From a virus, in UHGV virus genome UHGV-0038492: a stretch of DNA of 64,000 bases; one strand, written 5' to 3'. Shown here one piece after another: positions 1 to 64,000 of the stretch. The position numbers and the translations under genes were made by a program. How positions within the stretch are numbered: the stretch's first letter is position 1; the number at the start of each line of letters is the position of its first letter. The notes under the pieces are model-generated. The model worked only from the letters and a program-made list of their open reading frames with translations. It made no database searches and was not told the DNA's origin.

Positions 1-10
1 TGCGGGTATC

Positions 11-772
11 ATGGTGAAAGTCGAAAGCGAATATCGTCTGTATCCGATGGCACAGACTGAAACTTCTGCGGTGTATCTCCAGGAGTTTTATAGTTCGGTT
101 CGCCAGATTATCGACGATCTCGATACCGTACGTGATATTGACGATATTGAAAAGCTGATGGAGCGTGTTTCTAATGACGTCTTCAGACTGCGTGATCTTG
201 CACAACGTTTGTTAATGTACTTCCTCACCAAATCTGATGAGAATGAAACGTATCGTAGCGAATGTTCAGCGTTTACTCGTCGTTTCATTGCAACATTAAC
301 TGTGCTGGTTCACAACGCCATCTCCGTGGCATCTGCTTATGGTAAAGACGTTCCGGGTACGAAATTCGTACAGTTGGAATGCTGCCTGGATGACATGACC
401 TACTTTAAAGAGACGGTGTACGGTCGTACCATCGGTGAAAACGGCGTGAGCAAGTCTGCGGATTATTTCCGTGAAATGTTCCTGCTGATCGCGCGTTCTC
501 TGCGTAAGCTGCACATTCGACTGACCTGCGATAATAAAGCCATTGAACTGTCTCAGGTAACGTACACGATTTCTCTGCAAGCAGATTATCAATCCGCTAA
601 CGATCGCCACATCGTGGAAATCTCATCATTTGGTAATAGCTTCGAACCGATTGTTTCAATCTACGAAGTCATTAACCAGAAAGCACCAGAAGCGTTCATT
701 AAACTTAAGACCCCGTCTCACGTTTATTCGCTACTGAGCACAGGTGACGTTACTGCACCGGTTCGTTATTAA
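11..772 (+). CDS. hypothetical protein; frame is open to the window start so may be 5'-truncated
   Basis: 253-codon ORF from ATG at 11; no in-frame stop between position 2 and 11. Confidence 0.5.
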   Translation: MVKVESEYRLYPMAQTETSAVYLQEFYSSVRQIIDDLDTVRDIDDIEKLMERVSNDVFRLRDLAQRLLMYFLTKSDENETYRSECSAFTRRFIATLTVLVHNAISVASAYGKDVPGTKFVQLECCLDDMTYFKETVYGRTIGENGVSKSADYFREMFLLIARSLRKLHIRLTCDNKAIELSQVTYTISLQADYQSANDRHIVEISSFGNSFEPIVSIYEVINQKAPEAFIKLKTPSHVYSLLSTGDVTAPVRY

Positions 773-816
773 GTTTGGATTGGGGGTGGAAACATCCCCA
801 TTTTTAAGGAGTGCGT

Positions 817-1065
817 ATGGCCGCTTATGTTGATTACAGTAAAGCCAAGATAGAGCTAAACGTAATTGATACCGTAGAGCGTTTAAAGCAACAACTTTCT
901 TTGGAGTTATATCAACTTCGCGTCCGTATTCACGAGCGTGAACAACTTATTGAGAAACGTCCATTATTTATCGACGAGAAGCAGGTAAAACTTATCACTG
1001 CGGAGTTAGAAGTTATGGCCGCAGAGAAACTGTTACTCGAAGAACGTATCGCTGCTATTGGTTAA
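817..1065 (+). CDS. small hypothetical protein, predicted coiled-coil
   Basis: ATG at 817 preceded by TAAGGAG; the track start at 811 is a GTG abutting the SD. Confidence 0.55.
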   Translation: MAAYVDYSKAKIELNVIDTVERLKQQLSLELYQLRVRIHEREQLIEKRPLFIDEKQVKLITAELEVMAAEKLLLEERIAAIG

Positions 1066-1075
1066 TCACCACACA

Positions 1076-1107
1076 AGGAGAGCCTAGGCTCTCCTCCTTT
1101 CTTTTTT
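1076..1107 (+). terminator. intrinsic terminator
   Basis: inverted repeat aggagagcc/ggctctcct followed by a T-run. Confidence 0.6.
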
Positions 1108-1149
1108 ATTCCCAAATTTATTATAGTACCCACTCATTAGGGAATTAAG

Positions 1150-1449
1150 ATGATTAAGTATATTGCAATCAATGTAAACTACGAACGTAACCCACGTTTT
1201 CGTTTTGAGTTACCTGAAACCAAAGCAACCATGGAGTTTAATCGTTACCTGTTAGAACATTCAAACACCAAAATCAATCACGGTAGATACTGGCTTATCT
1301 ACTATAATGCCCGTAATGAGTTACTGAAAGCCGTCAAGAAATCAGGTCAGTCAGAACTGTTAGCGAAACTGATGGCGTTTGATGGCGATCCTTTAGCAAT
1401 AGGAATTATGTTAGACCTTGCTATCAATAAAGACGAAATAGCATGGTGA
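1150..1449 (+). CDS. hypothetical protein
   Basis: 99-codon ORF with ATG start, followed by a hairpin terminator. Confidence 0.55.
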   Translation: MIKYIAINVNYERNPRFRFELPETKATMEFNRYLLEHSNTKINHGRYWLIYYNARNELLKAVKKSGQSELLAKLMAFDGDPLAIGIMLDLAINKDEIAW

Positions 1450-1509
1450 AAAAAAGAAAGCTACTCCGACCCCAGAAGGGTCGGAGTAAGCTCGAATTAT
1501 TTTTTTTTT
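1448..1509. terminator. bidirectional terminator between convergent genes
   Basis: hairpin ctccgacccc/gggtcggag flanked by an A-run upstream and a T-run downstream. Confidence 0.55.
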
Positions 1510-1514
1510 GCTAT

Positions 1515-4184
1515 TTAGAGAGTTTCATCGGTGTTGTCGTCTGTACCGGTATCCGTCTCGTCCGTGCCCTCAGTTGAAACTTCTTCTTCCGTTGTCGTAT
1601 CGGTTTCCGTCGTTTCATCATCGGTCATGTCCAAGTCTTCATCACCGCCCAGATCGTCGCCACCAAAGTCGTTGCCCCCGCCGAAGTTATTGGCGTCTTC
1701 AGGATTCAAATCAGCCGCTTTTGCTATCGTCTGAACTTTACCGGTCGCACGTTTTGCTAACTGAATCAGCGTCTTCGATGCTGCTGCAATTTCATCAGAA
1801 ATCATCTTGACGTTTTCACCACGTTTATCTTCATCGTAGATCAAATCAAACAGATCGGTTTCGATGCCCTGATTACGTAGCCAGTTGCGCGCGTAGAAGG
1901 TCTTAACCATCGTCTTGAGGTCATCAGGTGACATTTCAATACCTTCGTTCTGAAGCATATTAGCAATGTCGTCCGTGACCACCAGATCTGCAAGTTTCTC
2001 GATAAATTCATAGCGTTTATCGAAGAGATCAGCTTGAGATGCTGTTGCAGAAGTATCAGGCGGCGGCAAGGTGACCTTCATACCGTTTATAAACTTCGCC
2101 ATATACTCTGACGTTTGTTTTGTCATCTCTTCGCTAGTTACATTCGGATTCTGCTCACGGATATACTCAACGATAATACGGATGAGTTCTGCTTGCAGTT
2201 TCGGTGAAGCTTGCAGACTGTTTGTAACGTAGCGCGTAAGCGGGGTTGAGAGGATTTCCTGTTTCTTCACAATCTGTTGAGTAACCAACAGCGATTTAGA
2301 ATAAATCTGAGAAGCAAACTCCAGGTTCTCCGGGGTAAGTACAAGGTCAGGATCAACACACGCGATGTGACATGTACGGCGTAACAGGTTCTCGTCAATT
2401 TGTTGATCAGGAACTTTATACTCCGGCGTGGTATCAGACACAGATACTTTGTGGCTGGCGTAGTAATCGTTACCCGTTACGTTAAAGGCAATCCCCGCGT
2501 TAGCCCCCATTGACCAGGCGTCGTTGATATCACCCCACATCGGCAGGCGACGATTGTAGGAATTAAGGATATCTGATTTAACTTGGTCAACAGTTTTTTG
2601 ACCGTTTGCATCATCTGGTGACAGCTCAATGTCGTACTGCATGTGACGTGCCGAGTTCAGTACAGATGAGTTCATCGTTGCGAACAGCAGCGCCATCCTG
2701 ACAGTAGAGATAATAAAGGAGCGCTCAGTAATAGAAACCCCGATACCGTCTTCGTTAAAGTCCGTTGCAAAATAGCACAAGTTATTAACCGGAATGTAAA
2801 CCACCTGAGTATGACGTTTTGCGAGATGCCGCGCTAACAGAATACGACCGAATGTTTCGGTAATATTCATGCTGATTTCTGCGCCACCTAGTGCCTGACT
2901 TAATGCGCGTGCAAATTCGTTTTCAGCGATTTCACCACAACGTGTACTTAAACGGTTGGCGATTTCCGGGGTAATACGAGAAGTGTTCCCTAAGCCCAGA
3001 TTAGAACGGTTAATGATGCTGTCCGTCATCCCGTCGTTATTCAGGTAGTTCATAAAGTTCGCATCGCCGTACAGCGAGGAGCGAGCATTGATGAAGTTAC
3101 CCATGTCATCTACGATGGTCAGATAACCGATAGGGTTACGAACGTCATCGCCAATTACCAGTGGCAGCGTTGACTCTGCGGGCAGTAAACGTTCGATGTA
3201 TTCGATTTTGTTATTCTCATCCATTGAGATAATAGGAATATCACCGTACGTTTGTGTTTTCGGTGTTGACTTATACGCCTCGTTTAAATCACCCAAGTTA
3301 ATGAACCCTTTTTCAGCAGCGTCACGCTGACGGTCATCGAAAGATTGATTAGGGTCGAACGGACTGCCACCGTTTGGTGTAGACGGCTTTTCATATGCGG
3401 CTTGCTCTAATTGCCCGTACAATCCCGTACGTGCGTTCTCATGCGCAATACGACGATACAAATCCGGCAGCATGGTAATGCGCGGGTTATCGGTAATCGT
3501 GATTTCCATCTGGAATTTATCCGAGAACATCGAATCGTGCTTACCGAAATCGATTTTCAATGTTTGTGGACCAGTAACGGCTCCGCGTAAACGGTTGAGA
3601 ATTGATTCTACACCAACTCGCTGCCCTTCTTTCGGCGCATTAATAGGCCCGAGGATACCAAGCTGTTGTTCGAAGAACGCCGTTTGAGAACGACGAATAG
3701 ATTCAGTAGCGACCTTTGTATTCAGACCGAATAATTGGTCGAAGCCGGTATCCGAGATTATCATCACTGGACTTGCGCCTTTGGTTTTTAACGCATCGTA
3801 AATCCACTGATATAATTTCTTAGGTAGCTGACGAATGTTATCGTGATAATCACGGGTCGGTGTCAGTAGCGCGTTACGCAGATCAATGGGGATGTCCGCG
3901 AAGTTGTCGTAAATCAACGTCGTGTTGATTAAGTCTTTTGTTGATAGCAGGCTCGAAGTTGCAATAGTAACGATTGTTTCGAGTTCAGGTAACGCATCAA
4001 AGATACGTTCCGCATTTTTGATAGTACGAATACGTGAACTCGCAATTGCCGTGAGTTCTTGACGTGTTGGCGTAGAACCACCCTCGCTACGCGTACCGCG
4101 TTGTTGCTGAGGTGCTGGGCCCGTAGTTTTACGAAGAATTGCAGCTACGGCGGGGTCGCCCGTTAATTTACTAATATCGTCCAT
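1515..4184 (-). CDS. large hypothetical protein (889 aa) with a strongly acidic Asp/Glu/Thr-rich C-terminal tail; function not recognised
   Basis: long uninterrupted ORF; C-terminal ~60 residues are almost all D/E/T/G; lone minus-strand gene in a plus-strand region. Confidence 0.7.
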   Translation of the reverse strand: MDDISKLTGDPAVAAILRKTTGPAPQQQRGTRSEGGSTPTRQELTAIASSRIRTIKNAERIFDALPELETIVTIATSSLLSTKDLINTTLIYDNFADIPIDLRNALLTPTRDYHDNIRQLPKKLYQWIYDALKTKGASPVMIISDTGFDQLFGLNTKVATESIRRSQTAFFEQQLGILGPINAPKEGQRVGVESILNRLRGAVTGPQTLKIDFGKHDSMFSDKFQMEITITDNPRITMLPDLYRRIAHENARTGLYGQLEQAAYEKPSTPNGGSPFDPNQSFDDRQRDAAEKGFINLGDLNEAYKSTPKTQTYGDIPIISMDENNKIEYIERLLPAESTLPLVIGDDVRNPIGYLTIVDDMGNFINARSSLYGDANFMNYLNNDGMTDSIINRSNLGLGNTSRITPEIANRLSTRCGEIAENEFARALSQALGGAEISMNITETFGRILLARHLAKRHTQVVYIPVNNLCYFATDFNEDGIGVSITERSFIISTVRMALLFATMNSSVLNSARHMQYDIELSPDDANGQKTVDQVKSDILNSYNRRLPMWGDINDAWSMGANAGIAFNVTGNDYYASHKVSVSDTTPEYKVPDQQIDENLLRRTCHIACVDPDLVLTPENLEFASQIYSKSLLVTQQIVKKQEILSTPLTRYVTNSLQASPKLQAELIRIIVEYIREQNPNVTSEEMTKQTSEYMAKFINGMKVTLPPPDTSATASQADLFDKRYEFIEKLADLVVTDDIANMLQNEGIEMSPDDLKTMVKTFYARNWLRNQGIETDLFDLIYDEDKRGENVKMISDEIAAASKTLIQLAKRATGKVQTIAKAADLNPEDANNFGGGNDFGGDDLGGDEDLDMTDDETTETDTTTEEEVSTEGTDETDTGTDDNTDETL

Positions 4185-4195
4185 TGGGGTCTCCG

Positions 4196-6379
4196 ATGCA
4201 GAGATTTAACATATTTCGTGAACAGAACATCGCGTTGGCGAAATCACTGATTATTAAATCAGAATCAATCGCACAACAGATGAATCTGGCAATAACCGAG
4301 AACGGCGGTTTCGTTTCCGATAACCGAAGTACGTGGCGATACTACCTGCATTTAGCAGGACAACGTCACGAATGGGATAAGCCCATTTACATAACGTCGC
4401 TCGACACGCAAGAGCAGATAGAATTAACGACAGCCAACCTGTCCCGTCATAAAAAGACCTCAAACGTATTTCGTTCGAACGGCGAGTACATTGAGGAGCT
4501 GATCAGAACGTATCCTGACTACGCGATTTATATCCGGGGTGTGTTTAATCCGGTGGATATAAACTACGCCATCCGTGTGGCTGACTGCTCTATCCTCTAT
4601 TACGACAGTTCATTAGTGGAGTCGCAAGAGACGTCGCTGATGTCGAGATTGGAAGACAGAATAAGGGCAGCTCACGTTCGCTATATGTCAGAAGGGTGGA
4701 AAGTTCACAACGATGCGTTCGTGTTAGCATTCTACTGTATTCTGTATCCGCAGCTACCCGGCATTATCGGCTATATCCGTTCTTCTTTACAGCATACCAC
4801 GGAAACACATTCTTTTTACGTGACCGAGTTCTTAGCATCACACCAAGAACTTCACGAGTTTATGCCTTATCTGACCCAGAAACAGAAATTCATTCTGTAT
4901 CGGAATATTCGTTACTGGGAGCGTAATTCAGGGAAAGAGGAGATTTTCGACTGGCAGATTGATGCGCTACTGACAGGTTGGGGGATGCCTGCGGTCGGGT
5001 ATAATGTTGCGCAGCAGATACACGAACCGAAGGATGATGACGATTCCACGTTAACACCGTTACCGATTGGTTATCAGCAATCGCTTAACTATACGGAAAA
5101 GGATTCTGGTCGAGACCTTGACATTGTAACGACGACGGACATTATCCAGAAGGAAGTCGCGTTAGCGTACAATAACCCGGCGTACGAACCGGAGTATCAA
5201 GAAGACTTAGATACCCGTTTAAGTTTAACGCAATACCCTAACCTAAAAACCAAACTCATTGAAGTTACAGCAGTCGATCCAGAAGCGATTGAGCGCTTCG
5301 AGTATCTGCATAACCTCTTTAACGAATGGGTACATCTCGTCGCGAAAGGGAAATACAACATTTACCACGAGATTCTTAACCCAACAAACGGGGATACCTT
5401 AAAGCTTAGCTCAAAAGAGTTATTGGCGCTGTTCTTGTACGCGGCGTATAAAGGGTATTCTGACGTTGCGTTAGAAGAGATTCCTGTGTTCAACGTATTC
5501 GGGGTGTTAATCAAACGCTGGGTTCCATTCGATGAAATGGAACAACATTTAATCCCGAGCTGGGAAAACCGTTTCGATGCGTTGATTAACTATTATACCG
5601 ATACGCACACAGAAGTCGTCGGAACGATTCTTAGTGCTGATGAACTTTACGACACGGTTAATGAAATCATTACCCAGAAACGCCGTCGTTGGCGTTATAG
5701 CCAAAACCGTCGGAAGATTCCTGACCGCGCTGCGGGCTTGATGCTGTTTAACTACCATTATCGTGATTATCGTTGCGATTTAAAACTGAACTACCGTAAC
5801 TACGATGAGTTCTTTAAAACGTTTGGGTTAGACTATACGTTGGTTTCGGCGGAGACGTGGCAAGACATTGCTATTGATGCGTTTAACACCGCAACTAACC
5901 TGGAAACCCGCGCAACGATTTCACAGTCTGAGATTCAGCGTGCGATGGTACGACTGATGACGAAGCTGTCATCCTACACCGTACATTTTGCTGCACGAAT
6001 GGGGTCAGATTCTTACGACGTTATGGACCCGCTCTGTCCTATCTTAGGGGATATCCCTATGAGTGGGGAGGGGACAATTACAATTATTGAACCCCTCTTA
6101 GGCGTACAGCAAGTTACGCGTCACCAGTATATGTCCACCGACACTGTGTTACCGGCAGCGCCTGTTATTAAAGAACTGTCGATGCCACAGCACATCAAAC
6201 TCAGGATGAACATTTACATGGGTATCCGAGTGAAAGTAACACAGCAGGTTGTGGTGGATATTAACGAGCCGACTACCGGGGTTGTTAAAGTGAAATCTTC
6301 GCTTGACGATTGGACGTTAAACGAACAGGTGAAAATTAACGATCTGGACGGCTTCACGCTTGACCAGCTACCTAAGTGA
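4196..6379 (+). CDS. hypothetical protein (~727 aa)
   Basis: long ORF; ATG at 4196, alternative TTG at 4184; start abuts the divergent upstream gene. Confidence 0.65.
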   Translation: MQRFNIFREQNIALAKSLIIKSESIAQQMNLAITENGGFVSDNRSTWRYYLHLAGQRHEWDKPIYITSLDTQEQIELTTANLSRHKKTSNVFRSNGEYIEELIRTYPDYAIYIRGVFNPVDINYAIRVADCSILYYDSSLVESQETSLMSRLEDRIRAAHVRYMSEGWKVHNDAFVLAFYCILYPQLPGIIGYIRSSLQHTTETHSFYVTEFLASHQELHEFMPYLTQKQKFILYRNIRYWERNSGKEEIFDWQIDALLTGWGMPAVGYNVAQQIHEPKDDDDSTLTPLPIGYQQSLNYTEKDSGRDLDIVTTTDIIQKEVALAYNNPAYEPEYQEDLDTRLSLTQYPNLKTKLIEVTAVDPEAIERFEYLHNLFNEWVHLVAKGKYNIYHEILNPTNGDTLKLSSKELLALFLYAAYKGYSDVALEEIPVFNVFGVLIKRWVPFDEMEQHLIPSWENRFDALINYYTDTHTEVVGTILSADELYDTVNEIITQKRRRWRYSQNRRKIPDRAAGLMLFNYHYRDYRCDLKLNYRNYDEFFKTFGLDYTLVSAETWQDIAIDAFNTATNLETRATISQSEIQRAMVRLMTKLSSYTVHFAARMGSDSYDVMDPLCPILGDIPMSGEGTITIIEPLLGVQQVTRHQYMSTDTVLPAAPVIKELSMPQHIKLRMNIYMGIRVKVTQQVVVDINEPTTGVVKVKSSLDDWTLNEQVKINDLDGFTLDQLPK

Positions 6380-6386
6380 GAAAACC

Positions 6387-6914
6387 ATGGCATATCGCGT
6401 CGACTTAACGAAAACTCCGAAACAAATTCTGGTAGATCGTATTAACTACGTTTTCGGGGTATCCTATACCACTGATAACATCGATTTTAACGATAAAGGT
6501 GTGCAACCACTGACGAAAGACGAAGCCCGTCGTTACGGACTGGAATCGAAAGTGGCCGCTGACTTTAAAAACGGTGTTACAGGGAACCAGGAATTCATCT
6601 TAACCCGTGTTGACCTGGCAACGTTCTTAGCTGACGAACCGGTTACGGTACCGAAAGGCGAAGTAACCAGCAGCCAAGAACTGGCAGACTATATCGTTGC
6701 CCAGACCGGTATTGATTTGACCCAAGACGACATTATGATCGAGCCTATCAGTGAGGAACTCGATTCTTATGATGTTCGCTTAGTCCCGAATCACTTATCT
6801 TTTAAAGGAACGATTCCGGTCGTATTTACTGACCCCACACCACGCACGTTGGCGTCTCTCGTGACGAAACTTGCGCTGGACGGGTTCCGCCCTGGAGAAT
6901 TAATCAATGTCTAA
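6387..6914 (+). CDS. hypothetical protein
   Basis: ATG at 6387 just after the upstream stop; the track start at 6360 is TTG. Confidence 0.6.
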   Translation: MAYRVDLTKTPKQILVDRINYVFGVSYTTDNIDFNDKGVQPLTKDEARRYGLESKVAADFKNGVTGNQEFILTRVDLATFLADEPVTVPKGEVTSSQELADYIVAQTGIDLTQDDIMIEPISEELDSYDVRLVPNHLSFKGTIPVVFTDPTPRTLASLVTKLALDGFRPGELINV

Positions 6915-7794
6915 TGTCAAAGTTTACGACGGTAAACTCTCGACGGTAACACTTAATGCGATGCGTCTGGCTACCGCATTAATTACCGGTGCCGATGTGC
7001 AATACCCACAGAAGTCCACACTGAATGAGTTTTATAAACTCATGCAAACCCCAGTGCCGGACGGTAAAGCACGTCCCCATTTGCAGTACATGGCGATTGG
7101 TAACCGTGGCCATATGGTCGACACATCAGACGTTGTTGCTGATGTTGTTCCTGTAGCTAAAGAACCTATCGCGTCCGGGATGTTTTCACGCGTTCCGTTT
7201 GTCCTGCGTACTAAAGACAACGATTTGTCTGATGAACAGCGTAAGAACTACGCTTTCCGTACTCTGGAAACCATCAACAAACGTGAGTATTGGGCGTACT
7301 ACTTAAAACGCATTGACATGCGTGCAGTAAAAACTACCGACTACGACATTAAGCGTGAGAACGGTGTTGAAACTGTAGAAGACTTTGTCTATACGGATAC
7401 TGAACTGAACCCGGTACCGAAAGTGTTGCCGGACTACGATTACGATGATGACGGTACCGTTGCAATTCCTGACGGCCGTTATGTGGAATCAGGTGCAGAC
7501 CTGGTTATTCCGTGGACGGACTTTGACGTTCAGGAGTACATGAACGTGACCAGCATTATGCGCGGTAGCCCTCGTAGTTCGATTATCTCTGAACTGGCAC
7601 TGTGCTCTGGCTTAGACCAGGTAACGTCCGGTGACTCTGCTACAGGTTCGAAGTTCAGCTACACTGAAGCTATCGGTGTACAAGCCCTGTATTACATTTC
7701 GATGTTTACTAACCTGGCGCAGACGAACGATAAACTGTCACTGACAATCCGTATCGGTCAACCTGCACCGTTCTTCTTAGGGACAGCGAATTAA
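6907..7794 (+). CDS. hypothetical protein
   Basis: 295-codon ORF, start overlaps the upstream stop. Confidence 0.6.
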   Translation: MSNVKVYDGKLSTVTLNAMRLATALITGADVQYPQKSTLNEFYKLMQTPVPDGKARPHLQYMAIGNRGHMVDTSDVVADVVPVAKEPIASGMFSRVPFVLRTKDNDLSDEQRKNYAFRTLETINKREYWAYYLKRIDMRAVKTTDYDIKRENGVETVEDFVYTDTELNPVPKVLPDYDYDDDGTVAIPDGRYVESGADLVIPWTDFDVQEYMNVTSIMRGSPRSSIISELALCSGLDQVTSGDSATGSKFSYTEAIGVQALYYISMFTNLAQTNDKLSLTIRIGQPAPFFLGTAN

Positions 7795-8438
7795 TGTTGA
7801 TTCCTGAGCCGAGACTTCCCGATAAAATGGTCAGGATCGCGGCGATAGACCCCGGTACGAGCCATCTCGGGATGGCGGTGCTGGATTGGGAATATGGCAG
7901 CGACCAAGCCGAAGTGGTGTGGGCTGATACCATGCACGTATTAGACCCAACACATCCAAGTGCGTTTGCAGAGTGTGTCGGTAAACGCGACGATCGCTTA
8001 GTAAAACTCGAAGCGTGCTACCGTGAGTTTCTTCGGATTGCGCGTCCGACGTTTGTTGCAACAGAAACGCCGTTTATGCGGCGGGCAAAACTCTCCGCGT
8101 ATGAGTCTGGTGTAGAGTTACAGCTGATGTTAAGACGGGCGTTATGGGACGTGTTTCCAGAGAAAGTGTTACACGGGTTCAATCCGATTATTGTAAAATC
8201 ATTCGTCGGTGTGGAAGCGAAAGGAACGGACAAAACAGATATGTTTCGTGCCGTAACGAAGTTGTATCGCGACCACGCGTTGTTTGACATTACAACGTTG
8301 GATGAGCACAGTATCGATGCCGTGGCGGTGGGGAATATCTTTGTCAGGGTAAACCTGTTAAACTTGAATAGTCTCCTACCGCCAAAACAAAAGTCTGCTA
8401 AGACAGCAAAACGGCGGAGAAGACGTCGGAGGAAATAG
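7794..8438 (+). CDS. RuvC-like Holliday-junction resolvase (putative), with a poly-Arg C-terminus
   Basis: N-terminal RIAAIDPGTSHLGMAVLD resembles the RuvC-fold catalytic Asp motif; C-terminus KRRRRRRRK; ATG overlaps the upstream TAA. Confidence 0.5.
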   Translation: MLIPEPRLPDKMVRIAAIDPGTSHLGMAVLDWEYGSDQAEVVWADTMHVLDPTHPSAFAECVGKRDDRLVKLEACYREFLRIARPTFVATETPFMRRAKLSAYESGVELQLMLRRALWDVFPEKVLHGFNPIIVKSFVGVEAKGTDKTDMFRAVTKLYRDHALFDITTLDEHSIDAVAVGNIFVRVNLLNLNSLLPPKQKSAKTAKRRRRRRRK

Positions 8439-8440
8439 CG

Positions 8441-9019
8441 ATGTCGCAACCAACACAAGACGTGTCAGCCGCAATTCTTGACATTCTTATCCAAGCAGGG
8501 AACAGAAAGTTAAGTAAAGAGCAGTCCGAAGAACTGTCTAAGATTCTCAAAGACAACTTCGGTGATGATGTCTCTGTAGACGTAACGCGGTCGGGTACAA
8601 AGATTCTGTCGGAGCTACGCCCAACGCTTCTTGAGAACATTGGAAAGATGGCGGAAAACTTTCAGCAGCAAGCCACAAATGCTGTAGAGAGTTTAGGTGA
8701 CGAAGTAAGCAAAGAAACGATGTTGACACTGTGGCCGAAACTTGCCGGTGCACAGAAGTTCATTATTGTTCTGCTTGCACTCGCCACTGTGGTCGTGACA
8801 GGCTTCTTAGCGTACGACACGCATCAGAACTATCCAACAGACAGTATGGAAGTGTTGTTTGTATCCTTACTTCCGCTGTTCGGACTGGTAGTATTTGCAA
8901 CGTGGCCGATTAAAACGTTGGCTTACAAGTCGTTGGAGATTGCTACCAAAGTTGTCGAGAAGAAACTTGAGAAATCAGGTCAGGTCGTCGCGAAGACGGA
9001 AACAAAGACAACGAAATAA
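8441..9019 (+). CDS. membrane protein (two predicted TM helices)
   Basis: hydrophobic stretches FIIVLLALATVVVTGFLAY and LFVSLLPLFGLVVFATW. Confidence 0.6.
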   Translation: MSQPTQDVSAAILDILIQAGNRKLSKEQSEELSKILKDNFGDDVSVDVTRSGTKILSELRPTLLENIGKMAENFQQQATNAVESLGDEVSKETMLTLWPKLAGAQKFIIVLLALATVVVTGFLAYDTHQNYPTDSMEVLFVSLLPLFGLVVFATWPIKTLAYKSLEIATKVVEKKLEKSGQVVAKTETKTTK

Positions 9020-9025
9020 AACCAA

Positions 9026-9063
9026 CCTCTACCTTCGGGTAGAGGTTTTCTTCTTTTTATTTT
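9026..9063 (+). terminator. intrinsic terminator
   Basis: hairpin cctctacc-ttcg-ggtagagg plus T-run. Confidence 0.65.
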
Positions 9064-9107
9064 ACAATTTTTGATCATACTGTGAGACTTGAACAAGGAG
9101 ACTTATC

Positions 9108-9761
9108 ATGGAACCACTACGTTTAATGACCAGAACGCTACTGATTCCTATCTGGGAATTGAAGCTTGCCCCATTGTCTGCCTCTAATGGGGAGGTCATT
9201 GATTTTATTAAAGACGAAGAATTTGTGTTGACGGCTTTCCAGGAGACGCTGCATCGTTATTATAATGCAGTGCCTTTATCTGGCGGATTAGATTGCCCTG
9301 GTGTAGAAGGGAGTACGTCTGCGTTAATCGCAGAGTATTTAGAACAGAAAGGAATCGGGGTTGGGAAAGGCCGGGTTTATGTGGACGCCGATAAACTGAG
9401 GAGTTACCAGATTGAGCTGACGTTTCAGATAAGAAAATTACTTACCCGCTACGGTCTTTTCTCGATTAACTGTAAGGTTGATGACGTACGGATGTTAGAC
9501 CACGGTTTTACCACTGTCCTCAAAACCTGTCGCGGTAAAAGATTCGTACAGTTTGCGTGGTGGGTACCAGTATTGCGTGGTGAGAGAAAAACGGTGGAGG
9601 GGTTGTACGGCTGGGCGCTATGGAGCGAAGTTCCAGTAAATAAACTCGATGCAGTTATTCCAAAGCACCGAAACGTTCCGCTTAGCAGTTTATTTACTTC
9701 CGGCGAGAACACTACGTGGGCTGAATTCGTTAATAACGTTATGTCAATTGGGGAACAATAA
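9108..9761 (+). CDS. hypothetical protein
   Basis: ATG preceded by AAGGAG. Confidence 0.6.
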   Translation: MEPLRLMTRTLLIPIWELKLAPLSASNGEVIDFIKDEEFVLTAFQETLHRYYNAVPLSGGLDCPGVEGSTSALIAEYLEQKGIGVGKGRVYVDADKLRSYQIELTFQIRKLLTRYGLFSINCKVDDVRMLDHGFTTVLKTCRGKRFVQFAWWVPVLRGERKTVEGLYGWALWSEVPVNKLDAVIPKHRNVPLSSLFTSGENTTWAEFVNNVMSIGEQ

Positions 9762-10237
9762 TGCAGCAATTAGATATTACCGAAGACAAAATCTCCGCTA
9801 AATTTCCACAATTACGTGAATACATCAAAGACTTAAATTCGATACGCGAAACACCGGTCCGCATTACCTTAGCGGTAGAAGATGACATTACACACGGTAT
9901 TGCGATTTGGGAACCGGGCAATCTTATCTATTTGGTGGTGGCGGAAGGTTCTCGACGTTTCGGTGTGGGTTCGTTCTTATTGCAGTACGTTCAGTTGAAT
10001 TCCGATCGTCAAATGGTGACGTGTCGTGTCCACCCTTCGAACATTGACGGCCTGTGTTTCTTTTCGAAAAAAGGCTACCAGATTGACCGTTGGTATATCG
10101 CCAGCGACTCTCGTCGGTATTTTCGTATGACGAACGGTAACGTTGTTTCGTCATACGCCCCGCCGGAAGAAGGATATTTGGTGGATTTTATCGAAAACAC
10201 GCCCATCTTTCTCTCTGTTGCGGATAAAATTTATTAA
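9761..10237 (+). CDS. GNAT-family acetyltransferase-like protein (tentative)
   Basis: VVAEGSRRFGVGSFLLQYV resembles the GNAT acetyl-CoA-binding motif A. Confidence 0.4.
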   Translation: MQQLDITEDKISAKFPQLREYIKDLNSIRETPVRITLAVEDDITHGIAIWEPGNLIYLVVAEGSRRFGVGSFLLQYVQLNSDRQMVTCRVHPSNIDGLCFFSKKGYQIDRWYIASDSRRYFRMTNGNVVSSYAPPEEGYLVDFIENTPIFLSVADKIY

Positions 10238-10253
10238 CCGTTGAGAGTCTAAA

Positions 10254-10730
10254 ATGATACGTGTCGAATATGAGACGCGGTGCTTAGAAGACAATCGAGC
10301 AAAAGCATTACGTTGTGTTGAAATCGTCCCCGAGCACGAACTGGATATCCAAGCTGGTAAGGTTCGGGGCGTTCCGGTTAAGATCGTACAACATAGCCAT
10401 TGTTCGCAATATAAAGAGAAAGCTGTCCCAGTAGTACGTTCCAGTAAACGAGAAGACTTTTCAGAACTCCGTAAGTGTTTTCAACGACACTACCGTCGGA
10501 GTAAATGGAAAGTGTTGGTATTAATGTTAGTCGACGATTTCATTAAAGACCTGGTTTGGGAAGAAGTGCTTAAAGAGCGTGGTTTTCAACCCAAACCGTT
10601 CTCGTATCACTGGGAACGTTTCAAAAAGAAATACCACGAGTCATTGCGTTGGTCTCCGAACACCCGGAATATGATGCCACGTTTGGAATCAATGCCTTGG
10701 CTTCGTGTTTATCTCGATGAGGTAAACTGA
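10254..10730 (+). CDS. hypothetical protein
   Basis: 158-codon ORF with SD-like GAGAG upstream. Confidence 0.55.
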   Translation: MIRVEYETRCLEDNRAKALRCVEIVPEHELDIQAGKVRGVPVKIVQHSHCSQYKEKAVPVVRSSKREDFSELRKCFQRHYRRSKWKVLVLMLVDDFIKDLVWEEVLKERGFQPKPFSYHWERFKKKYHESLRWSPNTRNMMPRLESMPWLRVYLDEVN

Positions 10731-11119
10731 TGAAACGTTTTATTACTCCATTTCTAATGTTACTTTCGTTTTCTGTATTAGCTGATTTTAAACCTTACGA
10801 TATCAGTCGTTACGAACCCGCTGTCCCTGGCGATAAACCGGTTGTGTTTAAAGCAGACGACCAACCCGTCACTGCGGTTCAAAACGATGAGTTTGCAGTG
10901 GTGAATTACGGCAAAACGGACTTATGTCCTGCGGGTGGATTTTATCTGGTGAACATCAAACGTCGGACTTACCAGTTTGTTGATCCGGGTAGCTGCTCTG
11001 CAATGGTTAAGGTGACGTTAGAAACCGTACCTTACACGAATAAAAACATTAATATACAACGTTTAACCTTTTATGCGGGTGATGAAATCACAGCACGTTA
11101 TCCGTTATACGGGTATTAG
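10730..11119 (+). CDS. secreted/periplasmic protein with N-terminal signal peptide
   Basis: MKRFITPFLMLLSFSVLA followed by a polar region. Confidence 0.55.
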   Translation: MKRFITPFLMLLSFSVLADFKPYDISRYEPAVPGDKPVVFKADDQPVTAVQNDEFAVVNYGKTDLCPAGGFYLVNIKRRTYQFVDPGSCSAMVKVTLETVPYTNKNINIQRLTFYAGDEITARYPLYGY

Positions 11120-11142
11120 TGATTAGCCCCCACGGAGTTCGT

Positions 11143-11781
11143 ATGTCTTTTGTAATTGATTTCGACGTTGGCCACAGACAGAACTTACTTAATCTCGTTA
11201 GTTATTGTAACAGTGACAGTGTACGGAAAAAGCTTTCGGCTGAAAAGGTAGACGTTACGCTCGTCGGTGCCCCAACACCGGAAGGACGCTATAAGGTAAA
11301 GTTAACGAACCGTAACGACATAAACGATGCGGTACTGATTACCTACACAAAGCTTCAACTGAACGACTTCCTTGAGATTCCTGCCAAGTATCTGGATTGG
11401 TTTGATTTCGAAAACGGTCAACCTAAGAACTACGATACGTGGGCAGCTTCCGCTAAAGTCGCTGTAGAGAAAATGTGCCAAGACCGAGGTATGGTGATAT
11501 CTCGCGCTTGGGACACCGGTTCACAGTGTCACATTGAGTTTGACGAGTCTATCGAACGGTATGTGGTTGTCTACGAGTGCGACTCTTTTATTTATAGTGC
11601 GAGAAACCGATTCATCTTACCTCTACACTTAGGGCAGGTGATCAACGACACGACATTAGACGGTCTTGATTACAATAACGAACTGAACAAGAAACCATTG
11701 GCGGATTTGGACGGTGAGTTAGAAGTGTGGATGGGTCAGGCGTTGGTTGAGACAGTCGTCTTAAGCGGCCTGGAAGTATAA
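11143..11781 (+). CDS. hypothetical protein
   Basis: ATG at 11143 with GGAG upstream; the track start at 11119 is GTG. Confidence 0.55.
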   Translation: MSFVIDFDVGHRQNLLNLVSYCNSDSVRKKLSAEKVDVTLVGAPTPEGRYKVKLTNRNDINDAVLITYTKLQLNDFLEIPAKYLDWFDFENGQPKNYDTWAASAKVAVEKMCQDRGMVISRAWDTGSQCHIEFDESIERYVVVYECDSFIYSARNRFILPLHLGQVINDTTLDGLDYNNELNKKPLADLDGELEVWMGQALVETVVLSGLEV

Positions 11782-11793
11782 TAGTAACGGCGG

Positions 11794-11834
11794 GTAGAGA
11801 GAGCTTTCGGGCTCTCTCTACTTTTCTTTTTTTT
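11794..11834 (+). terminator. intrinsic terminator
   Basis: hairpin gtagagagagc-tttc-gggctctctctac plus T-run. Confidence 0.65.
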
Positions 11835-11864
11835 CCATTATCGACGGTCTTTATGGAGGTGACC

Positions 11865-12419
11865 ATGAAAGACTATAGAATTGCAATCATCGGGTCTCGA
11901 GAAACACCGGAAGACGTTATGCAGGAAATGTTAGACACGTTACGGGAAGGGTTTCGAATCTTACGAAAGAAAGGCTACACGATTACCACCCGTTCTGGCG
12001 GGTGTTATAAAGGCCCAGACCAGCTTCAGTTTATGATAGCACGTACCGAGGACGTTAAGAGCGTTTGTTATCTGCCGGATGAAAAGAAAATGTGGTTAGG
12101 GAAAATACACCCTAAGGTAGAGTTTCGTTATATCCCACAAGACGTTCAGTACCGAGCGATAGTTGCTTCACTTCACCCAAATCCAGATAAGCTCTCACCG
12201 ATTGCCTGGGCGCTACACGGCCGTAATCTGAATATCATCGCAGGTGACTGCTTAGACGAACCGGTAGACGCAGTCTATTACTTTAGCGACCACGACAAAC
12301 ACGGAAACGCAAAAGGTGGTACTGCGATGGGTGTAAAATACGCGAAGTCAATCGACGTTCCTTGTTACTACCATACCGTCGATCGGGATAAGTGGTTGGA
12401 AAGTCTTCGTTTATTATGA
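11865..12419 (+). CDS. SLOG/DprA-like Rossmann-fold protein (tentative)
   Basis: IAIIGSRE and TTRSGGCYKGPD resemble DprA/Smf-LOG family motifs; ATG at 11865 preceded by GGAGGTG. Confidence 0.35.
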   Translation: MKDYRIAIIGSRETPEDVMQEMLDTLREGFRILRKKGYTITTRSGGCYKGPDQLQFMIARTEDVKSVCYLPDEKKMWLGKIHPKVEFRYIPQDVQYRAIVASLHPNPDKLSPIAWALHGRNLNIIAGDCLDEPVDAVYYFSDHDKHGNAKGGTAMGVKYAKSIDVPCYYHTVDRDKWLESLRLL

Positions 12420-12542
12420 ACTTGACTTTAACCGCGTAGTTGAGTTCAGCGATTCACCGTGCGATGGGAACAGAAGTTACTGTGTATCCGTTAGCAGGGT
12501 GAACTGGGTAAAAGTAAGATCAAAGCAAACGAGTAAATTATC

Positions 12543-13676
12543 ATGTCAACGTTAGATAGCGACTTAGAAGTGCTTTGTGACGATTACGACCGACTCGTAG
12601 CGTTAGAATCCATTGGAGTAAAAGACAATTATCCGGCTATCGTTGCTATCCGTAAACGTTGGCTTTTGGATGATGTGGTTGTTGCGTCAGAGTCTGCGGC
12701 CATGATGCACCGTGCACAGTTTTTGTCAGACACGGAACCTGATAAAGGGATAGGCAAAGCGGCGGCACGACTCACCGGACGTGCGGTTCGTGGCGTAAGT
12801 CGGGTAGCAGGACGTGCTGCCAGTGCAGGTGCAAAAGCATCGGCGAACTTCGCAGGTAAACATTCCAAACAACTTGCTTTACGTTTTGTGGATTTTGCTG
12901 AGGCTGCGGGTAAAGAAGTCATTAAGGAATTAAAAGAAGCGACGTCTAAAGCGACGACCTTAGAGCGCAAACTGCAAAAGTTAAATGCACGTCTAAATTT
13001 AATCGGTGACAAAGACACCTTAAAACCGGTTGACTGCGACACGGGAAGCTGGACGACCAAAGTTTGTTTAGAAGACAAACCTAACGTAAAAGCGTGTATT
13101 GAGTTCAGTAAGAACCTGAACGCAATGGATGCGATGGTCAACGAGTATACCGTTAAAACGCGCACCATTATCGGTAAGAGCAAGAAAGTTACTGAGAGTG
13201 GCTTGGAGAAAGTAGGTCGCTCAACGAACTGGGCGATTAAACGTAGTGCAGGGCTGTTCGGTATTATCGATCCGTTTAAAACGGTGAAAGCGTATCCGTG
13301 GCCAGGTAACGTGGTGGTCGTTGAACACGACAACGGTAAGATTGAGTGGGCGATTGCCCGTGATGGTGATTTTGGCCACTCAATCAAATCTCTGAACTTA
13401 CACGAAATCGGTTCGGCTCTCGAAGCCGTTGAAAAAATTATCCGAGCTTTACGTCAGCGTGGTACGAAGCGACGTAGCGTTGGTTATACCGGTATTTACG
13501 ATGAAGTTCAGCGAATGAAAAAAGAGCTGAAGTCGTTAGACGGTCGTGAGTTACGCGATGCTACCGTTCGGTATAAGAACGCACTGCGTTTAGAAGATGC
13601 GTTTACTACCTCGTTAGTGCGTGTTGCGGAAGGCTTACTGGAATGGTGCAGGTTGTCGCTGATTGAGGTTAAATAA
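12543..13676 (+). CDS. hypothetical protein (377 aa)
   Basis: long ORF in an operon-like run. Confidence 0.6.
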   Translation: MSTLDSDLEVLCDDYDRLVALESIGVKDNYPAIVAIRKRWLLDDVVVASESAAMMHRAQFLSDTEPDKGIGKAAARLTGRAVRGVSRVAGRAASAGAKASANFAGKHSKQLALRFVDFAEAAGKEVIKELKEATSKATTLERKLQKLNARLNLIGDKDTLKPVDCDTGSWTTKVCLEDKPNVKACIEFSKNLNAMDAMVNEYTVKTRTIIGKSKKVTESGLEKVGRSTNWAIKRSAGLFGIIDPFKTVKAYPWPGNVVVVEHDNGKIEWAIARDGDFGHSIKSLNLHEIGSALEAVEKIIRALRQRGTKRRSVGYTGIYDEVQRMKKELKSLDGRELRDATVRYKNALRLEDAFTTSLVRVAEGLLEWCRLSLIEVK

Positions 13677-14143
13677 TGCGTATTACTATTATTCTCAAAC
13701 CCGACAGTAAATACGGAAAGTTATACGGCGACCAGGTACTCAAACTGCACAACATGTTGTTCGCAGAAGAGAAAGTGCGTATTAGTCAGTTAACTGGACG
13801 TGACACGTTCAACCCCATCGAACGTTTAGAAGAGATTTGGCCTCAAGACTATCTCTGTGCGTGTGCGGTGGGTGACAACGAACAGCTTCTGGGATTTATG
13901 ACGTTCTCATTGGGTTCTTGCTCAAAAGACACGTTTGTTTACATCGGGAATTACTATGTGATTCCTGAAGCACGTTCTCAAGGGGTAGGGCGTGCGCTTA
14001 TGGACAAAGTCCGTGAATACGGAAAGTCCAAAGGTTGTGGTTGGATGAGTCTGGATGTGTTAGACAACAACGTTAAAGCTATCTCCTTGTATGAGAAAAT
14101 GGGATTCCGTACCGAATGCAGGGAAATGATAAAGGAAATCTAA
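13676..14143 (+). CDS. GNAT-family N-acetyltransferase
   Basis: ARSQGVGRALMDKVREYGKSKGC...SLYEKMGF matches GNAT motifs A and B. Confidence 0.6.
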   Translation: MRITIILKPDSKYGKLYGDQVLKLHNMLFAEEKVRISQLTGRDTFNPIERLEEIWPQDYLCACAVGDNEQLLGFMTFSLGSCSKDTFVYIGNYYVIPEARSQGVGRALMDKVREYGKSKGCGWMSLDVLDNNVKAISLYEKMGFRTECREMIKEI

Positions 14144-14144
14144 A

Positions 14145-14777
14145 ATGGCTGCAAGATTCGTACCGTTTCATGACGGGTCTAGATATACTTTTGGTGTAGA
14201 GCGTTACGCTGTGGGTTTTCGTCCTGGTTGGAGAGTGGTACGAATCGATAAAGCGTGTTGGTGTTTACCGACCGGCATTTTTGATTACTTTACGCCTGAA
14301 GCTTTAACGCGGTTTGTTTCTCTGGGTTCTCCCACGCAACGTGCTGCGTGGGAAAAGAATATTCGTTGCCGTTATTTGGGTAAAACACGAAACGCGACGG
14401 TACGTGGTGTTTATCACGTAGGGAGTCGTTGGTTACACGTTGAGCCAACACATCCCCGTTGTGCCGTCACACCCTTTAACGGTGAATATCGCGGTCAGGT
14501 GTACACGGGGTTACATTTTGCGTTCCCGGATAACCCTGACCTTAATTATTTTCTGGCTACCCCGAAAGACGTTACATTAGCCACGTTCTATAAATACCTT
14601 TTGTTCTATCCTGCCTACGTCGTTGCAGAATACGAACACAAAGCATTTCCTCTGCCTTACGGTAGAGACAGGAGATTAGCAGGATGTTCTATCGAGAACT
14701 TCAGCAATACACCGACGCTCTCCGAAAAGCGACCATTGATGCTCACAACAACCTCAGAGATGTCGTTAGCGTTATAG
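14145..14777 (+). CDS. hypothetical protein; 3' end overlaps the next ORF by 94 nt
   Basis: 210-codon ORF. Confidence 0.5.
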   Translation: MAARFVPFHDGSRYTFGVERYAVGFRPGWRVVRIDKACWCLPTGIFDYFTPEALTRFVSLGSPTQRAAWEKNIRCRYLGKTRNATVRGVYHVGSRWLHVEPTHPRCAVTPFNGEYRGQVYTGLHFAFPDNPDLNYFLATPKDVTLATFYKYLLFYPAYVVAEYEHKAFPLPYGRDRRLAGCSIENFSNTPTLSEKRPLMLTTTSEMSLAL

Positions 14778-15055
14778 AACAGTGTTCGGATGTATTGTAT
14801 GCGGAAACGATTGAAACGCCAACCCACGACGGTGTGAAATCGCTCCAGCTACACGTTTGTAGTAAACACGGCAGTCTGTCGTTAAACTTCCGTGTAGGTT
14901 TAGATTATTACATGGTTCGTAAGAGCTATTTAAGTTGTGACGGTGACCTTTATCCGGTTGTCTGGAACAACGATTATTCTAAGTTTGTTTATCCACTTGA
15001 AGAACACCGACGCACGGTTTATGAATTTGTGAAAGCTGTTCTCGAGGGGTTCTAA
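14684..15055 (+). CDS. hypothetical protein
   Basis: ATG at 14684 preceded by AGGAG; no later in-frame ATG available. Confidence 0.5.
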   Translation: MFYRELQQYTDALRKATIDAHNNLRDVVSVIEQCSDVLYAETIETPTHDGVKSLQLHVCSKHGSLSLNFRVGLDYYMVRKSYLSCDGDLYPVVWNNDYSKFVYPLEEHRRTVYEFVKAVLEGF

Positions 15056-15068
15056 AGAGGGTATTGTG

Positions 15069-15674
15069 ATGTCAGAGATGATTCTCGACTCATTACTGCT
15101 GATTACGGTGGCGTATATCAACAAAACCGGTAAGCTACCAAAGCGTGGGGTGACGATTGAACGGGAGGGGTTTAAGCACCGCTACCCGTTAACGAAAGTT
15201 CTCGATTTGGCAGCGCGGTTAGCGAAGATGCGTAGACCGACGTCAGACGCAGCACCGAAGTACGTCTTAGTGGTACTCCAACGTGCGATTTCTGAAGTCC
15301 GTCGTGCGCGTCGTCGTGCCTCGTTTCGCTTTTATCCAAACTCTACGCAGCAGGTTGTGGGGGTCTATAACGAAATGGTTGTTGATTTACGTACCGAACA
15401 CTGTAACGTTACAGGACTTGCGTATAACCGCCTCAAACGCATTCTGGACGACTCAGACGCGTTTACCACACCGCAAGAAGGTCAAGCGGCTTTAGCGCTT
15501 CTACGAGGCGCTGAGCTCGTTATTGTGGACACCGCAGTACAGGCCGCAAGAATGCAGCACTATCTTGCTAAGCAAGGATTAGTTTTACTGTGTGTTCCGT
15601 CTGCACAGGCTGCTAATCTTACCGCACCGGAAACGTCAGAAGTGTGGAGTGGTCCGATTGTTGACCATCAATAA
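15069..15674 (+). CDS. hypothetical protein
   Basis: ATG at 15069; the track start is the adjacent GTG at 15066. Confidence 0.55.
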   Translation: MSEMILDSLLLITVAYINKTGKLPKRGVTIEREGFKHRYPLTKVLDLAARLAKMRRPTSDAAPKYVLVVLQRAISEVRRARRRASFRFYPNSTQQVVGVYNEMVVDLRTEHCNVTGLAYNRLKRILDDSDAFTTPQEGQAALALLRGAELVIVDTAVQAARMQHYLAKQGLVLLCVPSAQAANLTAPETSEVWSGPIVDHQ

Positions 15675-15681
15675 AACCTTA

Positions 15682-15716
15682 CCCCTACCTATCGGTAGGG
15701 GCGGGTTTCTTTTTTT
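15682..15716 (+). terminator. intrinsic terminator
   Basis: hairpin cccctacc-tatc-ggtagggg plus T-run. Confidence 0.65.
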
Positions 15717-15813
15717 ATCCTAAAATTTATTACAACCAATAGCTATTATGTGAACGCCGGTATGGAATAAAGAAGTATCGGTTTAAATTTTTGTGCGTAA
15801 AGGTAAAACGATA

Positions 15814-16437
15814 ATGCTTAAGACAGTGTCTATTGATGGCCCTGACTTTTCTGGGAAATCGACGTTGTGCAAAATAGTAAAAGGTATGCTGGAATCTGCG
15901 GGGTTAAAGGTCTGCATCCGTAATCACCCTACGACGGAGACCGAAGCGGGTATCCGCGCACGCAGTTTAGTCGTTCAGTCCGCAGCAAAAGCAAAAATTG
16001 CCGAAGCGATGTGCGACGATTTCCTTCACACGTTAGACCATGTTGTTGACGATTACGATGTTGTTATTTTCGACAGGTTCTGTCCCTCTACAATCGTTTA
16101 CCAGGGTGTCGACGGTAAAGACGAAGTTTTCCGACGTAAGCTAACGCGTCATTTCCACGCACCAGATTTGTACGTTTGGACGGACGTGGATTACGACGGC
16201 GCAGTAGCACGCTTTAAGAAACGGGTAGAAGAACAAGGTAAGAATTGGGACGACGAGGTTCTTACCGTTAAGTATTTAAAAGACAACCAAAGTTGGGAAG
16301 CGTTACGTGACCACTACCGCTTTGCCCACCACATCCTCACTGAAGGCGGTTGTCTGCACCATTTATTACCCGTGAAGCAAGACGACGATTACCGTTTGAA
16401 AGCGGCTGAAATCGTTGCTTGTATTTTAGAGAATTAA
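15814..16437 (+). CDS. thymidylate kinase-like dNMP kinase
   Basis: P-loop GPDFSGKST near the N-terminus and a DRF...YQG motif typical of TMP kinases; ATG at 15814 puts the P-loop at residues 9-16. Confidence 0.6.
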   Translation: MLKTVSIDGPDFSGKSTLCKIVKGMLESAGLKVCIRNHPTTETEAGIRARSLVVQSAAKAKIAEAMCDDFLHTLDHVVDDYDVVIFDRFCPSTIVYQGVDGKDEVFRRKLTRHFHAPDLYVWTDVDYDGAVARFKKRVEEQGKNWDDEVLTVKYLKDNQSWEALRDHYRFAHHILTEGGCLHHLLPVKQDDDYRLKAAEIVACILEN

Positions 16438-16444
16438 TCACATA

Positions 16445-16479
16445 CCCCTACCTTCGGGTAGGGGATTATTTAATTTTTT
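16445..16479 (+). terminator. intrinsic terminator
   Basis: hairpin cccctacc-ttcg-ggtagggg plus T-rich tail. Confidence 0.65.
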
Positions 16480-16520
16480 CTCAGATATATATTACCTTAG
16501 TGAGATTACACAGTAATCTC
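16480..16520 (+). promoter_or_regulatory. conserved promoter-like motif TCAGATATATATTACCTTAG followed by a 5' hairpin
   Basis: the same ~19-nt motif recurs at 38019 and 42447, with a variant at 21778; AT-rich upstream, TATATT -10-like core. Confidence 0.45.
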
Positions 16521-16555
16521 TTTACGACTTGTTCTACAGATTAGGATTAAATATC

Positions 16556-16915
16556 ATGGCTTACAATCACAACTCTATTGTTTTAGCAAAACGTAAATTC
16601 GGTCTTCATCTTTCTTACGTGATTCGTCATTTGACAGCGAAAGACATTACACAGCGTGAACTTGCCCAGCTTGCGAAAGTTTCACAGCCGGTTATTTCAT
16701 CTATTAAGAACGATCATAGCGAACGCCTGAGTCTACCAATAATGATGAAGGTTGCTGATGCAATTCGTCTGAAATATCAGATTACGTTTAATTCTGTTAA
16801 AGGGCGTTGCTCAGTAACGGTTCACGTAGAGTCTGCGTTGGACTACGTTGCAAATACGTCCCTTAAACGTACAGCGAAAAATATTCGTTTTGTTACTAAC
16901 AGCGCAACACACTAA
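16556..16915 (+). CDS. helix-turn-helix DNA-binding protein (putative transcriptional regulator)
   Basis: ITQRELAQLAKVSQPVISSIKN resembles an XRE/Cro-type HTH; ATG at 16556. Confidence 0.45.
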   Translation: MAYNHNSIVLAKRKFGLHLSYVIRHLTAKDITQRELAQLAKVSQPVISSIKNDHSERLSLPIMMKVADAIRLKYQITFNSVKGRCSVTVHVESALDYVANTSLKRTAKNIRFVTNSATH

Positions 16916-16936
16916 TCAACCTAAAGGAGTATTATC

Positions 16937-17620
16937 ATGGCACCGAAAACTAAGAAAACTGAAGTTAAAGAAACTGTAGAAAAGCCGACTGATACTAAGG
17001 AAGCGGAAGTTAAGCAGACTGGGCCTAGCAAGAAGCTTGCGCTTATGCCACCCACCACAGAAATACACGGGGATAAAATCTTAAGTTACACTCCGCGCGC
17101 GAGTTTAACGATGGATATTTACCATTACCCGGTATTCGACCTGTACACGCTTGTCTGTCGACTCGACGATGAGATACTGGCAGTCGTTCCAGGTATCCAC
17201 AAAGAAAAACTGCTTACGGGTTCAGTCATTAGCGAGATTTTCCTGCGCTTGATGTTTAAATCAGACGATAAGATGATCAGCCAGATTGCTAGTAAATTGA
17301 CTGACTTCTTTGTTGAGGCTTCAACGTGGTTAGGCTTTCACCCAACGGCTTATTTCATTTTCGACACCAAAATGTTGTATGCTGAAATGGGCGATAGCGT
17401 TAAGTATCCTATCTTGCTTAATGAAGAAGTCGTTCCGTTTTCCCTTACCAGTCCTAACAAACATCTTCGCTTTCATCCTGCGTTAGAAAACCTGATTGAA
17501 TACAATCGGTTGGAAAAATATTACGCTTATCATCGCATGTTCTTTGAACTTCTGCGTGATAAATTAAGAGGCAAAGTTCCAGATTCTAGTGCAGCATTCA
17601 CTAGTTCTAAGCTTTGGTAG
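16937..17620 (+). CDS. hypothetical protein with Lys-rich N-terminus
   Basis: AAAGGAG upstream of ATG. Confidence 0.6.
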   Translation: MAPKTKKTEVKETVEKPTDTKEAEVKQTGPSKKLALMPPTTEIHGDKILSYTPRASLTMDIYHYPVFDLYTLVCRLDDEILAVVPGIHKEKLLTGSVISEIFLRLMFKSDDKMISQIASKLTDFFVEASTWLGFHPTAYFIFDTKMLYAEMGDSVKYPILLNEEVVPFSLTSPNKHLRFHPALENLIEYNRLEKYYAYHRMFFELLRDKLRGKVPDSSAAFTSSKLW

Positions 17621-17632
17621 TTTGTAACAAAC

Positions 17633-17660
17633 AGGGAGCTTCGGCTCCCTTTTTCTTTTT
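17633..17660 (+). terminator. intrinsic terminator
   Basis: hairpin agggagc-ttcg-gctccct plus T-run. Confidence 0.65.
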
Positions 17661-17706
17661 ACAACTTTTTCTTTTGTTGTGAGGAAAGCCGATAAGGAGT
17701 ATTAAA

Positions 17707-18693
17707 ATGGTATATCGTAAAACGATAGAAAGAACCTCTTCTGATTTAACCGTAGGACGCTTAACCCGTAGAGATATTCGCAATCCTCAGCTTCAGGCAT
17801 GTTTAACGGGGCCTAACGGTGCGGTGATTCGAGAAGCACTGTGTAATACCGAGCTGAATACGTTCTCTTTACAAAAAGGAAAAACAATCCAAGGGTTTAT
17901 CATCACAAAACACATTTACGGCGACCCAACGTTACACTGCTTGTATATGCACGAAATTGTACCTGGGTGTTTGAACAAACTGAGCCTTCTATTGGTACTT
18001 GACTATACGGGTTTTACGTACCTTAACCGAATTGCCAGAGGTGTGGAAGAAATCGCCGAGCTTAACGATTTAGGGTTTAGACATACCCACACAGCATATC
18101 GTTTAGGTACACGTAAGTTACTGGATGTCACTTTACCGACGAACGTGAAGAACGTCTCCGACGACTTCTATAAAGACTTAACCGGAGCACAACGTGAACA
18201 GCTTATGATGTTGCTTGGCACTAGCGTCGTTGAAAACATCAATGCTGACCCTGTAACGCGTTCTCGACAAATAATGCCACAAGTTGAAACATTGGTGGAA
18301 TTAGTGCGGCACGTCAATCACTACACTTACGTTTGGATGGACGGTAATGACGTTGTGGGTGTGGTGCAAGTTAAATCACGCAATCTTAGCGAGTGCGAAC
18401 TAAAAGCCATTGCGGTAAGTGAAACACACCGGGGCCGTGGGATTGGGCGTGCGTTGTTGTACCGTGCTTTACAGATTGCATCGACAACAGCGGCACCATT
18501 AGAAATAGGGTGTTACAATAACAACCCAGCATTTAGACACCTGGCCGTAGATTTGTTTAAATTCCGTCCCTACGAGTACGAATTTGTTTTAGTGCGCGAC
18601 GACGATGTCGTCAGTTGGGAGCGTCGGAAAAACCGCGTCGAGTTAGTGTTAGGCGACGAAATGTCATCGTTACAAGGCGGAATTAATGCATAA
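17707..18693 (+). CDS. protein with C-terminal GNAT acetyltransferase domain
   Basis: ELKAIAVSETHRGRGIGRALLYRALQIA matches GNAT motif A; ATAAGGAG upstream of ATG. Confidence 0.5.
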   Translation: MVYRKTIERTSSDLTVGRLTRRDIRNPQLQACLTGPNGAVIREALCNTELNTFSLQKGKTIQGFIITKHIYGDPTLHCLYMHEIVPGCLNKLSLLLVLDYTGFTYLNRIARGVEEIAELNDLGFRHTHTAYRLGTRKLLDVTLPTNVKNVSDDFYKDLTGAQREQLMMLLGTSVVENINADPVTRSRQIMPQVETLVELVRHVNHYTYVWMDGNDVVGVVQVKSRNLSECELKAIAVSETHRGRGIGRALLYRALQIASTTAAPLEIGCYNNNPAFRHLAVDLFKFRPYEYEFVLVRDDDVVSWERRKNRVELVLGDEMSSLQGGINA

Positions 18694-19501
18694 ACCAATT
18701 ATAAAGTGGATGGGTGGCAAATCGCGGATTATCGACACCTTACTACAAGTCTTACCTGAACGTACCACTTTCGTTGAACCGTTTGTTGGCGCAGGGTCAG
18801 TGTTTTTGAACACACGTTATAAACGTTACATTCTTGCTGACTCTAACCCTGACTTAATCCAGTTGCTGAATGTAGCGAAAGACCAACCTGAAGAACTTAT
18901 CTTGAAGTCGAAACCGCTATTCGAAGACGGTAACGATTGTATTAAGTATATGGAGAGACGAGAACTGTTTAATCGCGAAACGGATATGGCTCCGTTAGAC
19001 CGGGCAGCAATGTTTCTGTACTTAATGCGTCACGGTTTTAACGGGATGTGTCGTTACAACGGCAGCGGGGGTTTTAACGTTCCGTTTGGTCGCTATCCTA
19101 ACGGTGTGTATTACCCGTTAGAAGAGATTCGTGGTTGGGCTAAACGTTGTCAAGAACCGGAATACTTAGAAATTGTTTGTGAAGATTTCCGAACAGTTTT
19201 AGAGCGTACGCCGGAAGACAGTGTGATTTACGCAGACCCACCGTATATACCGCTCTCAGAGACCGCTAAACACGCGCAATACCATCGGAAGGAGTTTTCC
19301 CAGGCCGACCATCGGGAACTCGCCAGAGCGCTGTTTAAGCAGGTTGAGAAGGGGAATAGCGTTGTGTTGTCCAATGCGGATACGTTACTAACGCGTGAGA
19401 TTTATTACGGGTTCGAATGGCGTTCTGTGGAAGTTGGCCGATACATGGGTGCGTCAGGTGCTGCTCGTAAAACGGTAACGGAATTGTTAGGAGTGCTCTA
19501 A
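18686..19501 (+). CDS. dam: DNA N6-adenine methyltransferase (Dam-like)
   Basis: IIKWMGGKSR, FVEPFVGAGSVF (motif I) and ADPPY (motif IV). Confidence 0.8.
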   Translation: MHKPIIKWMGGKSRIIDTLLQVLPERTTFVEPFVGAGSVFLNTRYKRYILADSNPDLIQLLNVAKDQPEELILKSKPLFEDGNDCIKYMERRELFNRETDMAPLDRAAMFLYLMRHGFNGMCRYNGSGGFNVPFGRYPNGVYYPLEEIRGWAKRCQEPEYLEIVCEDFRTVLERTPEDSVIYADPPYIPLSETAKHAQYHRKEFSQADHRELARALFKQVEKGNSVVLSNADTLLTREIYYGFEWRSVEVGRYMGASGAARKTVTELLGVL

Positions 19502-20274
19502 TGCGTATAGTGGATATCCACGATTATCGTAATGACCATTTAGCGATTGGTGTAGAAGGTAAGATGGTTTCGTTAACCCGTGTACGCAAAGGGTTAATGG
19601 AAAAGGAGATCATTCGGGAGTCCGAAGACCCTACCTTTATCATCCTTTCGAACACTAATCAGTTACAGGGCATCTTTTCAGGGCGTGCTGACGGTAAGAT
19701 TTTCTATATGTCCGCAATCGTTGTGTTTGCGAAGAAGAACATCAACTTTGCCCAACTCAAACGTTTGTTAAACGTGAAGATGTTTGATGTCACCTACCCT
19801 GCTAATGACCTAAAACGTCGTGATCAGTTAATGGCGTTTTTGGGTATGCAGCCAACGTCAATCGATTATGACCTTACGATTACTGAAAAGCCGGAAGTAC
19901 GTACTGACTTACCTGACGTGGTCGACGTTGAATCCCTAACGTTAGAAGAGACGTTTACGATTCCTAAGGTTGTTAATGTCAACCTGGACACGCACTGTTT
20001 AGGGTTGTTAGCCGTAGGTGCAGCAGAAGGGTTGTGTTGTCGTAAAGACGGTAAGGTTGAAGGAATCTTAGTCTATTCGAAAATCAACGAAAAGACGTTT
20101 GCCACCGAAGGCTTTTTCTATAACGACTGTACTTACGGAAACGCACTACTAACCACGTATTTCCGTATTGCTTATCTGAAAGGCGCAACTGTACGCCTCA
20201 CGTTTCCATACACAGCTCCACCGTCTATGGGTGGAGTTGAGGTAGAACCATTAACCGGCCACTTTATCTTTTAA
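19501..20274 (+). CDS. hypothetical protein
   Basis: 257-codon ORF with overlapping stop/start. Confidence 0.6.
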   Translation: MRIVDIHDYRNDHLAIGVEGKMVSLTRVRKGLMEKEIIRESEDPTFIILSNTNQLQGIFSGRADGKIFYMSAIVVFAKKNINFAQLKRLLNVKMFDVTYPANDLKRRDQLMAFLGMQPTSIDYDLTITEKPEVRTDLPDVVDVESLTLEETFTIPKVVNVNLDTHCLGLLAVGAAEGLCCRKDGKVEGILVYSKINEKTFATEGFFYNDCTYGNALLTTYFRIAYLKGATVRLTFPYTAPPSMGGVEVEPLTGHFIF

Positions 20275-20283
20275 GGATGATGA

Positions 20284-20511
20284 ATGGAAATCAAACGTAT
20301 TGTAACCAAAAACAAACAGATTGTTTACGTCGCAGGTGATAACGAATTCTCGGCGGTAATCAACAGCGAAAATGTGCTCGTTATCGGTTATCCGGGTAAA
20401 GTTATTACGCGCAGTCACCAACGTGTGATTGACAAACTTATCGCAAAAGCGAAAGCGCGTGACGGTGTTGGTTCAGTACAAACCCACACGGGGTTAACGC
20501 TGGCCCTCTAG
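20284..20511 (+). CDS. small hypothetical protein
   Basis: 75-codon ORF in the operon. Confidence 0.45.
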   Translation: MEIKRIVTKNKQIVYVAGDNEFSAVINSENVLVIGYPGKVITRSHQRVIDKLIAKAKARDGVGSVQTHTGLTLAL

Positions 20512-20550
20512 TCAGCAGGTAATATGACCTCTTAACTGGAGACTTTAATA

Positions 20551-21057
20551 ATGAGTGAGACTCTGGATTTTAATCAGCTCGAACAACACGATTTCGACCT
20601 CGGTGTTCGTGATATCGATGCTGATCATGAAACACGTTGTAAAGAGCTGTTTAACCGTTACGGTCAGCTCATCACCGGTGCCTCTGATGACACCGAATTC
20701 AGTTTAGATGAGTTTGAAAAAGTTCTGTCGTGTTTTATCACTGACTGTCTGGCGAAGAAAGCGTTGCTGGTCGAACTGAACTTAGACTCCGTCGAACCTA
20801 CTGATGCCCATGCGGTGTTGAAAGAATCCATTATCCCAACTGATGAGATTATGGACACTGTCGCAGGTATTCGCGGTACGTTTGAAACTGCCGTAGAAGA
20901 ATACACGGAACAGCTTCGTGAATCAGGACTGACGTTGTGTGCGCCAGCAGGTGAGCCTTTACCGTCCGACGAAGAAACTGAAGAAGCGCGTAGTCGCTTA
21001 GCGCGTTATGTTATTACGTCTATCTTGGTAGATGATCGCGAAGAGAATCTGCTATAA
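20551..21057 (+). CDS. acidic hypothetical protein
   Basis: 168-codon ORF with SD-like GGAG upstream. Confidence 0.55.
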   Translation: MSETLDFNQLEQHDFDLGVRDIDADHETRCKELFNRYGQLITGASDDTEFSLDEFEKVLSCFITDCLAKKALLVELNLDSVEPTDAHAVLKESIIPTDEIMDTVAGIRGTFETAVEEYTEQLRESGLTLCAPAGEPLPSDEETEEARSRLARYVITSILVDDREENLL

Positions 21058-21061
21058 GCTG

Positions 21062-21099
21062 CCCCTCTCTCCGTTTGGAGAGAGGGTGTATTTATTTTT
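21062..21099 (+). terminator. intrinsic terminator
   Basis: hairpin cccctctctcc-gttt-ggagagaggg plus T-run; near-identical stem to 22109. Confidence 0.65.
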
Positions 21100-21155
21100 A
21101 CGCGTATAGCCGTAGTTATGCACAAGTAAACAAAATTAATTGAGGAAACAATCTG

Positions 21156-21473
21156 ATGTGGTTAAGTGCTATTCACCGTGATTTGCCAAAACGTGAAGTG
21201 TCGTTTACTGTTGAGGACGCACCGATTGAGGTAGGCGTCGCGAAATTCGAAAGAATCGAAGAAGGGCAGTTTGTTGTAATGGATGACAACGACAACGAAT
21301 TTATGTTGTTCCATCCGGAAGTTGACACGTCTGAAATTTGTGACGGTGTTCTTTTGTTGTCTTGGCAAAACCCTGAAACCAAAGAATGGATGTGGTGTGT
21401 TGCTAAACCGACAAATGAAGCCGAAACTGCATACGTGTTTGGGGAAATTTATGTCGAGCCAGAACCGCACTAA
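21156..21473 (+). CDS. hypothetical protein
   Basis: GAGGAA upstream of ATG. Confidence 0.55.
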   Translation: MWLSAIHRDLPKREVSFTVEDAPIEVGVAKFERIEEGQFVVMDDNDNEFMLFHPEVDTSEICDGVLLLSWQNPETKEWMWCVAKPTNEAETAYVFGEIYVEPEPH

Positions 21474-21762
21474 TACTGATGAGTCCAATATACAGCGCTT
21501 GCAACGGGCACTAACTGCGCCTCTAGGCGGCGAGATTCACGATCGTTGGGTAATTGCGAGGGTGGTAGAGATTGATTATTCTCAGGGACAGTTAATGTTA
21601 AATAACTGCTCGACGAACGTGCCTTTCACGTTACCGCGCGATATATTCCGTCTTACGCCCAACGTTGATGAAATACTGACAATTGACAGGAAACTTCTAT
21701 CGATAGAACTTCAGCATTTCCCCCTGCCTGGTAAGTCGGTTAACATTGCTTTGTCCAGTTAA
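21451..21762 (+). CDS. hypothetical protein
   Basis: internal ATG at 21451 of the longer track ORF; overlaps the upstream gene by 23 nt. Confidence 0.4.
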   Translation: MSSQNRTNTDESNIQRLQRALTAPLGGEIHDRWVIARVVEIDYSQGQLMLNNCSTNVPFTLPRDIFRLTPNVDEILTIDRKLLSIELQHFPLPGKSVNIALSS

Positions 21763-21777
21763 CGGTCTAAAAAATTT

Positions 21778-21817
21778 AAGATATATTTCATCTATGTGAG
21801 AATTCTCACTTAACTAA
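21778..21817 (+). promoter_or_regulatory. variant of the ATATAT promoter-like motif plus hairpin and TTAACTAAA
   Basis: agatatatttcatctatg followed by hairpin gtgagaattctcac then ttaactaaa, as at 42466. Confidence 0.35.
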
Positions 21818-21832
21818 ATGGAGTAATCTAAA

Positions 21833-22102
21833 ATGGCTAAGATTTACATTGTTGAAAAACGTTCAGGTAATGTTATTTCTTATCACGAAGAAGGTAAACC
21901 TGAAAAAGTTAAAACACTCAAGCTTGAAGGTTTTGATGTGAAAAGCCTGCGTAAAGGCGTGAAGATTACTTTCAAAGGTTTGATTCGTGCAGGTAACTTA
22001 CACATCATCAAAACAGATGGAACGATGGTTGCGTTAGCACCGGCTACCGCTGCGAAAACGACAGCCGGTCGTGGTTGCTACGGCAGCAGTCGTAAGTTTT
22101 AA
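21833..22102 (+). CDS. small hypothetical protein
   Basis: 89-codon ORF with GGAG upstream. Confidence 0.5.
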   Translation: MAKIYIVEKRSGNVISYHEEGKPEKVKTLKLEGFDVKSLRKGVKITFKGLIRAGNLHIIKTDGTMVALAPATAAKTTAGRGCYGSSRKF

Positions 22103-22108
22103 GCAGTG

Positions 22109-22148
22109 CCCCTCTCTCCGCTAGGAGAGAGGGTACTTTTATTTTTCT
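22109..22148 (+). terminator. intrinsic terminator
   Basis: hairpin cccctctctcc-gcta-ggagagaggg plus T-run. Confidence 0.65.
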
Positions 22149-22160
22149 TCGAGGTGTGTG

Positions 22161-22649
22161 ATGACAACGGTATTAGTAACAAAGGATTACATTTTAGCCG
22201 ATCGGTTGGTTGATTACGGCGGTACAGTTAAAGAGCTTCCTAAATTACACAAATACAAAAACAAATTCGTTGTTTACACTGGGGAACGTGTATTGGACTC
22301 TGATCTCTGGAAAACGATGATAATGTCCGCAGCAGAAAAATATTTAATTGAAGAAAAGCGAACTAAGGTTGAAGGGATATTTAAAGATCTTATCGAAAAA
22401 GAACGACTTTTCGATCAGGTTATTATTTTTACAGCTAAGGAAACGTTTTGGCTAGGGTTGGTAGCAGATAAATTTGAAGCCCACACATTGAATAAAAACA
22501 CGGTTTGGACAACGGGTTCAGGTCAAGGTTTTGCTCGAGCAGCATGGGCATCAGGCATAGCCGAAAAGAATATCGTCCCCTTAGTAGGTTCGATCGATAC
22601 AGCGACATCACAGTCTTACGACTTGTTTTACAGGAAGCATTTACGATGA
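22161..22649 (+). CDS. hypothetical protein
   Basis: ATG at 22161 preceded by GAGGTG. Confidence 0.55.
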   Translation: MTTVLVTKDYILADRLVDYGGTVKELPKLHKYKNKFVVYTGERVLDSDLWKTMIMSAAEKYLIEEKRTKVEGIFKDLIEKERLFDQVIIFTAKETFWLGLVADKFEAHTLNKNTVWTTGSGQGFARAAWASGIAEKNIVPLVGSIDTATSQSYDLFYRKHLR

Positions 22650-23167
22650 AAATAAATGCGGTTTTAATTGGCGAAGAAATATTCGTGAATACAAAAACAC
22701 AATACTTGTGCTACGAAGGCATTACTGTAATAGATGACTATTACGGTAAGTACGGTTGGTGGATTCCGTCACCTAACTCTTTGCGATTAGAAGAAGCAAT
22801 AACTGCCGAAGAAAACAAACTGGATGATGAATGGACTTATATCAGCTCCGTAATTGACGTTAGCGGACGAATTAAAGACGTCTTCTGGGCTAAAGGTATA
22901 GGGTGGCGTGTTACGCTACATCAAGCCACACCGGTAAGATTGTTGTACGACCACACTGACACTTCGGAGTTAGCGTTTACCATTGAGACGCTCTCAGTGC
23001 GTAAAGATTTAGATAACGTAGGTAAAGGGAAGTGGTCGATTGAACGTATAGAGGAAATTCTCAGTCACTTTAAAGCCAACAACCAATTTAAACGTTGGTG
23101 TACGCTACCTGAGTTAGTAGAAGAGTTGAAAAAGCGGGATTGCAAGCCGCTACCTTTTAATCCGTAA
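22646..23167 (+). CDS. hypothetical protein
   Basis: ATGA stop/start overlap at 22646. Confidence 0.55.
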   Translation: MKINAVLIGEEIFVNTKTQYLCYEGITVIDDYYGKYGWWIPSPNSLRLEEAITAEENKLDDEWTYISSVIDVSGRIKDVFWAKGIGWRVTLHQATPVRLLYDHTDTSELAFTIETLSVRKDLDNVGKGKWSIERIEEILSHFKANNQFKRWCTLPELVEELKKRDCKPLPFNP

Positions 23168-23211
23168 CTTTTTACGAATGCAGCTATTTTAATGATTAGG
23201 AGAATATAGAG

Positions 23212-23607
23212 ATGACAGCAATACTAGGTGTAATGGCAAGAAAAGCCGACATCATTGAAACGTTTATTGAGCAATACAACAACTCGCCGTATACGCGTTT
23301 TAGATTACATAAACCGAAGAATAGTACAGAATGGGTTCGCTGGTTCAGGATTTGGGATAAAACAATAAGTAAAATTGATCCGTTATTTAGAATAACGGTT
23401 GAACCTGCTTATTGGATTGTAATGGAAATTTCGCTATTACGTATTATCGAAAAACGTCCGATTGACACTATGACGATGTTTGGGAAAGATACGTATAAAA
23501 TGTTGACCAATGGTTTTGTGGGTAATGGGGAACACACGTTGTATCAGGCGATGCTGGAAATGTGTTTGTTCGATTTAGTTACTTACGAATTGGGGATTTC
23601 AAAATGA
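23212..23607 (+). CDS. hypothetical protein
   Basis: TAGGAG upstream of ATG. Confidence 0.55.
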   Translation: MTAILGVMARKADIIETFIEQYNNSPYTRFRLHKPKNSTEWVRWFRIWDKTISKIDPLFRITVEPAYWIVMEISLLRIIEKRPIDTMTMFGKDTYKMLTNGFVGNGEHTLYQAMLEMCLFDLVTYELGISK

Positions 23608-24068
23608 ATTGCTTCGAATCTAAAGAAATTGTTGAGTTGTTTAAGCAACGTGAGAAAACAACATTCCGTGACCTGTACGATTCCGATTACCGTCCTCTGT
23701 TTGCGGTATTGTTGAAACTGGATAAAGAACCCGAAATCGCACTAGCAGAAGTTCAGCATCATCACATCAGTTTCGTGTTAACTGAAAACAAGGAACGTTG
23801 GGTAGATGACATACTGGGTCGTATTGCGCTTTTGGAAACGCCGCATCGCTGGGAAGTGGTTATTCAGAAATCGTTGTTCCCGCGTGAAGACATTTTCAAC
23901 AATTATCGTCCGAAACAGTATTACAACCACGACGGGTCACCAAAACGTGCTTTTCTGGCACCCCAGCATTTCGTAACCTACGTAACGTTGCGTTACAAAG
24001 ACACCGTGGTACCGTTTGACACCTACCTGGAAATGCGTGAGATAATTTTAGGGAAGAATCCAACATGA
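23604..24068 (+). CDS. hypothetical protein
   Basis: ATGA overlap at 23604. Confidence 0.55.
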   Translation: MNCFESKEIVELFKQREKTTFRDLYDSDYRPLFAVLLKLDKEPEIALAEVQHHHISFVLTENKERWVDDILGRIALLETPHRWEVVIQKSLFPREDIFNNYRPKQYYNHDGSPKRAFLAPQHFVTYVTLRYKDTVVPFDTYLEMREIILGKNPT

Positions 24069-24547
24069 TTCAATTTTCTGTTGACGCAGAAAGACTGGCG
24101 TCGTTTAAAGAACGTGCTCAGTCTGCAACTAAAAACGGCTATATCGAGAAAGGTGTTCGTGATACCTGTAAACTAATTAACGACCATCCGCACCTGGCGA
24201 CAATGTGGAGCTGTGAAGGTCACGGTATGTATTCTAAGTCACCTGGAAATCTGCATATCGTTTTTGCAACAGACGCTATTGGAAGTCAGATTCCAATGCA
24301 GGTTATGTCCGAACTTGCAAAATCGGATTTACCTAATTTTTGGAATCTTAGTTTGTGTCGTCTTTATATACCAGATTCATACACGGATTTGGTATATCTT
24401 GAACCTGACTATGGGCTAAACACCGACGACACGTCTTACTGGGCTTGGAAAATCGGATACATGTGCTTGATTAATCGGCCAGCATTAATTGAGACACGTC
24501 AAGCTCTTTACAAAGCATTTCACACAGTATTAGTTGAGAATAAATAA
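24065..24547 (+). CDS. hypothetical protein
   Basis: ATGA overlap at 24065. Confidence 0.55.
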   Translation: MIQFSVDAERLASFKERAQSATKNGYIEKGVRDTCKLINDHPHLATMWSCEGHGMYSKSPGNLHIVFATDAIGSQIPMQVMSELAKSDLPNFWNLSLCRLYIPDSYTDLVYLEPDYGLNTDDTSYWAWKIGYMCLINRPALIETRQALYKAFHTVLVENK

Positions 24548-25239
24548 TGGCTACCAAACAAAAGAAACCTCGTAACAAAAAGTATAACCCGAAAGCGGCT
24601 GCTAACCGTACTGCGCACACCATTGCTGAAAATGCGCTAAACCGTATTACTTTCGTCGGTAGCTCTATTCGTCCTATTGGTCCGTACGCAGGCCGTGGTT
24701 TCCAGTTCACAACGTCACCGCGTATGCGCATGGCAGCGACTGATATGTTAATCGGTGGTTTGTTTGACGAACCACGTAACTGGAAACTCTGGGTTGCGCA
24801 TCTGTACGAAACGGATAATGGTGTACAAGCAGAAACCGTCGTGGCAACGCTTGACGACTACACGTTAAGTGACTTCTGTCAACACGGCGACAAAATCATC
24901 AAGTCGTTACGTGAGACAGAAGAAAACTACTTCGGTTACGCTTTCGTTGCTGCACCTAACGAACGCTATGATTTCGACCAGGGAGAAGAACGCTTACTGG
25001 AAAACTTCATGCATTCTGGACTGTTAGACAAATCCTTACACTTACCTGAAGAAGAACTGATGGTTTCGCGTAAGGATATGGTAACGTTGCTGTTAGCCGA
25101 CCGTGGTCGTTTTGATATCACCGAGCCACATGTACGTAAGGTACAGAAACTCGTGGATAAGGTAGACGAAACTGACCTGGACACTAATGAAGTCGCAACG
25201 CGTATTCAAAGTGTAGTAAACCAGATTGAGGATTACTAA
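24547..25239 (+). CDS. hypothetical protein
   Basis: 230-codon ORF; start overlaps the upstream stop. Confidence 0.6.
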   Translation: MATKQKKPRNKKYNPKAAANRTAHTIAENALNRITFVGSSIRPIGPYAGRGFQFTTSPRMRMAATDMLIGGLFDEPRNWKLWVAHLYETDNGVQAETVVATLDDYTLSDFCQHGDKIIKSLRETEENYFGYAFVAAPNERYDFDQGEERLLENFMHSGLLDKSLHLPEEELMVSRKDMVTLLLADRGRFDITEPHVRKVQKLVDKVDETDLDTNEVATRIQSVVNQIEDY

Positions 25240-25241
25240 AC

Positions 25242-25772
25242 GTGATAGCACGACTTGTGGGTTGGTTTAAGCAACGTCGTGCAAAGGCGGTCGAATGGCC
25301 GCCTATTACGCATGACGAGAAAGTGGCTCTTTTTTTGGGGTATAACAAAGACTTGGGGAGATTAGGCGAGTTAATGCACTTAACGGAACGCCAGGTTTTT
25401 GCTAAGATTTCGAGCAGCGAGTTGCGTAAAGAAGTAATTCCCCACCTATCCTTTTTAGGGCAGGTTTATGCAAAGACGACAGAGGAATTTTTATCAACCC
25501 AAGGTAGCGAACGGCCACATATTCGGTTTTCCGTCGTAGGTGAACCTGATACGGTAGGTGAAATCGATTTTAAGATGCTGTATCGCAGAATAAAAGATGA
25601 TGGGTTTATACATGTTAAACGATTATCAGAAACTTCTGTGGTGATTTATCATCGCACTGATCAGGATTTGTTAGGGTGTGTTATAAAGCTATCAAATTTA
25701 CATAGTTTTTACGTTGATTTACTTACGGACTTTTATCCAGAACCTTGGTGCTTTATAGATGAAAATAAATGA
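25242..25772 (+). CDS. hypothetical protein (GTG start)
   Basis: 176-codon ORF; no obvious SD. Confidence 0.45.
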   Translation: MIARLVGWFKQRRAKAVEWPPITHDEKVALFLGYNKDLGRLGELMHLTERQVFAKISSSELRKEVIPHLSFLGQVYAKTTEEFLSTQGSERPHIRFSVVGEPDTVGEIDFKMLYRRIKDDGFIHVKRLSETSVVIYHRTDQDLLGCVIKLSNLHSFYVDLLTDFYPEPWCFIDENK

Positions 25773-25971
25773 CGGATATATCATTTCAGCAATCGTTTCA
25801 ACTGCGTTGATTGTAGCGATGTTGATGTTCTACGTTAAGACGTCTGACGAATCACGTAGAGACTCCCTTTATCGTGAATGTATGTCAGGCACTACTGTAG
25901 ATAGCCCACGTTACGCTGAATTAGTAATGGCGTGTACGGAATACGCTAATCGAATGGGAGGAGGGAAATGA
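25759..25971 (+). CDS. small membrane protein
   Basis: single hydrophobic helix ISAIVSTALIVAMLMFYV. Confidence 0.45.
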   Translation: MKINDGYIISAIVSTALIVAMLMFYVKTSDESRRDSLYRECMSGTTVDSPRYAELVMACTEYANRMGGGK

Positions 25972-26165
25972 AAATTTGGTTGCCGATTGTAGTTTTTATC
26001 GTTATTGCAGGGGCTTTAGCGAATGCCGAGTACGACTCTCGTACTTTAGAAACGAAACGTGAATTGTACCAGGACTGTATAAAGGATTATACACCGGGCA
26101 CAGAACTTCATGCGCAAGCTGTAAAAAGCTGTGCGCTGATGGCTGAATCGCAGACTCGTTCCTAA
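25968..26165 (+). CDS. small membrane protein
   Basis: hydrophobic helix IWLPIVVFIVIAGALA; GGAGGG upstream. Confidence 0.45.
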   Translation: MKIWLPIVVFIVIAGALANAEYDSRTLETKRELYQDCIKDYTPGTELHAQAVKSCALMAESQTRS

Positions 26166-26539
26166 TGCGTATCTGGACGCTACAACTCGCTAAGTGGCGG
26201 TTAGCTAAGCAGAAAGGATTTCACGCAGTGGATATCACTGTGAAGTCAGGGCGGAAGGAACTCGCCCCCGACTGGGATTTCCTAATGGCGTATAAAAACT
26301 CTGCCCAAGACGCCGCCGCTGAGCGTGAATACACGATAAAGTATTTGTACAAGCTCGAACGACTGTTAGATGCCGATGCCGAAACGTTGGTCTCGTTGCT
26401 TAGACACGAAGATTTGGTTTTGATGTGTTATTGTCCCGCAGGTAAGTTTTGTCATCGTCACCTACTGGCGAGCAAACTTCAAGAAGTAGGAATGATGTTC
26501 GGTATCGATGTTGAGTTGTGTGGCGAATTAACCGAATGA
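26165..26539 (+). CDS. hypothetical protein
   Basis: 124-codon ORF. Confidence 0.5.
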   Translation: MRIWTLQLAKWRLAKQKGFHAVDITVKSGRKELAPDWDFLMAYKNSAQDAAAEREYTIKYLYKLERLLDADAETLVSLLRHEDLVLMCYCPAGKFCHRHLLASKLQEVGMMFGIDVELCGELTE

Positions 26540-26603
26540 AAAACTTTATCAAAACCTTCCGAAAATCACCAATCGTTCTTGATTTTTAAGTACAGAATAG
26601 TCT

Positions 26604-26648
26604 CCTACCGCCCGATTCTATGGGCGGTAGGTGTTTTATTTTTTTTTC
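26604..26648 (+). terminator. intrinsic terminator
   Basis: hairpin cctaccgccc-gattctat-gggcggtagg plus T-run. Confidence 0.65.
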
Positions 26649-26664
26649 GATCTTGGAGGGTTAA

Positions 26665-27228
26665 GTGGCCACATCTTACGTACCTGATTTGAGTCTGACC
26701 TCAGCAGAGCTAGTGGTCGCTTTAATCAATCATGATAACGGGTTACAGCTTACACTAAACGAAATCCGTATTAGCGGAACTGTAACAAACCCATCCCCAA
26801 CAACTTCGCGACGTAACACTATCACCGAAATCAGTAAAATCAGAAAACCAGATGGTGCGTCTGTTGTGGTTTACTACGACAGACTTGACGCCGATGAGGT
26901 ATTAACGTCCGAACCTATTTTGATTTCGTTAGACGGTACCGAAGCGAACATTCGTGATGTGCTTAGTGTTGTAAATGAATACTGCGGTACGAATTTACAA
27001 CCTGAGGACTTACGTGCCTCAGATATTACTTCAGGTAATGATCCTATTGCTATTAACGTTGCTGACGATTCTCCTGCCTGGATGAATGCGTTTATGGTGA
27101 CGTTGTTTGATAAAACCGAACGTGCGTTAGCGAACGAAGAAGATGAAATCTTCTGCATCGGTGACGATAGCGTTCTTACATTCGAGGTTACAGATGGCGA
27201 CAGCACTGAAGAAGACGAGACTCCATGA
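26665..27228 (+). CDS. tail-fibre-associated protein, member of a six-gene paralog family (paralog of 36829..37341)
   Basis: GTG start after GGAGGG; N-terminus PDLSLTS...NHD and C-terminal NEYCGTNLQPEDL shared with 36829. Confidence 0.6.
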   Translation: MATSYVPDLSLTSAELVVALINHDNGLQLTLNEIRISGTVTNPSPTTSRRNTITEISKIRKPDGASVVVYYDRLDADEVLTSEPILISLDGTEANIRDVLSVVNEYCGTNLQPEDLRASDITSGNDPIAINVADDSPAWMNAFMVTLFDKTERALANEEDEIFCIGDDSVLTFEVTDGDSTEEDETP

Positions 27229-27655
27229 GCTCGAAAGCTACGCAGGCACACCCCAAGGCGGGGTACTGCTGTATAGCAAAGACAATAAAGAATATAAAAT
27301 TGATGTTGATAAGTTAGCCCCGGTTGCGACAGTCACCACGGTTAACGGTTCGAATAATGCCGCCACGTTGGATTTCAATACCAGCACTGACATTATTCTG
27401 GTGTTAAACGATCCTAACACTACAGTGACGTTCGCAGCCCTTACCAACGTTGCAGAAAATACCCGTTTCGAAGTAATGCTAACGATTAAGCAAGGAACAG
27501 GGGCGAATAAAGTAACCTGGCCTGAAAACGTTAAATGGCCTCACGGTGCACAACCGGTTTTATCCTACGCGGCAAATGCGGAAGACACTCTGTCGCTTTA
27601 TACCCTTGATGGGGGTGCCACCTGGAAAGGTTCTCTTCTTGCAGCGGGTTACTAA
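27194..27655 (+). CDS. short fibre protein carrying the conserved fibre N-terminal domain
   Basis: N-terminus LKKTRLHELESYAGTPQGGVLLYSKDNKEYK matches the N-termini of 30743 and 37344. Confidence 0.55.
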   Translation: MATALKKTRLHELESYAGTPQGGVLLYSKDNKEYKIDVDKLAPVATVTTVNGSNNAATLDFNTSTDIILVLNDPNTTVTFAALTNVAENTRFEVMLTIKQGTGANKVTWPENVKWPHGAQPVLSYAANAEDTLSLYTLDGGATWKGSLLAAGY

Positions 27656-30600
27656 ATGAGAAAACATTTTCAGCGTCACGCGATTAGCTACGCGTTATCG
27701 TTAGCTTACGGACACCAATCCTTCGTTACCCGGAATACGGGAACGACTCACGACGCGCACAACGAACACTATATTCAAAACGAAGAAGGTGTTCTGTCGA
27801 ATAACCGTCATTTCATTGCTGACACTATGGCGGAATACCAACCGAACGGGGATGCGACGACCGAGGGTCAGTCGTTACACGTTATTGGTTACTGCCACAT
27901 GTATATCGCGACGAAAGACGAAAGATGGTTAGATGCGGCGAAACGTGCCTGGGATGCGTACAACACGTACTTCTACGTCGGACAACCTATTCCGACCACA
28001 CCCCAGCGTCGTATTTGTAACTGGTTGGTAAACGGGAAAGAACCGGTATTAGCACATTATCCAATACATCCTACAGAACCTACCCAAGGTGGGTATAAAA
28101 GCGTTCCTGTAAGGTTTACAAACGGACAGTGTAAAATACCGCATGGTGCACCGTTCTGGGGAGAGTATTTGGATACCTTTACGTTTGCGCATCGTGGTCA
28201 CCCTGCCTGGGAAGCCATTAACGCAGACGTACAGATTATCAAGGAAGACAAAGAAGGGTCAATTAATTGGGAAGATGTTTTAACTCACGTTATTACCAAT
28301 CCTGATAAACCCTACGAGGCCAAAGCGTGGGTTGATTGGCCTACGTTATTAAACAACGCTACAGGGTACACCCCGCTTTGGGGTGGGAGCGCAACAAAAG
28401 CCCCTAAACACGACGTTGACTGGATAATTGCCTGGACAGGTAACAAAATCCAGGACAGTGAGATTATTGAAACAGGATTAGCAGATGCTGATAAAGGTAC
28501 CGTACAGTTAAAAGACACGCAGTTAAACGGTGTCTATTTGATTAACTACGCGGTAAAACTGCCTGTCGAACACGGTGGTTACGAGTTTAAACGTAACGAA
28601 CCGTGGCACAACCGTCCAGTTCACACGCCGTTCTTAGGATCGAAAAACCAATACGGTAACGCCGCTGATGCTGAACTGTGGTTTATTGACGCCTGTTATT
28701 TGCTGTGGCGAATCACGGGTGAAGAGAAATACAAACAAGCATTAGACTGTACTTTCTACACAGCACACGAGTACACGTATATTGATGCGGTAGATAAATT
28801 CTTCCGTCGTTCTACCGCTGCGGAAACACCGTTTACGGACGGCATTTCGTACGACTTCAATTACCCGGACACCGTAAGTGCTACATACGGCCGTGATGAG
28901 AATGGGGATATTACCATCCATGTGCCTGAAGCGGCACAACACTTTATGGAGCAGAAAGCGGTTCGATTCAGGATTAACAAAGACTCCAAACTACGTGTCA
29001 CGTACGGCGGGGTTTGTAAGAACGGCGATCCTGTCTACTGTAAAGCAATGGTAAACATTAACCCTGTGAAAGCTGATACCGAGGAAGTAAACTGGTACGG
29101 TTTAACTTTACCTCGGTCTACGGTAAATACCGTTAAGCAGTACGATGTTGACTTAGGCCAACTTGCCCGTATTAGCACCCCAGAAGGGGAAGATTACCTG
29201 ATAGCTGATGACCGTGCGTGTTCGGACTATGGTGGTTGTACGTGGGAAGAACGTTTTGAGGACAGCATTTACGACGGTCGCGCGGGTACCGTTATAGAAG
29301 CTGAATTTCCTGATGACGGTGCCGGGTTTATTATCGGGTTCTGGTTAACCGCTGAAGAGAAGGTAAAACCGGTTTCTATTGTCTACCGTGCGGACGCAGA
29401 TTTTAACCTGCGTTTAGCTGACAGCGATAAGTGGCGTTGGTGGTGGATGTTACCCAACACAAACAACGAATGGCGTCAGGTAACGTTAAATCCGGATGAT
29501 GCCACACTTTCCAGTTATCAGCCGGACCACACAGACGACGACCCTAAACCGGCAGCGCCGAATTTCGATAAGGTGGATCAGGTCACGATTCTCCCTGACT
29601 CTACGGTTGACCATGCGCACTTTGCTTACTATTGTGTTAACGATGTTCCACCGCTCTTTAATAAAGACGACGGTTATATTCTCACCTTCCGTATTGGGTT
29701 ACGCGGCGGTGGAGAGTTTGATGCGAAGGTCGGCGACTGTACGATCAAAGATTACCGTTTGGATTCGTTAGCGTATTGTCCGGGTACGATACCGTTCTCG
29801 AACAACTATTCAGAAGGTTCAGAACAGTTAGGTGCTTGGCACGGGATGCCTTATCCGGGTTATCAGTATCCGTTTATGTACACTATCCACAAAGACGACC
29901 GGTATAAGCTGTGGTTAGATAACCAGATTCAATTCATGTACGATTCGCAGTTGGCTTACCAACGGCAGCTCGGTGAATTAGGGCCTGGTTGTGCAGCTTA
30001 TATTTGGAACCGTTGGGACAACTACACCTACGGAGAAGCGGATACCTGGACAACGTTCCATTGGAGCGACGACCATCCGTGGCCAGGGTATCAACCTCGT
30101 GCGTTTCATGCTGCGTGTCGTTGCTGGTACGAACTGAAACTAAGAGGTAAAGAGGTTCCTGAAGCGTTAACAAGCTATATTGAAAACTGGGTGAATTGGC
30201 TAGGTGGGTTTGTGGATCGGTTTAACGGACACACCCCTAACGAGTTTCCTACAGCACCGAATAAACCCGTTTGGGTGGAAGATGACTTCAACGCACATAT
30301 GTGTGCGTTGTGGTTAGCAGGCTGTTGTTGGGCATTACTCGCTGGTGCAACGAATCCGAACTACGATAAGGTAGTTAATGCGGCAATTAAGGAGTTAGGT
30401 GAAGGGTTTACGATTACCTCAATTCCGAATAAGCCGATTAACGGGGCGTGGTCTCCAGCCGCTCGAGAGTCTTCCGATAACGGTATGGCTTTTGGGTTCT
30501 ACAGTGGGGAAGCGTTCCGTGCGTTAGGTCTCTACGTTACTTACAAAACTTACGGAGCCAACGCTAATATTTATCGTGACTTAGCGATTACTGACCACAG

Positions 30601-30661
30601 TCAAGCGGTTTTAGACGTTACGTTAACGATAGAAGACGATGCATTAAAACCAGAGCAATAA
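27656..30661 (+). CDS. large Trp-rich protein (1001 aa), probably a virion fibre/receptor-binding component
   Basis: long ORF inside the fibre module; function not recognised. Confidence 0.65.
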   Translation: MRKHFQRHAISYALSLAYGHQSFVTRNTGTTHDAHNEHYIQNEEGVLSNNRHFIADTMAEYQPNGDATTEGQSLHVIGYCHMYIATKDERWLDAAKRAWDAYNTYFYVGQPIPTTPQRRICNWLVNGKEPVLAHYPIHPTEPTQGGYKSVPVRFTNGQCKIPHGAPFWGEYLDTFTFAHRGHPAWEAINADVQIIKEDKEGSINWEDVLTHVITNPDKPYEAKAWVDWPTLLNNATGYTPLWGGSATKAPKHDVDWIIAWTGNKIQDSEIIETGLADADKGTVQLKDTQLNGVYLINYAVKLPVEHGGYEFKRNEPWHNRPVHTPFLGSKNQYGNAADAELWFIDACYLLWRITGEEKYKQALDCTFYTAHEYTYIDAVDKFFRRSTAAETPFTDGISYDFNYPDTVSATYGRDENGDITIHVPEAAQHFMEQKAVRFRINKDSKLRVTYGGVCKNGDPVYCKAMVNINPVKADTEEVNWYGLTLPRSTVNTVKQYDVDLGQLARISTPEGEDYLIADDRACSDYGGCTWEERFEDSIYDGRAGTVIEAEFPDDGAGFIIGFWLTAEEKVKPVSIVYRADADFNLRLADSDKWRWWWMLPNTNNEWRQVTLNPDDATLSSYQPDHTDDDPKPAAPNFDKVDQVTILPDSTVDHAHFAYYCVNDVPPLFNKDDGYILTFRIGLRGGGEFDAKVGDCTIKDYRLDSLAYCPGTIPFSNNYSEGSEQLGAWHGMPYPGYQYPFMYTIHKDDRYKLWLDNQIQFMYDSQLAYQRQLGELGPGCAAYIWNRWDNYTYGEADTWTTFHWSDDHPWPGYQPRAFHAACRCWYELKLRGKEVPEALTSYIENWVNWLGGFVDRFNGHTPNEFPTAPNKPVWVEDDFNAHMCALWLAGCCWALLAGATNPNYDKVVNAAIKELGEGFTITSIPNKPINGAWSPAARESSDNGMAFGFYSGEAFRALGLYVTYKTYGANANIYRDLAITDHSQAVLDVTLTIEDDALKPEQ

Positions 30662-30742
30662 TAACCCGCTTATAAAAAAAATATTGGGGGGGGGGTAAGC
30701 TACTCCCCCCGATCTTTAGCTCCCGATAGAGAACTTAATATC

Positions 30743-33700
30743 ATGGCAAAAGCGGTAAAGAAAATACGATTACATAATCTTAGACCATATACCGGTGATA
30801 TCGGTGAAGGCGTTTTACTTTTCTCCAAGGATGAGAAAGATTATAAGTTACCAGTCCGTGAGATCATTGCGGATATTGACACCGTACGTAATGCGGTGGC
30901 TGAAGCACAGACAGCAGCAACACAATCACAAGAAGCTGCAACTCAGGCTACACAAGCAAAGAATTTAGCAGAAACAGCAAAACAACAAACTGACACCGTT
31001 GCAGCTACGGTTGCTCAACAAGCGCAAACTGTAACCGAAAAAGCAACTGAAGTCGGTACAAAACACACTGAAGTGTTAGCCGCGAAAACTGCGGTAGACG
31101 AAGTATCAGTGTCGGTGAATGAGAAGGCTCAAGCTGTCGCCGCAAGCGAACAATCGGTGACGGCTGCTGCGGCTGATGTAACTAAGAAAGCAGAAACGGT
31201 TGCGCAACAGGCCGGACAAGTTCAACAGACGGCTACCAGCGTCGCAAATACTGCGGCATCAGTTGAGGCCAGTAAAGGTGCAGTGGAGAAAATTGCTGCG
31301 CAGGTCACGAAAGATAAAGAAACGTCGGAGGGCGCGGCTACCCGCTCAGAAGCGGCCGCACAACGTGCTGAGAAAATCGCCGCCCAAGGCTTAGTTGACG
31401 CTAGTACGATCGGTAAAGGCATCGTTAAACTTAACGATACCCTGACTAGTGAATCCGTGACGGAGGCTGCCACGCCGTCCACGGTTAAACAGCTGAACGA
31501 CGAATTACAGTTAAAAGCCAATAAACATTCGCCGAATTTTACGGGTAAACCGACATCCCCAAAACCGCCGAAGGACTCGAATGACACGAGCATCTCCACA
31601 ACGTCCTGGGTGCGTGACGCGATTGCTGAATTGGTTGGTTCCTCACCCGAGACGTTAAATACCTTAGCGGAATTAGCAGAGGCGTTAGGTAATGACCCTA
31701 ACTTCGCAACAACGATCACTGAGGAGCTTGCGCAGAAGCAACCTATCAGCCCATTACTCACCGCAATCGCTGCGGTTACAAGTGCAGCAAACAAACTCCT
31801 GTATTTCACGGGCTCTAATAAAGTCGAGTTAACCGATTTTACAGAAACTGCCAGATCCTTGTTAGCGAAAGGGTCAACTGCGGATATTATTAACTTCCTG
31901 GGTTTGAAACCCACCGTTGATAAAGCAAACGGCGCACTACAGAAAAACTCTAACGGTGCTGATATCCCAAATAAAGAAACTTTTGCTCGCAACATCGGCC
32001 TATCTCCTGATACCTATCTGCGTTTCCGTGGCAAAATGCCTGTAGATGCTGATATTAACACATTTGCTCCAGATGCTAATTACACAGGAACGTGGTCTAA
32101 GTCGACATCAACCAATGCGTCGATGGCAAAACACTTCCCAGAAGACGGTGCAGTCGGTTATCTGGAAGTGTATAAAGCGGGCAACTACAGTGGCGCGCAA
32201 CGTTTTACCTGTCGTAATGGTAACGTGTACAACCGTATGTTGTCAGCCGCGTGGAACGGAACTAATGGCCCGTGGTCGCCGTGGAGAATGGTAACTACCG
32301 GTGTACGCCCGTTATCTACATCGATTGATCTGAACTCTTTAGGCGGTGCCGAACACATGGGTAACTGGCGTAACTCGTCCAGTTCGTTAGCGGTGTTTGA
32401 CAGACATTATCCTGAAGAGGGCGGTGGCGCTCAAGGTGTTCTGGAAGTCATGGAAGGTGGTCTTTACGGACGGTTGCAGCGATACACTACGCGTCGTGGC
32501 ACAATGTATGTCCGTGGTTTGACTGCAACATGGGATTCATCAAACCCACAATGGGAAGATTGGATTCAGGTTGGTTATCAGACTGACGGTGCTTTCTTTA
32601 AAGCCAATTTTAACGATCTCGTTAAACCGGGTCGTTTCAGTGTCACTGGTCAGGCAACTAACGGCCCACTTACCGGTTCTTCTGGCGAAACCATATTAGG
32701 CGTTTGTGAAGTTACCTTACGCTTAGACGGTACAGGGGTCGAACAGAATTATACCACATACGGCACGGGTGCAGAAACTAAAGGTCGTAAATTCCAACGT
32801 ATCCGTACGGGTAACATTTGGAGCGATTGGCGTGAGGTTTTCACATCCTATTCGCTTCCGTTGGCCTTAGGTATCGGTGGGGTTGCTGCCAAGGTCGATC
32901 CGTTAGACTGGCAAACCTTCGACTTCGTTCCTGGCCAGATGATAAGCACACCGTTGAATACCATGAAAAACATTCCTGCGGGAATGGATTGGGGTGTTAT
33001 TGACGGTAACTTGGTCACTATTCTTGTAGGGGCGTCGGAGGACACCGGTACTGGTCGGAGTATGTTGGTCTGGCGTGGTACAGTGTCTACTGCTAACTAT
33101 CGCTTCTTTGCAGTACGTATCGCCGGTGAGAAGGGTAGCCGTACGATTACGCCACGACAGATGCCTGTGTTAAATGCAGCACACACTTGGGCCGAGAAAC
33201 AAACGTTCTCTAAAGGCTTAGCGGGTGAATTGACAGGTAATGCGTCAACGGCAACGAAACTGAAAACAGCCCGTTTAATCGGTGGTGTAAGTTTCGACGG
33301 CACTAGCGACATTCCACTCCCTGGTGTTAACCAGCAAGGTAATCAAAACACCACTGGGAACGCGGGAACCGCAACCAAATTACAAACGGCTCGAAACATC
33401 AACGGTGTGAAATTCGATGGCTCTAGAGACATCAATATCAACACCTTGGTAGGACGTGGACGTGTTACTGCACTGACGGGATCAAACAAAGGTACGCCTG
33501 GTATTCAGATGTACGAAGTTTACAATAACGGTTATCCGACCGCTTATGGTAACTTATTGCATTTGGGTGGTGCTACTGCGCTAGGCGAAGGCGAGTTGTT
33601 AATCGGATGGTCGGGGACGAGTGGTGCGCACGCGCCAGTTTATATTCGTAGCCGACGTGATACGGCTGACGCGCCGTGGTCAGATTGGGCACAAGTTTAT

Positions 33701-35302
33701 ACTGCCCGTGACAGCATTCCTGGCGTAAATGCCACAGGTAATCAAGATACTACCGGCAATGCCGCTACCGCGACGAAACTGAAAACCGCTCGCAGAATTG
33801 GAGGCGTTACCTTTGACGGTACTGGGGATATCAATTTACCGGGGGTTAACCAAGCCGGTAACCAGAATACGTCAGGTAATGCTGCGACAGCGACTAAACT
33901 TCAGACTGCGCGAAATATAGGCGGTGTGGCTTTTGATGGTACTAAAGACATCAGTTTACCTGGTGTAAACCAGACGGGTAATCAGTCGACTACCGGAAAC
34001 GCAGCCACGGCCACAAAGTTGCAGACAGCTCGTACCATTAACGGTATCCCATTTGACGGCACTAGAAATATATCGTTAGGGCCTGCCGATATAGGTTGCC
34101 CGGCATCACCTAGTGGTTGGTTAGAAACTGGCGCTGATGGCGCTGCAATAACTACAGCACAGCTAGTGACGTTATTGAAAAATAACGGCGCGTTTACCAC
34201 AAGATCGTGGGTTGCTCGCTGCGCATGGGCTTATGCCGCTAGTGCAAGTATACCTCATAGCGAGACGGGTTGTGGTGTTATTCCATTAGCTGGGGCTGTT
34301 ATAGAAGTGATTAGTAACGGCAACAGCACAAACAACTACACGATCCGTATAACGACCGCCACAACGACGAGCGTCTCCGGCGCACTCACTAATGCGGAGT
34401 TTATCTACGTATTTAACGGCGATACTTACTCACCAGGTTGGCGTCGCGTGTACAATACGAGAAACAAGCCAACTGCTGCGGATGTTGGGGCGTTGCCATT
34501 ATCTGGCGGTCAGTTGAATGGCGCGTTGGGTATTGGAACCACTAATGCTTTAGGTGGGAACTCCATAGTTTTAGGGGATAATGACACCGGCCTTAAGCAG
34601 AACGGGGATGGCGTTCTAGATGTTTACGCCAATAATGCTCATGTTTTACGCTTTACGAGTGGGGCTGTTCAAAGCAATAAACCTCTCAACGTTACCGGAG
34701 ATATAAGAACCAATACTTGGGTTTATGCAAATAGATATTCTATTAACAGCAACTCAGGTTCTTGGATTAGCATGAGAGACCATAACGTTATTTTTGGTCT
34801 TAATCCGGTAGGAACTAGTTCTGCTCAGGCATTGTTAAGACAAGACCATGCTGATAGGAAATTTTTTGTTGGTGGTTTAGGTAACTATCAATTCGGCTTT
34901 TACATGATAAACAACTCACGTACTGATAATGGCACCGATGCTAATGCTTATTTGCAAAACGACGGTACTTGGGTTTGTGGTGGGAACGGTAACTTTAACG
35001 ACGTTTATATACGATCTGACGCCCGGCTGAAAAGTAATTTCTCTCCAATAACTAATGCATTGGAGAAGGTAAAGGAATTGTCAGGTTTAATATACGACAA
35101 AAAGGAGAACTTTAAATCCACTAATGTTCATCGTGAGGCTGGTGTTGTAGCGCAGACCTTACAAAAAGTGTTACCTGAAGCAGTTTCTACTTATAAAGAC
35201 GCTAATGGTGAGGACGTTTTGACGGTCTCTAACTCTGCACAAATAGCTCTACTTATTGAAGCAATAAAGGAGTTGGCGGAGATAATTGAGACCAAGTTAT
35301 AA
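30743..35302 (+). CDS. long tail fibre protein with Phage_fiber_2-type repeats and a C-terminal intramolecular chaperone (S74-like) domain
   Basis: N-terminal Ala/Gln-rich coiled-coil; six GNAATATKLQTAR-x-I-x-GV-x-FDG repeats; C-terminal IRS-DARLKSNF autocleavage motif. Confidence 0.8.
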   Translation: MAKAVKKIRLHNLRPYTGDIGEGVLLFSKDEKDYKLPVREIIADIDTVRNAVAEAQTAATQSQEAATQATQAKNLAETAKQQTDTVAATVAQQAQTVTEKATEVGTKHTEVLAAKTAVDEVSVSVNEKAQAVAASEQSVTAAAADVTKKAETVAQQAGQVQQTATSVANTAASVEASKGAVEKIAAQVTKDKETSEGAATRSEAAAQRAEKIAAQGLVDASTIGKGIVKLNDTLTSESVTEAATPSTVKQLNDELQLKANKHSPNFTGKPTSPKPPKDSNDTSISTTSWVRDAIAELVGSSPETLNTLAELAEALGNDPNFATTITEELAQKQPISPLLTAIAAVTSAANKLLYFTGSNKVELTDFTETARSLLAKGSTADIINFLGLKPTVDKANGALQKNSNGADIPNKETFARNIGLSPDTYLRFRGKMPVDADINTFAPDANYTGTWSKSTSTNASMAKHFPEDGAVGYLEVYKAGNYSGAQRFTCRNGNVYNRMLSAAWNGTNGPWSPWRMVTTGVRPLSTSIDLNSLGGAEHMGNWRNSSSSLAVFDRHYPEEGGGAQGVLEVMEGGLYGRLQRYTTRRGTMYVRGLTATWDSSNPQWEDWIQVGYQTDGAFFKANFNDLVKPGRFSVTGQATNGPLTGSSGETILGVCEVTLRLDGTGVEQNYTTYGTGAETKGRKFQRIRTGNIWSDWREVFTSYSLPLALGIGGVAAKVDPLDWQTFDFVPGQMISTPLNTMKNIPAGMDWGVIDGNLVTILVGASEDTGTGRSMLVWRGTVSTANYRFFAVRIAGEKGSRTITPRQMPVLNAAHTWAEKQTFSKGLAGELTGNASTATKLKTARLIGGVSFDGTSDIPLPGVNQQGNQNTTGNAGTATKLQTARNINGVKFDGSRDININTLVGRGRVTALTGSNKGTPGIQMYEVYNNGYPTAYGNLLHLGGATALGEGELLIGWSGTSGAHAPVYIRSRRDTADAPWSDWAQVYTARDSIPGVNATGNQDTTGNAATATKLKTARRIGGVTFDGTGDINLPGVNQAGNQNTSGNAATATKLQTARNIGGVAFDGTKDISLPGVNQTGNQSTTGNAATATKLQTARTINGIPFDGTRNISLGPADIGCPASPSGWLETGADGAAITTAQLVTLLKNNGAFTTRSWVARCAWAYAASASIPHSETGCGVIPLAGAVIEVISNGNSTNNYTIRITTATTTSVSGALTNAEFIYVFNGDTYSPGWRRVYNTRNKPTAADVGALPLSGGQLNGALGIGTTNALGGNSIVLGDNDTGLKQNGDGVLDVYANNAHVLRFTSGAVQSNKPLNVTGDIRTNTWVYANRYSINSNSGSWISMRDHNVIFGLNPVGTSSAQALLRQDHADRKFFVGGLGNYQFGFYMINNSRTDNGTDANAYLQNDGTWVCGGNGNFNDVYIRSDARLKSNFSPITNALEKVKELSGLIYDKKENFKSTNVHREAGVVAQTLQKVLPEAVSTYKDANGEDVLTVSNSAQIALLIEAIKELAEIIETKL
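33230..33440 (+). repeat. intragenic fibre repeats (two copies)
   Basis: GNASTATKLKTARLIGGVSFDG / GNAGTATKLQTARNINGVKFDG. Confidence 0.7.
33724..34078 (+). repeat. intragenic fibre repeats (three copies)
   Basis: three consecutive ~40-aa units GNQxTxGNAATATKL(K/Q)TAR..G..FDGT.DI.LPGVNQ. Confidence 0.7.
35017..35299 (+). other. intramolecular chaperone / autoproteolytic domain at the fibre C-terminus
   Basis: S-DARLK motif at the domain start followed by ~95 residues. Confidence 0.65.
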
Positions 35303-35349
35303 TTATCAGTGAGGGGTTCCCCCTCACTGACTCACAAGTACGTTATAAG

Positions 35350-36141
35350 GTGGTTATTTTGTCTGTATCAGCGACTCCCGGATGGATTGGTTCTTCAGCA
35401 AAAGCTGAAGCTGGTAATGGTTGGATGTCTGGCGCGATGCACACACTCGGTGTGCCAGTTCCAGGCTGGATGTCGCAATTGGCGGGAAAATCAAAAGAGG
35501 CTCAGTATTCGATCGGGGCTAATCACAATTACAATAAAGATACGCTTATTAACTATTTACGTTCCATAGGCTCTACTGCTGTCGTTGTGACCATTACAGG
35601 GGATTTAGTGTCTTATAGTAGCGGGGTTCCTTGTTTAGAGTTCCCTAGCAATCTTCCAAATTCGTATATTACCCTCATCATCAATCCTGGGGTTACAGTA
35701 TACGGCAGAGGAGGCAACGGCGGTTCTAACTCACCAGGCGGTGCAGGTGGAACCGCAATACAGAACGGAATAGGAAACAGACTGCGTATAACCAACCGTG
35801 GCGCTATTGCCGGAGGCGGTGGCGGCGGTGGCGGCGGTAACAGGGGTAGACTAATATTTGGTGGTGGCGGTGGTCGCCCATTCGGTGCTGGTGGGTCTTC
35901 CTCTCATATGAGTTCCGGTGCGGCTGCTGGTACTATTTCCGCTCCTGGTAGAGGATCTGTTGGTGAGGGGTCTCTTAGTGCATATACAGGCGGTTCGGGT
36001 GGTAATGTCGGTGCTGGTGGAGGAAGATGTAATACTCATGGTAACGGTACAGAATATAACGGCGGAGCAGCTGGTGCAGCTGTTACTGGTAATGCGCCAA
36101 GATGGGACGCAGTAGGTGCAATATACGGTTCACGTGTTTAA
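35350..36141 (+). CDS. gp38-like tail-fibre tip adhesin with polyglycine motifs
   Basis: N-terminal PGWIGSSAKAEAGNGWMSGA and polyglycine blocks GGGGGGGGGN, GGGGGRPFGAGG; start uncertain (GTG 35350 or TTG 35359). Confidence 0.55.
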   Translation: MVILSVSATPGWIGSSAKAEAGNGWMSGAMHTLGVPVPGWMSQLAGKSKEAQYSIGANHNYNKDTLINYLRSIGSTAVVVTITGDLVSYSSGVPCLEFPSNLPNSYITLIINPGVTVYGRGGNGGSNSPGGAGGTAIQNGIGNRLRITNRGAIAGGGGGGGGGNRGRLIFGGGGGRPFGAGGSSSHMSSGAAAGTISAPGRGSVGEGSLSAYTGGSGGNVGAGGGRCNTHGNGTEYNGGAAGAAVTGNAPRWDAVGAIYGSRV

Positions 36142-36157
36142 TTAAAAAGGAGGGTAG

Positions 36158-36670
36158 ATGGGGGTAGCGTCAGGATGGGTCGGATCTTCAGCTAAGAATG
36201 AAACTGGCCAACAATGGATGAGCGCTGCGGGTAGTAAATTAGGATTGGGTAGACCTTTTATGATGAGCCAAATGGTAGGCAAGTCCGTAGGTTGCAAAAT
36301 AGCAACAGCTTATTATAAAACGTCAAATACTGATAAAGTAGAGAACTGGGGTGCTGTCGGAGCCGATTGGCCGTTGGTAGATAAGAACAAAGGAACGCTT
36401 TCTGGTGCCTCGAACTGTGGCTTAGGACGTTTAGTGGGGATCGTACTTACGCAAGCTCACTACATTTCTGGTGTTCCACCCACTGCGGCTTTATACATCG
36501 CAGGAGGAAGGGCAAGTAATATTACAGTAACAGTTGGTGGTGTTTCGCAAGCATTTACTTACGATAGTGTTATTAACGGTTTTCACTATTATTGGCAAGG
36601 AACGCCTAGTTCGGCCTTTATAGCGGCAATGAAGAAGACGGGTGTTACACAAGATTTGAAAGTTAGCTAA
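36158..36670 (+). CDS. gp38-like N-terminal domain protein (adhesin/chaperone paralog lacking polyglycine blocks)
   Basis: N-terminus GWVGSSAKNETGQQWMSAA parallels 35350; AAGGAGGG upstream of ATG. Confidence 0.5.
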   Translation: MGVASGWVGSSAKNETGQQWMSAAGSKLGLGRPFMMSQMVGKSVGCKIATAYYKTSNTDKVENWGAVGADWPLVDKNKGTLSGASNCGLGRLVGIVLTQAHYISGVPPTAALYIAGGRASNITVTVGGVSQAFTYDSVINGFHYYWQGTPSSAFIAAMKKTGVTQDLKVS

Positions 36671-36828
36671 CTAATTGGGGTAAAACGATAACTAAAACTA
36701 GTAAAATAAGAGTTCGTGAATTCGTAATTCAATAATTTTTTATAGAAAGATTGATTTATTAGAATCGGAGGGGTGCGATGTTTTTAGCCAACATTTTACG
36801 TCTCCCCAATCATAGGAGGTAACCATAC

Positions 36829-37341
36829 GTGGAACAATTCACGCCAGATTTGTCGTTAACTTCACTTAACATGGTTATTTCACTGGTTAACCATGACCTC
36901 CAGCTTGACTTGCAAGAGAACGAGGTTGAAGTCAGCGACGTAAAGACCAGTAACGAAATGGATCGTGACACCACTGCTGTTGTAAAGATAAAACGTCCCG
37001 GTAACAGAACGTTACAAATCTATTACAACCGTTTAACCGCAGAACGTTGGTTAAACCAGCAACCTATTCTGGTGCAAGTAACTGGAGAGGGGTTTAACAC
37101 ACACGATTTAATCGATGCGATTAACGCAGCCTGTGGTAGTAACCTGCAACCCGAAGATCTTCAGGACGATTCATTTACAGTAGGAAAAGACGCTGTAACG
37201 TTACAGGTATCACCTAACTCCCTAAGTTATAAAGGCCAATTCTCTGTTTTGGTTTTTGGTAACGGCGAAGAGGCCGCAGTAACAAAAGATGACAACCTAA
37301 TCGTTACCGCAGATAATCGCGTCTTAACCTTTGGAGGTTAA
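36829..37341 (+). CDS. tail-fibre-associated protein, paralog of 26665..27228
   Basis: GTG start after AGGAGGT; shared PDLSLTS and NAACGSNLQPEDL motifs. Confidence 0.6.
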   Translation: MEQFTPDLSLTSLNMVISLVNHDLQLDLQENEVEVSDVKTSNEMDRDTTAVVKIKRPGNRTLQIYYNRLTAERWLNQQPILVQVTGEGFNTHDLIDAINAACGSNLQPEDLQDDSFTVGKDAVTLQVSPNSLSYKGQFSVLVFGNGEEAAVTKDDNLIVTADNRVLTFGG

Positions 37342-37343
37342 CA

Positions 37344-37964
37344 GTGGCTGAACTGGTAGGAAAGGTACGCATTCACGAGCTACCGTCACTTTCAGAAGAC
37401 ATTACTGGTGTGGTGGTGTTAGCGTCTAAGGAACAAACCGAATACCAACTCCCGATTGAGAATTTAGGGGGTGGTGAGGTTACAGTGAGTCCGTCAGCGA
37501 ATAACATCCTTAAGTCTAACAGCGATGGACTGTTTGTTGATGGCGCACATCCTATTGTACCGAAAATGGATGCAAAAACCTTATCGGGAAATATGGTGGT
37601 AGAAAAAACGCTGACAGGTGGTGCGGTAATCTGCAAAACAACGGTTGACGTTAATAATAGGCTGGGGATTTCGCAATTATCTGGGGTGTCAATTTATAGC
37701 CAGTGCCTGCTGGAAAATAAATTGGTTTACCTGGCAGAAGACGGCAGTATTATTGATGCGTACTTCTACATTAGTAATACAAAGAACACGGCCAGTACAA
37801 TAACCCACACCATTCGGGTTGTCTTAGCGAAAGTACCTTCTAAAGTTGTCGATATCACCGATTTATCTGAAACTGAGGTGCAGTATCAGGATGCTAATTT
37901 GCCTGTTAAGATCGTTATTAAGCATCTTACAGGGACAACACTTTCCCAGAACGGAATGAAATAA
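37344..37964 (+). CDS. short fibre protein with the conserved fibre N-terminal domain
   Basis: N-terminus VGKVRIHELPSLSEDITGVVVLASKEQTEYQ; GTG start after GGAGG. Confidence 0.55.
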   Translation: MAELVGKVRIHELPSLSEDITGVVVLASKEQTEYQLPIENLGGGEVTVSPSANNILKSNSDGLFVDGAHPIVPKMDAKTLSGNMVVEKTLTGGAVICKTTVDVNNRLGISQLSGVSIYSQCLLENKLVYLAEDGSIIDAYFYISNTKNTASTITHTIRVVLAKVPSKVVDITDLSETEVQYQDANLPVKIVIKHLTGTTLSQNGMK

Positions 37965-37969
37965 GTTAT

Positions 37970-38016
37970 AGGTAGTAGGGGCTAAGCCCCTACTACCTTT
38001 CTTTTTTTTTATTTTT
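37970..38016 (+). terminator. intrinsic terminator
   Basis: hairpin ggtagtagggg-ctaa-gcccctactacc plus long T-run. Confidence 0.7.
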
Positions 38017-38018
38017 TC

Positions 38019-38060
38019 TCAGATATATATTACCTAGAGGAGAGCGAAATTTACATTCGC
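38019..38060 (+). promoter_or_regulatory. promoter-like motif TCAGATATATATTACCTAG plus hairpin
   Basis: exact copy of the motif at 16480 and 42447. Confidence 0.45.
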
Positions 38061-38090
38061 TCTATTAGTTATAGCCGAAAGGAGGATTAG

Positions 38091-38942
38091 ATGTATCACC
38101 CGTATTATCTCCCGCACATTCTAGCAAATAGGGACCCTGATTACTACTACGAACAAACAAAAGGATCTTTTAATCGGCTCTACATTCGCGAATTTAATAC
38201 CGATGAAATGACGGACGACCAGTATCTGGAGTATCTAAAAGACCTTTACGGTTTTTCAAAATCGAATAAAGGTGACTTTGGACGTTCCGCAGTCATTAGG
38301 GTTGGTGAATATCGACATTTGGCTAAGCCTGTTACGTATCCTATTGTTACACGCGCCTATACATCGGATAGGCAATATATTGCTGAACTAAAATTTCCTT
38401 TACGGATAGACGGGCCCCAAATTAGCGCTATAGAAGTAGAGATTCAACCAATTGCTGAAGACTATATTGAAGACTACTTCAAGAAAGCTAAAGACGTACT
38501 CGAGGAGGGTTTAAGCTACTCTGAAGAAGGAACGATTTGTCTTCTCTCGTTACTCTCGAAGACTTATGTCACAGCAAATTTCCGTATCTCCGATTCCAGT
38601 AACTACAATACACTTACCCCCTCTAAAACAAAACCTGTTTATTGGGACGATCGGTTAGTCGACAGACAACGCTGGCTTACTATCTTAGATAAAGTAAAAT
38701 TCGAACCCCCTAAACACACCGAAGACGATTTTATTTTATTGCACAACTTTGAACCAATTTATATTCCGACGCATTTTGATCAAGCCTTACGTCATCGGTT
38801 GAAGTATGTGTTGGAATTACGGTACGGAAAGATAAACGGACTAACCTGTTCCGGTGAATTGGGTGAAGAAGAACGCGAGAAGATAAAAATCGTGTTTGAT
38901 AAGTTGGTTGAAGATTACATTAAGAAGGAAGGACAAATATGA
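38091..38942 (+). CDS. hypothetical protein
   Basis: GAAAGGAGG upstream of ATG. Confidence 0.6.
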   Translation: MYHPYYLPHILANRDPDYYYEQTKGSFNRLYIREFNTDEMTDDQYLEYLKDLYGFSKSNKGDFGRSAVIRVGEYRHLAKPVTYPIVTRAYTSDRQYIAELKFPLRIDGPQISAIEVEIQPIAEDYIEDYFKKAKDVLEEGLSYSEEGTICLLSLLSKTYVTANFRISDSSNYNTLTPSKTKPVYWDDRLVDRQRWLTILDKVKFEPPKHTEDDFILLHNFEPIYIPTHFDQALRHRLKYVLELRYGKINGLTCSGELGEEEREKIKIVFDKLVEDYIKKEGQI

Positions 38943-39382
38943 AACCAAATACTACTAATGGCATTATGCTACTTTGTGATTCTGAAACGTTAGCAAACCG
39001 TATTCGTGGTTTGATGGAAGTACGTTGGAAGCAAAAGGTTCGCGTGGACTATGCTGCACCGTTTGTTCACGTTACTTGGTTACCAGAAGCTAACGATTTC
39101 AAAGAAAATATCACCACGAAAAGAATTAAAAATTGGTTAATGGCAATCATTAACAAACAGATTACCGTTATCAATTTCCAGTTGTTCGGTAGTAAAGAAG
39201 AACATGAAACCTTAAAACGCTGTTTAAGGGGATTGGATCTTGCCTTTTCTGTTCGTGGAAACTGTTACACAGCGTTCTTCATCGGTTCTCTTGAGTTATT
39301 TCAGGGAACATTAAACATTCAACTAAAAGAAGATTACGGGATTGTAAATAAGATTGATTTCGAATTCCCAGCAATGATTTAA
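38939..39382 (+). CDS. hypothetical protein
   Basis: ATGA overlap. Confidence 0.55.
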   Translation: MKPNTTNGIMLLCDSETLANRIRGLMEVRWKQKVRVDYAAPFVHVTWLPEANDFKENITTKRIKNWLMAIINKQITVINFQLFGSKEEHETLKRCLRGLDLAFSVRGNCYTAFFIGSLELFQGTLNIQLKEDYGIVNKIDFEFPAMI

Positions 39383-39393
39383 GGAGTAGTAAC

Positions 39394-40236
39394 ATGTTTC
39401 AGTTCGAACTAACCGAAGAAGAAAAGGTTATCAACAAGTTTAAAATTTCCCCTATCCCTACTGAAGAACAAATTAAGGAAATCGCTGAGCTACAAAACAC
39501 GTACACGTTTTACTATAAAGTTAAATCAGAAGCGTTTAACATTTTCTGGGTAGAAGGCGAGGTCGATTTCCCTAACAAGCTCATTAGTGCGGTTATGGAT
39601 ATTTTAGTACGGCCTGTTGAGACGCCTAAAGATCCAGAAATTCCGGATCAAATGACTTGTAGGCTAAAAGACAAGCCAACTGCGAAAGACGTCGCTTACT
39701 TCACAGACGAGATTCTACTTACCCCAAAACAAGCAGGCAAAGTTGAACCAATAATAGACCTTTTTTTCAGTGACGAATTCACTTATGTGGCTGAAGACAA
39801 CAAGCTAAAAGTGAGCTATGAGAGTGCTTGTTGTCACTCTCTTTTAAAAGATCTATTGGAAGACATAGAGGATGAAAGAATTCTGCTATTTACCGTTGAA
39901 AATATTACCGAACTCGATGCTGATGTATTTATCCACGACGTGGATGATGAAATTGGACGTTTTGTAATGGCAATTTGTCAACAAAAATATCTTGAAGGTA
40001 ACTTGCATCTCTTGGTCAAAAACGAACCACGGGTTCTTAAAGTTTTGAAGTCCCATGTACGGAAAATTAAGAGAAATAATGAATTATATAAACGTGTTTT
40101 CGAGAAATACGAAAAGGAAGTCAGACAACGTTTTTCACGCCATTGTTCCGGCTGGTTCGAAAATCACGGTGTGGAACTCGCCCAGCTGTTTGATCAGTTT
40201 TATAATGAGATGAGGAAGATTCAAGATCTTAAATAA
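39394..40236 (+). CDS. hypothetical protein
   Basis: AAGGAG upstream of ATG. Confidence 0.6.
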   Translation: MFQFELTEEEKVINKFKISPIPTEEQIKEIAELQNTYTFYYKVKSEAFNIFWVEGEVDFPNKLISAVMDILVRPVETPKDPEIPDQMTCRLKDKPTAKDVAYFTDEILLTPKQAGKVEPIIDLFFSDEFTYVAEDNKLKVSYESACCHSLLKDLLEDIEDERILLFTVENITELDADVFIHDVDDEIGRFVMAICQQKYLEGNLHLLVKNEPRVLKVLKSHVRKIKRNNELYKRVFEKYEKEVRQRFSRHCSGWFENHGVELAQLFDQFYNEMRKIQDLK

Positions 40237-40322
40237 AGGGTTGAAACCCACTTTCGATAATTATTAAACAGGGGAATTTACCCCCCCCCTCCACATAGAG
40301 TAAATCCCTAAAGGAGCATTAA

Positions 40323-40838
40323 ATGTCTGTAACAATCAACATGAATCTTTATACCAAACGTGAACGTCAAATCTTGGCTAATCAGCCAGGCGTTACTACT
40401 ATCGACGGTAAACCTATCGACCCATTAAAAGTCGTTGTCGCACACAACTGTTTCGAGAAAGACTGGGACATCATGTATTTCCGTTGCCGTTCTGTCGCAA
40501 ACGCACTTACCCAGCTCTCGAATTATCATCCTGGTCCAGTATTAAAAGACTGGGTTTGGTTAGTCCCTAAAACACCTTCAGCGATTGAGTATCCGTCGGG
40601 TATGGTCTATATTCGTCCTGTCGCTTATCCAGAACGTTTAAAAGAATATCTGGAGGTTATCTGGGACCGACCTCGTAAAGAGCTGGTGACGATTATCCGT
40701 TTACTTCAAATGTGCGATATCCCCAATGTTTCGAATCTGAAACTTACGTCTCGCGATGTTAACCAGGCTTACTGGGAACTGGAGTGGACTGAAATGAAAT
40801 TCGAAAACACTAACCGCATTTTCTTGCACCGGGGGTAA
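40323..40838 (+). CDS. hypothetical protein
   Basis: AAAGGAG upstream of ATG. Confidence 0.6.
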   Translation: MSVTINMNLYTKRERQILANQPGVTTIDGKPIDPLKVVVAHNCFEKDWDIMYFRCRSVANALTQLSNYHPGPVLKDWVWLVPKTPSAIEYPSGMVYIRPVAYPERLKEYLEVIWDRPRKELVTIIRLLQMCDIPNVSNLKLTSRDVNQAYWELEWTEMKFENTNRIFLHRG

Positions 40839-40840
40839 AA

Positions 40841-41122
40841 ATGTTAGATTGGTTGTTGGGCTTAATTAACTCACGTCAACAGGAGCTTTATAAAGAAAAC
40901 ACGCGGTTACGGCAGCAGCTTAGTAACAATCGTCAAACCAAACGACAATTAATTCGGATGGTAAAACAACAGGCGCGCTGTATACGCGATATCGATTATC
41001 AGTATCACCGTCTGAATACCTTAGACCCAACAACAAAAGCTTTAGGTAGTACGATTGGACACGCACGTAAAGTCAGTCACGATGCGTTAGTTCGAATCGA
41101 TACAGTCGAAGAGAAACTGTGA
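40841..41122 (+). CDS. small hypothetical protein
   Basis: 93-codon ORF. Confidence 0.5.
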   Translation: MLDWLLGLINSRQQELYKENTRLRQQLSNNRQTKRQLIRMVKQQARCIRDIDYQYHRLNTLDPTTKALGSTIGHARKVSHDALVRIDTVEEKL

Positions 41123-41165
41123 TTAGCTCTCCCTCGGGATTACCGAGGGAGATAAGGCGATTTAC

Positions 41166-41555
41166 ATGATGCGTTTATCTTACATTAAAAGACGTTTGTT
41201 ACTAAAAGCTCAACTGTATGCTAACGGGAAAGTTAAAAACTGGCTATGCGGTGAAAGGGTACAACGTATCGTTAGTGAGGGCGACTGGTATACAGAAATC
41301 GTGGTTTCACCAAACGGTGAGCTTATAAACGTTACTATTCGTGACGTTTTAGTTAAGATTGGCAGGGCAGGTGGCCTGCTGTTTGAATCGGAAACTACAA
41401 AAGTCGTTGCTAAACAATTGAAAGAAGGTCGGGTTATATTCAATGTCACCGCCCAGAAATATTACGACCATTTATTCGAATGTCAACGAGCTTTGGACAG
41501 AATGACCCGTGAGATGCGAAGAATGCACATCACGGAGATCACTATAGGGGTTTAA
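41166..41555 (+). CDS. hypothetical protein
   Basis: 129-codon ORF. Confidence 0.5.
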   Translation: MMRLSYIKRRLLLKAQLYANGKVKNWLCGERVQRIVSEGDWYTEIVVSPNGELINVTIRDVLVKIGRAGGLLFESETTKVVAKQLKEGRVIFNVTAQKYYDHLFECQRALDRMTREMRRMHITEITIGV

Positions 41556-41866
41556 TGATGGAAAGTAAAATCACGAACACAACGACACCTGAGAACATTG
41601 TCAACTACATTCTCAGTGGCGGGTTATTAGAAGACAACAAAGAAACGTGCGATAAACTCGTTTCTCAACTACTGCCGATTCGTTCAGAATACTGCGAAGT
41701 CGTTATCCTGGGTTCTGAGTATTGCGTACGTTCCTACTGTCGTCGTTTCGAAGCCTTACGTGTTCCACGTACGTTAGGTGGCGTGATACTCTTAGTCTCT
41801 AACTTTCACAATGCACACGTTCGTGTTGCAACCTGGATTGCTAACGGTGGTGACAATGGTTTTTAA
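41555..41866 (+). CDS. hypothetical protein
   Basis: 103-codon ORF with overlapping start. Confidence 0.5.
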   Translation: MMESKITNTTTPENIVNYILSGGLLEDNKETCDKLVSQLLPIRSEYCEVVILGSEYCVRSYCRRFEALRVPRTLGGVILLVSNFHNAHVRVATWIANGGDNGF

Positions 41867-42164
41867 ATTGTTAGGTTTCGGAAAATGCAAAGAGTGCGCA
41901 AAGCACGAAGAATATATCAAGTTATTAGAAGAAACGGTTGAAACGCAAAAAGAACTTATCTCTGAATACCGCGCGAAAACCGGTTCAGTGGAATATCTGA
42001 CCATCCTTGTTTGTGCTATTGCTGAATTGGGTTGTGAGGGAAAATTACCTAAAGAAGAGATATTAAAATTATTAAAAGAAAAAACAGAGTTCTACCGTAA
42101 AGAAATTGATGATTATAAACGTGAAGTTATAAGAGCGAATTGGGAGGTTATTAATGAAGCGTGA
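41856..42164 (+). CDS. hypothetical protein with CKECAK motif
   Basis: internal ATG at 41856 of the track ORF; overlaps the upstream stop by 11 nt. Confidence 0.45.
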   Translation: MVFKLLGFGKCKECAKHEEYIKLLEETVETQKELISEYRAKTGSVEYLTILVCAIAELGCEGKLPKEEILKLLKEKTEFYRKEIDDYKREVIRANWEVINEA

Positions 42165-42435
42165 AACAGTTGTATTTCGTAGCAACGGTGATGTGGTTTT
42201 GTATCGTGGTAAGAAACGTATTCGTACGTTAGAATACCGAGAAGCAAAACGTTTTGTTGAAGAGTGTGCATGGTTAATGCATTACGAAGGGAACTATCGA
42301 GCTATCTTAGAAGCACCGCGTTTAGAACGTGCGGTTGCACAGATGGCAATAGGTAATCCTAAGAACTGTTACCTGGCACGTAAGCCAAAATACCTACAGC
42401 GGCTTTCGTTAGGCAGCTTTATTGCTGGATTTTAA
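42154..42435 (+). CDS. hypothetical protein
   Basis: 93-codon ORF. Confidence 0.5.
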   Translation: MKRETVVFRSNGDVVLYRGKKRIRTLEYREAKRFVEECAWLMHYEGNYRAILEAPRLERAVAQMAIGNPKNCYLARKPKYLQRLSLGSFIAGF

Positions 42436-42446
42436 TAAAAATAATT

Positions 42447-42496
42447 TCAGATATATATTACCTAGGTGAGAGTTCAGCTACTCTCACTTAACTAAA
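42447..42496 (+). promoter_or_regulatory. promoter-like motif TCAGATATATATTACCTAG plus hairpin plus TTAACTAAA
   Basis: exact motif copy; hairpin gtgagagt-tcagct-actctcac. Confidence 0.45.
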
Positions 42497-42516
42497 CCAT
42501 TTTAGGAGCATATACC

Positions 42517-43011
42517 ATGAACTTCACTAGACTTGATTACACTAACGAATTAGTTGACAAAGAAAAATACAAATTCACCGTTGATTTGGGTTACGGATTA
42601 CTGGACGTAGAAAAAGATGTTCTGCACAAAGAATTCCGTGAGCAGTTCGGTGCTTTGTTCTGCGCAGGTTTCCGCAGAAACACTATTGATATCGGCTATA
42701 GCGCAACAGCGTATACCGACGAAGAAATGTTTAAGCTGGTAACACAGATTGTCGGAACGCGTGGAGCCAAACGACTCAACTATTCCAATGAGCTTGTTTC
42801 GAAAGAACATTACAAGTTCACCGTTAGACTACCTGTTCACCTCACAGAAGAAGATAAGAACATCCTCTATAAAGCTCTTCAAACCGAATTCGGTAAAACG
42901 CTCAAAGTAGGGTTCCGTAGTCGTAGTATCGACATCGGGATTAGTGTAGACGTATGCAGTGACGATGACCTTTACGAACTAGTTTCGGAAGTTATCGGAA
43001 AACATCTTTAA
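42517..43011 (+). CDS. hypothetical protein made of two tandem ~80-aa repeats
   Basis: halves RLDYTNELVDKEKYKFTV... and RLNYSNELVSKEHYKFTV... align. Confidence 0.6.
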   Translation: MNFTRLDYTNELVDKEKYKFTVDLGYGLLDVEKDVLHKEFREQFGALFCAGFRRNTIDIGYSATAYTDEEMFKLVTQIVGTRGAKRLNYSNELVSKEHYKFTVRLPVHLTEEDKNILYKALQTEFGKTLKVGFRSRSIDIGISVDVCSDDDLYELVSEVIGKHL

Positions 43012-43055
43012 CGTAAATTAACACTTCGACTTGTAAATCTAAAAGGAAAAATAAA

Positions 43056-43847
43056 ATGGCTACTTTAACTATTGCTAATACTCTTACTCCTCGTAAAATG
43101 AAACGTCTTACGACTTTTATCTCTCGCTGCACACCTAGCGTCAAATTGGAAACGACCTCTGACAAAATCACGTTTTGGACTTATAGTGACGTAGAACTTG
43201 AAACTGTGAAAGGGTTTGTTAATGGGCTAGTTGAAAATACCGCATCATCGCTCGTTATTAGCTTCACTAGCGAAAATAGCGAGATGAACGAAGCAACAAT
43301 TTCGGATGCAATCTATTACGCGACTGGCAATAATTTTGATACCGCCGACAGACTTAATCTTTCTAATAACCTTTGTAAAATCGACGACAAGACTTACATC
43401 CTATATTTTAATAGTCCGTTCCCACAAATCGGAGGTTTTAAACATTATCTTTCAATGAAACCTATCTTGGGTATAGAAGTTTTCTCTACGGATCTTGAAG
43501 ACAATGTACAGCTAAACCGTATTCGTTATCGCGGTAAACGTCCAACCGAAACAGATTCTGAATACGGTGCTTGTGCTGAATATATTCTGGTTCATAAAGA
43601 TCGCTTCGCTTACTACAACCAAGACGATATTGAACGTCTTGTAGAAGCCGTCAATTTATACACTCGTGATTTTGCATTCCGATTGGTTTATAACACTTAT
43701 CCGAATGGTGTAACGGCTTTCTATATCCCTCCCTACCTTTTCGACAAGGTTTATTGTATTCTGTCTAAAGAACTGGAAAAAATTAAACCGGTTTTCGTGG
43801 GCGAAGACGCTATGGCTTATATCAGGAGTGGTGCTAATGTCCTCTAA
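43056..43847 (+). CDS. hypothetical protein
   Basis: 263-codon ORF. Confidence 0.6.
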   Translation: MATLTIANTLTPRKMKRLTTFISRCTPSVKLETTSDKITFWTYSDVELETVKGFVNGLVENTASSLVISFTSENSEMNEATISDAIYYATGNNFDTADRLNLSNNLCKIDDKTYILYFNSPFPQIGGFKHYLSMKPILGIEVFSTDLEDNVQLNRIRYRGKRPTETDSEYGACAEYILVHKDRFAYYNQDDIERLVEAVNLYTRDFAFRLVYNTYPNGVTAFYIPPYLFDKVYCILSKELEKIKPVFVGEDAMAYIRSGANVL

Positions 43848-44268
43848 ACTTAAAGATGAATTGCGTGATTACATTCGTAAATACCCAGCCAGTATTCCGG
43901 TACTGGCTTCACTCTCTTTATCGGGTATGGACCTTAATACCTTAACGGTAGAAAAATTCCACGAAGTGGTAAAATCGTCGTATCAAATTGTTACCGATAT
44001 GTCAGTGCGGAAACGTGCTGACTACCCAGACGGTGATTTCGGTACAGAGATGTTCACAGACTACGCAGTTGCGTATCTGATGGGACGTCACTTTATCGAT
44101 AAGCTCAATACAGCTGTAGAAGGAGAAACCGTTACGGAAATTGTCAATGCTTGGCAACAACGTATTGTGAGTGACGCTTACTGTCGTCAAGCCTTAAAGA
44201 AAATGTCGGCGGTAGCATTAACCAACGACCAACGTGCTTTAGAGTTCCTTAAGCACAATTACGAATAA
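43837..44268 (+). CDS. hypothetical protein, paralog of 45532..45963
   Basis: LKDELRDYIRKYPASIPVLA vs LKDDIRNYIRNNPIALGVLA; ATG at 43837 after AGGAG. Confidence 0.55.
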   Translation: MSSKLKDELRDYIRKYPASIPVLASLSLSGMDLNTLTVEKFHEVVKSSYQIVTDMSVRKRADYPDGDFGTEMFTDYAVAYLMGRHFIDKLNTAVEGETVTEIVNAWQQRIVSDAYCRQALKKMSAVALTNDQRALEFLKHNYE

Positions 44269-44289
44269 TTTACCAAAAGGAAAAGTACC

Positions 44290-45462
44290 ATGTTTAATAT
44301 TGAGATTACACCGCTCGTTAAAACTGAAATCCGTCCGGTTCCTGAAGCACAGTTACTCGATCAACTTTATCGTATATTCCTGGATAAAGGTGTGCATTTC
44401 CGTGTAGAACAGGTCAATGACGAAAGCATCGTGTTCTACTGGACTCACAGCAACGATTATCTTTGCGATACTATCGCGAAAGAAATTGGTGAGTTGCTCA
44501 ACCCAGCAGCCACGAACGCCAAGGTAGAAACGACCGAGACTGAACAACCGAAAGTCGAAGAACAGCAGTGGCCTGAAACCAGCGCCGACAACCCGCTCGT
44601 CTATCGGTATGGTGCCGAAACGAATGAGAAAATTAAAGAAACATTAGAGGCTCTCTATCCTGATTATTTAACCATCAGTCAACAATGCGACGTGTTAGTT
44701 ATCTGGATGAATGATTTCGAACCCAAGCTCATTAAAGCTATTCGCATCACCGTTGCACTGATCGTCAAAGACGCCGTTCGCCTTATTTCGTTTGAAGGTA
44801 TCGGTCGACGTGACGCGGATGATTTCATGCGTGATGTCGTTCACGAACACAAGGAGAAAATTCTTCGGTCTAATTATGTTGGTGACACTCTAATTGTGCT
44901 TGTTGATAATGATCCCGTTATTATTAATCAGCTGAACATCCGTATGCGTAAGTTAACAAAGAAAATTTTTCTTAAAGGGGAGCAATCGCTTGAAGAGTCC
45001 AAAGTGTCTAAAGTCTTTACTTACACTGGTCCAGATGCCAAAGCGATTAACGATACTTTGGCAGCTTTCTATTCTAGCAAAGTAGAGACTAAACTCGAGG
45101 GCGAAGAACTCACCATTAAATGGAAATGGTGGGACATTGCTCTTGAAGAAGAAATTCATAGTCTTATTAAAGAGATTGTTGACAATCGTCTACGTCTTCT
45201 AACAATCACTACTATCGGTGGAGAAGATGCCGATGCGTTTATAAGCGGGGTTCTTCGCGCGTATCCTGAGAAAGTCCGTCAATGGACTTACAATGACGAT
45301 ACACTTATCATCCTGCTCAACTATGAACCTGGCCTTATTGGGAAATTGAAGGATCGTCTACGCGATCTGTGGTACAAACGATTTCTTAAGGATGGGTCGA
45401 AAGAGCTCATTAAACGATTGTTTTCTGATTGCAACTGTCCTATATGTCAGAAGCATCGCTAA
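44290..45462 (+). CDS. hypothetical protein with internal duplication and C-terminal CNCPIC motif
   Basis: repeats FEGIGRRDADDFMRDVV... and TIGGEDADAFISGVL... Confidence 0.6.
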   Translation: MFNIEITPLVKTEIRPVPEAQLLDQLYRIFLDKGVHFRVEQVNDESIVFYWTHSNDYLCDTIAKEIGELLNPAATNAKVETTETEQPKVEEQQWPETSADNPLVYRYGAETNEKIKETLEALYPDYLTISQQCDVLVIWMNDFEPKLIKAIRITVALIVKDAVRLISFEGIGRRDADDFMRDVVHEHKEKILRSNYVGDTLIVLVDNDPVIINQLNIRMRKLTKKIFLKGEQSLEESKVSKVFTYTGPDAKAINDTLAAFYSSKVETKLEGEELTIKWKWWDIALEEEIHSLIKEIVDNRLRLLTITTIGGEDADAFISGVLRAYPEKVRQWTYNDDTLIILLNYEPGLIGKLKDRLRDLWYKRFLKDGSKELIKRLFSDCNCPICQKHR

Positions 45463-45531
45463 TTAACTAAATTCGTACAAGGGGTGGTTTACCACCCCTC
45501 TATTATTGTATTTACCTAAAGGAGTATTAAA

Positions 45532-45963
45532 ATGTTTTTCGTATTAAAAGATGATATTCGTAACTACATTCGTAACAATCCGATTGCTCTAGGCGTTTTA
45601 GCAGGTTTCTGTCGTCCAAATACTGACTTCGATTTAGTTAAGTTAGAAGAATATCAAGAAATTGTGAATACTACCTACCTGCACATCTGTAGCTGGGGTA
45701 AACGTCCTCGTGAAGAGTACCCTGTGGGTGAGTTAGGTGACACCATGCACCGTGACCAGAATCTGATGCACGAATTCGTTGAATACACACTGGAAAATCT
45801 TAACTATCCGCTCCTGGTCGACACTGTACCAGAAATGGTTGACGAATGGTTAAAACGTGTTTATAGCGATCCTACCGCCAACAAGTTACTGAGCCAGATG
45901 TCACAAACTTCTCGTGACATCGACACTCGTACGCTGATGTACTTAGCACATAATGTTCGCTAA
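45532..45963 (+). CDS. hypothetical protein, paralog of 43837..44268
   Basis: AAAGGAG upstream of ATG. Confidence 0.6.
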   Translation: MFFVLKDDIRNYIRNNPIALGVLAGFCRPNTDFDLVKLEEYQEIVNTTYLHICSWGKRPREEYPVGELGDTMHRDQNLMHEFVEYTLENLNYPLLVDTVPEMVDEWLKRVYSDPTANKLLSQMSQTSRDIDTRTLMYLAHNVR

Positions 45964-45969
45964 CCTCTT

Positions 45970-46030
45970 TCCGCTATAGGCTTCGGTCTATAGCGGAATT
46001 AATTTTCTTCCCCTTTTCTTTTTTTGTTAT
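45970..46030 (+). terminator. intrinsic terminator
   Basis: hairpin ccgctatag-gcttcggtc-tatagcgg followed by T-rich tract. Confidence 0.55.
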
Positions 46031-46130
46031 TTTGACACCACTTTACTTACACCCTACCCGACTATTCCTATGCTGGCTGAGGGATGTAAAACGACCTCTT
46101 AAACCTTTTTACTTACTGTGAGTTAACGCG

Positions 46131-46979
46131 ATGTCTCTTACGTCAAAACAGAAACTGCTAAAACTCATCAACACTGAAAACAATATTATTCCACCGTTGA
46201 CTTTCAGTGATGTTGAAATCGGGGAACCTACCGGTACTGGGGTTGATACCCAGGTGGTTCTGACCTCTAAACTTAAAGGCGATGAGTCTACTACTTTAAC
46301 AGTGACTTACCACCGTCGTAACTTACCTGACTACCTAACCGGTGAGTTGGTATTCGGTAACGACAGTGTGGTAACCGCATCAGATTTGCTTAATGCGATT
46401 AACGCAAAATACAACCTAAATATTTTACCCTCGGATATCGTTGACGCAAAAGTTGAAGGCGAAACCCATCAGCTTACCGCTAACGAGAAATCTTACGAGT
46501 GGTGCGGTGTAGTAACGCTTACGCTGCGCGATCCTATTGACCTGACTGAACTGTTACCGGTTACTCAATTAGAGAATCTGGTAGAGTATCCGTCCACGAA
46601 GAAAGGTAACGCGGCGGTTTATTCTCACCCGATTGATTTCACCGCAGAAAAAGATTACCTTGACCCGATTACTATCAACGACGCTGTAGACTTGGTAGAA
46701 TTAGCTACTAAACTGGATAGCGTCGTTGACGAGAAATGGGTAAGCGTACCTAAGAACGCGGCTAACAACCTGTACGGAGCGAAGATTATTTACGATGGTC
46801 CAACCGCAGGTTACGAAGGCGCAAATACGAAGTTCACTCGTGTGTTGGTGCTAACACTCAGCCCGCTGTGTTCTAACCTGACCGGTAACCTGTTAATTCA
46901 CTTTAACGGGACCGATCGTCCGAAGTCGAAGATTGAATTAGCACAGACTAATCCGGTCTTACCGGGATTCTTAGATTAA
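46131..46979 (+). CDS. member of the six-gene structural-protein paralog family
   Basis: DLLNAINAKYNLNILPSDIVD aligns with the NLQPEDL motif of 26665 and 36829. Confidence 0.55.
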   Translation: MSLTSKQKLLKLINTENNIIPPLTFSDVEIGEPTGTGVDTQVVLTSKLKGDESTTLTVTYHRRNLPDYLTGELVFGNDSVVTASDLLNAINAKYNLNILPSDIVDAKVEGETHQLTANEKSYEWCGVVTLTLRDPIDLTELLPVTQLENLVEYPSTKKGNAAVYSHPIDFTAEKDYLDPITINDAVDLVELATKLDSVVDEKWVSVPKNAANNLYGAKIIYDGPTAGYEGANTKFTRVLVLTLSPLCSNLTGNLLIHFNGTDRPKSKIELAQTNPVLPGFLD

Positions 46980-46992
46980 GAGGATTACAGTA

Positions 46993-47472
46993 ATGGCCAA
47001 TCAAGAAACTATCTTCGACCTTATTAAAAAGGCTAACCCGGACGCTGAGTTCGACACCACCAAAGTCACACTGGGTGAACCGGTTGTGACCACCGGTACT
47101 TACAATACCGAAATTACGGTTGCGTCGATTAAGAATCTCGGTTATGTTAATAAGCAAACGTTCCAGTATAACCGCATTGACGCAGGTTTGTATTTCCTGA
47201 ACGTATTACCGAAATTGTTGGTAGAATCTGCAACGACTACCGCTGACTTACTGCCCGTCATTAACGAGCAGTACAGCCTAACCCTTACAGAAGACGACGT
47301 GTGGGTAGAACAGGTTGGTGAGTTACCGTTAGACGGTAGCGCAATCGAACACGGTATTTTCTTCCGTCCTGAGTGTCTGACCTGGGTTGGTGGTTTTACA
47401 GTGCGTGTTGCGCGTAAACCGGCTGACGCCACACCGCCAAAGACGGCGTCTCGCGCTAAAAAGAAAAAATAA
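46993..47472 (+). CDS. member of the six-gene paralog family; Lys-rich C-terminus
   Basis: ADLLPVINEQYSLTLTEDDV motif; N-terminus parallels 46131. Confidence 0.55.
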   Translation: MANQETIFDLIKKANPDAEFDTTKVTLGEPVVTTGTYNTEITVASIKNLGYVNKQTFQYNRIDAGLYFLNVLPKLLVESATTTADLLPVINEQYSLTLTEDDVWVEQVGELPLDGSAIEHGIFFRPECLTWVGGFTVRVARKPADATPPKTASRAKKKK

Positions 47473-47476
47473 TCAC

Positions 47477-47511
47477 AGGGTGGGGTAATCCCCACCCTCT
47501 TTTCTTTTTTG
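47477..47511 (+). terminator. intrinsic terminator
   Basis: hairpin agggtgggg-taat-ccccaccct plus T-run. Confidence 0.7.
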
Positions 47512-47534
47512 TGTAAAATAGGAGTTAAACGAAA

Positions 47535-48125
47535 ATGGCCGAACGTTGGACTAAAGAAGGTATTATTGAATCCAAAACCGATTTGGAAGGTGGGTACGTC
47601 AACGACCCTGACGACAAAGGTGGAGAAACCTGTCACGGGGTAACACTGACAACTGCACGCGAATACGGGTACAAAGGAAGAATGAAAGATCTGACCCGTG
47701 CGCAAGCGTTTGACATTTACGATCGTGGTTGGTGGAAGAAACTTAAACTCGATGAGATTTTCGCTATCTCGCCGATACTCGCCGACCGGATGTTTGATTT
47801 TGCTATTAACTCTGGCCGTGTTAACTGTGTGAAGTCATTACAACGTATTCTCAACGTTTTAAATAACGAAGGGAAACTTTACGCAGATATTGACACCGAC
47901 GGTGGTATGGGACCTAAAACACTAGGTGCTCTGAATGCTTATCTAAATTACCGTAAAGGCGAGGGATTAGGCATCTTAATCTTTGCGTTAATCTCACACC
48001 AGGTAACCTACTACACGGAAATCTCCGAAAAGCGTAAGAAGAATGAAAAATTCGCTTACGGCTGGTACGGACGTGTGTACAGGGAAATGCCGGATTATGT
48101 AGTGAAGGCGGGGTTAGTAAAATGA
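47535..48125 (+). CDS. endolysin: GH108-type lysozyme-like domain with C-terminal peptidoglycan-binding region
   Basis: N-terminal LEGGYVNDPDDKGGETCHGVT matches the GH108 signature; C-terminal GPKTLGALNAYL fits a PG_binding_3-type region. Confidence 0.7.
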   Translation: MAERWTKEGIIESKTDLEGGYVNDPDDKGGETCHGVTLTTAREYGYKGRMKDLTRAQAFDIYDRGWWKKLKLDEIFAISPILADRMFDFAINSGRVNCVKSLQRILNVLNNEGKLYADIDTDGGMGPKTLGALNAYLNYRKGEGLGILIFALISHQVTYYTEISEKRKKNEKFAYGWYGRVYREMPDYVVKAGLVK

Positions 48126-48226
48126 ATTGGTTTGCTAAACTCTTAGCGTTATTGTGGAAAGCGTTAACGTCTGGTCGAAAACGTAAAGACGAAAAACGTG
48201 GGCAAGAATTCTTCTGGTTTTTGTAA
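48122..48226 (+). CDS. possible 34-aa peptide overlapping the endolysin stop (not in the ORF track)
   Basis: ATGA overlap; MNWFAKLLALLWKALTSGRKRKDEKRGQEFFWFL is hydrophobic/amphipathic then basic. Confidence 0.25.
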   Translation: MNWFAKLLALLWKALTSGRKRKDEKRGQEFFWFL

Positions 48227-48241
48227 GGAAAGGTGTGGGTA

Positions 48242-48907
48242 ATGGAAAAGCTTCAATATAAACGTTTAGATGATAAGTGGTTTGTATTAACGGAGGATTA
48301 CCATTATCCGTTTACGTTACGTGAGATTTATCACGACCACGTACACTTAGACCGTGCGGTTTATTTAACCGGTGTATTACCTGACACGCAACTGTGGTTA
48401 ACCGCTCCGAAAGGGTTCGTAACGGACTTAGCGTCGATACCCGAACACTTACAGGGAATTTTCCATCCTGACGGGCCTTGGGCACCGGCTGCGTGTATTC
48501 ACGACTTGTTATACCAGAAATGCAGTACGGAACGTAGCTACCCTATGACGCCCGGTGGAAACGTTTCTCGCATTATCGATAAAGAGTTCGCTGACTTAAC
48601 GTTTCTGCGTATTATGCAGTCGTTAGAAATCTCACCGTATATCTGCCAAACGTTTTATAAAGCCGTTGTAGGATTCGGTTGGGATGCTTACGTAGACCCT
48701 AACGCGAAACCGTCTTATACCACTAACGACTACCGTACGTTAGATTACAATCGAAACTATTTGTTCGTTCGCGAGTTTAAGGAGCCTGCTATTCCTGACC
48801 ACGAACGAGTTGATATCACCACAGGTTGTCCCGTTAATGTCAAATACCTGAACATTAAACGGGCTTTTCTGTCTGGGAGGGAAGATGTTTCATCCAAATC
48901 CGAGTAA
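48242..48907 (+). CDS. hypothetical protein
   Basis: ATG at 48242 after AAGGAAAGG; the track start at 48233 is GTG. Confidence 0.55.
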   Translation: MEKLQYKRLDDKWFVLTEDYHYPFTLREIYHDHVHLDRAVYLTGVLPDTQLWLTAPKGFVTDLASIPEHLQGIFHPDGPWAPAACIHDLLYQKCSTERSYPMTPGGNVSRIIDKEFADLTFLRIMQSLEISPYICQTFYKAVVGFGWDAYVDPNAKPSYTTNDYRTLDYNRNYLFVREFKEPAIPDHERVDITTGCPVNVKYLNIKRAFLSGREDVSSKSE

Positions 48908-49400
48908 CTTTAAAATCAAAGAGTTAGTACCGCAATCGTACATCACCAAATACGGTGATTCTGCAATTCGGTTTATGAACCCGCTGTTAATGATTTCGCT
49001 ACAGCAGATTCGTAACCGTTTCGGCAGAATGGTAATTAACTCGTCTGCTGCGCAACAACGTGGTTTAAGAACCTTAGACTTTTTCATCAACCAAGAAAAG
49101 CCTAAGGGTGGTAACTATAAACAACGTGCTTTACAACTCTATTCCGATTCAGGAAGTCAGCACAAGTTCGGTAACGCGTTCGACGCAACATTGTTAGATT
49201 CAACGGTAAAACAAGTCCACGATTACATCGCCGCCAATCCTGATGAGTTTCCGTTTATTCACTTTATTGAATGCGACATCAGTTGGTTACATATCGATGT
49301 TCGTAACCAACCGAATATCACGTTCTGGTCACCGAATCGGGGTACTGTGAAAGTCGCGAAACAAAGCCCTATCGATTGGAGCGCCTTAGTTAAAATCTAA
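48885..49400 (+). CDS. peptidase M15-like zinc metallopeptidase (peptidoglycan peptidase type)
   Basis: SQHKFGNAFDAT fits the SxHxxGxAxD zinc-binding motif and a later WLHIDVR fits the second His motif; GGGAGGG upstream. Confidence 0.5.
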   Translation: MFHPNPSNFKIKELVPQSYITKYGDSAIRFMNPLLMISLQQIRNRFGRMVINSSAAQQRGLRTLDFFINQEKPKGGNYKQRALQLYSDSGSQHKFGNAFDATLLDSTVKQVHDYIAANPDEFPFIHFIECDISWLHIDVRNQPNITFWSPNRGTVKVAKQSPIDWSALVKI

Positions 49401-49493
49401 GCGCATATTCCTTAACTTAGGGTGATTGTACCTTATTTTGTATAAACCGTCTTAGAACGCGTTCTAGCGCGCTCTACGGACAAAATAAACCTA

Positions 49494-49524
49494 CCCTCCT
49501 GCTTAGCAGGAGGGTATTTATTAT
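49494..49524. terminator. bidirectional terminator between convergent genes
   Basis: hairpin ccctcctgc-ttag-caggaggg plus T-rich tail. Confidence 0.6.
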
Positions 49525-50000
49525 TCTACCGGGTGCAGCATAGTGCCGGTATCTGGAATGCTGCCTTCGTGACATCTGAAGAACGTTACACCTTTACCTT
49601 CACCTGTTTTGTAGTTGATGGTAGAATACGCAAACGTTGGGGTTTTCGACAGTAACCCGTTTACACGGTAATAGCGCTCACCGGTAACAACGTTTAAGTT
49701 ACCGTCCACTTTACCTAACAGGTCTTTATAAAGTTGCGGAGATTCAATTTTACCTTCGTCCCATGTAGCGACCCAATTCGCTCCTGTATCCATGACTAAC
49801 ACCGAAAGGGGCATCAGTTTTAGGCTAGACGGTACCGGTTTAAAATCAGCGAATTCTTGAGAAGCACCTGTACAGGTGTAAATGACCATATCGTGTTGGT
49901 CAACAGGTACGGTGGAGAACTGACCTTCTGCGTTCGGCTGAATAGCACAACTTGCCAATGTCATTACAAAAGCAACGACCACGAGAATGCGTTTTAGCAT
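49521..50000 (-). CDS. lipoprotein (signal peptide with lipobox LASC)
   Basis: ATG at 50000 after AAGGA; MLKRILVVVAFVMTLASCA; the track start at 50060 is TTG. Confidence 0.6.
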   Translation of the reverse strand: MLKRILVVVAFVMTLASCAIQPNAEGQFSTVPVDQHDMVIYTCTGASQEFADFKPVPSSLKLMPLSVLVMDTGANWVATWDEGKIESPQLYKDLLGKVDGNLNVVTGERYYRVNGLLSKTPTFAYSTINYKTGEGKGVTFFRCHEGSIPDTGTMLHPVE

Positions 50001-50139
50001 AATCTCATCCTTATTAAAATTAAGAAAAATTAATTTTTTCAGGTTAGCGCTTACTGCCAACCGTCATATCTATATTTTAGGAAATGTCTAAAATAACATT
50101 CTTATGCAATCCACCCCTGCCACTTACGAGGTAAAAACG

Positions 50140-50676
50140 ATGGCTAAAGCCTTCAAACAGCAGCTCATCGAAGCTGTAATTGCTAAAAACTCAGAAACCG
50201 CTTCTAATCTGACGGTTGCTGATGTTGATTTTGGCGCTGTTGCTGAGTTCAGCGGAGACGCTGGCCGCAACACTAAAATTACCCTGACCGCCAAGGCAGA
50301 AAGCCAGAACTTCAAAGGCGAGAAAGAATTCCACTACATTCGTCTGGCTTCTCAAGACCTGATCGGTGCTAAAGCTTACGAACAAGCCGGTAGCCTCGAT
50401 CTGGAAAACTCTGCCATTGTAACCAAACTGAACGAAGAAATGGTTACTAAAGGTTATGTCGATGACGAGTTTGCAGAGAGCGAACTGTCCATTGAGAAAT
50501 CCGAAGGCGACAGCGGTGCTAAAGTTTACACTGTCAAAGTAAGCGAAGGTCACATCAAATTCCTGGCTGGTACCATTGCCACCTTCACTTATTCCAACCC
50601 AGCTCCTGAGAAGGTAGCACTGAGCGGTCTGGAAGGTGAACTTGATGGCTTCACTGCGCCGGGTGTCGGTGGCTAA
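50140..50676 (+). CDS. member of the six-gene paralog family (paralog of 50748..51278)
   Basis: GRNTKITLTAKAESQNFKGEKEFHYIRL and C-terminal GELDGFTA shared with the next gene; ATG at 50140 after GAGGT. Confidence 0.55.
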   Translation: MAKAFKQQLIEAVIAKNSETASNLTVADVDFGAVAEFSGDAGRNTKITLTAKAESQNFKGEKEFHYIRLASQDLIGAKAYEQAGSLDLENSAIVTKLNEEMVTKGYVDDEFAESELSIEKSEGDSGAKVYTVKVSEGHIKFLAGTIATFTYSNPAPEKVALSGLEGELDGFTAPGVGG

Positions 50677-50747
50677 GTAAGTTAAATCGGGGGGGGGGTG
50701 ACCTCCCCCGATATTTCTTTAACTCGTATTATTAAGGACCTAAGATA

Positions 50748-51278
50748 ATGGCCGCTACTAACCAGATGATGTTGGTCGCGCTTTATAATGCTGCTAACAC
50801 TGAGCTACCGCATCAGATTACAGATAAAGAAGTGTCCTTTGGTTTGCCTGCTGCGCTGGAAGGCGAAGGTAAGAATACCAAAGTTACCATGACCGCACTA
50901 CCGGGTTCTGAGAATTTCAAAGGCGAAATCGAACTGCATTACGATCGTCTGGAGCCAGGTGTTGTAGGACGGATTGAACTAACTGACGATCTGTCTCGCT
51001 GGGTTCAAGAAAATGAACTCCGTGCTTGGTTACAGTATTACATCAACAAAGTAAAACCTGACGACGCTATCGCACCAGGCGACGTTGTGTACAACACCGA
51101 AGACCAGAAAGACGAACATGAAAACGTCACTCTGCGTACCGTGACGTGCACCGTTACTGAAAAGAACCTCCGTTATAAACCAGGTGTAATGGCAACTTTC
51201 GTAATTACACCGAAGGTTGTCGATAATCGTATTGACCTGGCCACCACCAACGGTGAGTTGGACGGCTTTACTGCTTAA
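50748..51278 (+). CDS. member of the six-gene paralog family
   Basis: GKNTKVTMTALPGSENFKGEIELHYDRL; C-terminal NGELDGFTA. Confidence 0.55.
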   Translation: MAATNQMMLVALYNAANTELPHQITDKEVSFGLPAALEGEGKNTKVTMTALPGSENFKGEIELHYDRLEPGVVGRIELTDDLSRWVQENELRAWLQYYINKVKPDDAIAPGDVVYNTEDQKDEHENVTLRTVTCTVTEKNLRYKPGVMATFVITPKVVDNRIDLATTNGELDGFTA

Positions 51279-51315
51279 TCGCTAAGTCAACTACTATAAC
51301 AAAAAATAATAAGTT

Positions 51316-51352
51316 TACCTACCTCCGTAAAGGAGGTAGGTATTTTTTTTTG
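51316..51352. terminator. bidirectional terminator
   Basis: hairpin tacctacctcc-gtaa-aggaggtaggta flanked by an A-run and a T-run. Confidence 0.65.
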
Positions 51353-51359
51353 CCGCTAA

Positions 51360-52031
51360 TTACAGCCCTTGCTCTAATGCAAACGCTTTAATTGAATCGT
51401 AATCACGGGCTTCGGCCCAAGCTCTGACTTCTTTTTTCTGTTCCGTCATTGCCTGATGCAGTTGCTGGTCGCGTTGCACAATAGCACCCAGCAGTGTTTT
51501 GCACTGCTCTAACGTAAACGGTTCGATACGGGTGTTGTTGGCCGTTAACCAATACGCTGGCGCGGTTTCTGACTGAATATAACGACTCAGTGCTACCTGT
51601 GACTTCTCATCTGCCTGGAAAGTGAAATCACCCACTTGAATCTCGGCATACCGCGCATCCTGATAACGGAATTCCAATGCGCTTAGGATTTTCTGAACAT
51701 CGGTAAAGATATACCGCACAGTGGAGCGTAAACCCGTACGAATCTCTTCCAGGTCAATTCCCAACGTGTCGTTAACAAAGTCTTTCGCTTTCTGTAACGT
51801 AAATCGTGCTTCGATTTCAGACATGTCGTAGTTACGCATTTGTTCCAATGCTTCACGATCGGACATCCCATCAATCAATTTATAGTGCAGTAACGCACAA
51901 AAACCCGTACGACCATGATCTTCGCTACCGATTTTTTCCATATAGTTACCATGGCGGTCAATCGGTAAATCGTGCTCAAAATAACGACGACGGATTTCTT
52001 CTTTCGTTAAGCCTTCACCAGTAGCAGACAT
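51360..52031 (-). CDS. hypothetical protein, last gene of the radical-SAM cluster operon
   Basis: 223-codon ORF co-oriented with the cluster. Confidence 0.55.
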   Translation of the reverse strand: MSATGEGLTKEEIRRRYFEHDLPIDRHGNYMEKIGSEDHGRTGFCALLHYKLIDGMSDREALEQMRNYDMSEIEARFTLQKAKDFVNDTLGIDLEEIRTGLRSTVRYIFTDVQKILSALEFRYQDARYAEIQVGDFTFQADEKSQVALSRYIQSETAPAYWLTANNTRIEPFTLEQCKTLLGAIVQRDQQLHQAMTEQKKEVRAWAEARDYDSIKAFALEQGL

Positions 52032-52579
52032 TCATCGTCTCCTTTAATCAATCCTAATTCGATTAACAGTTCAAAATCGATATGACGGAATCTTGTATCA
52101 AAATCCGATTCCCAATCGATGCGGATACCCTGGCACTCTTCTGATGTTAGCTCGGGAAAAATTACGGTATTAAATTTCTCACGCTCATCGTAAAACCCAT
52201 CAATCGGTGAGTTCGGGTTACGCGTTGCGAAAATAGTAATACCAGGGAAAGATAATGCTAACACAGTGATAGATTCTGCGCTGGGCTCACTTAAAGAGCG
52301 GCGTAGAAACGCAATTTTGTGGCGTGGGAAGTCCAATACGCGTTCTTCAAACCCTGGATTACGTTTTTCGATTTCCGCTACCGACAGGTCAGTAAGTTCG
52401 GTGCAATACATTGGGATGATTACAGTCACGCCGTGGCGAATCAGTAAACGTTTTACGTCATCGGTAAAATCTTCGCCGTTAATCATCACGTAACAACCGA
52501 ACAGCTTACTGTTTTCCAGAAACTTATCCAGAAGTCGAATTCTACGCTTCGTAATATTGTTGATCAGAATTGGTTTCAT
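52007..52579 (-). CDS. hypothetical protein in the radical-SAM cluster
   Basis: 190-codon ORF; AAGAGAAG upstream of ATG; start overlaps the upstream gene. Confidence 0.5.
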   Translation of the reverse strand: MKPILINNITKRRIRLLDKFLENSKLFGCYVMINGEDFTDDVKRLLIRHGVTVIIPMYCTELTDLSVAEIEKRNPGFEERVLDFPRHKIAFLRRSLSEPSAESITVLALSFPGITIFATRNPNSPIDGFYDEREKFNTVIFPELTSEECQGIRIDWESDFDTRFRHIDFELLIELGLIKGDDECLLLVKA

Positions 52580-53864
52580 CTTTGGCTTCTCTTAATAATT
52601 TTTCCTTTTGGGCGCGTTCACGAACACAGCGTGGGCAATAACACATACTCGTGTCGTGGAACGCTTTTGCTGACGTCGTACCCATCTTCTGTTTCCAGTA
52701 TTCCGCCACCATCAGTTTCGCTGTCGTCCACCCGCACTGACGTCGCTCAGCGTGATACGCTTTACGGTCTTCCAGTGTCCCTTCACCGTTTTCGTAAGAA
52801 GCCGCAGCGCAGCTACCACAAGCGTGTTTCATCGGACAACCTAAGCACGTCTCTGGATAGTTGGTATATTGTGTTTGAATCTCTTCTAACAATTTACCGT
52901 TGTCCAGGCTGACGAATTCCCGACCTACCAACTCAAATACCGCAGAACGTGATGTTACGGTTGACATAAAGCGATTGCAACCGAAGATCTTACGGTCAAA
53001 ACCTAAACACGTCATGTGTGTTAATGTCCCACAGAACGGACGTAAACGTTCTGGGTTCAACCGCACCGTGTCATTATAAAGTAATTGATCACGCCAGTTC
53101 GGTTCCCAAATCGTATCGAAATCCAACCCTTCTGGGATGATGTGCGATAAGATATTACGTGGGTTGGTGTGTAATCCTTTCTCGACCCAATAATCAATCA
53201 CATCCATCATCTGCAATGCAATTGAAGTAGCCATCCCACGTGGCATAATGTCTTCGAAGGTTACGTTGCCGGAGATAGTTCCGCCACCAGTAATATCAAT
53301 TAATGACTTCATTCCGGCAGCATAGTACGGTAACGTTTCTAACGTAAAGGTCGCCTTTACGCCAAGCTCTGCAATGCCAACCTCTTTTAAGTAGTTATAG
53401 CCTCGTACTGCGGCTTCGTAAGAACCCTGGCGCGTCGTTGTAAAGATACGATAACGGTCATGGGACTCAGGTAAGCCGTCAATTGAAACCCCAACCGAAA
53501 GTTTGTCTTTCCAACGCTCTACGATCTCACGGTTCAACGGGCGATCTAACAACGTCCCGTTTGTGGAAATACTAAACATAAACGGCCGATTATGTTCTTT
53601 ACACAACTGCTCGGCGGTTTCAAATGCAGCCAGCAGCAACTTAGGCTGCATGAACGGTTCACCACCGATAATGTCAATAATAACTTCAACATTCGGTTCG
53701 TTTTTATCGCGTTCAAAACAGGCGTGCAAGAAATCAACAATATCTGCCGCTTTGTTGTTACGCGGGTACTTACGTTCGTAACAATATTCGCAGTCCAGGT
53801 TACACGAAAGGTTCGTTACAATCTGATACGTTAGCTGCTTAGGGAATTCATTTACCTGACTCAT
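52542..53864 (-). CDS. radical SAM enzyme with SPASM-type C-terminal Cys-rich domain (anSME/peptide-maturase-like)
   Basis: CNLDCEYC (CxxxCxxC) at residues 21-28, GGEP SAM motif, C-terminal cysteines in CGTLTHMTC...GC and CLGCPMKHACGSC; GAGGGG upstream of ATG. Confidence 0.8.
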   Translation of the reverse strand: MSQVNEFPKQLTYQIVTNLSCNLDCEYCYERKYPRNNKAADIVDFLHACFERDKNEPNVEVIIDIIGGEPFMQPKLLLAAFETAEQLCKEHNRPFMFSISTNGTLLDRPLNREIVERWKDKLSVGVSIDGLPESHDRYRIFTTTRQGSYEAAVRGYNYLKEVGIAELGVKATFTLETLPYYAAGMKSLIDITGGGTISGNVTFEDIMPRGMATSIALQMMDVIDYWVEKGLHTNPRNILSHIIPEGLDFDTIWEPNWRDQLLYNDTVRLNPERLRPFCGTLTHMTCLGFDRKIFGCNRFMSTVTSRSAVFELVGREFVSLDNGKLLEEIQTQYTNYPETCLGCPMKHACGSCAAASYENGEGTLEDRKAYHAERRQCGWTTAKLMVAEYWKQKMGTTSAKAFHDTSMCYCPRCVRERAQKEKLLREAKDETNSDQQYYEA

Positions 53865-54771
53865 TTGCCGCCCCTCTATTACGACCTGCCATCACTACGC
53901 GACGAATATATTCGTACGCCTCTACACCGATAGAGAAGGCCAGTTGGTTACACCCGGATTCCAGTACGTTAGGTGCGTTCTGGAGCTGGTGCTCACCACC
54001 GTCTGCATTAATCCAGAGACTTTCGCTGCAAACGTTACACCCTTCTTCAAACACTTTACTTACCGTAAAACCACATTCACGACTGTTTACTACATTCAGT
54101 CGTTCAATGTTGTCCTGAACCCGATAGTAGCCGTAAATAAAGTTCATGACGTGGTCAGGTGATAAAGGCTTTGGCATTTTCGCATCTAAGAGTAACGTCA
54201 TTGCTCGGAAACCGTAATGGTAAATCGCGCTGTGCAGCTGAATAATATCTTCATGCCAACGTTTATCCCCCAAACGGTCCCGTGTCAAGACACCCCAAGT
54301 CTGGACATTATCCAGCTCGTAGATCGTTTCCAGTGCTTCGTAACAGCCTTCGTCAATAAAGCGCATAAATGGACGCTCAGACGACTTAAACCCATCGATG
54401 CTAACGTAGACATTGTCAAACTGTTTTAGCAACGGGAGATGCGATTTACGCATCTTTAAGCCATTGGTATACAACTGGTGTTTGAGTTCTGGACGAATCA
54501 CTTTTAATTCGTCAACAAACGCCTCAATTTTACGGGTTGCCAATAGTGGCTCACCACCCGTCCACTGAATTTCGGTAATGGTTGGATTAGCTTCCAGCGC
54601 TTCCAAAATTCGCTCACGTTGAAACTCTCGCGGAGAATCTTCACGATTCATGTAATAGGCTCCACCGCAGAAGCTACAATCCAGGTTACACTTGGACGTA
54701 GCGACTACGGACAATACGGTGGGTTTATCGTATAAACGATTCGATAACCTTGGTTCTGCATTGGTTGTCAT
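53848..54771 (-). CDS. radical SAM enzyme (paralog, shorter Cys-containing C-terminus)
   Basis: CNLDCSFC at residues 28-35, TGGEPLL motif, C-terminal CGF...CNVC. Confidence 0.75.
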   Translation of the reverse strand: MTTNAEPRLSNRLYDKPTVLSVVATSKCNLDCSFCGGAYYMNREDSPREFQRERILEALEANPTITEIQWTGGEPLLATRKIEAFVDELKVIRPELKHQLYTNGLKMRKSHLPLLKQFDNVYVSIDGFKSSERPFMRFIDEGCYEALETIYELDNVQTWGVLTRDRLGDKRWHEDIIQLHSAIYHYGFRAMTLLLDAKMPKPLSPDHVMNFIYGYYRVQDNIERLNVVNSRECGFTVSKVFEEGCNVCSESLWINADGGEHQLQNAPNVLESGCNQLAFSIGVEAYEYIRRVVMAGRNRGAANESGK

Positions 54772-54792
54772 TGCAGGTGACTCCGGTCGTTT

Positions 54793-55680
54793 TTAAATAT
54801 AATCAATGGCGAACAAAGGATCGTCGTCTACGTTAGCACCAGGGGTTAACAAGAATGGAGAGTTATACGCTTCCAAAATACGGTTAAGGTCTTTATAACG
54901 GACATTTAAACGTTCTAAATCCGCTAACGTTACGTTACGGTCCAACACCGCCGACACTGCTGCTTTCTCTTCGTCAGTTAACGTGACTTTCGTCATTAAG
55001 AAACTAACGAGTTTTGCCAGATCCGCTTCTGTTGACGGATGCTCGCCGATACGCGTTTGAATCAAATGCTGCATCCATGGTTTACGGATGCGTTTTGTGA
55101 TCTCATGTTCATCCGTTAGGGCAACCCACACGGAACGTTCACGATCCCACACGAACTTATAGCTATACGCCATTAAATCCGCTAAACAATTAATCCCTAA
55201 GGCTTCGTACCCTTCAATTTCAATATACGATTCCGTATCGAAATAGTTCTTCGTTTCTGGTGTTACCAGGGTAAAGAAATACGGGAACGAGCCCAAGTAA
55301 TCTGGTGACCACCAACGACGGGCAACCGGTTTTGCACCCATTTCTTCAAACGGGGTAAAGAACAATTCCATATCCACGGAGTTATTCAAAATCCCATCAC
55401 TAAAGAAATATTTACCTGCAACCAATTTACCACGCAACTCAGAGTCACCGGTAAATACCACTACACTTTCTGCCGTCAGATCACGAATCTTAAACGTATT
55501 TTCTACACGATAGTTTTTACGATCGGTAAAGAAACGTCCGCGCACTTTAGGCCATTCGCCTGGCAATTGCGTCAGCAGACGAACTTCATCTGCTAAGTGT
55601 GCACGTACGGAATCAGGGGAAGAAATGTGAAGTGGATGATTGAAAATCGTTTTGTACGCTAAATGTAAATCATTCTTCAT
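54793..55680 (-). CDS. hypothetical protein in the radical-SAM cluster (possible accessory/partner protein)
   Basis: ATG at 55680 after GGAG; the track start at 55692 is TTG. Confidence 0.55.
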   Translation of the reverse strand: MKNDLHLAYKTIFNHPLHISSPDSVRAHLADEVRLLTQLPGEWPKVRGRFFTDRKNYRVENTFKIRDLTAESVVVFTGDSELRGKLVAGKYFFSDGILNNSVDMELFFTPFEEMGAKPVARRWWSPDYLGSFPYFFTLVTPETKNYFDTESYIEIEGYEALGINCLADLMAYSYKFVWDRERSVWVALTDEHEITKRIRKPWMQHLIQTRIGEHPSTEADLAKLVSFLMTKVTLTDEEKAAVSAVLDRNVTLADLERLNVRYKDLNRILEAYNSPFLLTPGANVDDDPLFAIDYI

Positions 55681-55947
55681 TGATTGCTCCAACTATTTTA
55701 CGGTCAAACGGACGTTCAGGGTATAGAACCCACCCCGCCATTGTCTGCCGGTAACTTGAAACTCAGCAGTAAACCCATTCGATTTACTCGGTTGCTGGTT
55801 AATCGCCATACTACCGCCGGAATTCTTAAAACCTCTAAAGAGATAGAAGCAGAAGTCGCATTACCGATTGAGTCTATCTTAAAACTAGCCGCATCTGTAA
55901 AATTGACAGTAATACCATCACCCATCGCAACTCGGGGAAAGGCTTAC

Positions 55948-56154
55948 TTACCGCCCCCCTGCTCCCTTACTACAGCTACCGCTGCACGACCAGCTACATC
56001 CACCGTTACAGTTGTAGTGGCTTAAAGGTAAACCGGCAAGGTTATTGGTTGAAGACACGGTACCCTGGTTTGCAATATAGTTGTTTGCGTTAGCGGTCGT
56101 AATATACCCTTCCGCTGTTACTAAACGATCACGAAGGTTCTTAAGGCTAATCAC
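55948..56154 (-). CDS. Cys-rich peptide, short third copy (leader plus 4-Cys core)
   Basis: GTG start 2 nt after the upstream stop with GGGAGG SD; leader ISLKNLRDRL... and core CNGGCSWSCSGSC. Confidence 0.5.
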   Translation of the reverse strand: MISLKNLRDRLVTAEGYITTANANNYIANQGTVSSTNNLAGLPLSHYNCNGGCSWSCSGSCSKGAGGR

Positions 56155-56156
56155 AA

Positions 56157-56555
56157 TTACCTCCCAGAACACCCACCGGAACAAGAACCTGAACAGCCTG
56201 AAGAACAGTTCCCTGTACACGCGTTAGAACAGCTCCCCGTGCAACTTCCTGAACACCCACCGGAGCAGGTATTCGAACATCCGCTACAGCCCGCGCTACA
56301 ACCTGATACGCAGTTTGCAGAACACGAGGAACCACAACCACCGGATGCGTTTCCTGTGCAGCCACCAGAACAACTCGAACACGTCCAGCTACAACTACCT
56401 CCGCAGTCGTAGTGATTGCGGGCCTGTCCTCCGAATAAGTCTGCGTTGTTTGTCGCTTTCCCGCGAATATAGTTTTGTACTGCACCCGTATTCTTCAATG
56501 CAGTGCTGTCAATGTTATTTAACCGCGCTTGTAGCGCAGGTAATCCAATTGCCAT
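56157..56555 (-). CDS. Cys/Gly/Ser-rich peptide precursor (about 50-aa Cys-free leader, about 80-aa core with 20 Cys)
   Basis: AAGAGGTG upstream of ATG; core of repeated C-x2/3 units such as CSGGCSGSCTGSCSNAC. Confidence 0.65.
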   Translation of the reverse strand: MAIGLPALQARLNNIDSTALKNTGAVQNYIRGKATNNADLFGGQARNHYDCGGSCSWTCSSCSGGCTGNASGGCGSSCSANCVSGCSAGCSGCSNTCSGGCSGSCTGSCSNACTGNCSSGCSGSCSGGCSGR

Positions 56556-56565
56556 TTTTCACCTC

Positions 56566-56961
56566 TTAGGTTGGGCCAGAACAGCCGCCAGAGCAGGCAC
56601 CAGAACAACCCGTAGAACAACGGCCTGAGCAAGCACCCCCACAGGTTCCGCTACAACCTGAACACCCACCTGAACACGTTGAGCTACATCCAGTACATTG
56701 GTTACCGCACGCAGAGGAGCAGCTGCCTACACACACAGACGTACAAGTACCCGAACAGCTCGTACAACCATGCGTACAGCCGTTTGAGCACGTCCAGCTA
56801 CAACTACCTCCGCAGTCTAACCGGTTTGGCGTCCAACCCGAAAATGTGTCGGCTGCATTATGTGCTTTCGACGCAACTTGCGGATCAACACGTGGGCCAG
56901 TTGCCATTTGGTTCTCTACGTTGGTGATTCGGTCACGTACGTTTTTAACACTGATCGCCAT
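56566..56961 (-). CDS. Cys/Gly/Ser-rich peptide precursor (leader plus core with 21 Cys)
   Basis: ATG at 56961 after TAAGGA; leader VKNVRDRITNVENQ...; core begins CGGSCSWTCS. Confidence 0.65.
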   Translation of the reverse strand: MAISVKNVRDRITNVENQMATGPRVDPQVASKAHNAADTFSGWTPNRLDCGGSCSWTCSNGCTHGCTSCSGTCTSVCVGSCSSACGNQCTGCSSTCSGGCSGCSGTCGGACSGRCSTGCSGACSGGCSGPT

Positions 56962-56982
56962 CACGTATCCTTAAAATAAAAA

Positions 56983-57020
56983 AGAATGGAGGACTACGTC
57001 CATAAACATAGTTCCTCCTG
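56983..57020 (-). terminator. hairpin plus T-run between the 399-aa fibre-like gene and the first precursor gene
   Basis: on the minus strand, arms ggaggaac/gtcctcc are followed by ttcttttttatttt. Confidence 0.4.
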
Positions 57021-57028
57021 TAATTAAA

Positions 57029-58228
57029 TTATTTCGTACCCGCTTCCGCCTGTACGTCATCACGAGACGTCAGGTTAGCGTTAACGTGTACTGCGGCCTG
57101 AACCACGCCACCGTATTTCTTGTGGAGATAACCGGTGTGTGGGTTATCTGCCGCAATGTGGTTTTGTAGGTTTTGGTTCGCTTGACTGATTGCGTTCGTG
57201 TTATTGTTAACCTGCTGTTTAAGCGCATCCAGGCTTTGTTGTACCTGATTGATTTTCTGATCGGTTTCTTGACCCTGTTGCTCTAACGCGTCAACACGCT
57301 GAATAACCTGATTCAGTTTTGTGTTTAAATCGTTGATGTTCTTTTGCAGCTGTAACACTAACGAGTTCAGGTTCGCTAACGCTAAGGCCATTTTCTGGTA
57401 GTTTTGAGCAACCACGTTAAGTTGGTCGTTCCACGCTTCCAGAGAGTTGACAACAGCGTCAATACGTTTACCTAAAGCTTCGTCCGCTTTCTTCAGTGCA
57501 TTGATTTCCGTAATCGTTGCATCGATAGCAGACTGAACGTCACGAATAAGCGCACGGATTTCAGTTTCTCTTAACCCGTTAACCTGGTGAATATCAAGAT
57601 GGTGAACGTTACCCGTTGCGTTGATGTGTGCATTTAAAGCATCTAAGAAGTCATTTTTCAGACTTTCTAAAATCGCTTTAATGTTCTCTAACTGTACCGC
57701 GTCACCAGAACTGATCGCATCTTTAATCCCCGCCAATACGGTGATGATATATTCAAAACCGTAGATGTCACCCACGTCTTTATACGTCGGTGCAGACGGG
57801 AATGTATCCGGTACGTTACGTAAGTCTTTAAACGCAATCGTACGGTTATCGAGGTTTAACTCAGCAATCGCCTGTTCGATAGCCACGATGTTCGCAGACT
57901 GTGGACCACCAACGACCTGCGCAGATACCGTAATATCTGTTGGAATCGCTGTGTTAGTGACCACCACCGCCATAACAATCTCGCGGTTTTTAGTCAGCTT
58001 TTCATAAGTCGGGTGTGCAAAAATCAACTCATAATCGGTACCACGTTCGTAGGTTGCTTCCGGTCGGTTAGCAACGCGTAAACGGAACGTGTCCGCAAAG
58101 AACGGACCATCAGGAAAAGCAAAAGCACGGTTTACTTTACCTGTACCTAACGTAATCTGACGCTCCACAGCGTTAGACGTTAGCGAGCCCGTTAAATCTA
58201 AAGGATATTGATAAACAATGGAGGCCAT
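57029..58228 (-). CDS. fibrous coiled-coil virion protein (fibre/whisker-like)
   Basis: ATG at 58228 after AAGGAGAG; long heptad-like Q/N/L-rich C-terminal half; N-terminal PDGPFF motif shared with the 1727-aa protein. Confidence 0.65.
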   Translation of the reverse strand: MASIVYQYPLDLTGSLTSNAVERQITLGTGKVNRAFAFPDGPFFADTFRLRVANRPEATYERGTDYELIFAHPTYEKLTKNREIVMAVVVTNTAIPTDITVSAQVVGGPQSANIVAIEQAIAELNLDNRTIAFKDLRNVPDTFPSAPTYKDVGDIYGFEYIITVLAGIKDAISSGDAVQLENIKAILESLKNDFLDALNAHINATGNVHHLDIHQVNGLRETEIRALIRDVQSAIDATITEINALKKADEALGKRIDAVVNSLEAWNDQLNVVAQNYQKMALALANLNSLVLQLQKNINDLNTKLNQVIQRVDALEQQGQETDQKINQVQQSLDALKQQVNNNTNAISQANQNLQNHIAADNPHTGYLHKKYGGVVQAAVHVNANLTSRDDVQAEAGTK

Positions 58229-58268
58229 GGCCACTCTCCTTTATTCGAGACGTCCTTGTCCCGAGTCA

Positions 58269-61200
58269 TTAAGATGTAAACATAAGATTGAACTGGAGTT
58301 TGTCGATATCGCGAGTTTCTGCTGGATTCACACCATCGTACGCGGTCGCTACGTAAACCGTTAGCGTGCCGTTAGCGTAAGACGATTTCACCGGTGGGTT
58401 AGTTCCAGTCTGACCATCTCGCACAATGAGTGTAGGTTCACTTGGGAGATTATCAAACTGACCCTTGACCGCTTTATACACCAAACCAGATTGCGCAGAC
58501 AGTTCAGTGTCCGTAAAGACAAAGAACGGTGTGTCGATATCAGCCTGTTTAATCGTGGTACCGGTCTCGACGTCAATCAACTGTACCGCCCCAAACTTCG
58601 TACGATAACTTTCATACTCGTTCTTCGGAATAACGAACGTGACGTGAACGCGAACCTCCTCGGCAGGTTTAAACCCAGCGTGCTCTTTTTCCAGGTACTG
58701 GTTGGCGGTTAACGTGACGTCCTGCTCTTTCATCGTACCACCGGCCTGGTTTAATGCATAGCGAGCTTCAACAATACCGGTTGGCGCAGCAAGTCGCAGT
58801 TTCAGAGCACGATTTGCCGTTCCTGGATTACCTGGCACCTGAACGCGCAAACTCAATGCTAAGTAAACATTCGTTCCGGTAGTCGGTTTCGTATACGCAC
58901 CAATCCATTTCATGTTCGCAGACGCTGCCTGCGTGTTCTCAGAAGCAGTGGCTGTCGCAATGTTAGCAGCTACCGCTTTCTGCCAGAATTGGTCAGCGCA
59001 GTTCTCATACGCTACCCTGGCCACGCTCTTATAACCCGAATACGTTTCCTGAATTGGTAACTTAGGACGCGTCGTAATACCAGACAATGAACCCCATTTT
59101 TGACCGTCAACATACCCTTCGCCCTTCGACGCAGACGCCGTAGGCGCTTTAACGGGTTTGTTAACCAGTGTTAATAGAGGACCCGTCTTTCTGTCAAACG
59201 CTGCTGCAACATCATGTTGGTCGATAATTGCTGCGTGGTCTTCCAGTTCTTTCACACGACCCAAACGTTTTACTTTGTCGATGTTGATACCAGTAATACG
59301 GCTGGAATCGGTGGTTACTGACCCGACGAACAGTCTTGTTGAAGTGTCAGCTAACTGCTCCAAACCGATACGGTATTGCGCAGTAGAACCTGACACCTCA
59401 GCGTGCACGTAGAACGTCTGGTTAGCGTGGTTAGACGGGAATTCGCTGCTTAAATCCACAGACCACGTTGGGAGTGTGTAACTGCTGCTACCGAAGTCTA
59501 ACTTGACTTCTTCTGTCAAATACAGAATCCAGCCTTCTGCTGTCTCCACACCGGCAATAATAACAGCCTGACCTCCGGTTGAGAACCTCGTGTCGTTAAC
59601 GAACTCTGCGGCTGTATACGCGTTACCTGAACAGAAAACACGGTCAGCTTTAGAGTAAATCAACGCCATCTTGTCCCAATTACCCGCACCCATATAGCAC
59701 CCAGATTCTGGGTTATGTGCAGGGGCCATCTGTCGTAACTGTGACTTACCAGGAACGCGAGACCAACCTGAACCTGGGTCGTAGGTATACTTCGCGGCGT
59801 AACCTAGTGCATTTAAGTCCCCGATATTTCGGATAGTTAACGTATAAGGTAGCCAAATACCGAAGTTTACACCGTCGGCAGAAGCAAAAATTGGCTGACC
59901 GACACGTCGTGTTTTATTACCCGCTTCTTCCCTCAGAGACTGATAACTTAAACCATAATCGAGGTCTAAGAACCAGTCCACCAACTTAAAGGTGGCTGAG
60001 TTGAAACGTAAGTAGCCGTTCTCTTTAGATGGACTCACCATGAAGTAATAGATGTCAAGAATTCGACGTCCGTTACTTGAGGTTTTCATGCACGAAACTT
60101 GCAACAAGTCAAATTCGCACACGGTGTTGATACCCAACATCCAAAGAGCAAACAGTGCATTACCGGTTTGATGTGCAGCACTGATGCGCTCATTCGCGTA
60201 ACCATTTGCTTGACCAGATGGCGCACCGTCAACGATCATCCGAATCATTTTCTGACGATCGGCTTCTTCTAGCGTTAAGCGTTCGGAAGACAATGCGAAA
60301 TTACCGTAGATGTTACGATACGGGAACGTTTCTGCTTTGGTCAAATACCAACCGTTTAGCTGCCCGTGACGCTCCTCAGGAGTCATGCACGCAGCCATAC
60401 AGCTAAGCTGCTCGTAGAGCGTTGGATCGACTTCACGACGGTTGTTGTTCGGACCGTATCCGCTATAACCCGGAACATCGTAAGGTTTGTTCGGATCAAC
60501 TTCTACTTCGATGGTGTAACGGTTACGTGGGTTAGACAACCACACTTTATTCGAACCGCCTATTCCGACAGGATGGGAAAGACCGATGGTGTAAATAGAA
60601 CCGCGACCTTTATCCCAGGTAAACGTTCCTTCGCCCGAGGTGTTGTTTGGGTTATCGTAACGCAGATAATCGAAAAGCTCTTTGCCTTGTGTACCCTTAA
60701 TAGAAACATTAGGCATTTGGTCCGCATCGTTAATCTGCCAGCAGGAAAGCATCATTCCTGTACCGTTAGGTTTTGCATACGTCGCGAAACAACGGTTGTT
60801 TGCCTGACCACCACCCCACTTACGACTGGTTTCTACAGTTGAACCATCCGCGAACGAGAGTGCAGTAGCATCAGCCTTGATGGGGAAGCGTTCGCGGCCT
60901 TCTAACGTAACCTTGCCCGTCAACGTATCGATTGTAAAACTTGTTGCCCATTGACGAAAGTTAATTTGTGAGCTGTCGGCCGCTGCAAACCACACAGTAG
61001 GCATATGGTTCACACGAATCACGCTTTCGCGTACCGCACACGCGTGGTTACATTCTGGCCCGTGAACAAAGTTGTGGCCAATTGTCCATTTAGCCCGTGC
61101 TTCCGGCGTCAAATACGTAAAGAATTGACCCGTCTGCGACTCTTCGGTTTTCTGGCCAATACGTAGGCAGAGGTTATCTCCGAATTGTCCCATTTCACCG

Positions 61201-63452
61201 GTTAGTGTTACACGTTCAAATTCTAACGTAGTGTTAGTAGACAAATCGTCTTTACGTAAGCGCCATGCTGCAACAGCGTAAGCAGAGTTATTTACCGTGG
61301 AGCGGAGAAGATAAACATAGTCCTCAACCAACACAACGTCATCGGCTTCTGGCCACGGATTCCAGGTTTGTTCTGTAGTACCGCTGGGGTTACCGTTACG
61401 GTACATAGGCATCGTGACACGACATACCACCGTGTGTTTAGTGTGGTCCATCGAACCATTAAACAGCACCAAATAACGATTATTGTCAGAACCCAGGCAA
61501 ATAATCGCTTCCTGACCACCGATCAATATCGCTTTTAGGGTCACTCCAGGATATTTACTCATCCCGGCAGGGTGATATTTCACTGAGGTCTGCTGCGGAT
61601 TTACAAACGCGTTTGAGGTGTTAATGTCCGCGTAGCCGTAATAAATGGCTTCTGTACCCGGCACGCCATTAGAACCGTTACGTAGCGAATAAACCTTACC
61701 CTGCTGATACCCAACAACCCCTTTCTGGTAAGACTGGTTTTTGGTATAGCCCGCGTAGTTACCTAACGCTGGGATAGGTAAGAAGTTCTTATTACCGAAC
61801 TTCGCACCGCCTACCGTCCATGCCGGTAAGATGGTATTCAGTTTATCAGAGACTTTCTTAATCTCTTTTGCGAACAACCACCCTTGACGTGACGTGACAG
61901 CTTTATCATTAGTGGTGTCAATTGCATCCCACAGCTGTAAGACACCGTCAACCGTTGCACTACCAATTGGGACGTTATCCAAGTCAGCAGTGGTGTGGGT
62001 GTGCGTTTTCAAACTCTTGTTTTTCAACACGTTCGTTAACGCTTTTGTCACAGGCTTAGCACTCGGTATGGTGTTATCCATCTTATCGATACCGAAATCG
62101 GTTTTCGTTAAGGTTAACACCATCTTGTCGCCCGTCTTAACAAACCCTTTACCGTTAACGGTATAGTCATCGTCAACGTACAGGTCCAAACGGTCTTTTA
62201 GTTCGGTTACGGCTTTCTGGGAGATGGCAGTACCTAACGCCGCAGACGTAGAGATGTTCGTAATCGAGAACAACCCATAAACTGATTCGGACGCTGTGGG
62301 AATATTCGCGTTTAACGTGACCGGGTTAGTCTGTTTTGCAGTACCGTACGGTTTTACGGTGTCTGACGCTTTGAAATACGCGTTTGCTTCAAGCAACGTT
62401 ACTGACGTCAGATACATGTTCACCATTTCTGGCGTGACCAGGTACACGGAGTTATAAACCGGTGCTAATACATCCTGTTCTGACCCCGAGTGAACCCAAA
62501 GCGTATTCAGACCCGCACTAAACTCCACCGCTAAACCTGATTCGTTATTGTCCTGGTCTGCTTTAATCACTAACGGTTGCGGTGAGGTAATTAACCACTT
62601 ATCACCACGAATACTGATGATGTGACCACCTGACGTTTTAAACGTTAATTCATTACCGTTCGTGGTACCCCATCGACCGTAAACAGTACCGAGGGCTTCA
62701 CCCATTAACTGATCAACGTCGGATTGCTCGATACCCGCTGAACCCATCAGCGTAGCCAATTCGTCAATCGTCAACCCAAATGCTTTTGTGGCGTCAACAG
62801 CGCGTCCTAATACGGGGAGAGCAGCAACGTCGTCAGTGGTATAGTGATGCGCGTTAGGGTTACGGTGATGCTGGTATAATTCTTCGTCGAAAACCTTTTT
62901 CCCGTTCTCGTAAATCAGGTTAGTGACTTCGCTAAACGCAGCATCCAACTCCGTAGAACGCTTAATGATTTTCTTGCGAATGTCTTCTAACGCCTTAACA
63001 ACCTCGTCCCTCAGAATCGCTTCTTCTAAGTTAGCAGGCGGGTCGATAGGCTGAATAACCGGCGCATACGCCATTAGTTCAGACCAGTCCACGTTACGTG
63101 GGTCTTTCAGGTCAGTACGAACTAAGAACTTCCCGATTTCAGATTGTGGTACACGGTATTGTCGTGCTACCCCTAAAATCTCATATTCGATTTCTGTTGC
63201 GGTAAGCAACATAAACCCGCCATAAATCTGATCTTGCTCAGCTTCGGCGAGTTCTTTAAAGTAATAGCCTAAATAGTAGTCCAACCCCTCAATCAGAGTA
63301 CGACGTCCGTTAGGCGCGGTATCGTCGGCTACTGTGAGTTTTAATCCGATACGATAAAAAGGTCCTTCAGGCGGAATGACCACGTTAAATCGGTTAGGGT
63401 ACGTCGCTGTGCTTAACGTACCGTTAAACTGCGCCGCGTCTTCTCTCGGCAT
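58269..63452 (-). CDS. very large structural protein (1727 aa), probably tail fibre/host-specificity protein
   Basis: AGGAG upstream of ATG; N-terminal PPEGPFY motif parallels the 399-aa protein. Confidence 0.7.
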   Translation of the reverse strand: MPREDAAQFNGTLSTATYPNRFNVVIPPEGPFYRIGLKLTVADDTAPNGRRTLIEGLDYYLGYYFKELAEAEQDQIYGGFMLLTATEIEYEILGVARQYRVPQSEIGKFLVRTDLKDPRNVDWSELMAYAPVIQPIDPPANLEEAILRDEVVKALEDIRKKIIKRSTELDAAFSEVTNLIYENGKKVFDEELYQHHRNPNAHHYTTDDVAALPVLGRAVDATKAFGLTIDELATLMGSAGIEQSDVDQLMGEALGTVYGRWGTTNGNELTFKTSGGHIISIRGDKWLITSPQPLVIKADQDNNESGLAVEFSAGLNTLWVHSGSEQDVLAPVYNSVYLVTPEMVNMYLTSVTLLEANAYFKASDTVKPYGTAKQTNPVTLNANIPTASESVYGLFSITNISTSAALGTAISQKAVTELKDRLDLYVDDDYTVNGKGFVKTGDKMVLTLTKTDFGIDKMDNTIPSAKPVTKALTNVLKNKSLKTHTHTTADLDNVPIGSATVDGVLQLWDAIDTTNDKAVTSRQGWLFAKEIKKVSDKLNTILPAWTVGGAKFGNKNFLPIPALGNYAGYTKNQSYQKGVVGYQQGKVYSLRNGSNGVPGTEAIYYGYADINTSNAFVNPQQTSVKYHPAGMSKYPGVTLKAILIGGQEAIICLGSDNNRYLVLFNGSMDHTKHTVVCRVTMPMYRNGNPSGTTEQTWNPWPEADDVVLVEDYVYLLRSTVNNSAYAVAAWRLRKDDLSTNTTLEFERVTLTGEMGQFGDNLCLRIGQKTEESQTGQFFTYLTPEARAKWTIGHNFVHGPECNHACAVRESVIRVNHMPTVWFAAADSSQINFRQWATSFTIDTLTGKVTLEGRERFPIKADATALSFADGSTVETSRKWGGGQANNRCFATYAKPNGTGMMLSCWQINDADQMPNVSIKGTQGKELFDYLRYDNPNNTSGEGTFTWDKGRGSIYTIGLSHPVGIGGSNKVWLSNPRNRYTIEVEVDPNKPYDVPGYSGYGPNNNRREVDPTLYEQLSCMAACMTPEERHGQLNGWYLTKAETFPYRNIYGNFALSSERLTLEEADRQKMIRMIVDGAPSGQANGYANERISAAHQTGNALFALWMLGINTVCEFDLLQVSCMKTSSNGRRILDIYYFMVSPSKENGYLRFNSATFKLVDWFLDLDYGLSYQSLREEAGNKTRRVGQPIFASADGVNFGIWLPYTLTIRNIGDLNALGYAAKYTYDPGSGWSRVPGKSQLRQMAPAHNPESGCYMGAGNWDKMALIYSKADRVFCSGNAYTAAEFVNDTRFSTGGQAVIIAGVETAEGWILYLTEEVKLDFGSSSYTLPTWSVDLSSEFPSNHANQTFYVHAEVSGSTAQYRIGLEQLADTSTRLFVGSVTTDSSRITGINIDKVKRLGRVKELEDHAAIIDQHDVAAAFDRKTGPLLTLVNKPVKAPTASASKGEGYVDGQKWGSLSGITTRPKLPIQETYSGYKSVARVAYENCADQFWQKAVAANIATATASENTQAASANMKWIGAYTKPTTGTNVYLALSLRVQVPGNPGTANRALKLRLAAPTGIVEARYALNQAGGTMKEQDVTLTANQYLEKEHAGFKPAEEVRVHVTFVIPKNEYESYRTKFGAVQLIDVETGTTIKQADIDTPFFVFTDTELSAQSGLVYKAVKGQFDNLPSEPTLIVRDGQTGTNPPVKSSYANGTLTVYVATAYDGVNPAETRDIDKLQFNLMFTS

Positions 63453-63483
63453 CGTAAAGACTCCTACTTTTAAATAAAATGGA

Positions 63484-63515
63484 TACCCCTCCCCGTTACA
63501 GGGAGGGGTTACCTA
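63484..63515 (-). terminator. intrinsic terminator upstream of the 1727-aa gene
   Basis: on the minus strand, hairpin cccctccctg-taac-ggggagggg followed by a T-rich tract. Confidence 0.5.
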
Positions 63516-63546
63516 CGGACACACAACTGCCCGCAGGCAGCCTGTC

Positions 63547-64000
63547 CTAAGTACGATCCCCTAACTGCTTCCCGTTAAGTTCTCGTTTCAGTACAGAAAG
63601 TATCCATTTCCACGCTTTACTCGTGATATGGTACGGATTGCGTTTCTCCATTAAGAACTGCTTTTCACCGCTACGCAGTTCGAAGCTCTGCGCATTAAGA
63701 AAGTCCTGACGATAGACTTTCTCGTCAAAGACTTCCAGTGCACAGGTAAAGTTAAGTTCGTAACCTTCGGGATTATCACCTGGCGGTTCCAAGACAATAT
63801 AGATGTCCTGACCTACACGTAAATCCCTTGGGGTGATGGTAATCGCTTTACCCACATCAGCGCTGGTCGACAGAGCAAACTCCGCACTATCGGTGGACGC
63901 TAAGAATGGGTCTTTCCCTGCGTCGCCGATAATCACTTTACCAGGCCAGTTACACTTCACAGTTCCTGACACTTTTGCAATTCGATATTGTTGTTTCTCA
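63547..64000 (-). CDS. hypothetical protein, 5'-partial (frame open to the window end)
   Basis: no in-frame stop between 63972 and 64000 on the minus strand. Confidence 0.5.
   Translation of the reverse strand, partial: EKQQYRIAKVSGTVKCNWPGKVIIGDAGKDPFLASTDSAEFALSTSADVGKAITITPRDLRVGQDIYIVLEPPGDNPEGYELNFTCALEVFDEKVYRQDFLNAQSFELRSGEKQFLMEKRNPYHITSKAWKWILSVLKRELNGKQLGDRT

What the first reader, a model, noticed from the sequence alone, without database searches (positions are those of the whole stretch)
26665..37964. Modular tail-fibre cassette: three fibre genes share one N-terminal anchor domain, two flanked by paralogous partner genes
Genes at 27194, 30743 and 37344 start with the same ~35-residue segment (R/K-I/L-H-E/N-L...GVVLL/F-SK-D/E-E/K-Y) but diverge completely afterwards (153, 1519 and 206 aa). 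Genes 26665 and 36829 are paralogs placed directly upstream of two of them, both with GTG starts. This looks like interchangeable receptor-binding modules on a common attachment site, consistent with multiple fibre types or host-range switching.
Basis: seen in the sequence. Interest (0 to 1): 0.55.

Follow-up and report, generated by a model that had tools for sequence, protein, structure and literature searches.

The report
Shared anchor on swappable tail-fibre proteins
A giant (SPN3US/Asesino-like) phage of enterobacteria puts the same 45-residue N-terminal "plug" on three different host-recognition proteins, and related phages carry the plug on at least eight different protein bodies, so this is a real mix-and-match host-range locus whose docking site on the virion is still unknown.

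Summary
Proteins starting at 27194, 30743 and 37344 share residues 1-45 (z 14-21 against shuffles) and nothing afterwards. 26665 and 36829 are paralogs (36% identity, E 8e-38), and both are DUF7941 proteins.

The window is an SPN3US/Asesino-like chimallivirus. The locus lies between two strong terminators and is mosaic in relatives, which carry 1 to 5 plug-bearing genes.

In 1.84 billion representative proteins the plug occurs about 20 times. Every full-length match is at the extreme N-terminus, on at least 8 kinds of body.

Homologous bodies in other phages carry known virion-attachment domains at the same position: the T7 gp17 N-domain in Yersinia phage ISAO8, and the P2-type collar domain in Goslar gp90. 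The plug is therefore most likely the virion-attachment module.

- **153-aa protein:** probably an adaptor for the adjacent 1001-aa enzyme-like tail protein.
- **1519-aa protein:** a mosaic long fibre with a self-cleaving chaperone end and two gp38-type tip adhesins.
- **206-aa protein:** an optional extra binder.

The small DUF7941 proteins are candidate sockets or assembly factors. This is unproven and is weakened by published virion mass spectrometry.

No switching mechanism is present. I rate it a new variant of a known kind, of moderate interest.

The parts
26604..26631 (+). Strong intrinsic-terminator-like hairpin (11 pairs plus a T run) marking the upstream border of the cassette
26665..27228 (+). 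DUF7941a: small DUF7941 protein (187 aa, GTG start). It has the N-terminal globular module (about res 8-150) and an acidic C-terminal tail with the motif IFCIGDDSVLTF. It overlaps the next gene by 35 nt. Ortholog of SPN3US gp122.
   Evidence: Pfam PF25613, 74 bits; phrog_2935; alignment A5; orthologs at 42-48% identity in SPN3US, Asesino and pEa_SNUABM_29; SPN3US numbering
27194..27328 (+). Plug copy 1 (res 1-45 of the 153-aa protein): MATALKKTRLHELESYAGTPQGGVLLYSKDNKEYKIDVDKLAPVA
   Evidence: The AF2 model gives a disordered arm (res 1-22) and a beta-hairpin (res 24-37)
27194..27655 (+). 153-aa plug-bearing adaptor or short fibre (ortholog of SPN3US gp123). Res 47-153 form a confident beta-sandwich that resembles the N-terminal docking parts of branched phage tailspikes.
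27656..30661 (+). 1001-aa tail-associated, glycosidase-like protein with no plug. Its start codon directly follows the stop codon of the 153-aa gene. Ortholog of SPN3US gp124.
   Evidence: phrog_2871; 41% identity over the full length to ISAO8 gp39; 38% identity to Goslar gp92 res 277-1188; SPN3US gp123 and gp124 are both found in virions at similar relative abundance
30743..30877 (+). Plug copy 2 (res 1-45 of the long fibre): MAKAVKKIRLHNLRPYTGDIGEGVLLFSKDEKDYKLPVREIIADI
30743..35302 (+). 1519-aa mosaic long tail fibre. From N to C: plug, Ala/Gln-rich rod, Phage_fiber_2 repeat, a shaft up to 75% identical to Goslar gp90, a distal part 57-58% identical to fibres of SSU5-like phage-plasmids, and a C-terminal Peptidase_S74 intramolecular chaperone (res 1425-1481, 35015-35185).
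   Evidence: Pfam; PHROGs; Goslar comparison; tblastn of the distal part
35350..36141 (+). Complete gp38-type tip adhesin (Gp38_N plus GP38 domains), 78-90% nucleotide identity to gp38 of T-even phages
   Evidence: Pfam, 232 bits; megablast
36158..36670 (+). Second tip adhesin: the same Gp38_N attachment domain (res 1-40) with a different C-terminal domain (phrog_1121)
   Evidence: 42% identity to 35350 over 59 aa only; in relatives only 36142-36310 stays conserved
36829..37341 (+). DUF7941b: paralog of DUF7941a (170 aa, GTG start), with tail motif LIVTADNRVLTF. Its stop codon lies 2 nt before the next gene.
   Evidence: Pfam, 60 bits; blastp E 8e-38 against 26665
37344..37478 (+). Plug copy 3 (res 1-45 of the 206-aa protein): MAELVGKVRIHELPSLSEDITGVVVLASKEQTEYQLPIENLGGGE
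37344..37964 (+). 206-aa plug-bearing protein. Its body (res 47-205) matches the C-terminus of an 842-aa PHROG of unknown function. The gene is optional: it is precisely absent from the E. coli record NZ_CP173450.1 and is replaced by other plug-bearing genes in relatives.
   Evidence: phrog_33169; relatives; deletion; the AF2 model was unusable, pLDDT 34
37970..37998 (+). Strong intrinsic-terminator-like hairpin (13 pairs plus a T run) marking the downstream border of the cassette

Best explanation
Region 26665-37964 is the variable host-recognition locus of an SPN3US/Asesino-like chimallivirus (jumbo phage) of Enterobacteriaceae. It is bounded by two strong terminators.

The shared 45 residues consist of a basic arm and a beta-hairpin. 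They form a lineage-specific N-terminal plug that most likely fixes each protein to the virion, at the peripheral baseplate or at DUF7941 modules attached to it. Everything after the plug is an exchangeable body.

- **153-aa protein:** plug plus a small beta-sandwich. It most likely serves as the docking platform for the plug-less 1001-aa glycosidase-like tail protein encoded directly downstream.
- **1519-aa protein:** plug plus a mosaic long fibre. Its tip is matured by a self-cleaving S74 chaperone and is then capped by one of two gp38-type adhesins, which share their own N-terminal attachment domain. The same plug logic is thus repeated at the distal end.
- **206-aa protein:** plug plus a small optional binding body.

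Several binders are expected on one particle at once. Host range changes between genomes by recombination at module borders, not by a switch inside one genome.

The two small DUF7941 paralogs (globular module plus short tail) are the best candidates for the partner of the plug, either as low-copy connectors or as assembly factors.

Shown here: the homology, the strict N-terminal position and rarity of the plug, the mosaicism, the domain contents and the conserved gene order. Inferred: that the plug mediates attachment. Speculative: that DUF7941 is its receptor.
For: An exhaustive profile search of 1.84e9 representative proteins found 24 hits at E<=0.001. Every full-length match lies at residues 1 to about 45. 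The proteins are 133, 154-156, 188, 205, 259, 273, 706, 710 and 1494 aa long.

Published phage genomes hold the plug in 24 records, once each, always on the roughly 155-aa SPN3US gp123 ortholog.

Relatives of the window carry between 2 and 5 plug genes:
- L013 has five (153, 1385, 273, 205 and 710 aa).
- L012 has four.
- L018 has a long fibre plus a 706-aa SASA-esterase protein.
- L014-16 have two.
- L021 has two.

Flanks are 88-95% identical, and homology breaks at module borders.

Domain replacement supports an attachment role. ISAO8 gp38 is the Phage_T7_tail N-domain joined to a homolog of the 153-aa body, and it is followed by a homolog of the 1001-aa protein at 41% identity. Goslar gp90 shares up to 75% identity with the shaft of the long fibre but starts with the Pfam Phage_tail_fib collar domain.

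For the adaptor role of the 153-aa protein:
- The pair of genes is kept together in both podophages and jumbo phages.
- The stop and start codons are adjacent.
- SPN3US gp123 and gp124 are both in virions at similar relative abundance.
- The fold resembles the N-terminal hub of CBA120 TSP4.

For the DUF7941 link:
- In every locus read that reached upstream of its first plug gene, a small DUF7941 gene lies directly upstream of at least one plug gene.
- Goslar gp92 fuses a DUF7941 module (hhalign E 4e-5) to the homolog of the 1001-aa enzyme.
- L014 fuses a glycosidase-like domain to DUF7941b.
- DUF7941 proteins form filaments, and phiKZ gp127 sits in the peripheral baseplate (bioRxiv 10.64898/2026.04.21.720040; PMC13250141).

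Terminators flank the locus.
Against: No physical interaction was tested. Prediction of a complex was not possible with these tools.

Several results count against DUF7941 as a stoichiometric socket:
- SPN3US gp122, the ortholog of DUF7941a, was not detected in wild-type virions (PMC5694885).
- Goslar gp91 is estimated at about 1 copy per virion, against about 43 for the fibre gp90.
- The same SPN3US paper places the DUF7941-like paralog family B in the head, because members were detected in a tailless mutant.
- Plug genes outnumber small DUF7941 genes by up to 5 to 2.
- Goslar gp91 has the same tail motif although gp90 has no plug.

Confidence: 0.68

Rival explanations
1. The plug docks directly on a peripheral-baseplate protein, such as a counterpart of phiKZ gp130 or one of the giant SPN3US gp168-170-type proteins. 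The small DUF7941 genes would be unrelated neighbours that belong to the separate DUF7941 filament system.
For: In phiKZ the fibres dock under gp130, not on the DUF7941 protein gp127 (PMC13250141). SPN3US gp122 is absent from virions and Goslar gp91 is present at about 1 copy. Plug genes outnumber small DUF7941 genes. Goslar keeps the gp91-gp90 pair although gp90 has no plug.
Against: A small DUF7941 gene and a plug gene are adjacent, and overlapping or nearly so, in every lineage examined. DUF7941 is covalently fused to the same enzyme in Goslar gp92. The last roughly 28 codons of DUF7941b change together with the type of downstream plug in L017-L019.
Confidence: 0.3
2. The small DUF7941 proteins are assembly factors for the plug-bearing proteins. 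They would hold or deliver the N-terminal plug during trimerisation or attachment and would not be retained in the virion.
For: They are absent or nearly absent from purified virions. They are translationally coupled to the downstream plug gene. Phage fibre genes commonly have a dedicated neighbouring helper gene (general knowledge); relatives here also carry DUF4376 helper-like genes.
Against: DUF7941 is otherwise a structural family. It is abundant in Goslar virions, it forms filaments, and phiKZ gp127 is modelled in the baseplate. In L014-16, DUF7941b is fused to a glycosidase-like domain, and in Goslar DUF7941 is fused to binding or hydrolase domains. That arrangement is not what one expects of a chaperone.
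Confidence: 0.2
3. The shared segment is not an attachment module. It would be a trimerisation, folding or export tag, or simply a relic of gene duplication.
For: The AF2 model gives low to moderate confidence for residues 1-45. There is no match to any known attachment domain in Pfam or PDB.
Against: The segment is conserved across at least eight unrelated bodies and several genera while everything after it is replaced. Homologous bodies carry established virion-attachment domains at exactly this position. The copies share no DNA-level repeats, so the protein conservation is old and selected.
Confidence: 0.07

Closest known systems
SPN3US gp122-gp123-gp124 (also Asesino gp139-141 and pEa_SNUABM_29 gp28-26)
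   Same: This is the orthologous core trio: a small DUF7941 protein, a roughly 155-aa plug-bearing protein and a roughly 1000-aa tail-associated protein. Gene order is the same and identity is 42-48%.
   Different: Those phages have a single plug gene. The window adds a plug-bearing long fibre with two gp38 adhesins, a second DUF7941 gene and a third plug gene.
Branched multi-tailspike systems (CBA120 TSP1-4, G7C gp63.1/gp66, Klebsiella KP32-type 'anchor-branch' receptor-binding proteins); named from my own knowledge
   Different: The plug has no sequence similarity to those docking segments. The host is a chimallivirus with a very different, star-shaped peripheral baseplate. The neighbouring genes are DUF7941 proteins.
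phiKZ tail-fibre paralogs gp131/133/134/135 (PMC13250141)
   Same: These are also in a chimallivirus. Paralogous fibre proteins share an N-terminal attachment region and diverge in their C-terminal parts.
   Different: The phiKZ module is a larger domain plus a helix that forms a six-helix bundle under gp130. The plug profile matched no chain in a 2026 PDB copy; I did not confirm that phiKZ gp131-N chains are in that copy. The predicted structure here is an arm plus a beta-hairpin.
Goslar DUF7941 'fibre cloud' proteins and the gp91-gp90 pair (bioRxiv 10.64898/2026.04.21.720040)
   Same: DUF7941a and DUF7941b are members of this family. In Goslar a small DUF7941 gene also sits directly upstream of the long fibre. 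Goslar gp92 carries the homolog of the 1001-aa enzyme.
   Different: Goslar fuses binding or hydrolase domains covalently to DUF7941 and has no plug. Here the bodies are separate proteins that carry the plug.
T2/T6/S16-type gp37-gp38 fibre tip, also found in SSU5-like phage-plasmids
   Same: A fibre ending in an S74 chaperone is followed by gp38 adhesins with the Gp38_N attachment domain.
   Different: The tip is grafted onto a chimallivirus fibre with a different proximal end. Two alternative adhesins are encoded in tandem.
Melnykvirinae podophage module (Yersinia phage ISAO8 gp38-gp39)
   Same: The same two-gene body: a small beta-sandwich protein and a roughly 930-1000-aa tail enzyme, at 34% and 41% identity.
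   Different: The podophage attaches the pair with the T7 gp17 N-terminal domain, whereas the window uses the plug.

Membership tests
DUF7941 (Pfam PF25613), for 26665 and 36829 | Match to the family profile above the curated cut-off | tested here: met
   74.2 and 60.3 bits against a cut-off of 27. The matches cover profile positions 3-154 of 276, which is the N-terminal module only.
DUF7941 (Pfam PF25613), for 26665 and 36829 | Found in chimalliviruses only (as stated in the Goslar preprint) | tested here: met
   The window's structural genes match phiEaH2, Asesino and SPN3US-type jumbo phages. tblastn of 26665 hits only jumbo phages.
DUF7941 (Pfam PF25613), for 26665 and 36829 | Head-to-tail self-assembly into filaments and a location at the peripheral baseplate | not testable with these tools
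   Known only from AlphaFold 3 models and negative-stain EM of Goslar gp22 and from phiKZ gp127. SPN3US mass spectrometry argues against virion presence of the gp122 ortholog.
Branched tailspike systems with N-terminal docking segments (CBA120, G7C, KP32 type) | Two or more receptor-binding proteins in one genome share a short N-terminal segment and differ afterwards | tested here: met
   Three in the window and up to five in relatives.
Branched tailspike systems with N-terminal docking segments (CBA120, G7C, KP32 type) | An adaptor protein with T4 gp10-like (XD) docking domains | tested here: inconclusive
Branched tailspike systems with N-terminal docking segments (CBA120, G7C, KP32 type) | Demonstrated binding of the docking segment to the adaptor or baseplate | not testable with these tools
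gp38-type tail-fibre tip adhesins | Gp38_N attachment domain plus the GP38 receptor-binding domain | tested here: met
   35350-36141 has both domains (44 and 233 bits). 36158-36670 has Gp38_N only (73 bits) with a different C-terminal domain.
Fibres with an S74 intramolecular chaperone | C-terminal Peptidase_S74 domain | tested here: met
   Residues 1425-1481, 55.6 bits against a cut-off of 22. Self-cleavage itself was not tested.
phiKZ gp131-type fibre N-terminal domain | Sequence similarity of the shared N-terminal region | tested here: not met
   The plug profile found no PDB chain at E<=10 other than chance hits. I did not check whether phiKZ gp131-N chains are in that PDB copy. No Pfam hit. 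This is a sequence-level test only.
Invertible or phase-variable tail-fibre switches (Mu G segment, P1 C segment) | Alternative fibre ends in opposite orientation, flanked by inverted repeats, with an invertase | tested here: not met
   All genes are on the + strand. The only inverted repeats are terminator hairpins and short chance pairs.

The most novel reading that the evidence does not exclude
The 45-residue plug is a docking peptide for DUF7941 modules. In this lineage, receptor-binding proteins would be hung non-covalently on DUF7941 connectors or filaments at the peripheral baseplate. This would be a plug-and-socket version of the covalent DUF7941-enzyme fusions of Goslar. A chimallivirus could then re-arm its 'fibre cloud' simply by swapping plug-bearing genes.
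Probability: 0.25. Interest if true: 0.7.

Novelty: new variant of a known kind. Interest (0 to 1): 0.55.

Why it matters
The 2026 cryo-EM structures of Goslar and phiKZ left the tail fibres and much of the peripheral baseplate of chimalliviruses unassigned. This locus offers a short, well-defined attachment module found on many different binding proteins, together with a natural series of variants carrying 1 to 5 such proteins. That gives concrete handles for three things: finding the docking site, explaining host range in a jumbo-phage lineage seen in hundreds of Salmonella, E. coli and Shigella assemblies, and engineering host range by exchanging bodies behind a constant plug. Modular receptor-binding proteins are well known in phages, so the principle itself is not a surprise.

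Tried and rejected
- **Complex prediction:** I submitted a chain fusing DUF7941b to the plug through a linker.
- **AF2 of the 206-aa protein:** the 15-sequence alignment was too shallow and the model was unusable (pLDDT 34), so I ran no fold search on it.
- **Word-indexed database search with the plug profile:** it returned only short fragments. The exhaustive search replaced it.
- **PDB sequence searches:** the 1001-aa, 153-aa and DUF7941a proteins and the plug profile gave nothing.
- **Plug mimics the DUF7941 tail:** the two share only a hairpin-like pattern, with no alignable similarity. Charge co-variation between tails and plugs is weak and not independent of phylogeny. Goslar gp91 has the same tail motif without a plug downstream.
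- **Goslar gp92 residues 150-290 as the equivalent of the 153-aa body:** hhalign shows no relation.
- **ISAO8 gp38 contains the plug itself:** the aligned stretch is not convincingly conserved. Only the body is homologous.
- **tblastn of the 206-aa body against phage genomes:** no match.
- **CGATCTT as a shared promoter element** before 26665 and 30743: not enriched.
- **Recent duplication or recombination arms:** there are no DNA repeats between the plug copies.
- **Invertible switch:** rejected.
- **The window is Goslar:** rejected, because the protein masses and sequences differ.

Full report
**1. The observation**

- 26665-27228: GTG start, 187 aa.
- 27194-27655: ATG start, 153 aa.
- 27656-30661: 1001 aa.
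- 30743-35302: 1519 aa.
- 35350-36141: 263 aa.
- 36158-36670: 170 aa.
- 36829-37341: GTG start, 170 aa.
- 37344-37964: GTG start, 206 aa.

The three N-termini align over 41-50 residues (blastp E 5e-11, 5e-6 and 8e-6) and share nothing afterwards. Local alignment scores of 74-108 compare with about 20 for shuffled sequences (z 13.6-21.2; 0 of 5000 shuffles reach them). An HMM of the segment finds exactly three copies in the six-frame translation of the window.

26665 and 36829 are 36% identical over 170 aa (E 8e-38).

**2. What phage this is**

Structural genes elsewhere in the window match Erwinia phages phiEaH2, Stratton and Asesino and Salmonella SPN3US-type phages at 71-75% DNA identity. 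The window is therefore a chimallivirus-type jumbo phage.

It is not Goslar: protein masses and sequences differ.

Its proteins occur on 220-226-kb contigs in many assemblies of Salmonella, E. coli, Shigella and Enterobacter. They also occur on a circular 221,873-bp record filed as an E. coli plasmid.

**3. The parts**

*The upstream paralogs.* Both are DUF7941 proteins (Pfam 74 and 60 bits, cut-off 27). They cover only the N-terminal module of the family, followed by a short tail with a conserved motif, IGDDxVLTF or a relative of it.

*The 153-aa protein.* An AF2 model (pLDDT 82.7) shows a disordered arm (res 1-22), a hairpin (res 24-37) and a confident beta-sandwich (res 47-153).

*The 1001-aa protein.* It has no plug. 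It is 41% identical over its full length to the tail protein gp39 of Yersinia podophage ISAO8 and 38% identical to residues 277-1188 of Goslar gp92.

*The 1519-aa protein.* It is a mosaic fibre with these elements, from N to C:
- the plug;
- an Ala/Gln-rich rod;
- a Phage_fiber_2 repeat;
- a shaft up to 75% identical to Goslar gp90;
- a distal part 57-58% identical to fibres of SSU5-like phage-plasmids;
- a C-terminal S74 chaperone.

*The two adhesins.* Two gp38-type adhesins follow the fibre. They share the Gp38_N domain and differ afterwards. The first is 78-90% identical in DNA to gp38 of T-even phages.

*The 206-aa protein.* Its body matches only the C-terminus of an 842-aa PHROG of unknown function.

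*The borders.* Strong terminator-like hairpins lie at 26604-26631 and 37970-37998.

**4. How rare and how modular the plug is**

In published phage genomes the plug occurs in 24 records, once per genome, always on the roughly 155-aa ortholog of SPN3US gp123.

An exhaustive profile search of 1.84 billion representative proteins found 24 hits at E<=0.001. Every full-length match lies at residues 1 to about 45. The proteins are 133, 154-156, 188, 205, 259, 273, 706, 710 and 1494 aa long.

The three copies in the window share no DNA repeats, so the paralogy is old and is maintained at the protein level.

**5. The locus in relatives**

Da and Db stand for DUF7941a and DUF7941b. "A" marks a plug-bearing protein, followed by its length in aa.

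| Source | Gene order |
|---|---|
| SPN3US, Asesino, pEa_SNUABM_29 | Da, A~155, ~1000-aa enzyme (L005 shows only Da and the start of the plug gene before its contig ends) |
| Window | Da, A153, 1001, A1519, gp38, gp38', Db, A206 |
| NZ_CP173450.1 (L021) | As the window, but the A206 gene is precisely deleted |
| L014-16 | Da, A1540, gp38, gp38', a 644-aa fusion of a glycosidase-like domain to Db, A206 |
| L018/L019 | Da, A1497, two Gp38_N proteins, Db, A706 (SASA esterase plus DUF6645) |
| L017 | Db, A259 (Ig-like domain) |
| L013 | Da, A153, 1001, A1385, A273, DUF4376, Db, A205, A710, DUF4376 (five plug genes) |
| L012 | As L013, but A153 and the 1001-aa gene are deleted, leaving a remnant of A153 |

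Flanking genes are 88-95% identical to the window. Inside the locus, homology breaks at module borders. Examples are just after Gp38_N (36142-36310) and inside or just after DUF7941b.

This is direct evidence for module exchange between genomes.

**6. Why the plug is most likely the virion-attachment module**

The same bodies exist in other phages with established attachment domains at the same position.
- ISAO8 gp38 is the T7 gp17 N-terminal domain (Pfam Phage_T7_tail) joined to a homolog of the 153-aa body. It is followed by the homolog of the 1001-aa enzyme.
- Goslar gp90 shares the fibre shaft but begins with the P2-type collar domain, Phage_tail_fib.

The plug thus replaces known anchors.

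The pairing of the small protein with the enzyme is conserved across podophages and jumbo phages. Their stop and start codons are adjacent. SPN3US gp123 and gp124 have similar relative abundance in virions (0.42 and 0.64 spectral counts per kDa). Together with the TSP4-like fold, this supports the 153-aa protein as an adaptor for the plug-less enzyme.

**7. The DUF7941 question**

*In favour of a link:*
- In every locus read that reached upstream of its first plug gene, a small DUF7941 gene lies directly upstream of a plug gene, overlapping or nearly so.
- Goslar gp92 has a DUF7941 module (hhalign E 4e-5) fused to the same enzyme.
- L014-16 fuse a glycosidase-like domain to DUF7941b.
- The Goslar preprint reports DUF7941 filaments. 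Together with the phiKZ atlas it places a DUF7941 protein, gp127, in the peripheral baseplate.

*Against a stoichiometric socket:*
- SPN3US gp122 was not detected in wild-type virions.
- The SPN3US authors place the related paralog family B in the head.
- Goslar gp91 is estimated at about 1 copy per virion, against about 43 for gp90.
- Plug genes can outnumber small DUF7941 genes five to two.
- Goslar gp91 has the tail motif without a plug next door.

I therefore treat DUF7941a and DUF7941b as candidate connectors or assembly factors, not as established partners.

**8. Switching**

All genes are on one strand, and there are no flanking inverted repeats and no invertase. Several binders per particle, with exchange between genomes, fits the data. 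A switch within one genome does not.

**9. Verdict**

This is a real host-recognition locus, and its modularity is shown directly by the variation among relatives.

The principle is known from CBA120, G7C and Klebsiella phages, and from the phiKZ gp131 paralogs. In those systems several binders share N-terminal docking segments, and adaptors carry enzymes.

The specific 45-residue plug, its restriction to the SPN3US/Asesino-like lineage and its association with small DUF7941 genes are not described in the papers I could search.

I rate it a new variant of a known kind, with interest 0.55.

Noticed in passing
window 35350-36141 and 36158-36670: Two tandem gp38-type adhesins share only the Gp38_N attachment domain. 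In relatives, only the first roughly 170 nt (36142-36310) of the second gene stays conserved while the rest is replaced. The shared-N-terminus, swapped-body logic is thus repeated at the fibre tip.
   Followed up: partly
window 35450-36143: The gp38 gene is 78-90% identical in DNA to gp38 of T-even phages (JSE, Phi1, RB49, FL18, PaulHMueller). The fibre's distal part is closest to SSU5-like phage-plasmids. This indicates fairly recent exchange between a chimallivirus, T-even myoviruses and siphovirus-type phage-plasmids.
   Followed up: partly
L006-L009 (metagenome relatives), aligned to window 30960-30975: Four contigs from different samples have a 1-nt deletion in an A run at about codon 73 of the long-fibre gene. 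The deletion truncates the product to the plug plus 29 residues. The same contigs lack the 153-aa and 1001-aa genes (window 27217-30604). It could be a pseudogene, slippage or an assembly error.
   Followed up: partly
NZ_CP173450.1 (L021) and contigs behind P0005-P0024 and P0056-P0085: This jumbo-phage lineage appears as 220-226-kb contigs in many isolate assemblies of Salmonella, E. coli, Shigella and Enterobacter. The exact DUF7941a sequence is on 405 contigs. The lineage also appears as a circular 'plasmid' in a complete E. coli genome from human urine. This suggests a carrier state or culture contamination rather than a true plasmid.
   Followed up: no
window 46131-46979, 46993-47472, 6360-6914: Three further DUF7941-like paralogs lie in the window: a 282-aa full-length form next to a 159-aa short form, which resembles the Goslar gp22/gp23 pair, and a 184-aa one.
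   Followed up: no
L014:8067-10001 (also L015, L016): In these relatives DUF7941b is the C-terminal part of a 644-aa ORF. Its first roughly 470 residues are a glycosidase-like domain annotated as tail fibre in PHROGs. This order is the reverse of the Goslar DUF7941 fusions.
   Followed up: partly
literature: PMC5694885 versus bioRxiv 10.64898/2026.04.21.720040: The SPN3US authors place their 20-member paralog family B in the head, because members were found in a tailless mutant. They tentatively assign gp122, the ortholog of DUF7941a, to this family, and my DUF7941 HMM weakly hits a nearby array of SPN3US paralogs that I take to be family B members. The Goslar preprint places DUF7941 proteins as a fibre cloud on the baseplate. 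The two views conflict and this is unresolved.
   Followed up: no
window 30686-30711: The spacer between the 1001-aa gene and the long-fibre gene holds a G10 run paired with a C6 run (hairpin, about -23 kcal/mol for the 83-nt spacer). The fold is not better than shuffles (z -1.1). It may be an internal attenuator, and the homopolymer is prone to sequencing error.
   Followed up: partly
L013 and L012, genes after the 273-aa and 710-aa plug proteins: Two of the extra plug-bearing genes in relatives are each followed by a DUF4376 gene (184-186 aa; PHROG 'tail fiber protein'). These are probably their dedicated assembly helpers. The window has none.
   Followed up: no

Follow-up and report, generated by a model that had tools for sequence, protein, structure and literature searches.

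The window, a 64,000-nucleotide stretch of the virus genome UHGV-0038492, is collinear with gp78 to gp169 of the Salmonella jumbo phage SPN3US. The six open reading frames that the initial annotation grouped as a paralog family are all present on the plus strand, and we add a seventh member upstream of them. These genes, one doubtful relative and three neighbouring genes are listed below and are hereafter named by their start positions.

6360–6914, plus strand: seventh member of DUF7941, upstream of the initially annotated range; single module with a LALDGF tail
11119–11781, plus strand: doubtful remote relative, with at most an N-terminal sub-domain of about 70 residues; orthologue of SPN3US gp91
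26665–27228, plus strand: DUF7941 single module of the gp122 type with an IGDDSVLTF tail
27194–27655, plus strand: non-member (context); gp123 orthologue, the first of three genes with a common 42-residue N-terminal module
30743–35302, plus strand: non-member (context); tail fibre of 1519 residues with the 42-residue N-terminal module
36829–37341, plus strand: second DUF7941 module of the gp122 type, with a DNRVLTF tail
37344–37964, plus strand: non-member (context); 206 residues with the 42-residue N-terminal module, directly downstream of 36829
46131–46979, plus strand: sole long-form member, with an N-terminal domain, linker, C-terminal domain and VLPGF tail
46993–47472, plus strand: short member, consisting of an N-terminal domain and a lysine-rich tail
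50140–50676, plus strand: DUF7941 single module with a GELDGF tail; SPN3US gp160/Goslar gp23 type
50748–51278, plus strand: tandem paralog of 50140 with a GELDGF tail; gp160/gp23 type

Against the curated gathering cut-off of PF25613 (DUF7941), a whole-protein score of 27 bits, the members score 52.5 (6360), 74 (26665), 60 (36829), 176 (46131), 99 (46993), 32 (50104/50140) and 37 bits (50748). For the fifth of the six annotated genes, the ATG at 50140 (178 residues) is the start used by most relatives. The match of 46131 spans profile positions 5–275 of 276. Four PHROGs annotated as 'virion structural protein' (2935, 1037, 4862 and 3589) also connect the six genes, and an iterated HMM search confined to the window collected all members. 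BLASTP within the window pairs 26665 with 36829 (36% identity, E 6e-37) and 50104 with 50748 (31% identity, E 2e-17), and the remaining members are joined by weaker links. Of the window's proteins, exactly seven match an HMM derived from 61 single-module representatives, several of which are closely related to genes of the window itself. The alignment of the members contains the previously noted N-terminal segment V-x-F/L-G-x-P...T...Y-x-R, in which the Arg of Y-x-R is invariant, as is the Asp of P-x-D. The second motif, (D)L(L/I)xx(I/V)N..., had been ascribed to four of the six genes; it is clear in those four, as DLLxxIN...L.P.D, and also in 6360. Alignment and profile search both show that the six genes are truly homologous; they fall into DUF7941, a previously described family of jumbo-phage particle proteins to which the window contributes additional members.

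The window members are direct syntenic orthologues, at 31–63% identity, of the SPN3US 'paralog family B', which comprises gp83, gp138–154, gp160/161, gp237 and the candidate gp122 (PMC5105663, PMC5694885); the family membership of gp122 is confirmed by HMM. The orthologue of gp161, listed in family B by the SPN3US paper, is a DUF4376 protein (51360–52031, minus strand) rather than a DUF7941 protein, and gp160 is the member. 6360 is 63% identical to its orthologue gp83 (phrog_2935, E 1.7e-50) and adjoins the portal gene orthologue in a head-gene neighbourhood. Both 26665 and 36829 correspond to gp122; 26665 is 45% identical to and syntenic with it, and lies directly upstream of the orthologues of the tail genes gp123 and gp124. 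46131 corresponds to gp138 (45%), and the nearest SPN3US relative of 46993 is the N-terminal domain of gp141 (37%). The last two members correspond to gp160, with 46% identity for 50140 (phrog_4862, E 8e-42), which also matches Goslar gp23, and 37% for 50748 (phrog_4862, E 6e-34). Mass spectrometry of SPN3US virions detected gp83, gp138, gp141 and gp160, but not gp122 (PMC5694885). The window genes probably encode particle structural proteins of an SPN3US-like jumbo phage. The gp160/gp23 type is abundant in the virions of both SPN3US and Goslar.

The set is nevertheless reduced in comparison with SPN3US, in which gp138–gp154 form a contiguous 17-gene array of about 18 kb; its only counterparts in the window are 46131 and 46993. 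The gp122 and gp160 types are each present in two copies in the window, and a complete relative carries 8 members genome-wide, compared with 17–21 (at least 17) in SPN3US. Such a reduced set offers a simpler system in which to study the function of the individual subtypes. The arrangement of the genes is as originally described, with 46131/46993 and 50140/50748 forming adjacent pairs and 26665 and 36829 flanking fibre genes. 36829 is the final gene of a cassette encoding the fibre and a Gp38 adhesin; the fibre (30743) also carries a Phage_fiber_2 repeat and a Peptidase_S74 chaperone. Gene and cassette are both present in the relative L012 and in an E. ludwigii element, and both are missing in L009–L011. 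37344 is absent from close relatives, and we rejected a strict pairing of 36829 with 37344, since close relatives keep the former without the latter.

In the AF2 prediction, the N-terminal domain of 46131 (pLDDT 80–90) is an alpha/beta domain with two helices packed on strands. It has the fold of residues 1–150 of phiKZ gp127 (9xqd_0; Foldseek E 3.3e-5, target-normalised TM-score 0.60), although the sequence identity between the two proteins is only 16–17%. gp127 (PDB 9xqd) is the only solved match to the family fold. DUF7941 is a family of phiKZ-like (Chimalliviridae-related) jumbo phages, and the fold matches in BFVD all come from jumbo phages. A C-terminal globular domain, recognised by the profile and by sequence alignment to gp127, occurs only in 46131 and aligns with residues 131–290 of PHIKZ127 in PDB 9xqd (E 2.5e-5). 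It was left unmodelled by AF2 (pLDDT <35) because the alignment is shallow, with three sequences covering the domain. 46131 is of the gp138/phiKZ gp127/Goslar gp22-33-34 type and shares with the Goslar long form (gp22, gp33 and gp34) the order of N-terminal domain, linker and C-terminal domain, whereas 50140 and 50748 share the short form of Goslar gp23, an N-terminal domain plus linker. The gp23 tail, LxxxxxxDGF, is also shared by the gp23-type members of the window. Unlike in Goslar, the gp23-type gene is tandemly duplicated in the window and the long form has an extra C-terminal LPGF tail. This VLPGF tail of 46131 is lineage-specific, being kept in relatives and absent from SPN3US gp138–144.

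The tails connect the single modules of the window with longer proteins elsewhere. Homologue searches with one sequence or with the seven-paralog alignment returned almost only close relatives of the lineage, and megablast of positions 44000–52000 against a phage collection gave no match. Sequence diversity was therefore taken from a representative search of 1.84 billion proteins, in which the profile found 2410 relatives. The best 149 of these 2410 include 90 proteins with a single module, 45 with two modules and 10 with three, and the median lengths are 177, 360 and 556 residues, respectively. Tandem modules lie approximately 165–180 residues apart (about 172 residues), which is the length of the short members of the window. 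An LxG-hydrophobic motif occurs in 69% of the single-module tails (6% after shuffling) and in 52% of the inter-module linkers (10% after shuffling), and the single-module tail is equivalent to the inter-module linker. In the window, 6360, 50140 and 50748 carry the motif, and 46131 has it at its C-terminus; 26665 and 36829 have a variant tail, and the tail of 46993 lacks the motif. Conservation among the orthologues of 50140 is highest in the tail. In the AF2 model of the two-module relative P0083 (mean pLDDT 91.7), the linker is ordered (76–96) and the free C-terminal tail is not. The gene for a three-module relative has large fibre-like genes and a DUF4376 gene as neighbours.

Since the motif that joins modules within one chain is the C-terminal tail of the single modules, the comparison supports head-to-tail chaining. 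The tandem fusions and the predicted order of the P0083 linker provide indirect support for head-to-tail oligomers. This bears on a 2026 Goslar preprint, which describes the family as a filament-forming module, characterises gp22, gp23 and eight other DUF7941 members, reports that purified gp22 forms long filaments in vitro, and presents head-to-tail dimers predicted by AlphaFold 3 (bioRxiv 10.64898/2026.04.21.720040). The match between tail and linker is independent comparative support for that filament model and supplies a concrete residue motif to mutate. According to the same preprint, three Goslar members are fused to carbohydrate-binding, glycoside-hydrolase or LRR domains (bioRxiv 10.64898/2026.04.21.720040), whereas all seven window members are single modules without a fused receptor-binding domain.

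We consider that the seven proteins are probably single-module beads chained head-to-tail, most likely anchored on the outer baseplate. Each bead would consist of the alpha/beta N-terminal domain of about 140 residues and a linker or tail of about 30 residues, and the tail of one bead would dock on the N-terminal domain of the next to give flexible chains. Anchored at the outer baseplate, such chains may serve to extend the host-recognition apparatus or to connect it. The paralogs are old and probably not interchangeable, and their tails suggest three roles. The L-x-G-F tail of 6360, 50140 and 50748, like the extra C-terminal tail of 46131, would extend the chain; 26665 and 36829, with the IGDDxVLTF tail and beside fibre genes, may be a fibre-linked type; and 46993, with its lysine-rich tail, is a probable chain end. 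The fibre-connector role suggested in the initial annotation comes close to the current model, given the modelled position of phiKZ gp127 in the outer peripheral baseplate and the Goslar gp22 filaments, and some members do lie beside fibre genes; the link between 36829 and 37344, which is not conserved in relatives, counts against the chain model.

The family is abundant in jumbo-phage particles, and its location and role are disputed between the head and the baseplate. The phiKZ report places its model of gp127 in the outer peripheral baseplate (PDB 9XQD), with one gp127 at the end of each gp139 band (PMC13250141). About three family members are reported for phiKZ, and the model holds one copy of one member only. 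For Goslar gp22 and gp23, hundreds to thousands of copies are reported, and the baseplate maps of that phage showed no density for family proteins. In SPN3US, family B members are present in DNA-filled tailless particles and were classed as head/neck proteins that are possibly ejected (PMC5105663, PMC5694885), an assignment with which the phiKZ cryo-EM structure conflicts (PMC13250141). The SPN3US proteomics, the missing density in the Goslar maps, the single modelled phiKZ copy and the position of 6360 beside the portal gene count against the chain model with its baseplate location.

An alternative, to which we give a minor share of the probability, is that the proteins are internal to the head, sharing the capsid with the DNA and perhaps entering the host by ejection, a role proposed for SPN3US family B ('Head ejection?'). 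The particles in question were purified from a gene-64 amber mutant (PMC5105663), and gp141 and gp160, both of which have orthologues in the window, rank with the most abundant proteins of the SPN3US virion (PMC5694885). DNA could be bound by the lysine-rich end of 46993, and the position of 6360 next to the portal gene orthologue also favours this alternative. However, 46131 matches the baseplate-located gp127 in both its N-terminal fold and its C-terminal sequence, and the filaments and the carbohydrate-binding, hydrolase and LRR fusions of Goslar also argue against a purely internal role, as do the tandem multi-module relatives encoded among fibre genes. The eight head proteins of SPN3US for which cleavage by the prohead protease is reported include no family B members (PMC5694885), and filaments could co-purify with heads.

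Within the preferred reading of head-to-tail beads, a more elaborate proposal, which we regard as speculative and rather unlikely in its entirety, is that the paralogs form a small construction set in which the tails decide what is built. LDGF tails would extend the chain and the lysine-rich tail of 46993 would end it, while the gp122-type IGDDxVLTF tails would couple the chain to fibres with the 42-residue module (27194, 30743 and 37344). 46131, with its second, LPGF tail, may then be a branching or bridging unit that replaces the 17-gene array of SPN3US. If this is true, natural fused and split beads would amount to a readable code for the architecture of an accessory network of host-recognition filaments in jumbo phages.

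The initial annotation had also raised Ig-like decoration proteins and inferred diversifying selection from the repeated duplication. Numerous small paralogs in a structural region would suit capsid or tail decoration proteins diversifying under positive selection, and the orthologues of 50140 diverge faster than the neighbouring genes, retaining 64% identity where these keep 90–99%. However, whole-gene pairwise dN/dS against two relatives is 0.06–0.23 across the family members, with 50140 the fastest-evolving (omega 0.23), which indicates purifying rather than diversifying selection at the whole-gene level. A hypervariable patch was looked for in the 50140 orthologues and not found, the variation being evenly spread. 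Since each subtype has a separate SPN3US orthologue, the duplications are old. The predicted N-terminal domain is alpha/beta and not an all-beta immunoglobulin-type sandwich, and fold and structure comparisons of the predicted domains gave no significant match to an Ig domain. Neither structure paper, in its available part, reports family proteins in the capsid shell (PMC13250141; bioRxiv 10.64898/2026.04.21.720040). The decoration reading is thus largely refuted and highly improbable, and the genes are better annotated as DUF7941 virion proteins than as Ig-like decoration proteins.

That the similarity is merely compositional, with no real family behind it, has a negligible probability: several pairwise BLAST links are indeed weak (46993 with 26665, E 2.2; 50104 with 46993, E 5.9), but every member passes the curated, composition-corrected PF25613 threshold and has an SPN3US orthologue, and the predicted folds agree.

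At the edge of the family, 11119–11781, a candidate eighth member, was gathered only by the iterated in-window HMM, with an hhalign probability of 5.5% and no PF25613 match; its SPN3US orthologue gp91 scores 19.5 bits over residues 1–80 with the single-module HMM. Matches to the N-terminal sub-domain also come from some cellular proteins (Mollicutes-like repeats, Spiroplasma; PMC13375240).

The six open reading frames under study are present on the plus strand, and all six match Pfam PF25613 (DUF7941, 276 profile positions) above its curated 27-bit cut-off. The initial annotation, which had proposed a six-gene paralog family, was therefore right about these genes but not about their number, since a seventh member lies at 6360-6914, outside the range considered there.

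Members of the DUF7941 family in the window, named by start position, with DUF7941 score and best SPN3US match
26665, plus strand: 74 bits; gp122, 45% identity
36829, plus strand: 60 bits; gp122 (second copy), 31% identity
46131, plus strand: 176 bits; gp138, 45% identity
46993, plus strand: 99 bits; N-terminal domain of gp141, 37% identity
50140 (alternative start 50104), plus strand: 32 bits; gp160, 46% identity
50748, plus strand: 37 bits; gp160, 37% identity
6360-6914, seventh member: 52 bits; gp83, 63% identity

Gene 46131 spans the whole profile; the other five of the six genes cover only its N-terminal part, at most the first ~150 positions. PHROG 2935, 1037 and 3589 ("virion structural protein"), together with phrog_4862, cross-link the six genes. 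Within the window, BLASTP pairs 26665 with 36829 (36% identity, E = 6e-37) and 50104 with 50748 (31% identity, E = 2e-17), weaker BLASTP links join the remaining members, and an iterated HMM search gathers the whole family. The motifs quoted initially are visible in the multiple alignment, and the Arg of Y-x-R and the Asp of P-x-D are invariant. Taken together, these results show that the similarity reflects homology, not composition. The open reading frame at 11119-11781 entered the set through the in-window HMM iteration only, and its membership is doubtful since Pfam gives no match and hhalign a probability of 5.5%.

The stretch gp78-gp169 of SPN3US, a jumbo phage of Salmonella, is matched collinearly and gene by gene in the window, whose DUF7941 members are orthologues of SPN3US "paralog family B" (gp83, gp138-154, gp160/161 and gp237; gp122 is a candidate), a family that has been described as perhaps the largest set of paralogs in any phage (PMC5105663, PMC5694885). 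The family is already catalogued, and the window genes are new members of it from an undescribed lineage of SPN3US-like phages. The analysis usefully adds the seventh member, the array contraction, the tail-linker equivalence and the tail classes. Nucleotide similarity to any deposited phage is low. The region 44000-52000 had no megablast match in the phage collection, and 72.5% identity to a deposited phage was found over the radical-SAM genes. By an HMM of 61 single-module representatives, there are 7 members in the window, 8 in a complete 222-kb relative (the eighth being the gp237 orthologue) and 17 in SPN3US. Whereas SPN3US carries a contiguous 17-gene array, gp138-gp154 (~18 kb, 115393-133154), the window has only two genes (46131-47472), which explains most of the length gap between the syntenic regions. 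PMC5694885 is inconsistent on family B, naming gp161 in the text and gp160 in a table; the HMM supports gp160, not gp161. The gp161 orthologue (51360-52031, minus strand) is a DUF4376 protein and was ruled out as a DUF7941 member.

Among solved structures, 46131 matches phiKZ gp127, a DUF7941 protein of another jumbo phage, by fold in the N-terminal domain and by sequence in the C-terminal domain. Residues 1-135 were modeled by AF2 from an 18-sequence alignment as a confident alpha/beta fold (pLDDT 80-90), whose single significant Foldseek match in the PDB is the gp127 N-terminal domain (9xqd_0; E = 3.3e-5, target-normalised TM-score 0.60), and the C-terminal domain aligns with gp127 residues 131-290 (E = 2.5e-5).

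When a profile of the seven paralogs was run against 1.84 billion representative proteins, 2410 relatives were retrieved at E up to 0.001. Among the best 149 of these, 90 proteins contain one module (alpha/beta domain plus linker or tail; median length 177 aa), 45 contain two (360 aa) and 10 contain three (556 aa), with module starts mostly 165-180 aa apart, so that a single short protein of the window type corresponds to one repeat in the tandem proteins. The inter-module segment contains an L-x-G-hydrophobic motif, usually LDGF(V/I)Y, which also forms the C-terminal tail of single-module proteins; it occurs in 69% of single-module tails (n = 65; 6% after shuffling) and 52% of inter-module linkers (n = 66; 10% after shuffling). 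In the model of a two-module relative, P0083, the linker is ordered (pLDDT 76-96) and the free C-terminal tail is unordered (60 falling to 38). Across 42 orthologues of 50140, conservation is highest in the tail. The covalent join between modules in some phages likely corresponds to a non-covalent join in others, in which single-module proteins would chain head-to-tail, the tail of one bead binding the next bead. This comparison of fused and split forms supports the model of head-to-tail chains and does not depend on the predictions in a 2026 preprint on phage Goslar.

That preprint (bioRxiv 10.64898/2026.04.21.720040) describes DUF7941 as a chimallivirus-specific module, estimates ~2140 copies of gp23 and ~580 of gp22 per virion, reports filaments of purified gp22 and predicted head-to-tail dimers, mentions members fused to carbohydrate-binding, hydrolase or LRR domains, and proposes a baseplate-anchored "fiber cloud". 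In the phiKZ atlas, every gp139 band of the outer baseplate ends in one gp127 (PMC13250141). Proteomics of tailless SPN3US particles, on the other hand, assigned family B to the head or neck (PMC5105663), and the particle location is therefore disputed. The main alternative, that the members are internal head proteins, seems unlikely to us, although it fits better at 6360, which adjoins the portal orthologue. We favor, with moderate confidence, chain-forming virion proteins that assemble head-to-tail and are probably associated with the baseplate and fibre apparatus.

Gene 26665 lies directly 5' of the gp123 and gp124 tail-gene orthologues, and 36829 is the last gene of a fibre/adhesin cassette that is absent from SPN3US.

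Other genes of the cassette
Start 30743: 1519-aa fibre that contains a Phage_fiber_2 repeat and ends in a Peptidase_S74 chaperone
35350-36141: full-length T-even-type Gp38 adhesin (233 bits)
36158-36670: Gp38_N-only protein

Gene 36829 and the fibre/Gp38 cassette are present or absent together in relatives. A strict pairing of 36829 with 37344 was rejected, since close relatives keep 36829 without 37344. The cassette (30743-36670) is typical of T-even phages, is replaced in three relatives (L009-L011) by a 710-aa protein and a DUF4376 protein, and looks like a swapped receptor-binding module. A 42-aa N-terminal module (consensus MA..VKK.RLHEL.SY.GD..GV.L.SKD.KEYKLP) is common to 27194-27320, 30743-30870, 37344-37470 and SPN3US gp123, and probably serves as a shared attachment peptide to which different distal domains are joined. 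Judged by its alignment, ATG 27194 is probably the true start of the open reading frame 27143-27655.

The tails fall into classes: LDGF-type in 6360, 50140 and 50748; IGDDxVLT(F/Y)-type in 26665 and 36829, in common with SPN3US gp122; and a lysine-rich tail without the L-x-G-hydrophobic motif in 46993. In the long form, 46131, a variant linker follows the N-terminal domain, and the protein also has an extra C-terminal 'KIELAQTNPVLPGFLD', which is kept in relatives down to 80% identity and absent from SPN3US gp138-144. From tail sequence only, we infer that these classes might represent extender, fibre-linked and terminator roles. In 46993-47472 and its orthologues, a lysine-/arginine-rich end (ASRAKKKK in the window, KAAKARTTRARKSK in the Enterobacter ludwigii relative) replaces the docking motif; DNA or a polyanionic cell surface could be its target.

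Diversifying selection, which the initial annotation had read from repeated duplication, is not borne out at the whole-gene level. Pairwise Nei-Gojobori dN/dS against a diverged (L009) and a close (L012) relative locus is 0.06-0.23 for family members, inside the range of neighbouring genes. The fastest-evolving member, 50140, has 64% identity, compared with 90-99% in neighbouring genes, and no hypervariable patch was found in it. Since every subtype has an SPN3US orthologue of its own, the duplications are ancient. In the same comparisons, synonymous divergence across 36000-56000 ranges from ~0.03 to above 2 between adjacent genes, with 39394, 43056, 44290 and 51360-55692 much more diverged than their neighbours, which indicates mosaic recombination within the lineage.

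Along its whole length, the region 44000-52000 shares 88% identity with a circular E. ludwigii record of 222,441 bp (NZ_CP134650.1) that is filed as a non-mobilizable "plasmid", and near-identical proteins occur on contigs of 220-227 kb that bear the label Salmonella enterica or E. coli. These SPN3US-like phages in bacterial isolate assemblies may represent a carrier state or pseudolysogeny. Two lysine- and asparagine-rich, Mollicutes-like surface proteins (P0115 and P0116), one ending in leucine-rich repeats, contain ~90-aa repeats that match the DUF7941 module over its first ~65 residues; residues 17-76 of 50104-50676 give a weak, sub-threshold Spiralin-domain match (E = 0.003), and DUF7941 was reported in 2026 from Spaid-like proteins of Spiroplasma (PMC13375240). 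Phages may thus not be the only carriers of the DUF7941 N-terminal sub-domain.

Follow-up and report, generated by a model that had tools for sequence, protein, structure and literature searches.

Long G-run hairpins between late structural genes of an uncultured SPN3US-like jumbo phage: candidate weak terminators or RNA 3′-end stabilisers

Two runs of ten G in the genome of an uncultured phage form the 5′ arms of stable hairpins. We consider, with a probability of roughly 0.6, that these hairpins work as intrinsic terminators, weak and leaky, or as RNA 3′-end stabilisers in the sense RNA of late structural gene clusters. They are best read as belonging, with unusual length, to a set of G/C-tract hairpins carried by this phage, an ordinary kind of element. 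The analysis covered a stretch of 64,000 nucleotides of the virus genome UHGV-0038492, called here the window. SPN3US and Asesino are jumbo-phage relatives of the window, and the SPN3US-like relative group is annotated with its own multisubunit RNA polymerase subunits. A megablast search of positions 30000–34000 against cultured phages gave no match, and the gene associated with the second G10 hairpin shares less than 40% amino-acid identity with cultured relatives. Rfam and tRNA scans of the entire 64-kb window also returned no match.

Three G or C runs of at least 8 nt occur in the 64 kb: G10 at 30686–30695 (site 1), C9 at 40281–40289 (site 2) and G10 at 50689–50698 (site 3). Overlapping G8 matches number 8, where 0.51 would be expected, and none of 100 shuffles attained 8. 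The coordinates given in a preliminary description for the G10 runs with their C runs and GAT(C/A)TTT (30686–30710 and 50689–50709) and for the element at 40271–40289 are exact. All three sites lie, as it had said, in short intergenic gaps before genes (81, 86 and 71 nt, between + strand ORFs). No plausible ORF spans any of the tracts, all of which are non-coding, and a coding or frameshift role was rejected on this ground. The hairpins are located 9–34 nt 3′ of the stop codons of + strand ORFs, on the coding strand, and 30–36 nt separate the hairpin end from the next ATG at sites 1, 2 and 3 and at a further hairpin at 45480. Site 1 is found 22 nt 3′ of the stop codon of a 1001-aa tail protein and 30 nt 5′ of the ATG of a 1519-aa T4-like long tail fibre. 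Site 3 is flanked by two virion-protein paralogues, the stop codon of the first being 9 nt 5′ of it and the ATG of the second (phrog_4862/phrog_1037) 36 nt 3′ of it. A position upstream of structural genes, also part of the preliminary description, therefore applies to sites 1 and 3 but not to site 2, which precedes a gene of unknown function (phrog_8180).

At both G10 sites, the G run pairs with an 8-nt pyrimidine tract, CTCCCCCC at site 1 and CCTCCCCC at site 3. The C5–6 runs initially taken as right arms are present (C6 at 30705–30710, then GATCTTT; C5 at 50705–50709, then GATATTT) but are parts of these longer arms. Eight of the ten Gs are paired, seven as G-C and one as G·U, and the two surplus Gs are accommodated in the loop or the flank. 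Judged as stems of at least 5 bp with loops of 3–8 nt, both sites have predicted stems of 10–11 bp (−20 to −23 kcal/mol) with loops of 3–5 nt in the shortest-loop register. The site 1 hairpin (ATT-G10-TAAGCTA-CTCCCCCC-GAT, 30683–30713, + strand) has two nearly isoenergetic registers, each including a G·U wobble: a 10-bp stem (30688–30697/30701–30710) with an AGC loop and an 11-bp stem (AUUG8/CUC6GAU) with a 9-nt loop. It is preceded by a run of eight A (30674–30681, + strand), which can pair in the fold with the short T tract 3′ of the stem, and followed by the T-containing tail CTTTAG (30714–30719, + strand). The site 3 hairpin (ATC-G10-TGA-CCTCCCCC-GAT, 50686–50712, + strand) has an 11-bp stem (50686–50696/50702–50712) with one G·U pair, the loop GGUGA and a ΔG of about −22 to −23 kcal/mol, and is followed by the T-rich tail ATTTCTTTAA (50713–50722, + strand). 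In their G10 forms the sense RNA stems are 5–6 kcal/mol more stable than the antisense RNA stems because of the G·U pairs. Two other candidate roles were rejected: a G-quadruplex, since each site has a single G tract, and RNase III processing, since the stems are just 10–11 bp.

Site 2 (GGGG-AATTTA-C9, + strand, with GGGG at 40271–40274) is probably not the same element. It can form four G-C pairs only, is no more stable than shuffled sequences (z-score −0.26) and does not appear in the centroid fold; the form with the G run first is on the opposite strand. It is poorly conserved, reading GGGCTGTAAGTCCCCC in the relative L018 and forming no clear hairpin in L019. From 40288 onwards the sequence is again homologous to the closest relative, with the upstream gene replaced, which marks a cassette junction. 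The relationship to the G10 hairpins that had been proposed for this weak 4-bp hairpin is doubtful, and a terminator at site 2 is not supported.

This junction bears on the idea that the G/C tracts are mainly recombination junctions, short G/C-rich palindromes at cassette borders that would provide microhomology for module swaps in the manner of the T4-type PeSL (PMC2839356, PMC4122927). Besides the resumption of homology exactly at the end of C9, site 1 is located where the clade has its T4-like tail-fibre module and where SPN3US and Asesino have other genes, and an extra paralogue replaces site 3 in the relatives L017 and L026. The sample of breakpoints is too small for statistics: one at site 2 and the replacement of site 3 in these two genomes, against its retention in 12 others. 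The retention of site 3 in its position in 12 genomes with mosaic flanks argues for selection on the hairpin itself, and at the G10 sites there is no promoter to complete a PeSL-like composite. The TATATTAC-type early-promoter-like motif is absent from all three sites and present elsewhere in the window, where the PeSL-like composites are other elements (16445–16520, 37970–38063 and 42449–42490). We regard a primary role in recombination as improbable; it would in any case be compatible with a terminator role rather than exclusive of it.

The G10 hairpins have shorter counterparts. The conserved terminator motif of phage phiKZ, 5′-BCCYCCCCHWWDGGGRRGGBYTTATKYYGT-3′, mapped by ONT-cappable-seq (PMC10914365), has 0 matches in the window within 3 mismatches. 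The arm-swapped pattern GGGGRGG-N4-CCYCCCC has 20 matches in the window versus 1.8 expected, all but one of them in + strand intergenic hairpins, and some are obvious terminators with T runs. On the + strand these G-first hairpins include TGGGGGTG-GAAA-CATCCCCA followed by TTTTT (781–800), AGGGGTGG-TTTA-CCACCCCT followed by CTATTATTGT (45480–45499) and a canonical terminator with the same stem style, AGGGTGGGG-TAAT-CCCCACCCT followed by CTTTTCTTTTTT (47477–47498). Another G/C-tract hairpin, of 11 bp and without a T tract (35306–35330, + strand; z-score −5.2), occupies the gap between the tail fibre gene and the first adhesin gene. For comparison, the canonical terminator at 37970–37998 (+ strand) has GGGG/CCCC at its core, carries a T9 tail and is followed by an early-promoter-like motif. 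In SPN3US, GGGG...CCCC stems followed by T runs occur across the whole genome, and unrelated phage contigs in IMG/VR carry G9-loop-C(Y)CCCCC stems followed by T5–7. Among the matches listed in the IMG/VR scan for G9...CYCCCCC many are at contig ends, and the loci checked are unrelated to the window.

How far the two hairpins resemble intrinsic terminators differs between them, and the initial suggestion of GC-clamp terminators holds best for site 3. Here the 11-bp stem is followed by ATTTCTTT, which contains at least 5 T in 8 nt, and the site passes a terminator-like scan. At site 1 and site 2 the downstream sequence falls short of this T content. Site 1 has 3–4 T after a strong stem (CTTTAG, or CTTTTAG in two relatives), too short for a canonical U-tract; it does not appear in the terminator listing, and its tail scores 0.7–1.4 versus 2.5–5.0 for obvious terminators, using a d-score formula for the ranking. 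It nevertheless has the layout of an A-tract, a stem and a short T-tract. Short tails of this kind have precedents among experimentally mapped phage 3′ ends: phiKZ terminators consist of a C-tract/G-tract stem followed by only TTAT (PMC10914365), and canonical-looking 3′ ends account for 52 of the 132 mapped in phage 201phi2-1 (PMC11512511). Site 3 is best read as a borderline case of an intrinsic terminator, and site 1 as a weaker case or as a stabiliser.

Between the hairpins of sites 1–3 and the ATGs that follow them, neither an early-promoter-like motif nor a TATG was seen, and the downstream genes therefore probably need read-through. The motif ATAGAG, present after sites 1 and 2, was dropped as a candidate late-promoter motif, with 18 occurrences in the window of which just 3 are in + strand intergenic DNA. 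In the mechanism that we propose, the upstream message would carry the hairpin at its 3′ end, where termination would be weak enough for sufficient polymerase to continue into the following gene and where 3′ exonucleases could also be blocked. The hairpin would then set how strongly the upstream gene is expressed relative to the downstream one. The fold and its conservation, the asymmetry between strands, the polymorphism in run length and the non-coding nature of the tracts are established by the analysis; termination or stabilisation activity, read-through and the polymerase involved are inferred.

The same hairpins could instead belong to the downstream message, as 5′-terminal or 5′-UTR stem-loops generated by a late transcription start or by endonuclease processing and protecting the mRNAs for the tail fibre and the virion protein against decay. 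In this phage, every early-promoter-like motif is directly followed by a stem-loop (GTGAGA...TCTCAC, for example), so that 5′ hairpins look like a house style. Late promoters of the phiKZ type consist of a minimal TATG with a start at G and are unpredictable from sequence (PMC7598289); a promoter could lie after or even at the hairpin, which could then be the 5′ end of the downstream message. AT-rich sequence does precede the G runs, but TATTG, AATCG and TGTTG are found beside them instead of TATG. The spacing of 30–36 nt between hairpin end and ATG (sites 1, 2, 3 and 45480) would suit a 5′ hairpin, yet it does not discriminate because canonical terminators in the window, such as that at 47477–47498, share a spacing of about 35 nt. 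The T-rich tail and the upstream A-tract suit a terminator better, and we consider a 5′ role possible but unlikely.

Both G10 hairpins recur in related metagenomic genomes. Among the roughly 12 contigs from relatives are ERZ808044 NODE-22, SKEP01000003.1, QZLY01000003.1 and CYGL01000001.1. Site 3 is present in 12 distinct genomes, 71–97% identical over about 3.5 kb. Its right arm CCTCCCCC and tail GATATTTCT are nearly invariant (ATTTCT is identical in 12/12 genomes and is followed by T or C), and the changes concern the loop (TGA or TAA) and the run length. The conservation of its surroundings is shared with a very conserved downstream gene and is not specific to the hairpin. In L017 and L026, the two relatives without the site 3 hairpin, the extra paralogue stands in its place. 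Site 1 is present in 4 genomes, where three different arm pairs fold at the same place: G10/CTCCCCCC, G10/CCTCCCC and, in one genome, a perfect GGGGGAGGT/ACCTCCCCC stem. The 5′ arm is G10 in 3/4 genomes and GGGGGAGG in the fourth, and the upstream A-run varies in length (A8, A4, A6, A5). A contig scan with a conserved 17-mer located 3′ of site 1 gave chance matches only, in unrelated and mostly bacterial contigs; several of these resemble coding sequence. Because independent assemblies of several samples have these elements in identical positions, the earlier suggestion of assembly artefacts is rejected. Poly-G artefacts do exist in such data, and many of the G9+ matches listed from IMG/VR are at contig ends. 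The runs described here, however, are internal and paired with a complementary arm, and different samples have independently yielded assemblies with the run at the orthologous position, at least 12 for site 3 and 4 for site 1, which leaves a sequencing or assembly origin with next to no probability.

Comparing tract length among related genomes, as the preliminary description had suggested, revealed variation from G7 to G11 at site 3 (G7 in 1, G8 in 1, G9 in 2, G10 in 6 and G11 in 2 of the 12 genomes). Since homopolymer arms and indels shift MAFFT columns out of register, each variant was folded singly. Predicted ΔG is flat at about −23 kcal/mol for G9–G12 and weakens to −18.6 for G7 and −15.7 for G6. 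The expectation of a slippage-prone tract is thus borne out by length differences across relatives but is accompanied by no sign of a functional effect, the tract being non-coding and the energy flat from G9 to G12. We found nothing to suggest that the variation of the G run from 7 to 11 alters the working of the hairpin.

These lengths raise the question of a hypermutable tuner, in which slippage between about G6 and G11 would shift hairpin strength and hence read-through into the tail-fibre and virion-protein genes, giving heterogeneous progeny. The range of 7–11 across relatives and the weaker stems predicted for the shortest runs fit this idea, as does the host-range role of one downstream gene, and poly-G phase variation occurs in Campylobacter phages (Sorensen et al. 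2021, as cited in PMC10877375). However, the tract is non-coding and the energy is flat across the commonest lengths (9–11). At site 1, the tail-fibre site, each of the three versions with a G run has G10, and metagenome assemblies are themselves prone to errors in the length of homopolymers. We regard such tuning as highly improbable. If true, modulation of tail-fibre read-through by tract length would be a new regulatory principle, a non-coding, terminator-based phage phase variation in which one infection yields virions with different fibre or accessory-protein content.

With the hairpins read as weak terminators or stabilisers, the G10 homopolymer itself would be an evolutionary by-product. 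An arm of the GGGGGAGG type may become all-G by A-to-G change while RNA pairing is kept (A-U to G·U), and the G10 of site 1 could have arisen in this way from the GGGGGAGGT/ACCTCCCCC stem by a single A-to-G change. Replication slippage would afterwards lengthen or shorten the run, lengths of about 8–11 being tolerated because extra Gs merely enlarge the loop. A long homopolymer can thus arise harmlessly in an RNA stem, and a slippage-prone tract can persist, because either C or U can serve as partner of G and the loop takes up any surplus Gs. At the G run, differences of a few bases between assemblies of these phages are to be expected and have no biological meaning. The transcription signals of the uncultured SPN3US-like clade are largely unmapped, and the hairpins mark likely transcript boundaries or attenuation points in its late clusters; their value is mainly for annotation.

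The closest general comparison is with intrinsic terminators, which share the GC-rich 10–11 bp stem with a short loop just 3′ of a stop codon on the coding strand, together with the T-rich tail of site 3 and the upstream A-tract and short T-tract of site 1. The G9/C(Y)CCCCC stems of other phages are of the same type and have a full T run. Here, in contrast, there is no long, unbroken U-tract but a short or interrupted one (site 3, ATTTCTTT; site 1, CTTTAG), the homopolymer of the 5′ arm exceeds the 3′ arm in length, and the stem includes one G·U position. The REP elements of the E. coli malEFG operon are intercistronic stabiliser hairpins. Like them, a stable intercistronic stem-loop could shield the upstream segment from 3′ exonucleases and skew operon expression, although there is no sequence relation between REP elements and the hairpins described here.

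The hypermutable poly-G tracts known from Campylobacter phages and from contingency loci of bacteria also involve runs of about 9–11 G with length polymorphism among close relatives, and one of the sites described here adjoins a receptor-binding gene. Those tracts are found in reading frames or promoter spacers, where length switches expression, whereas here the run is an arm of an intergenic hairpin and its surplus Gs are predicted to be structurally neutral. In terms of contingency loci, the tracts of the window exceed 8 nt and, at site 3, differ in length among relatives, and they are spanned by no plausible ORF and flanked by no early-promoter-like motif. As in T4-type PeSL, variable cassettes are bordered by stem-loops, and the C9 of site 2 coincides with a breakpoint (PMC2839356, PMC4122927); a PeSL, however, combines an early promoter with a stem-loop in repeated sequences, and the G10 hairpins have no promoter motif. 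In comparison with phiKZ, the order of the arms is reversed, C-first in phiKZ and G-first here, and host and genus differ. phiKZ is a jumbo phage with its own RNA polymerases, a trait also annotated in the relative SPN3US, and its motif resembles the hairpins described here in pairing a C-tract that has one pyrimidine variant with a G-tract that has purine variants, and in ending with a short TTAT-like tail instead of a long U run.

The window is a portion of a jumbo phage genome. The 1001-aa protein whose gene ends at 30661 shares 72-77% identity with tail-associated proteins of two cultured jumbo phages, Erwinia phage Asesino and Salmonella phage SPN3US, and the gene order agrees with that of SPN3US, for which several RNA polymerase beta and beta' subunit genes are annotated; no close DNA-level relative was found among cultured phages. 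G or C runs of at least 8 nt are confined to three + strand elements, which lie exactly where the preliminary description had placed them: site 1 (AAAAAAAATATT-G10-TAAGCTACT-C6-GATCTTTAG, G10 at 30686-30695), site 2 (AAACA-GGGG-AATTTA-C9-TCCACATAGAG, 40271-40289) and site 3 (AAATC-G10-TGACCT-C5-GATATTTCTTTAAC, G10 at 50689-50698). Overlapping G8 matches number 8 against 0.51 expected, a count reached in none of 100 shuffles. The gaps holding sites 1-3 (81, 86 and 71 nt) each separate + strand ORFs, and no credible ORF spanning the sites was found. The hairpins had been described as lying upstream of structural genes. This is correct for site 1, directly followed by a T4-like long tail fibre gene (1519 aa, 30743-35302, + strand), and for site 3, flanked on both sides by paralogous virion protein genes, but the gene 3' of site 2 has no known function. 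The fibre gene, whose middle is the most divergent part among relatives, is followed by two gp38-like adhesin genes; together (30743-36670) they appear to form a host-range module that was acquired. In SPN3US and Asesino this position is occupied by small hypothetical genes.

Folding of sites 1 and 3 indicates that the 3' arm is an 8-nt pyrimidine tract (CTCCCCCC and CCTCCCCC, respectively); the C5-6 run first described is only part of this arm. Site 3 RNA folds as AUCGGGGGGGG/GGUGA/CCUCCCCCGAU, with 11 bp including one G·U (~-23 kcal/mol). Site 1 can adopt either GGGGGGGGUA/AGC/UACUCCCCCC (10 bp) or AUUGGGGGGGG...CUCCCCCCGAU (11 bp), both at about -18 to -20 kcal/mol. At both sites eight of the ten Gs take part in pairing, which leaves two in the loop or flank. 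The G·U pairs favour the sense RNA over the antisense RNA by 5-6 kcal/mol, and this speaks for a function in the + strand transcript and not at the DNA level.

Most of the longer intergenic gaps hold an evident terminator: a GC stem, frequently built around GGGG/CCCC, and then T7-T10. In four gaps TCAGATATATATTACCT or a variant is also present, and then a second stem-loop: the order at 16445-16520, 37970-38063, 42449-42490 and, as a variant, 21779-21815 is terminator (where present), TCAGATATATATTACCT, and a stem-loop that begins with GTGAGA or GGAGAG. These composites probably serve the virion RNA polymerase as early promoters, with hairpins at the 5' terminus, and the motif has the same character as the AT-rich early promoters known from jumbo phages that have polymerases of their own (PMC7598289). 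These signals resemble the terminator-promoter composites (PeSL) of T4-type phages, and in both Asesino and SPN3US the tail-protein gene is followed by the same layout (AGATAGATRTTATCT).

The G-first pattern GGGGRGG-N4-CCYCCCC, with up to 3 mismatches, gave 20 matches against 1.8 expected, all except one located in intergenic hairpins of the + strand. At one extreme are clear terminators (47477-47498), at the other stems whose T tail is poor (781, 35306, 45480 and sites 1-3). A scan for terminator-like structures accepted site 3 (11 bp plus ATTTCTTT) and neither site 1 nor site 2. The suggestion of GC-clamp terminators is supported for site 3, less well for site 1 and not for site 2. Tail scores were ~1.9-5.0 for the canonical set, with site 3 (1.9) ranked just below it, 0.7-1.4 for site 1 and zero for site 2; the composite d-score was used for ranking alone. 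Sequence inspection and motif search revealed neither an early-promoter-like motif nor TATG between sites 1-3 and the next ATG, and the downstream genes therefore probably rely on read-through, barring an unrecognisable late promoter. Sites 1 and 3 are best interpreted as long-armed members of the G/C-tract hairpin family; with a probability of roughly 60%, we consider that they lie between late genes as leaky terminators or stabilisers of 3' ends, acting in the sense RNA. A protective 5'-UTR hairpin is an alternative reading that we regard as doubtful.

Scans of metagenome contigs and IMG/VR, by pattern or anchored on proteins, brought up a clade of uncultured phages with genomes of ~220-228 kb. 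Site 3 was found in 12 distinct genomes (pairwise identity 71-97% over ~3.5 kb). Its G run is 10 nt long in six, including the window, 9 in L013 and L023, 11 in L016 and L024, 8 in L027 and 7 in L025 (L-numbers designate retrieved loci). Ten of the 12 have CCTCCCCC as the right arm, only L024 has a loop other than TGA or TAA, and the tail GATATTTCT is invariant. The hairpin is missing from the related L017 and L026. There a third tandem phrog_4862 virion protein paralogue (866-1500, equivalent to window 50661-50747) replaces it, and another stem-loop, AAGGCGG-TAAAT-CCGCCTT, lies 3' of the first paralogue. Site 1 occurs in three forms among four genomes: G10-TAAGCTA-CTCCCCCC (window and L020), G10-TAAAGCA-CCTCCCC (L056) and GGGGGAGGT-GCTT-ACCTCCCCC (L021). 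All fold into a hairpin at the same position, and the stem of L021 is Watson-Crick paired throughout; one A-to-G transition in an arm of this type would change A-U to G·U and create a homopolymer. The A run preceding site 1 (window 30674-30681) is a second length-variable homopolymer (A8, A4, A6 and A5 in the four genomes).

Because the elements recur in assemblies made independently from several samples, the proposed assembly artefact can be considered excluded. The suspected length instability is real or apparent between related genomes, since the site 3 run varies from G7 to G11. Modelled stabilities of site 3 are -15.8, -15.7, -18.6 and -21.1 kcal/mol for G5 to G8 and -23.4, -23.3, -23.6 and -23.0 kcal/mol for G9 to G12. 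Once the 8-nt partner is saturated, added Gs only enlarge the loop, and hairpins with G9-G11, the lengths seen in 10 of the 12 genomes, are thus predicted to be equivalent. A hypermutable expression switch, to which length variation would lend itself, appears very improbable.

Site 2, initially thought to be related to the G10 hairpins, is probably a different kind of element. Its hairpin includes four G-C pairs only, does not exceed shuffles in stability (z-score -0.26), is absent from the centroid fold and is stronger on the opposite strand. Nor is it conserved: L018 carries GGGCTGTAAGTCCCCC and no clear hairpin was seen at the equivalent position in L019. Between the window and its closest relative, homology restarts exactly at 40288, where the C run ends, and the gene upstream differs. 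That the G10 hairpins are recombination junctions is unlikely, and would be compatible with leaky termination or 3'-end stabilisation.

Other cassette-level differences among close relatives were observed at window 37407-37915, 38079-38906 and 39403-40287, with breakpoints inside or adjoining intergenic stem-loops. The 283-aa gene at 38091-38942 is missing in L018 and L019; L018 also lacks most of gene 37344-37964, and gene 39394-40236 is replaced there. At the centre of the 11-bp hairpin at 35306-35330, the window has GGGGTTCCCCC where its closest relative, L020 (~12607-12631), has GGGGGAACCCC; as these are exact reverse complements, the centre has been flipped between two otherwise near-identical genomes.

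The G10 hairpins are real, now explained, and ordinary in kind. Sixty-one terminator regions mapped by experiment in phiKZ have CCYCCCC-HWWD-GGGRRGG in common, with nothing but TTAT after it (PMC10914365), and of 132 3' ends mapped in 201phi2-1 just 52 have a canonical appearance (PMC11512511). A C/G-tract stem with a short T tail is therefore an established terminator style in such phages. The phiKZ consensus has no match in the window because the order of the arms is swapped. Nearest to it in style is a C-first hairpin at 63486-63508, among - strand genes, which on their coding strand reads CCCCTCCC-TGTAAC-GGGGAGGGG followed by TATCCATTTTATTT, 5' of a 1727-aa virion protein gene. SPN3US has GGGG...CCCC stems with T runs genome-wide, no G run of at least 7 and one C9. 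This C9, its sole long homopolymer (record position 87716; ~37716 in L063), lies in the leader between a terminator and SPN3US_0091 and is reminiscent of that at site 2. An unrelated 150-kb viral contig, IMGVR_UViG_638275724_000001 (L003, L009, L010), includes three copies of a G10 element, CAGT-G10-TTTGGGGTT-CCCCC-GATATACC. Among the matches listed from unrelated IMG/VR phages, G9-AAA-CCTCCCCC-TTTTTTT and similar sequences represent ordinary intrinsic terminators whose arms and G·U position match those in the window.
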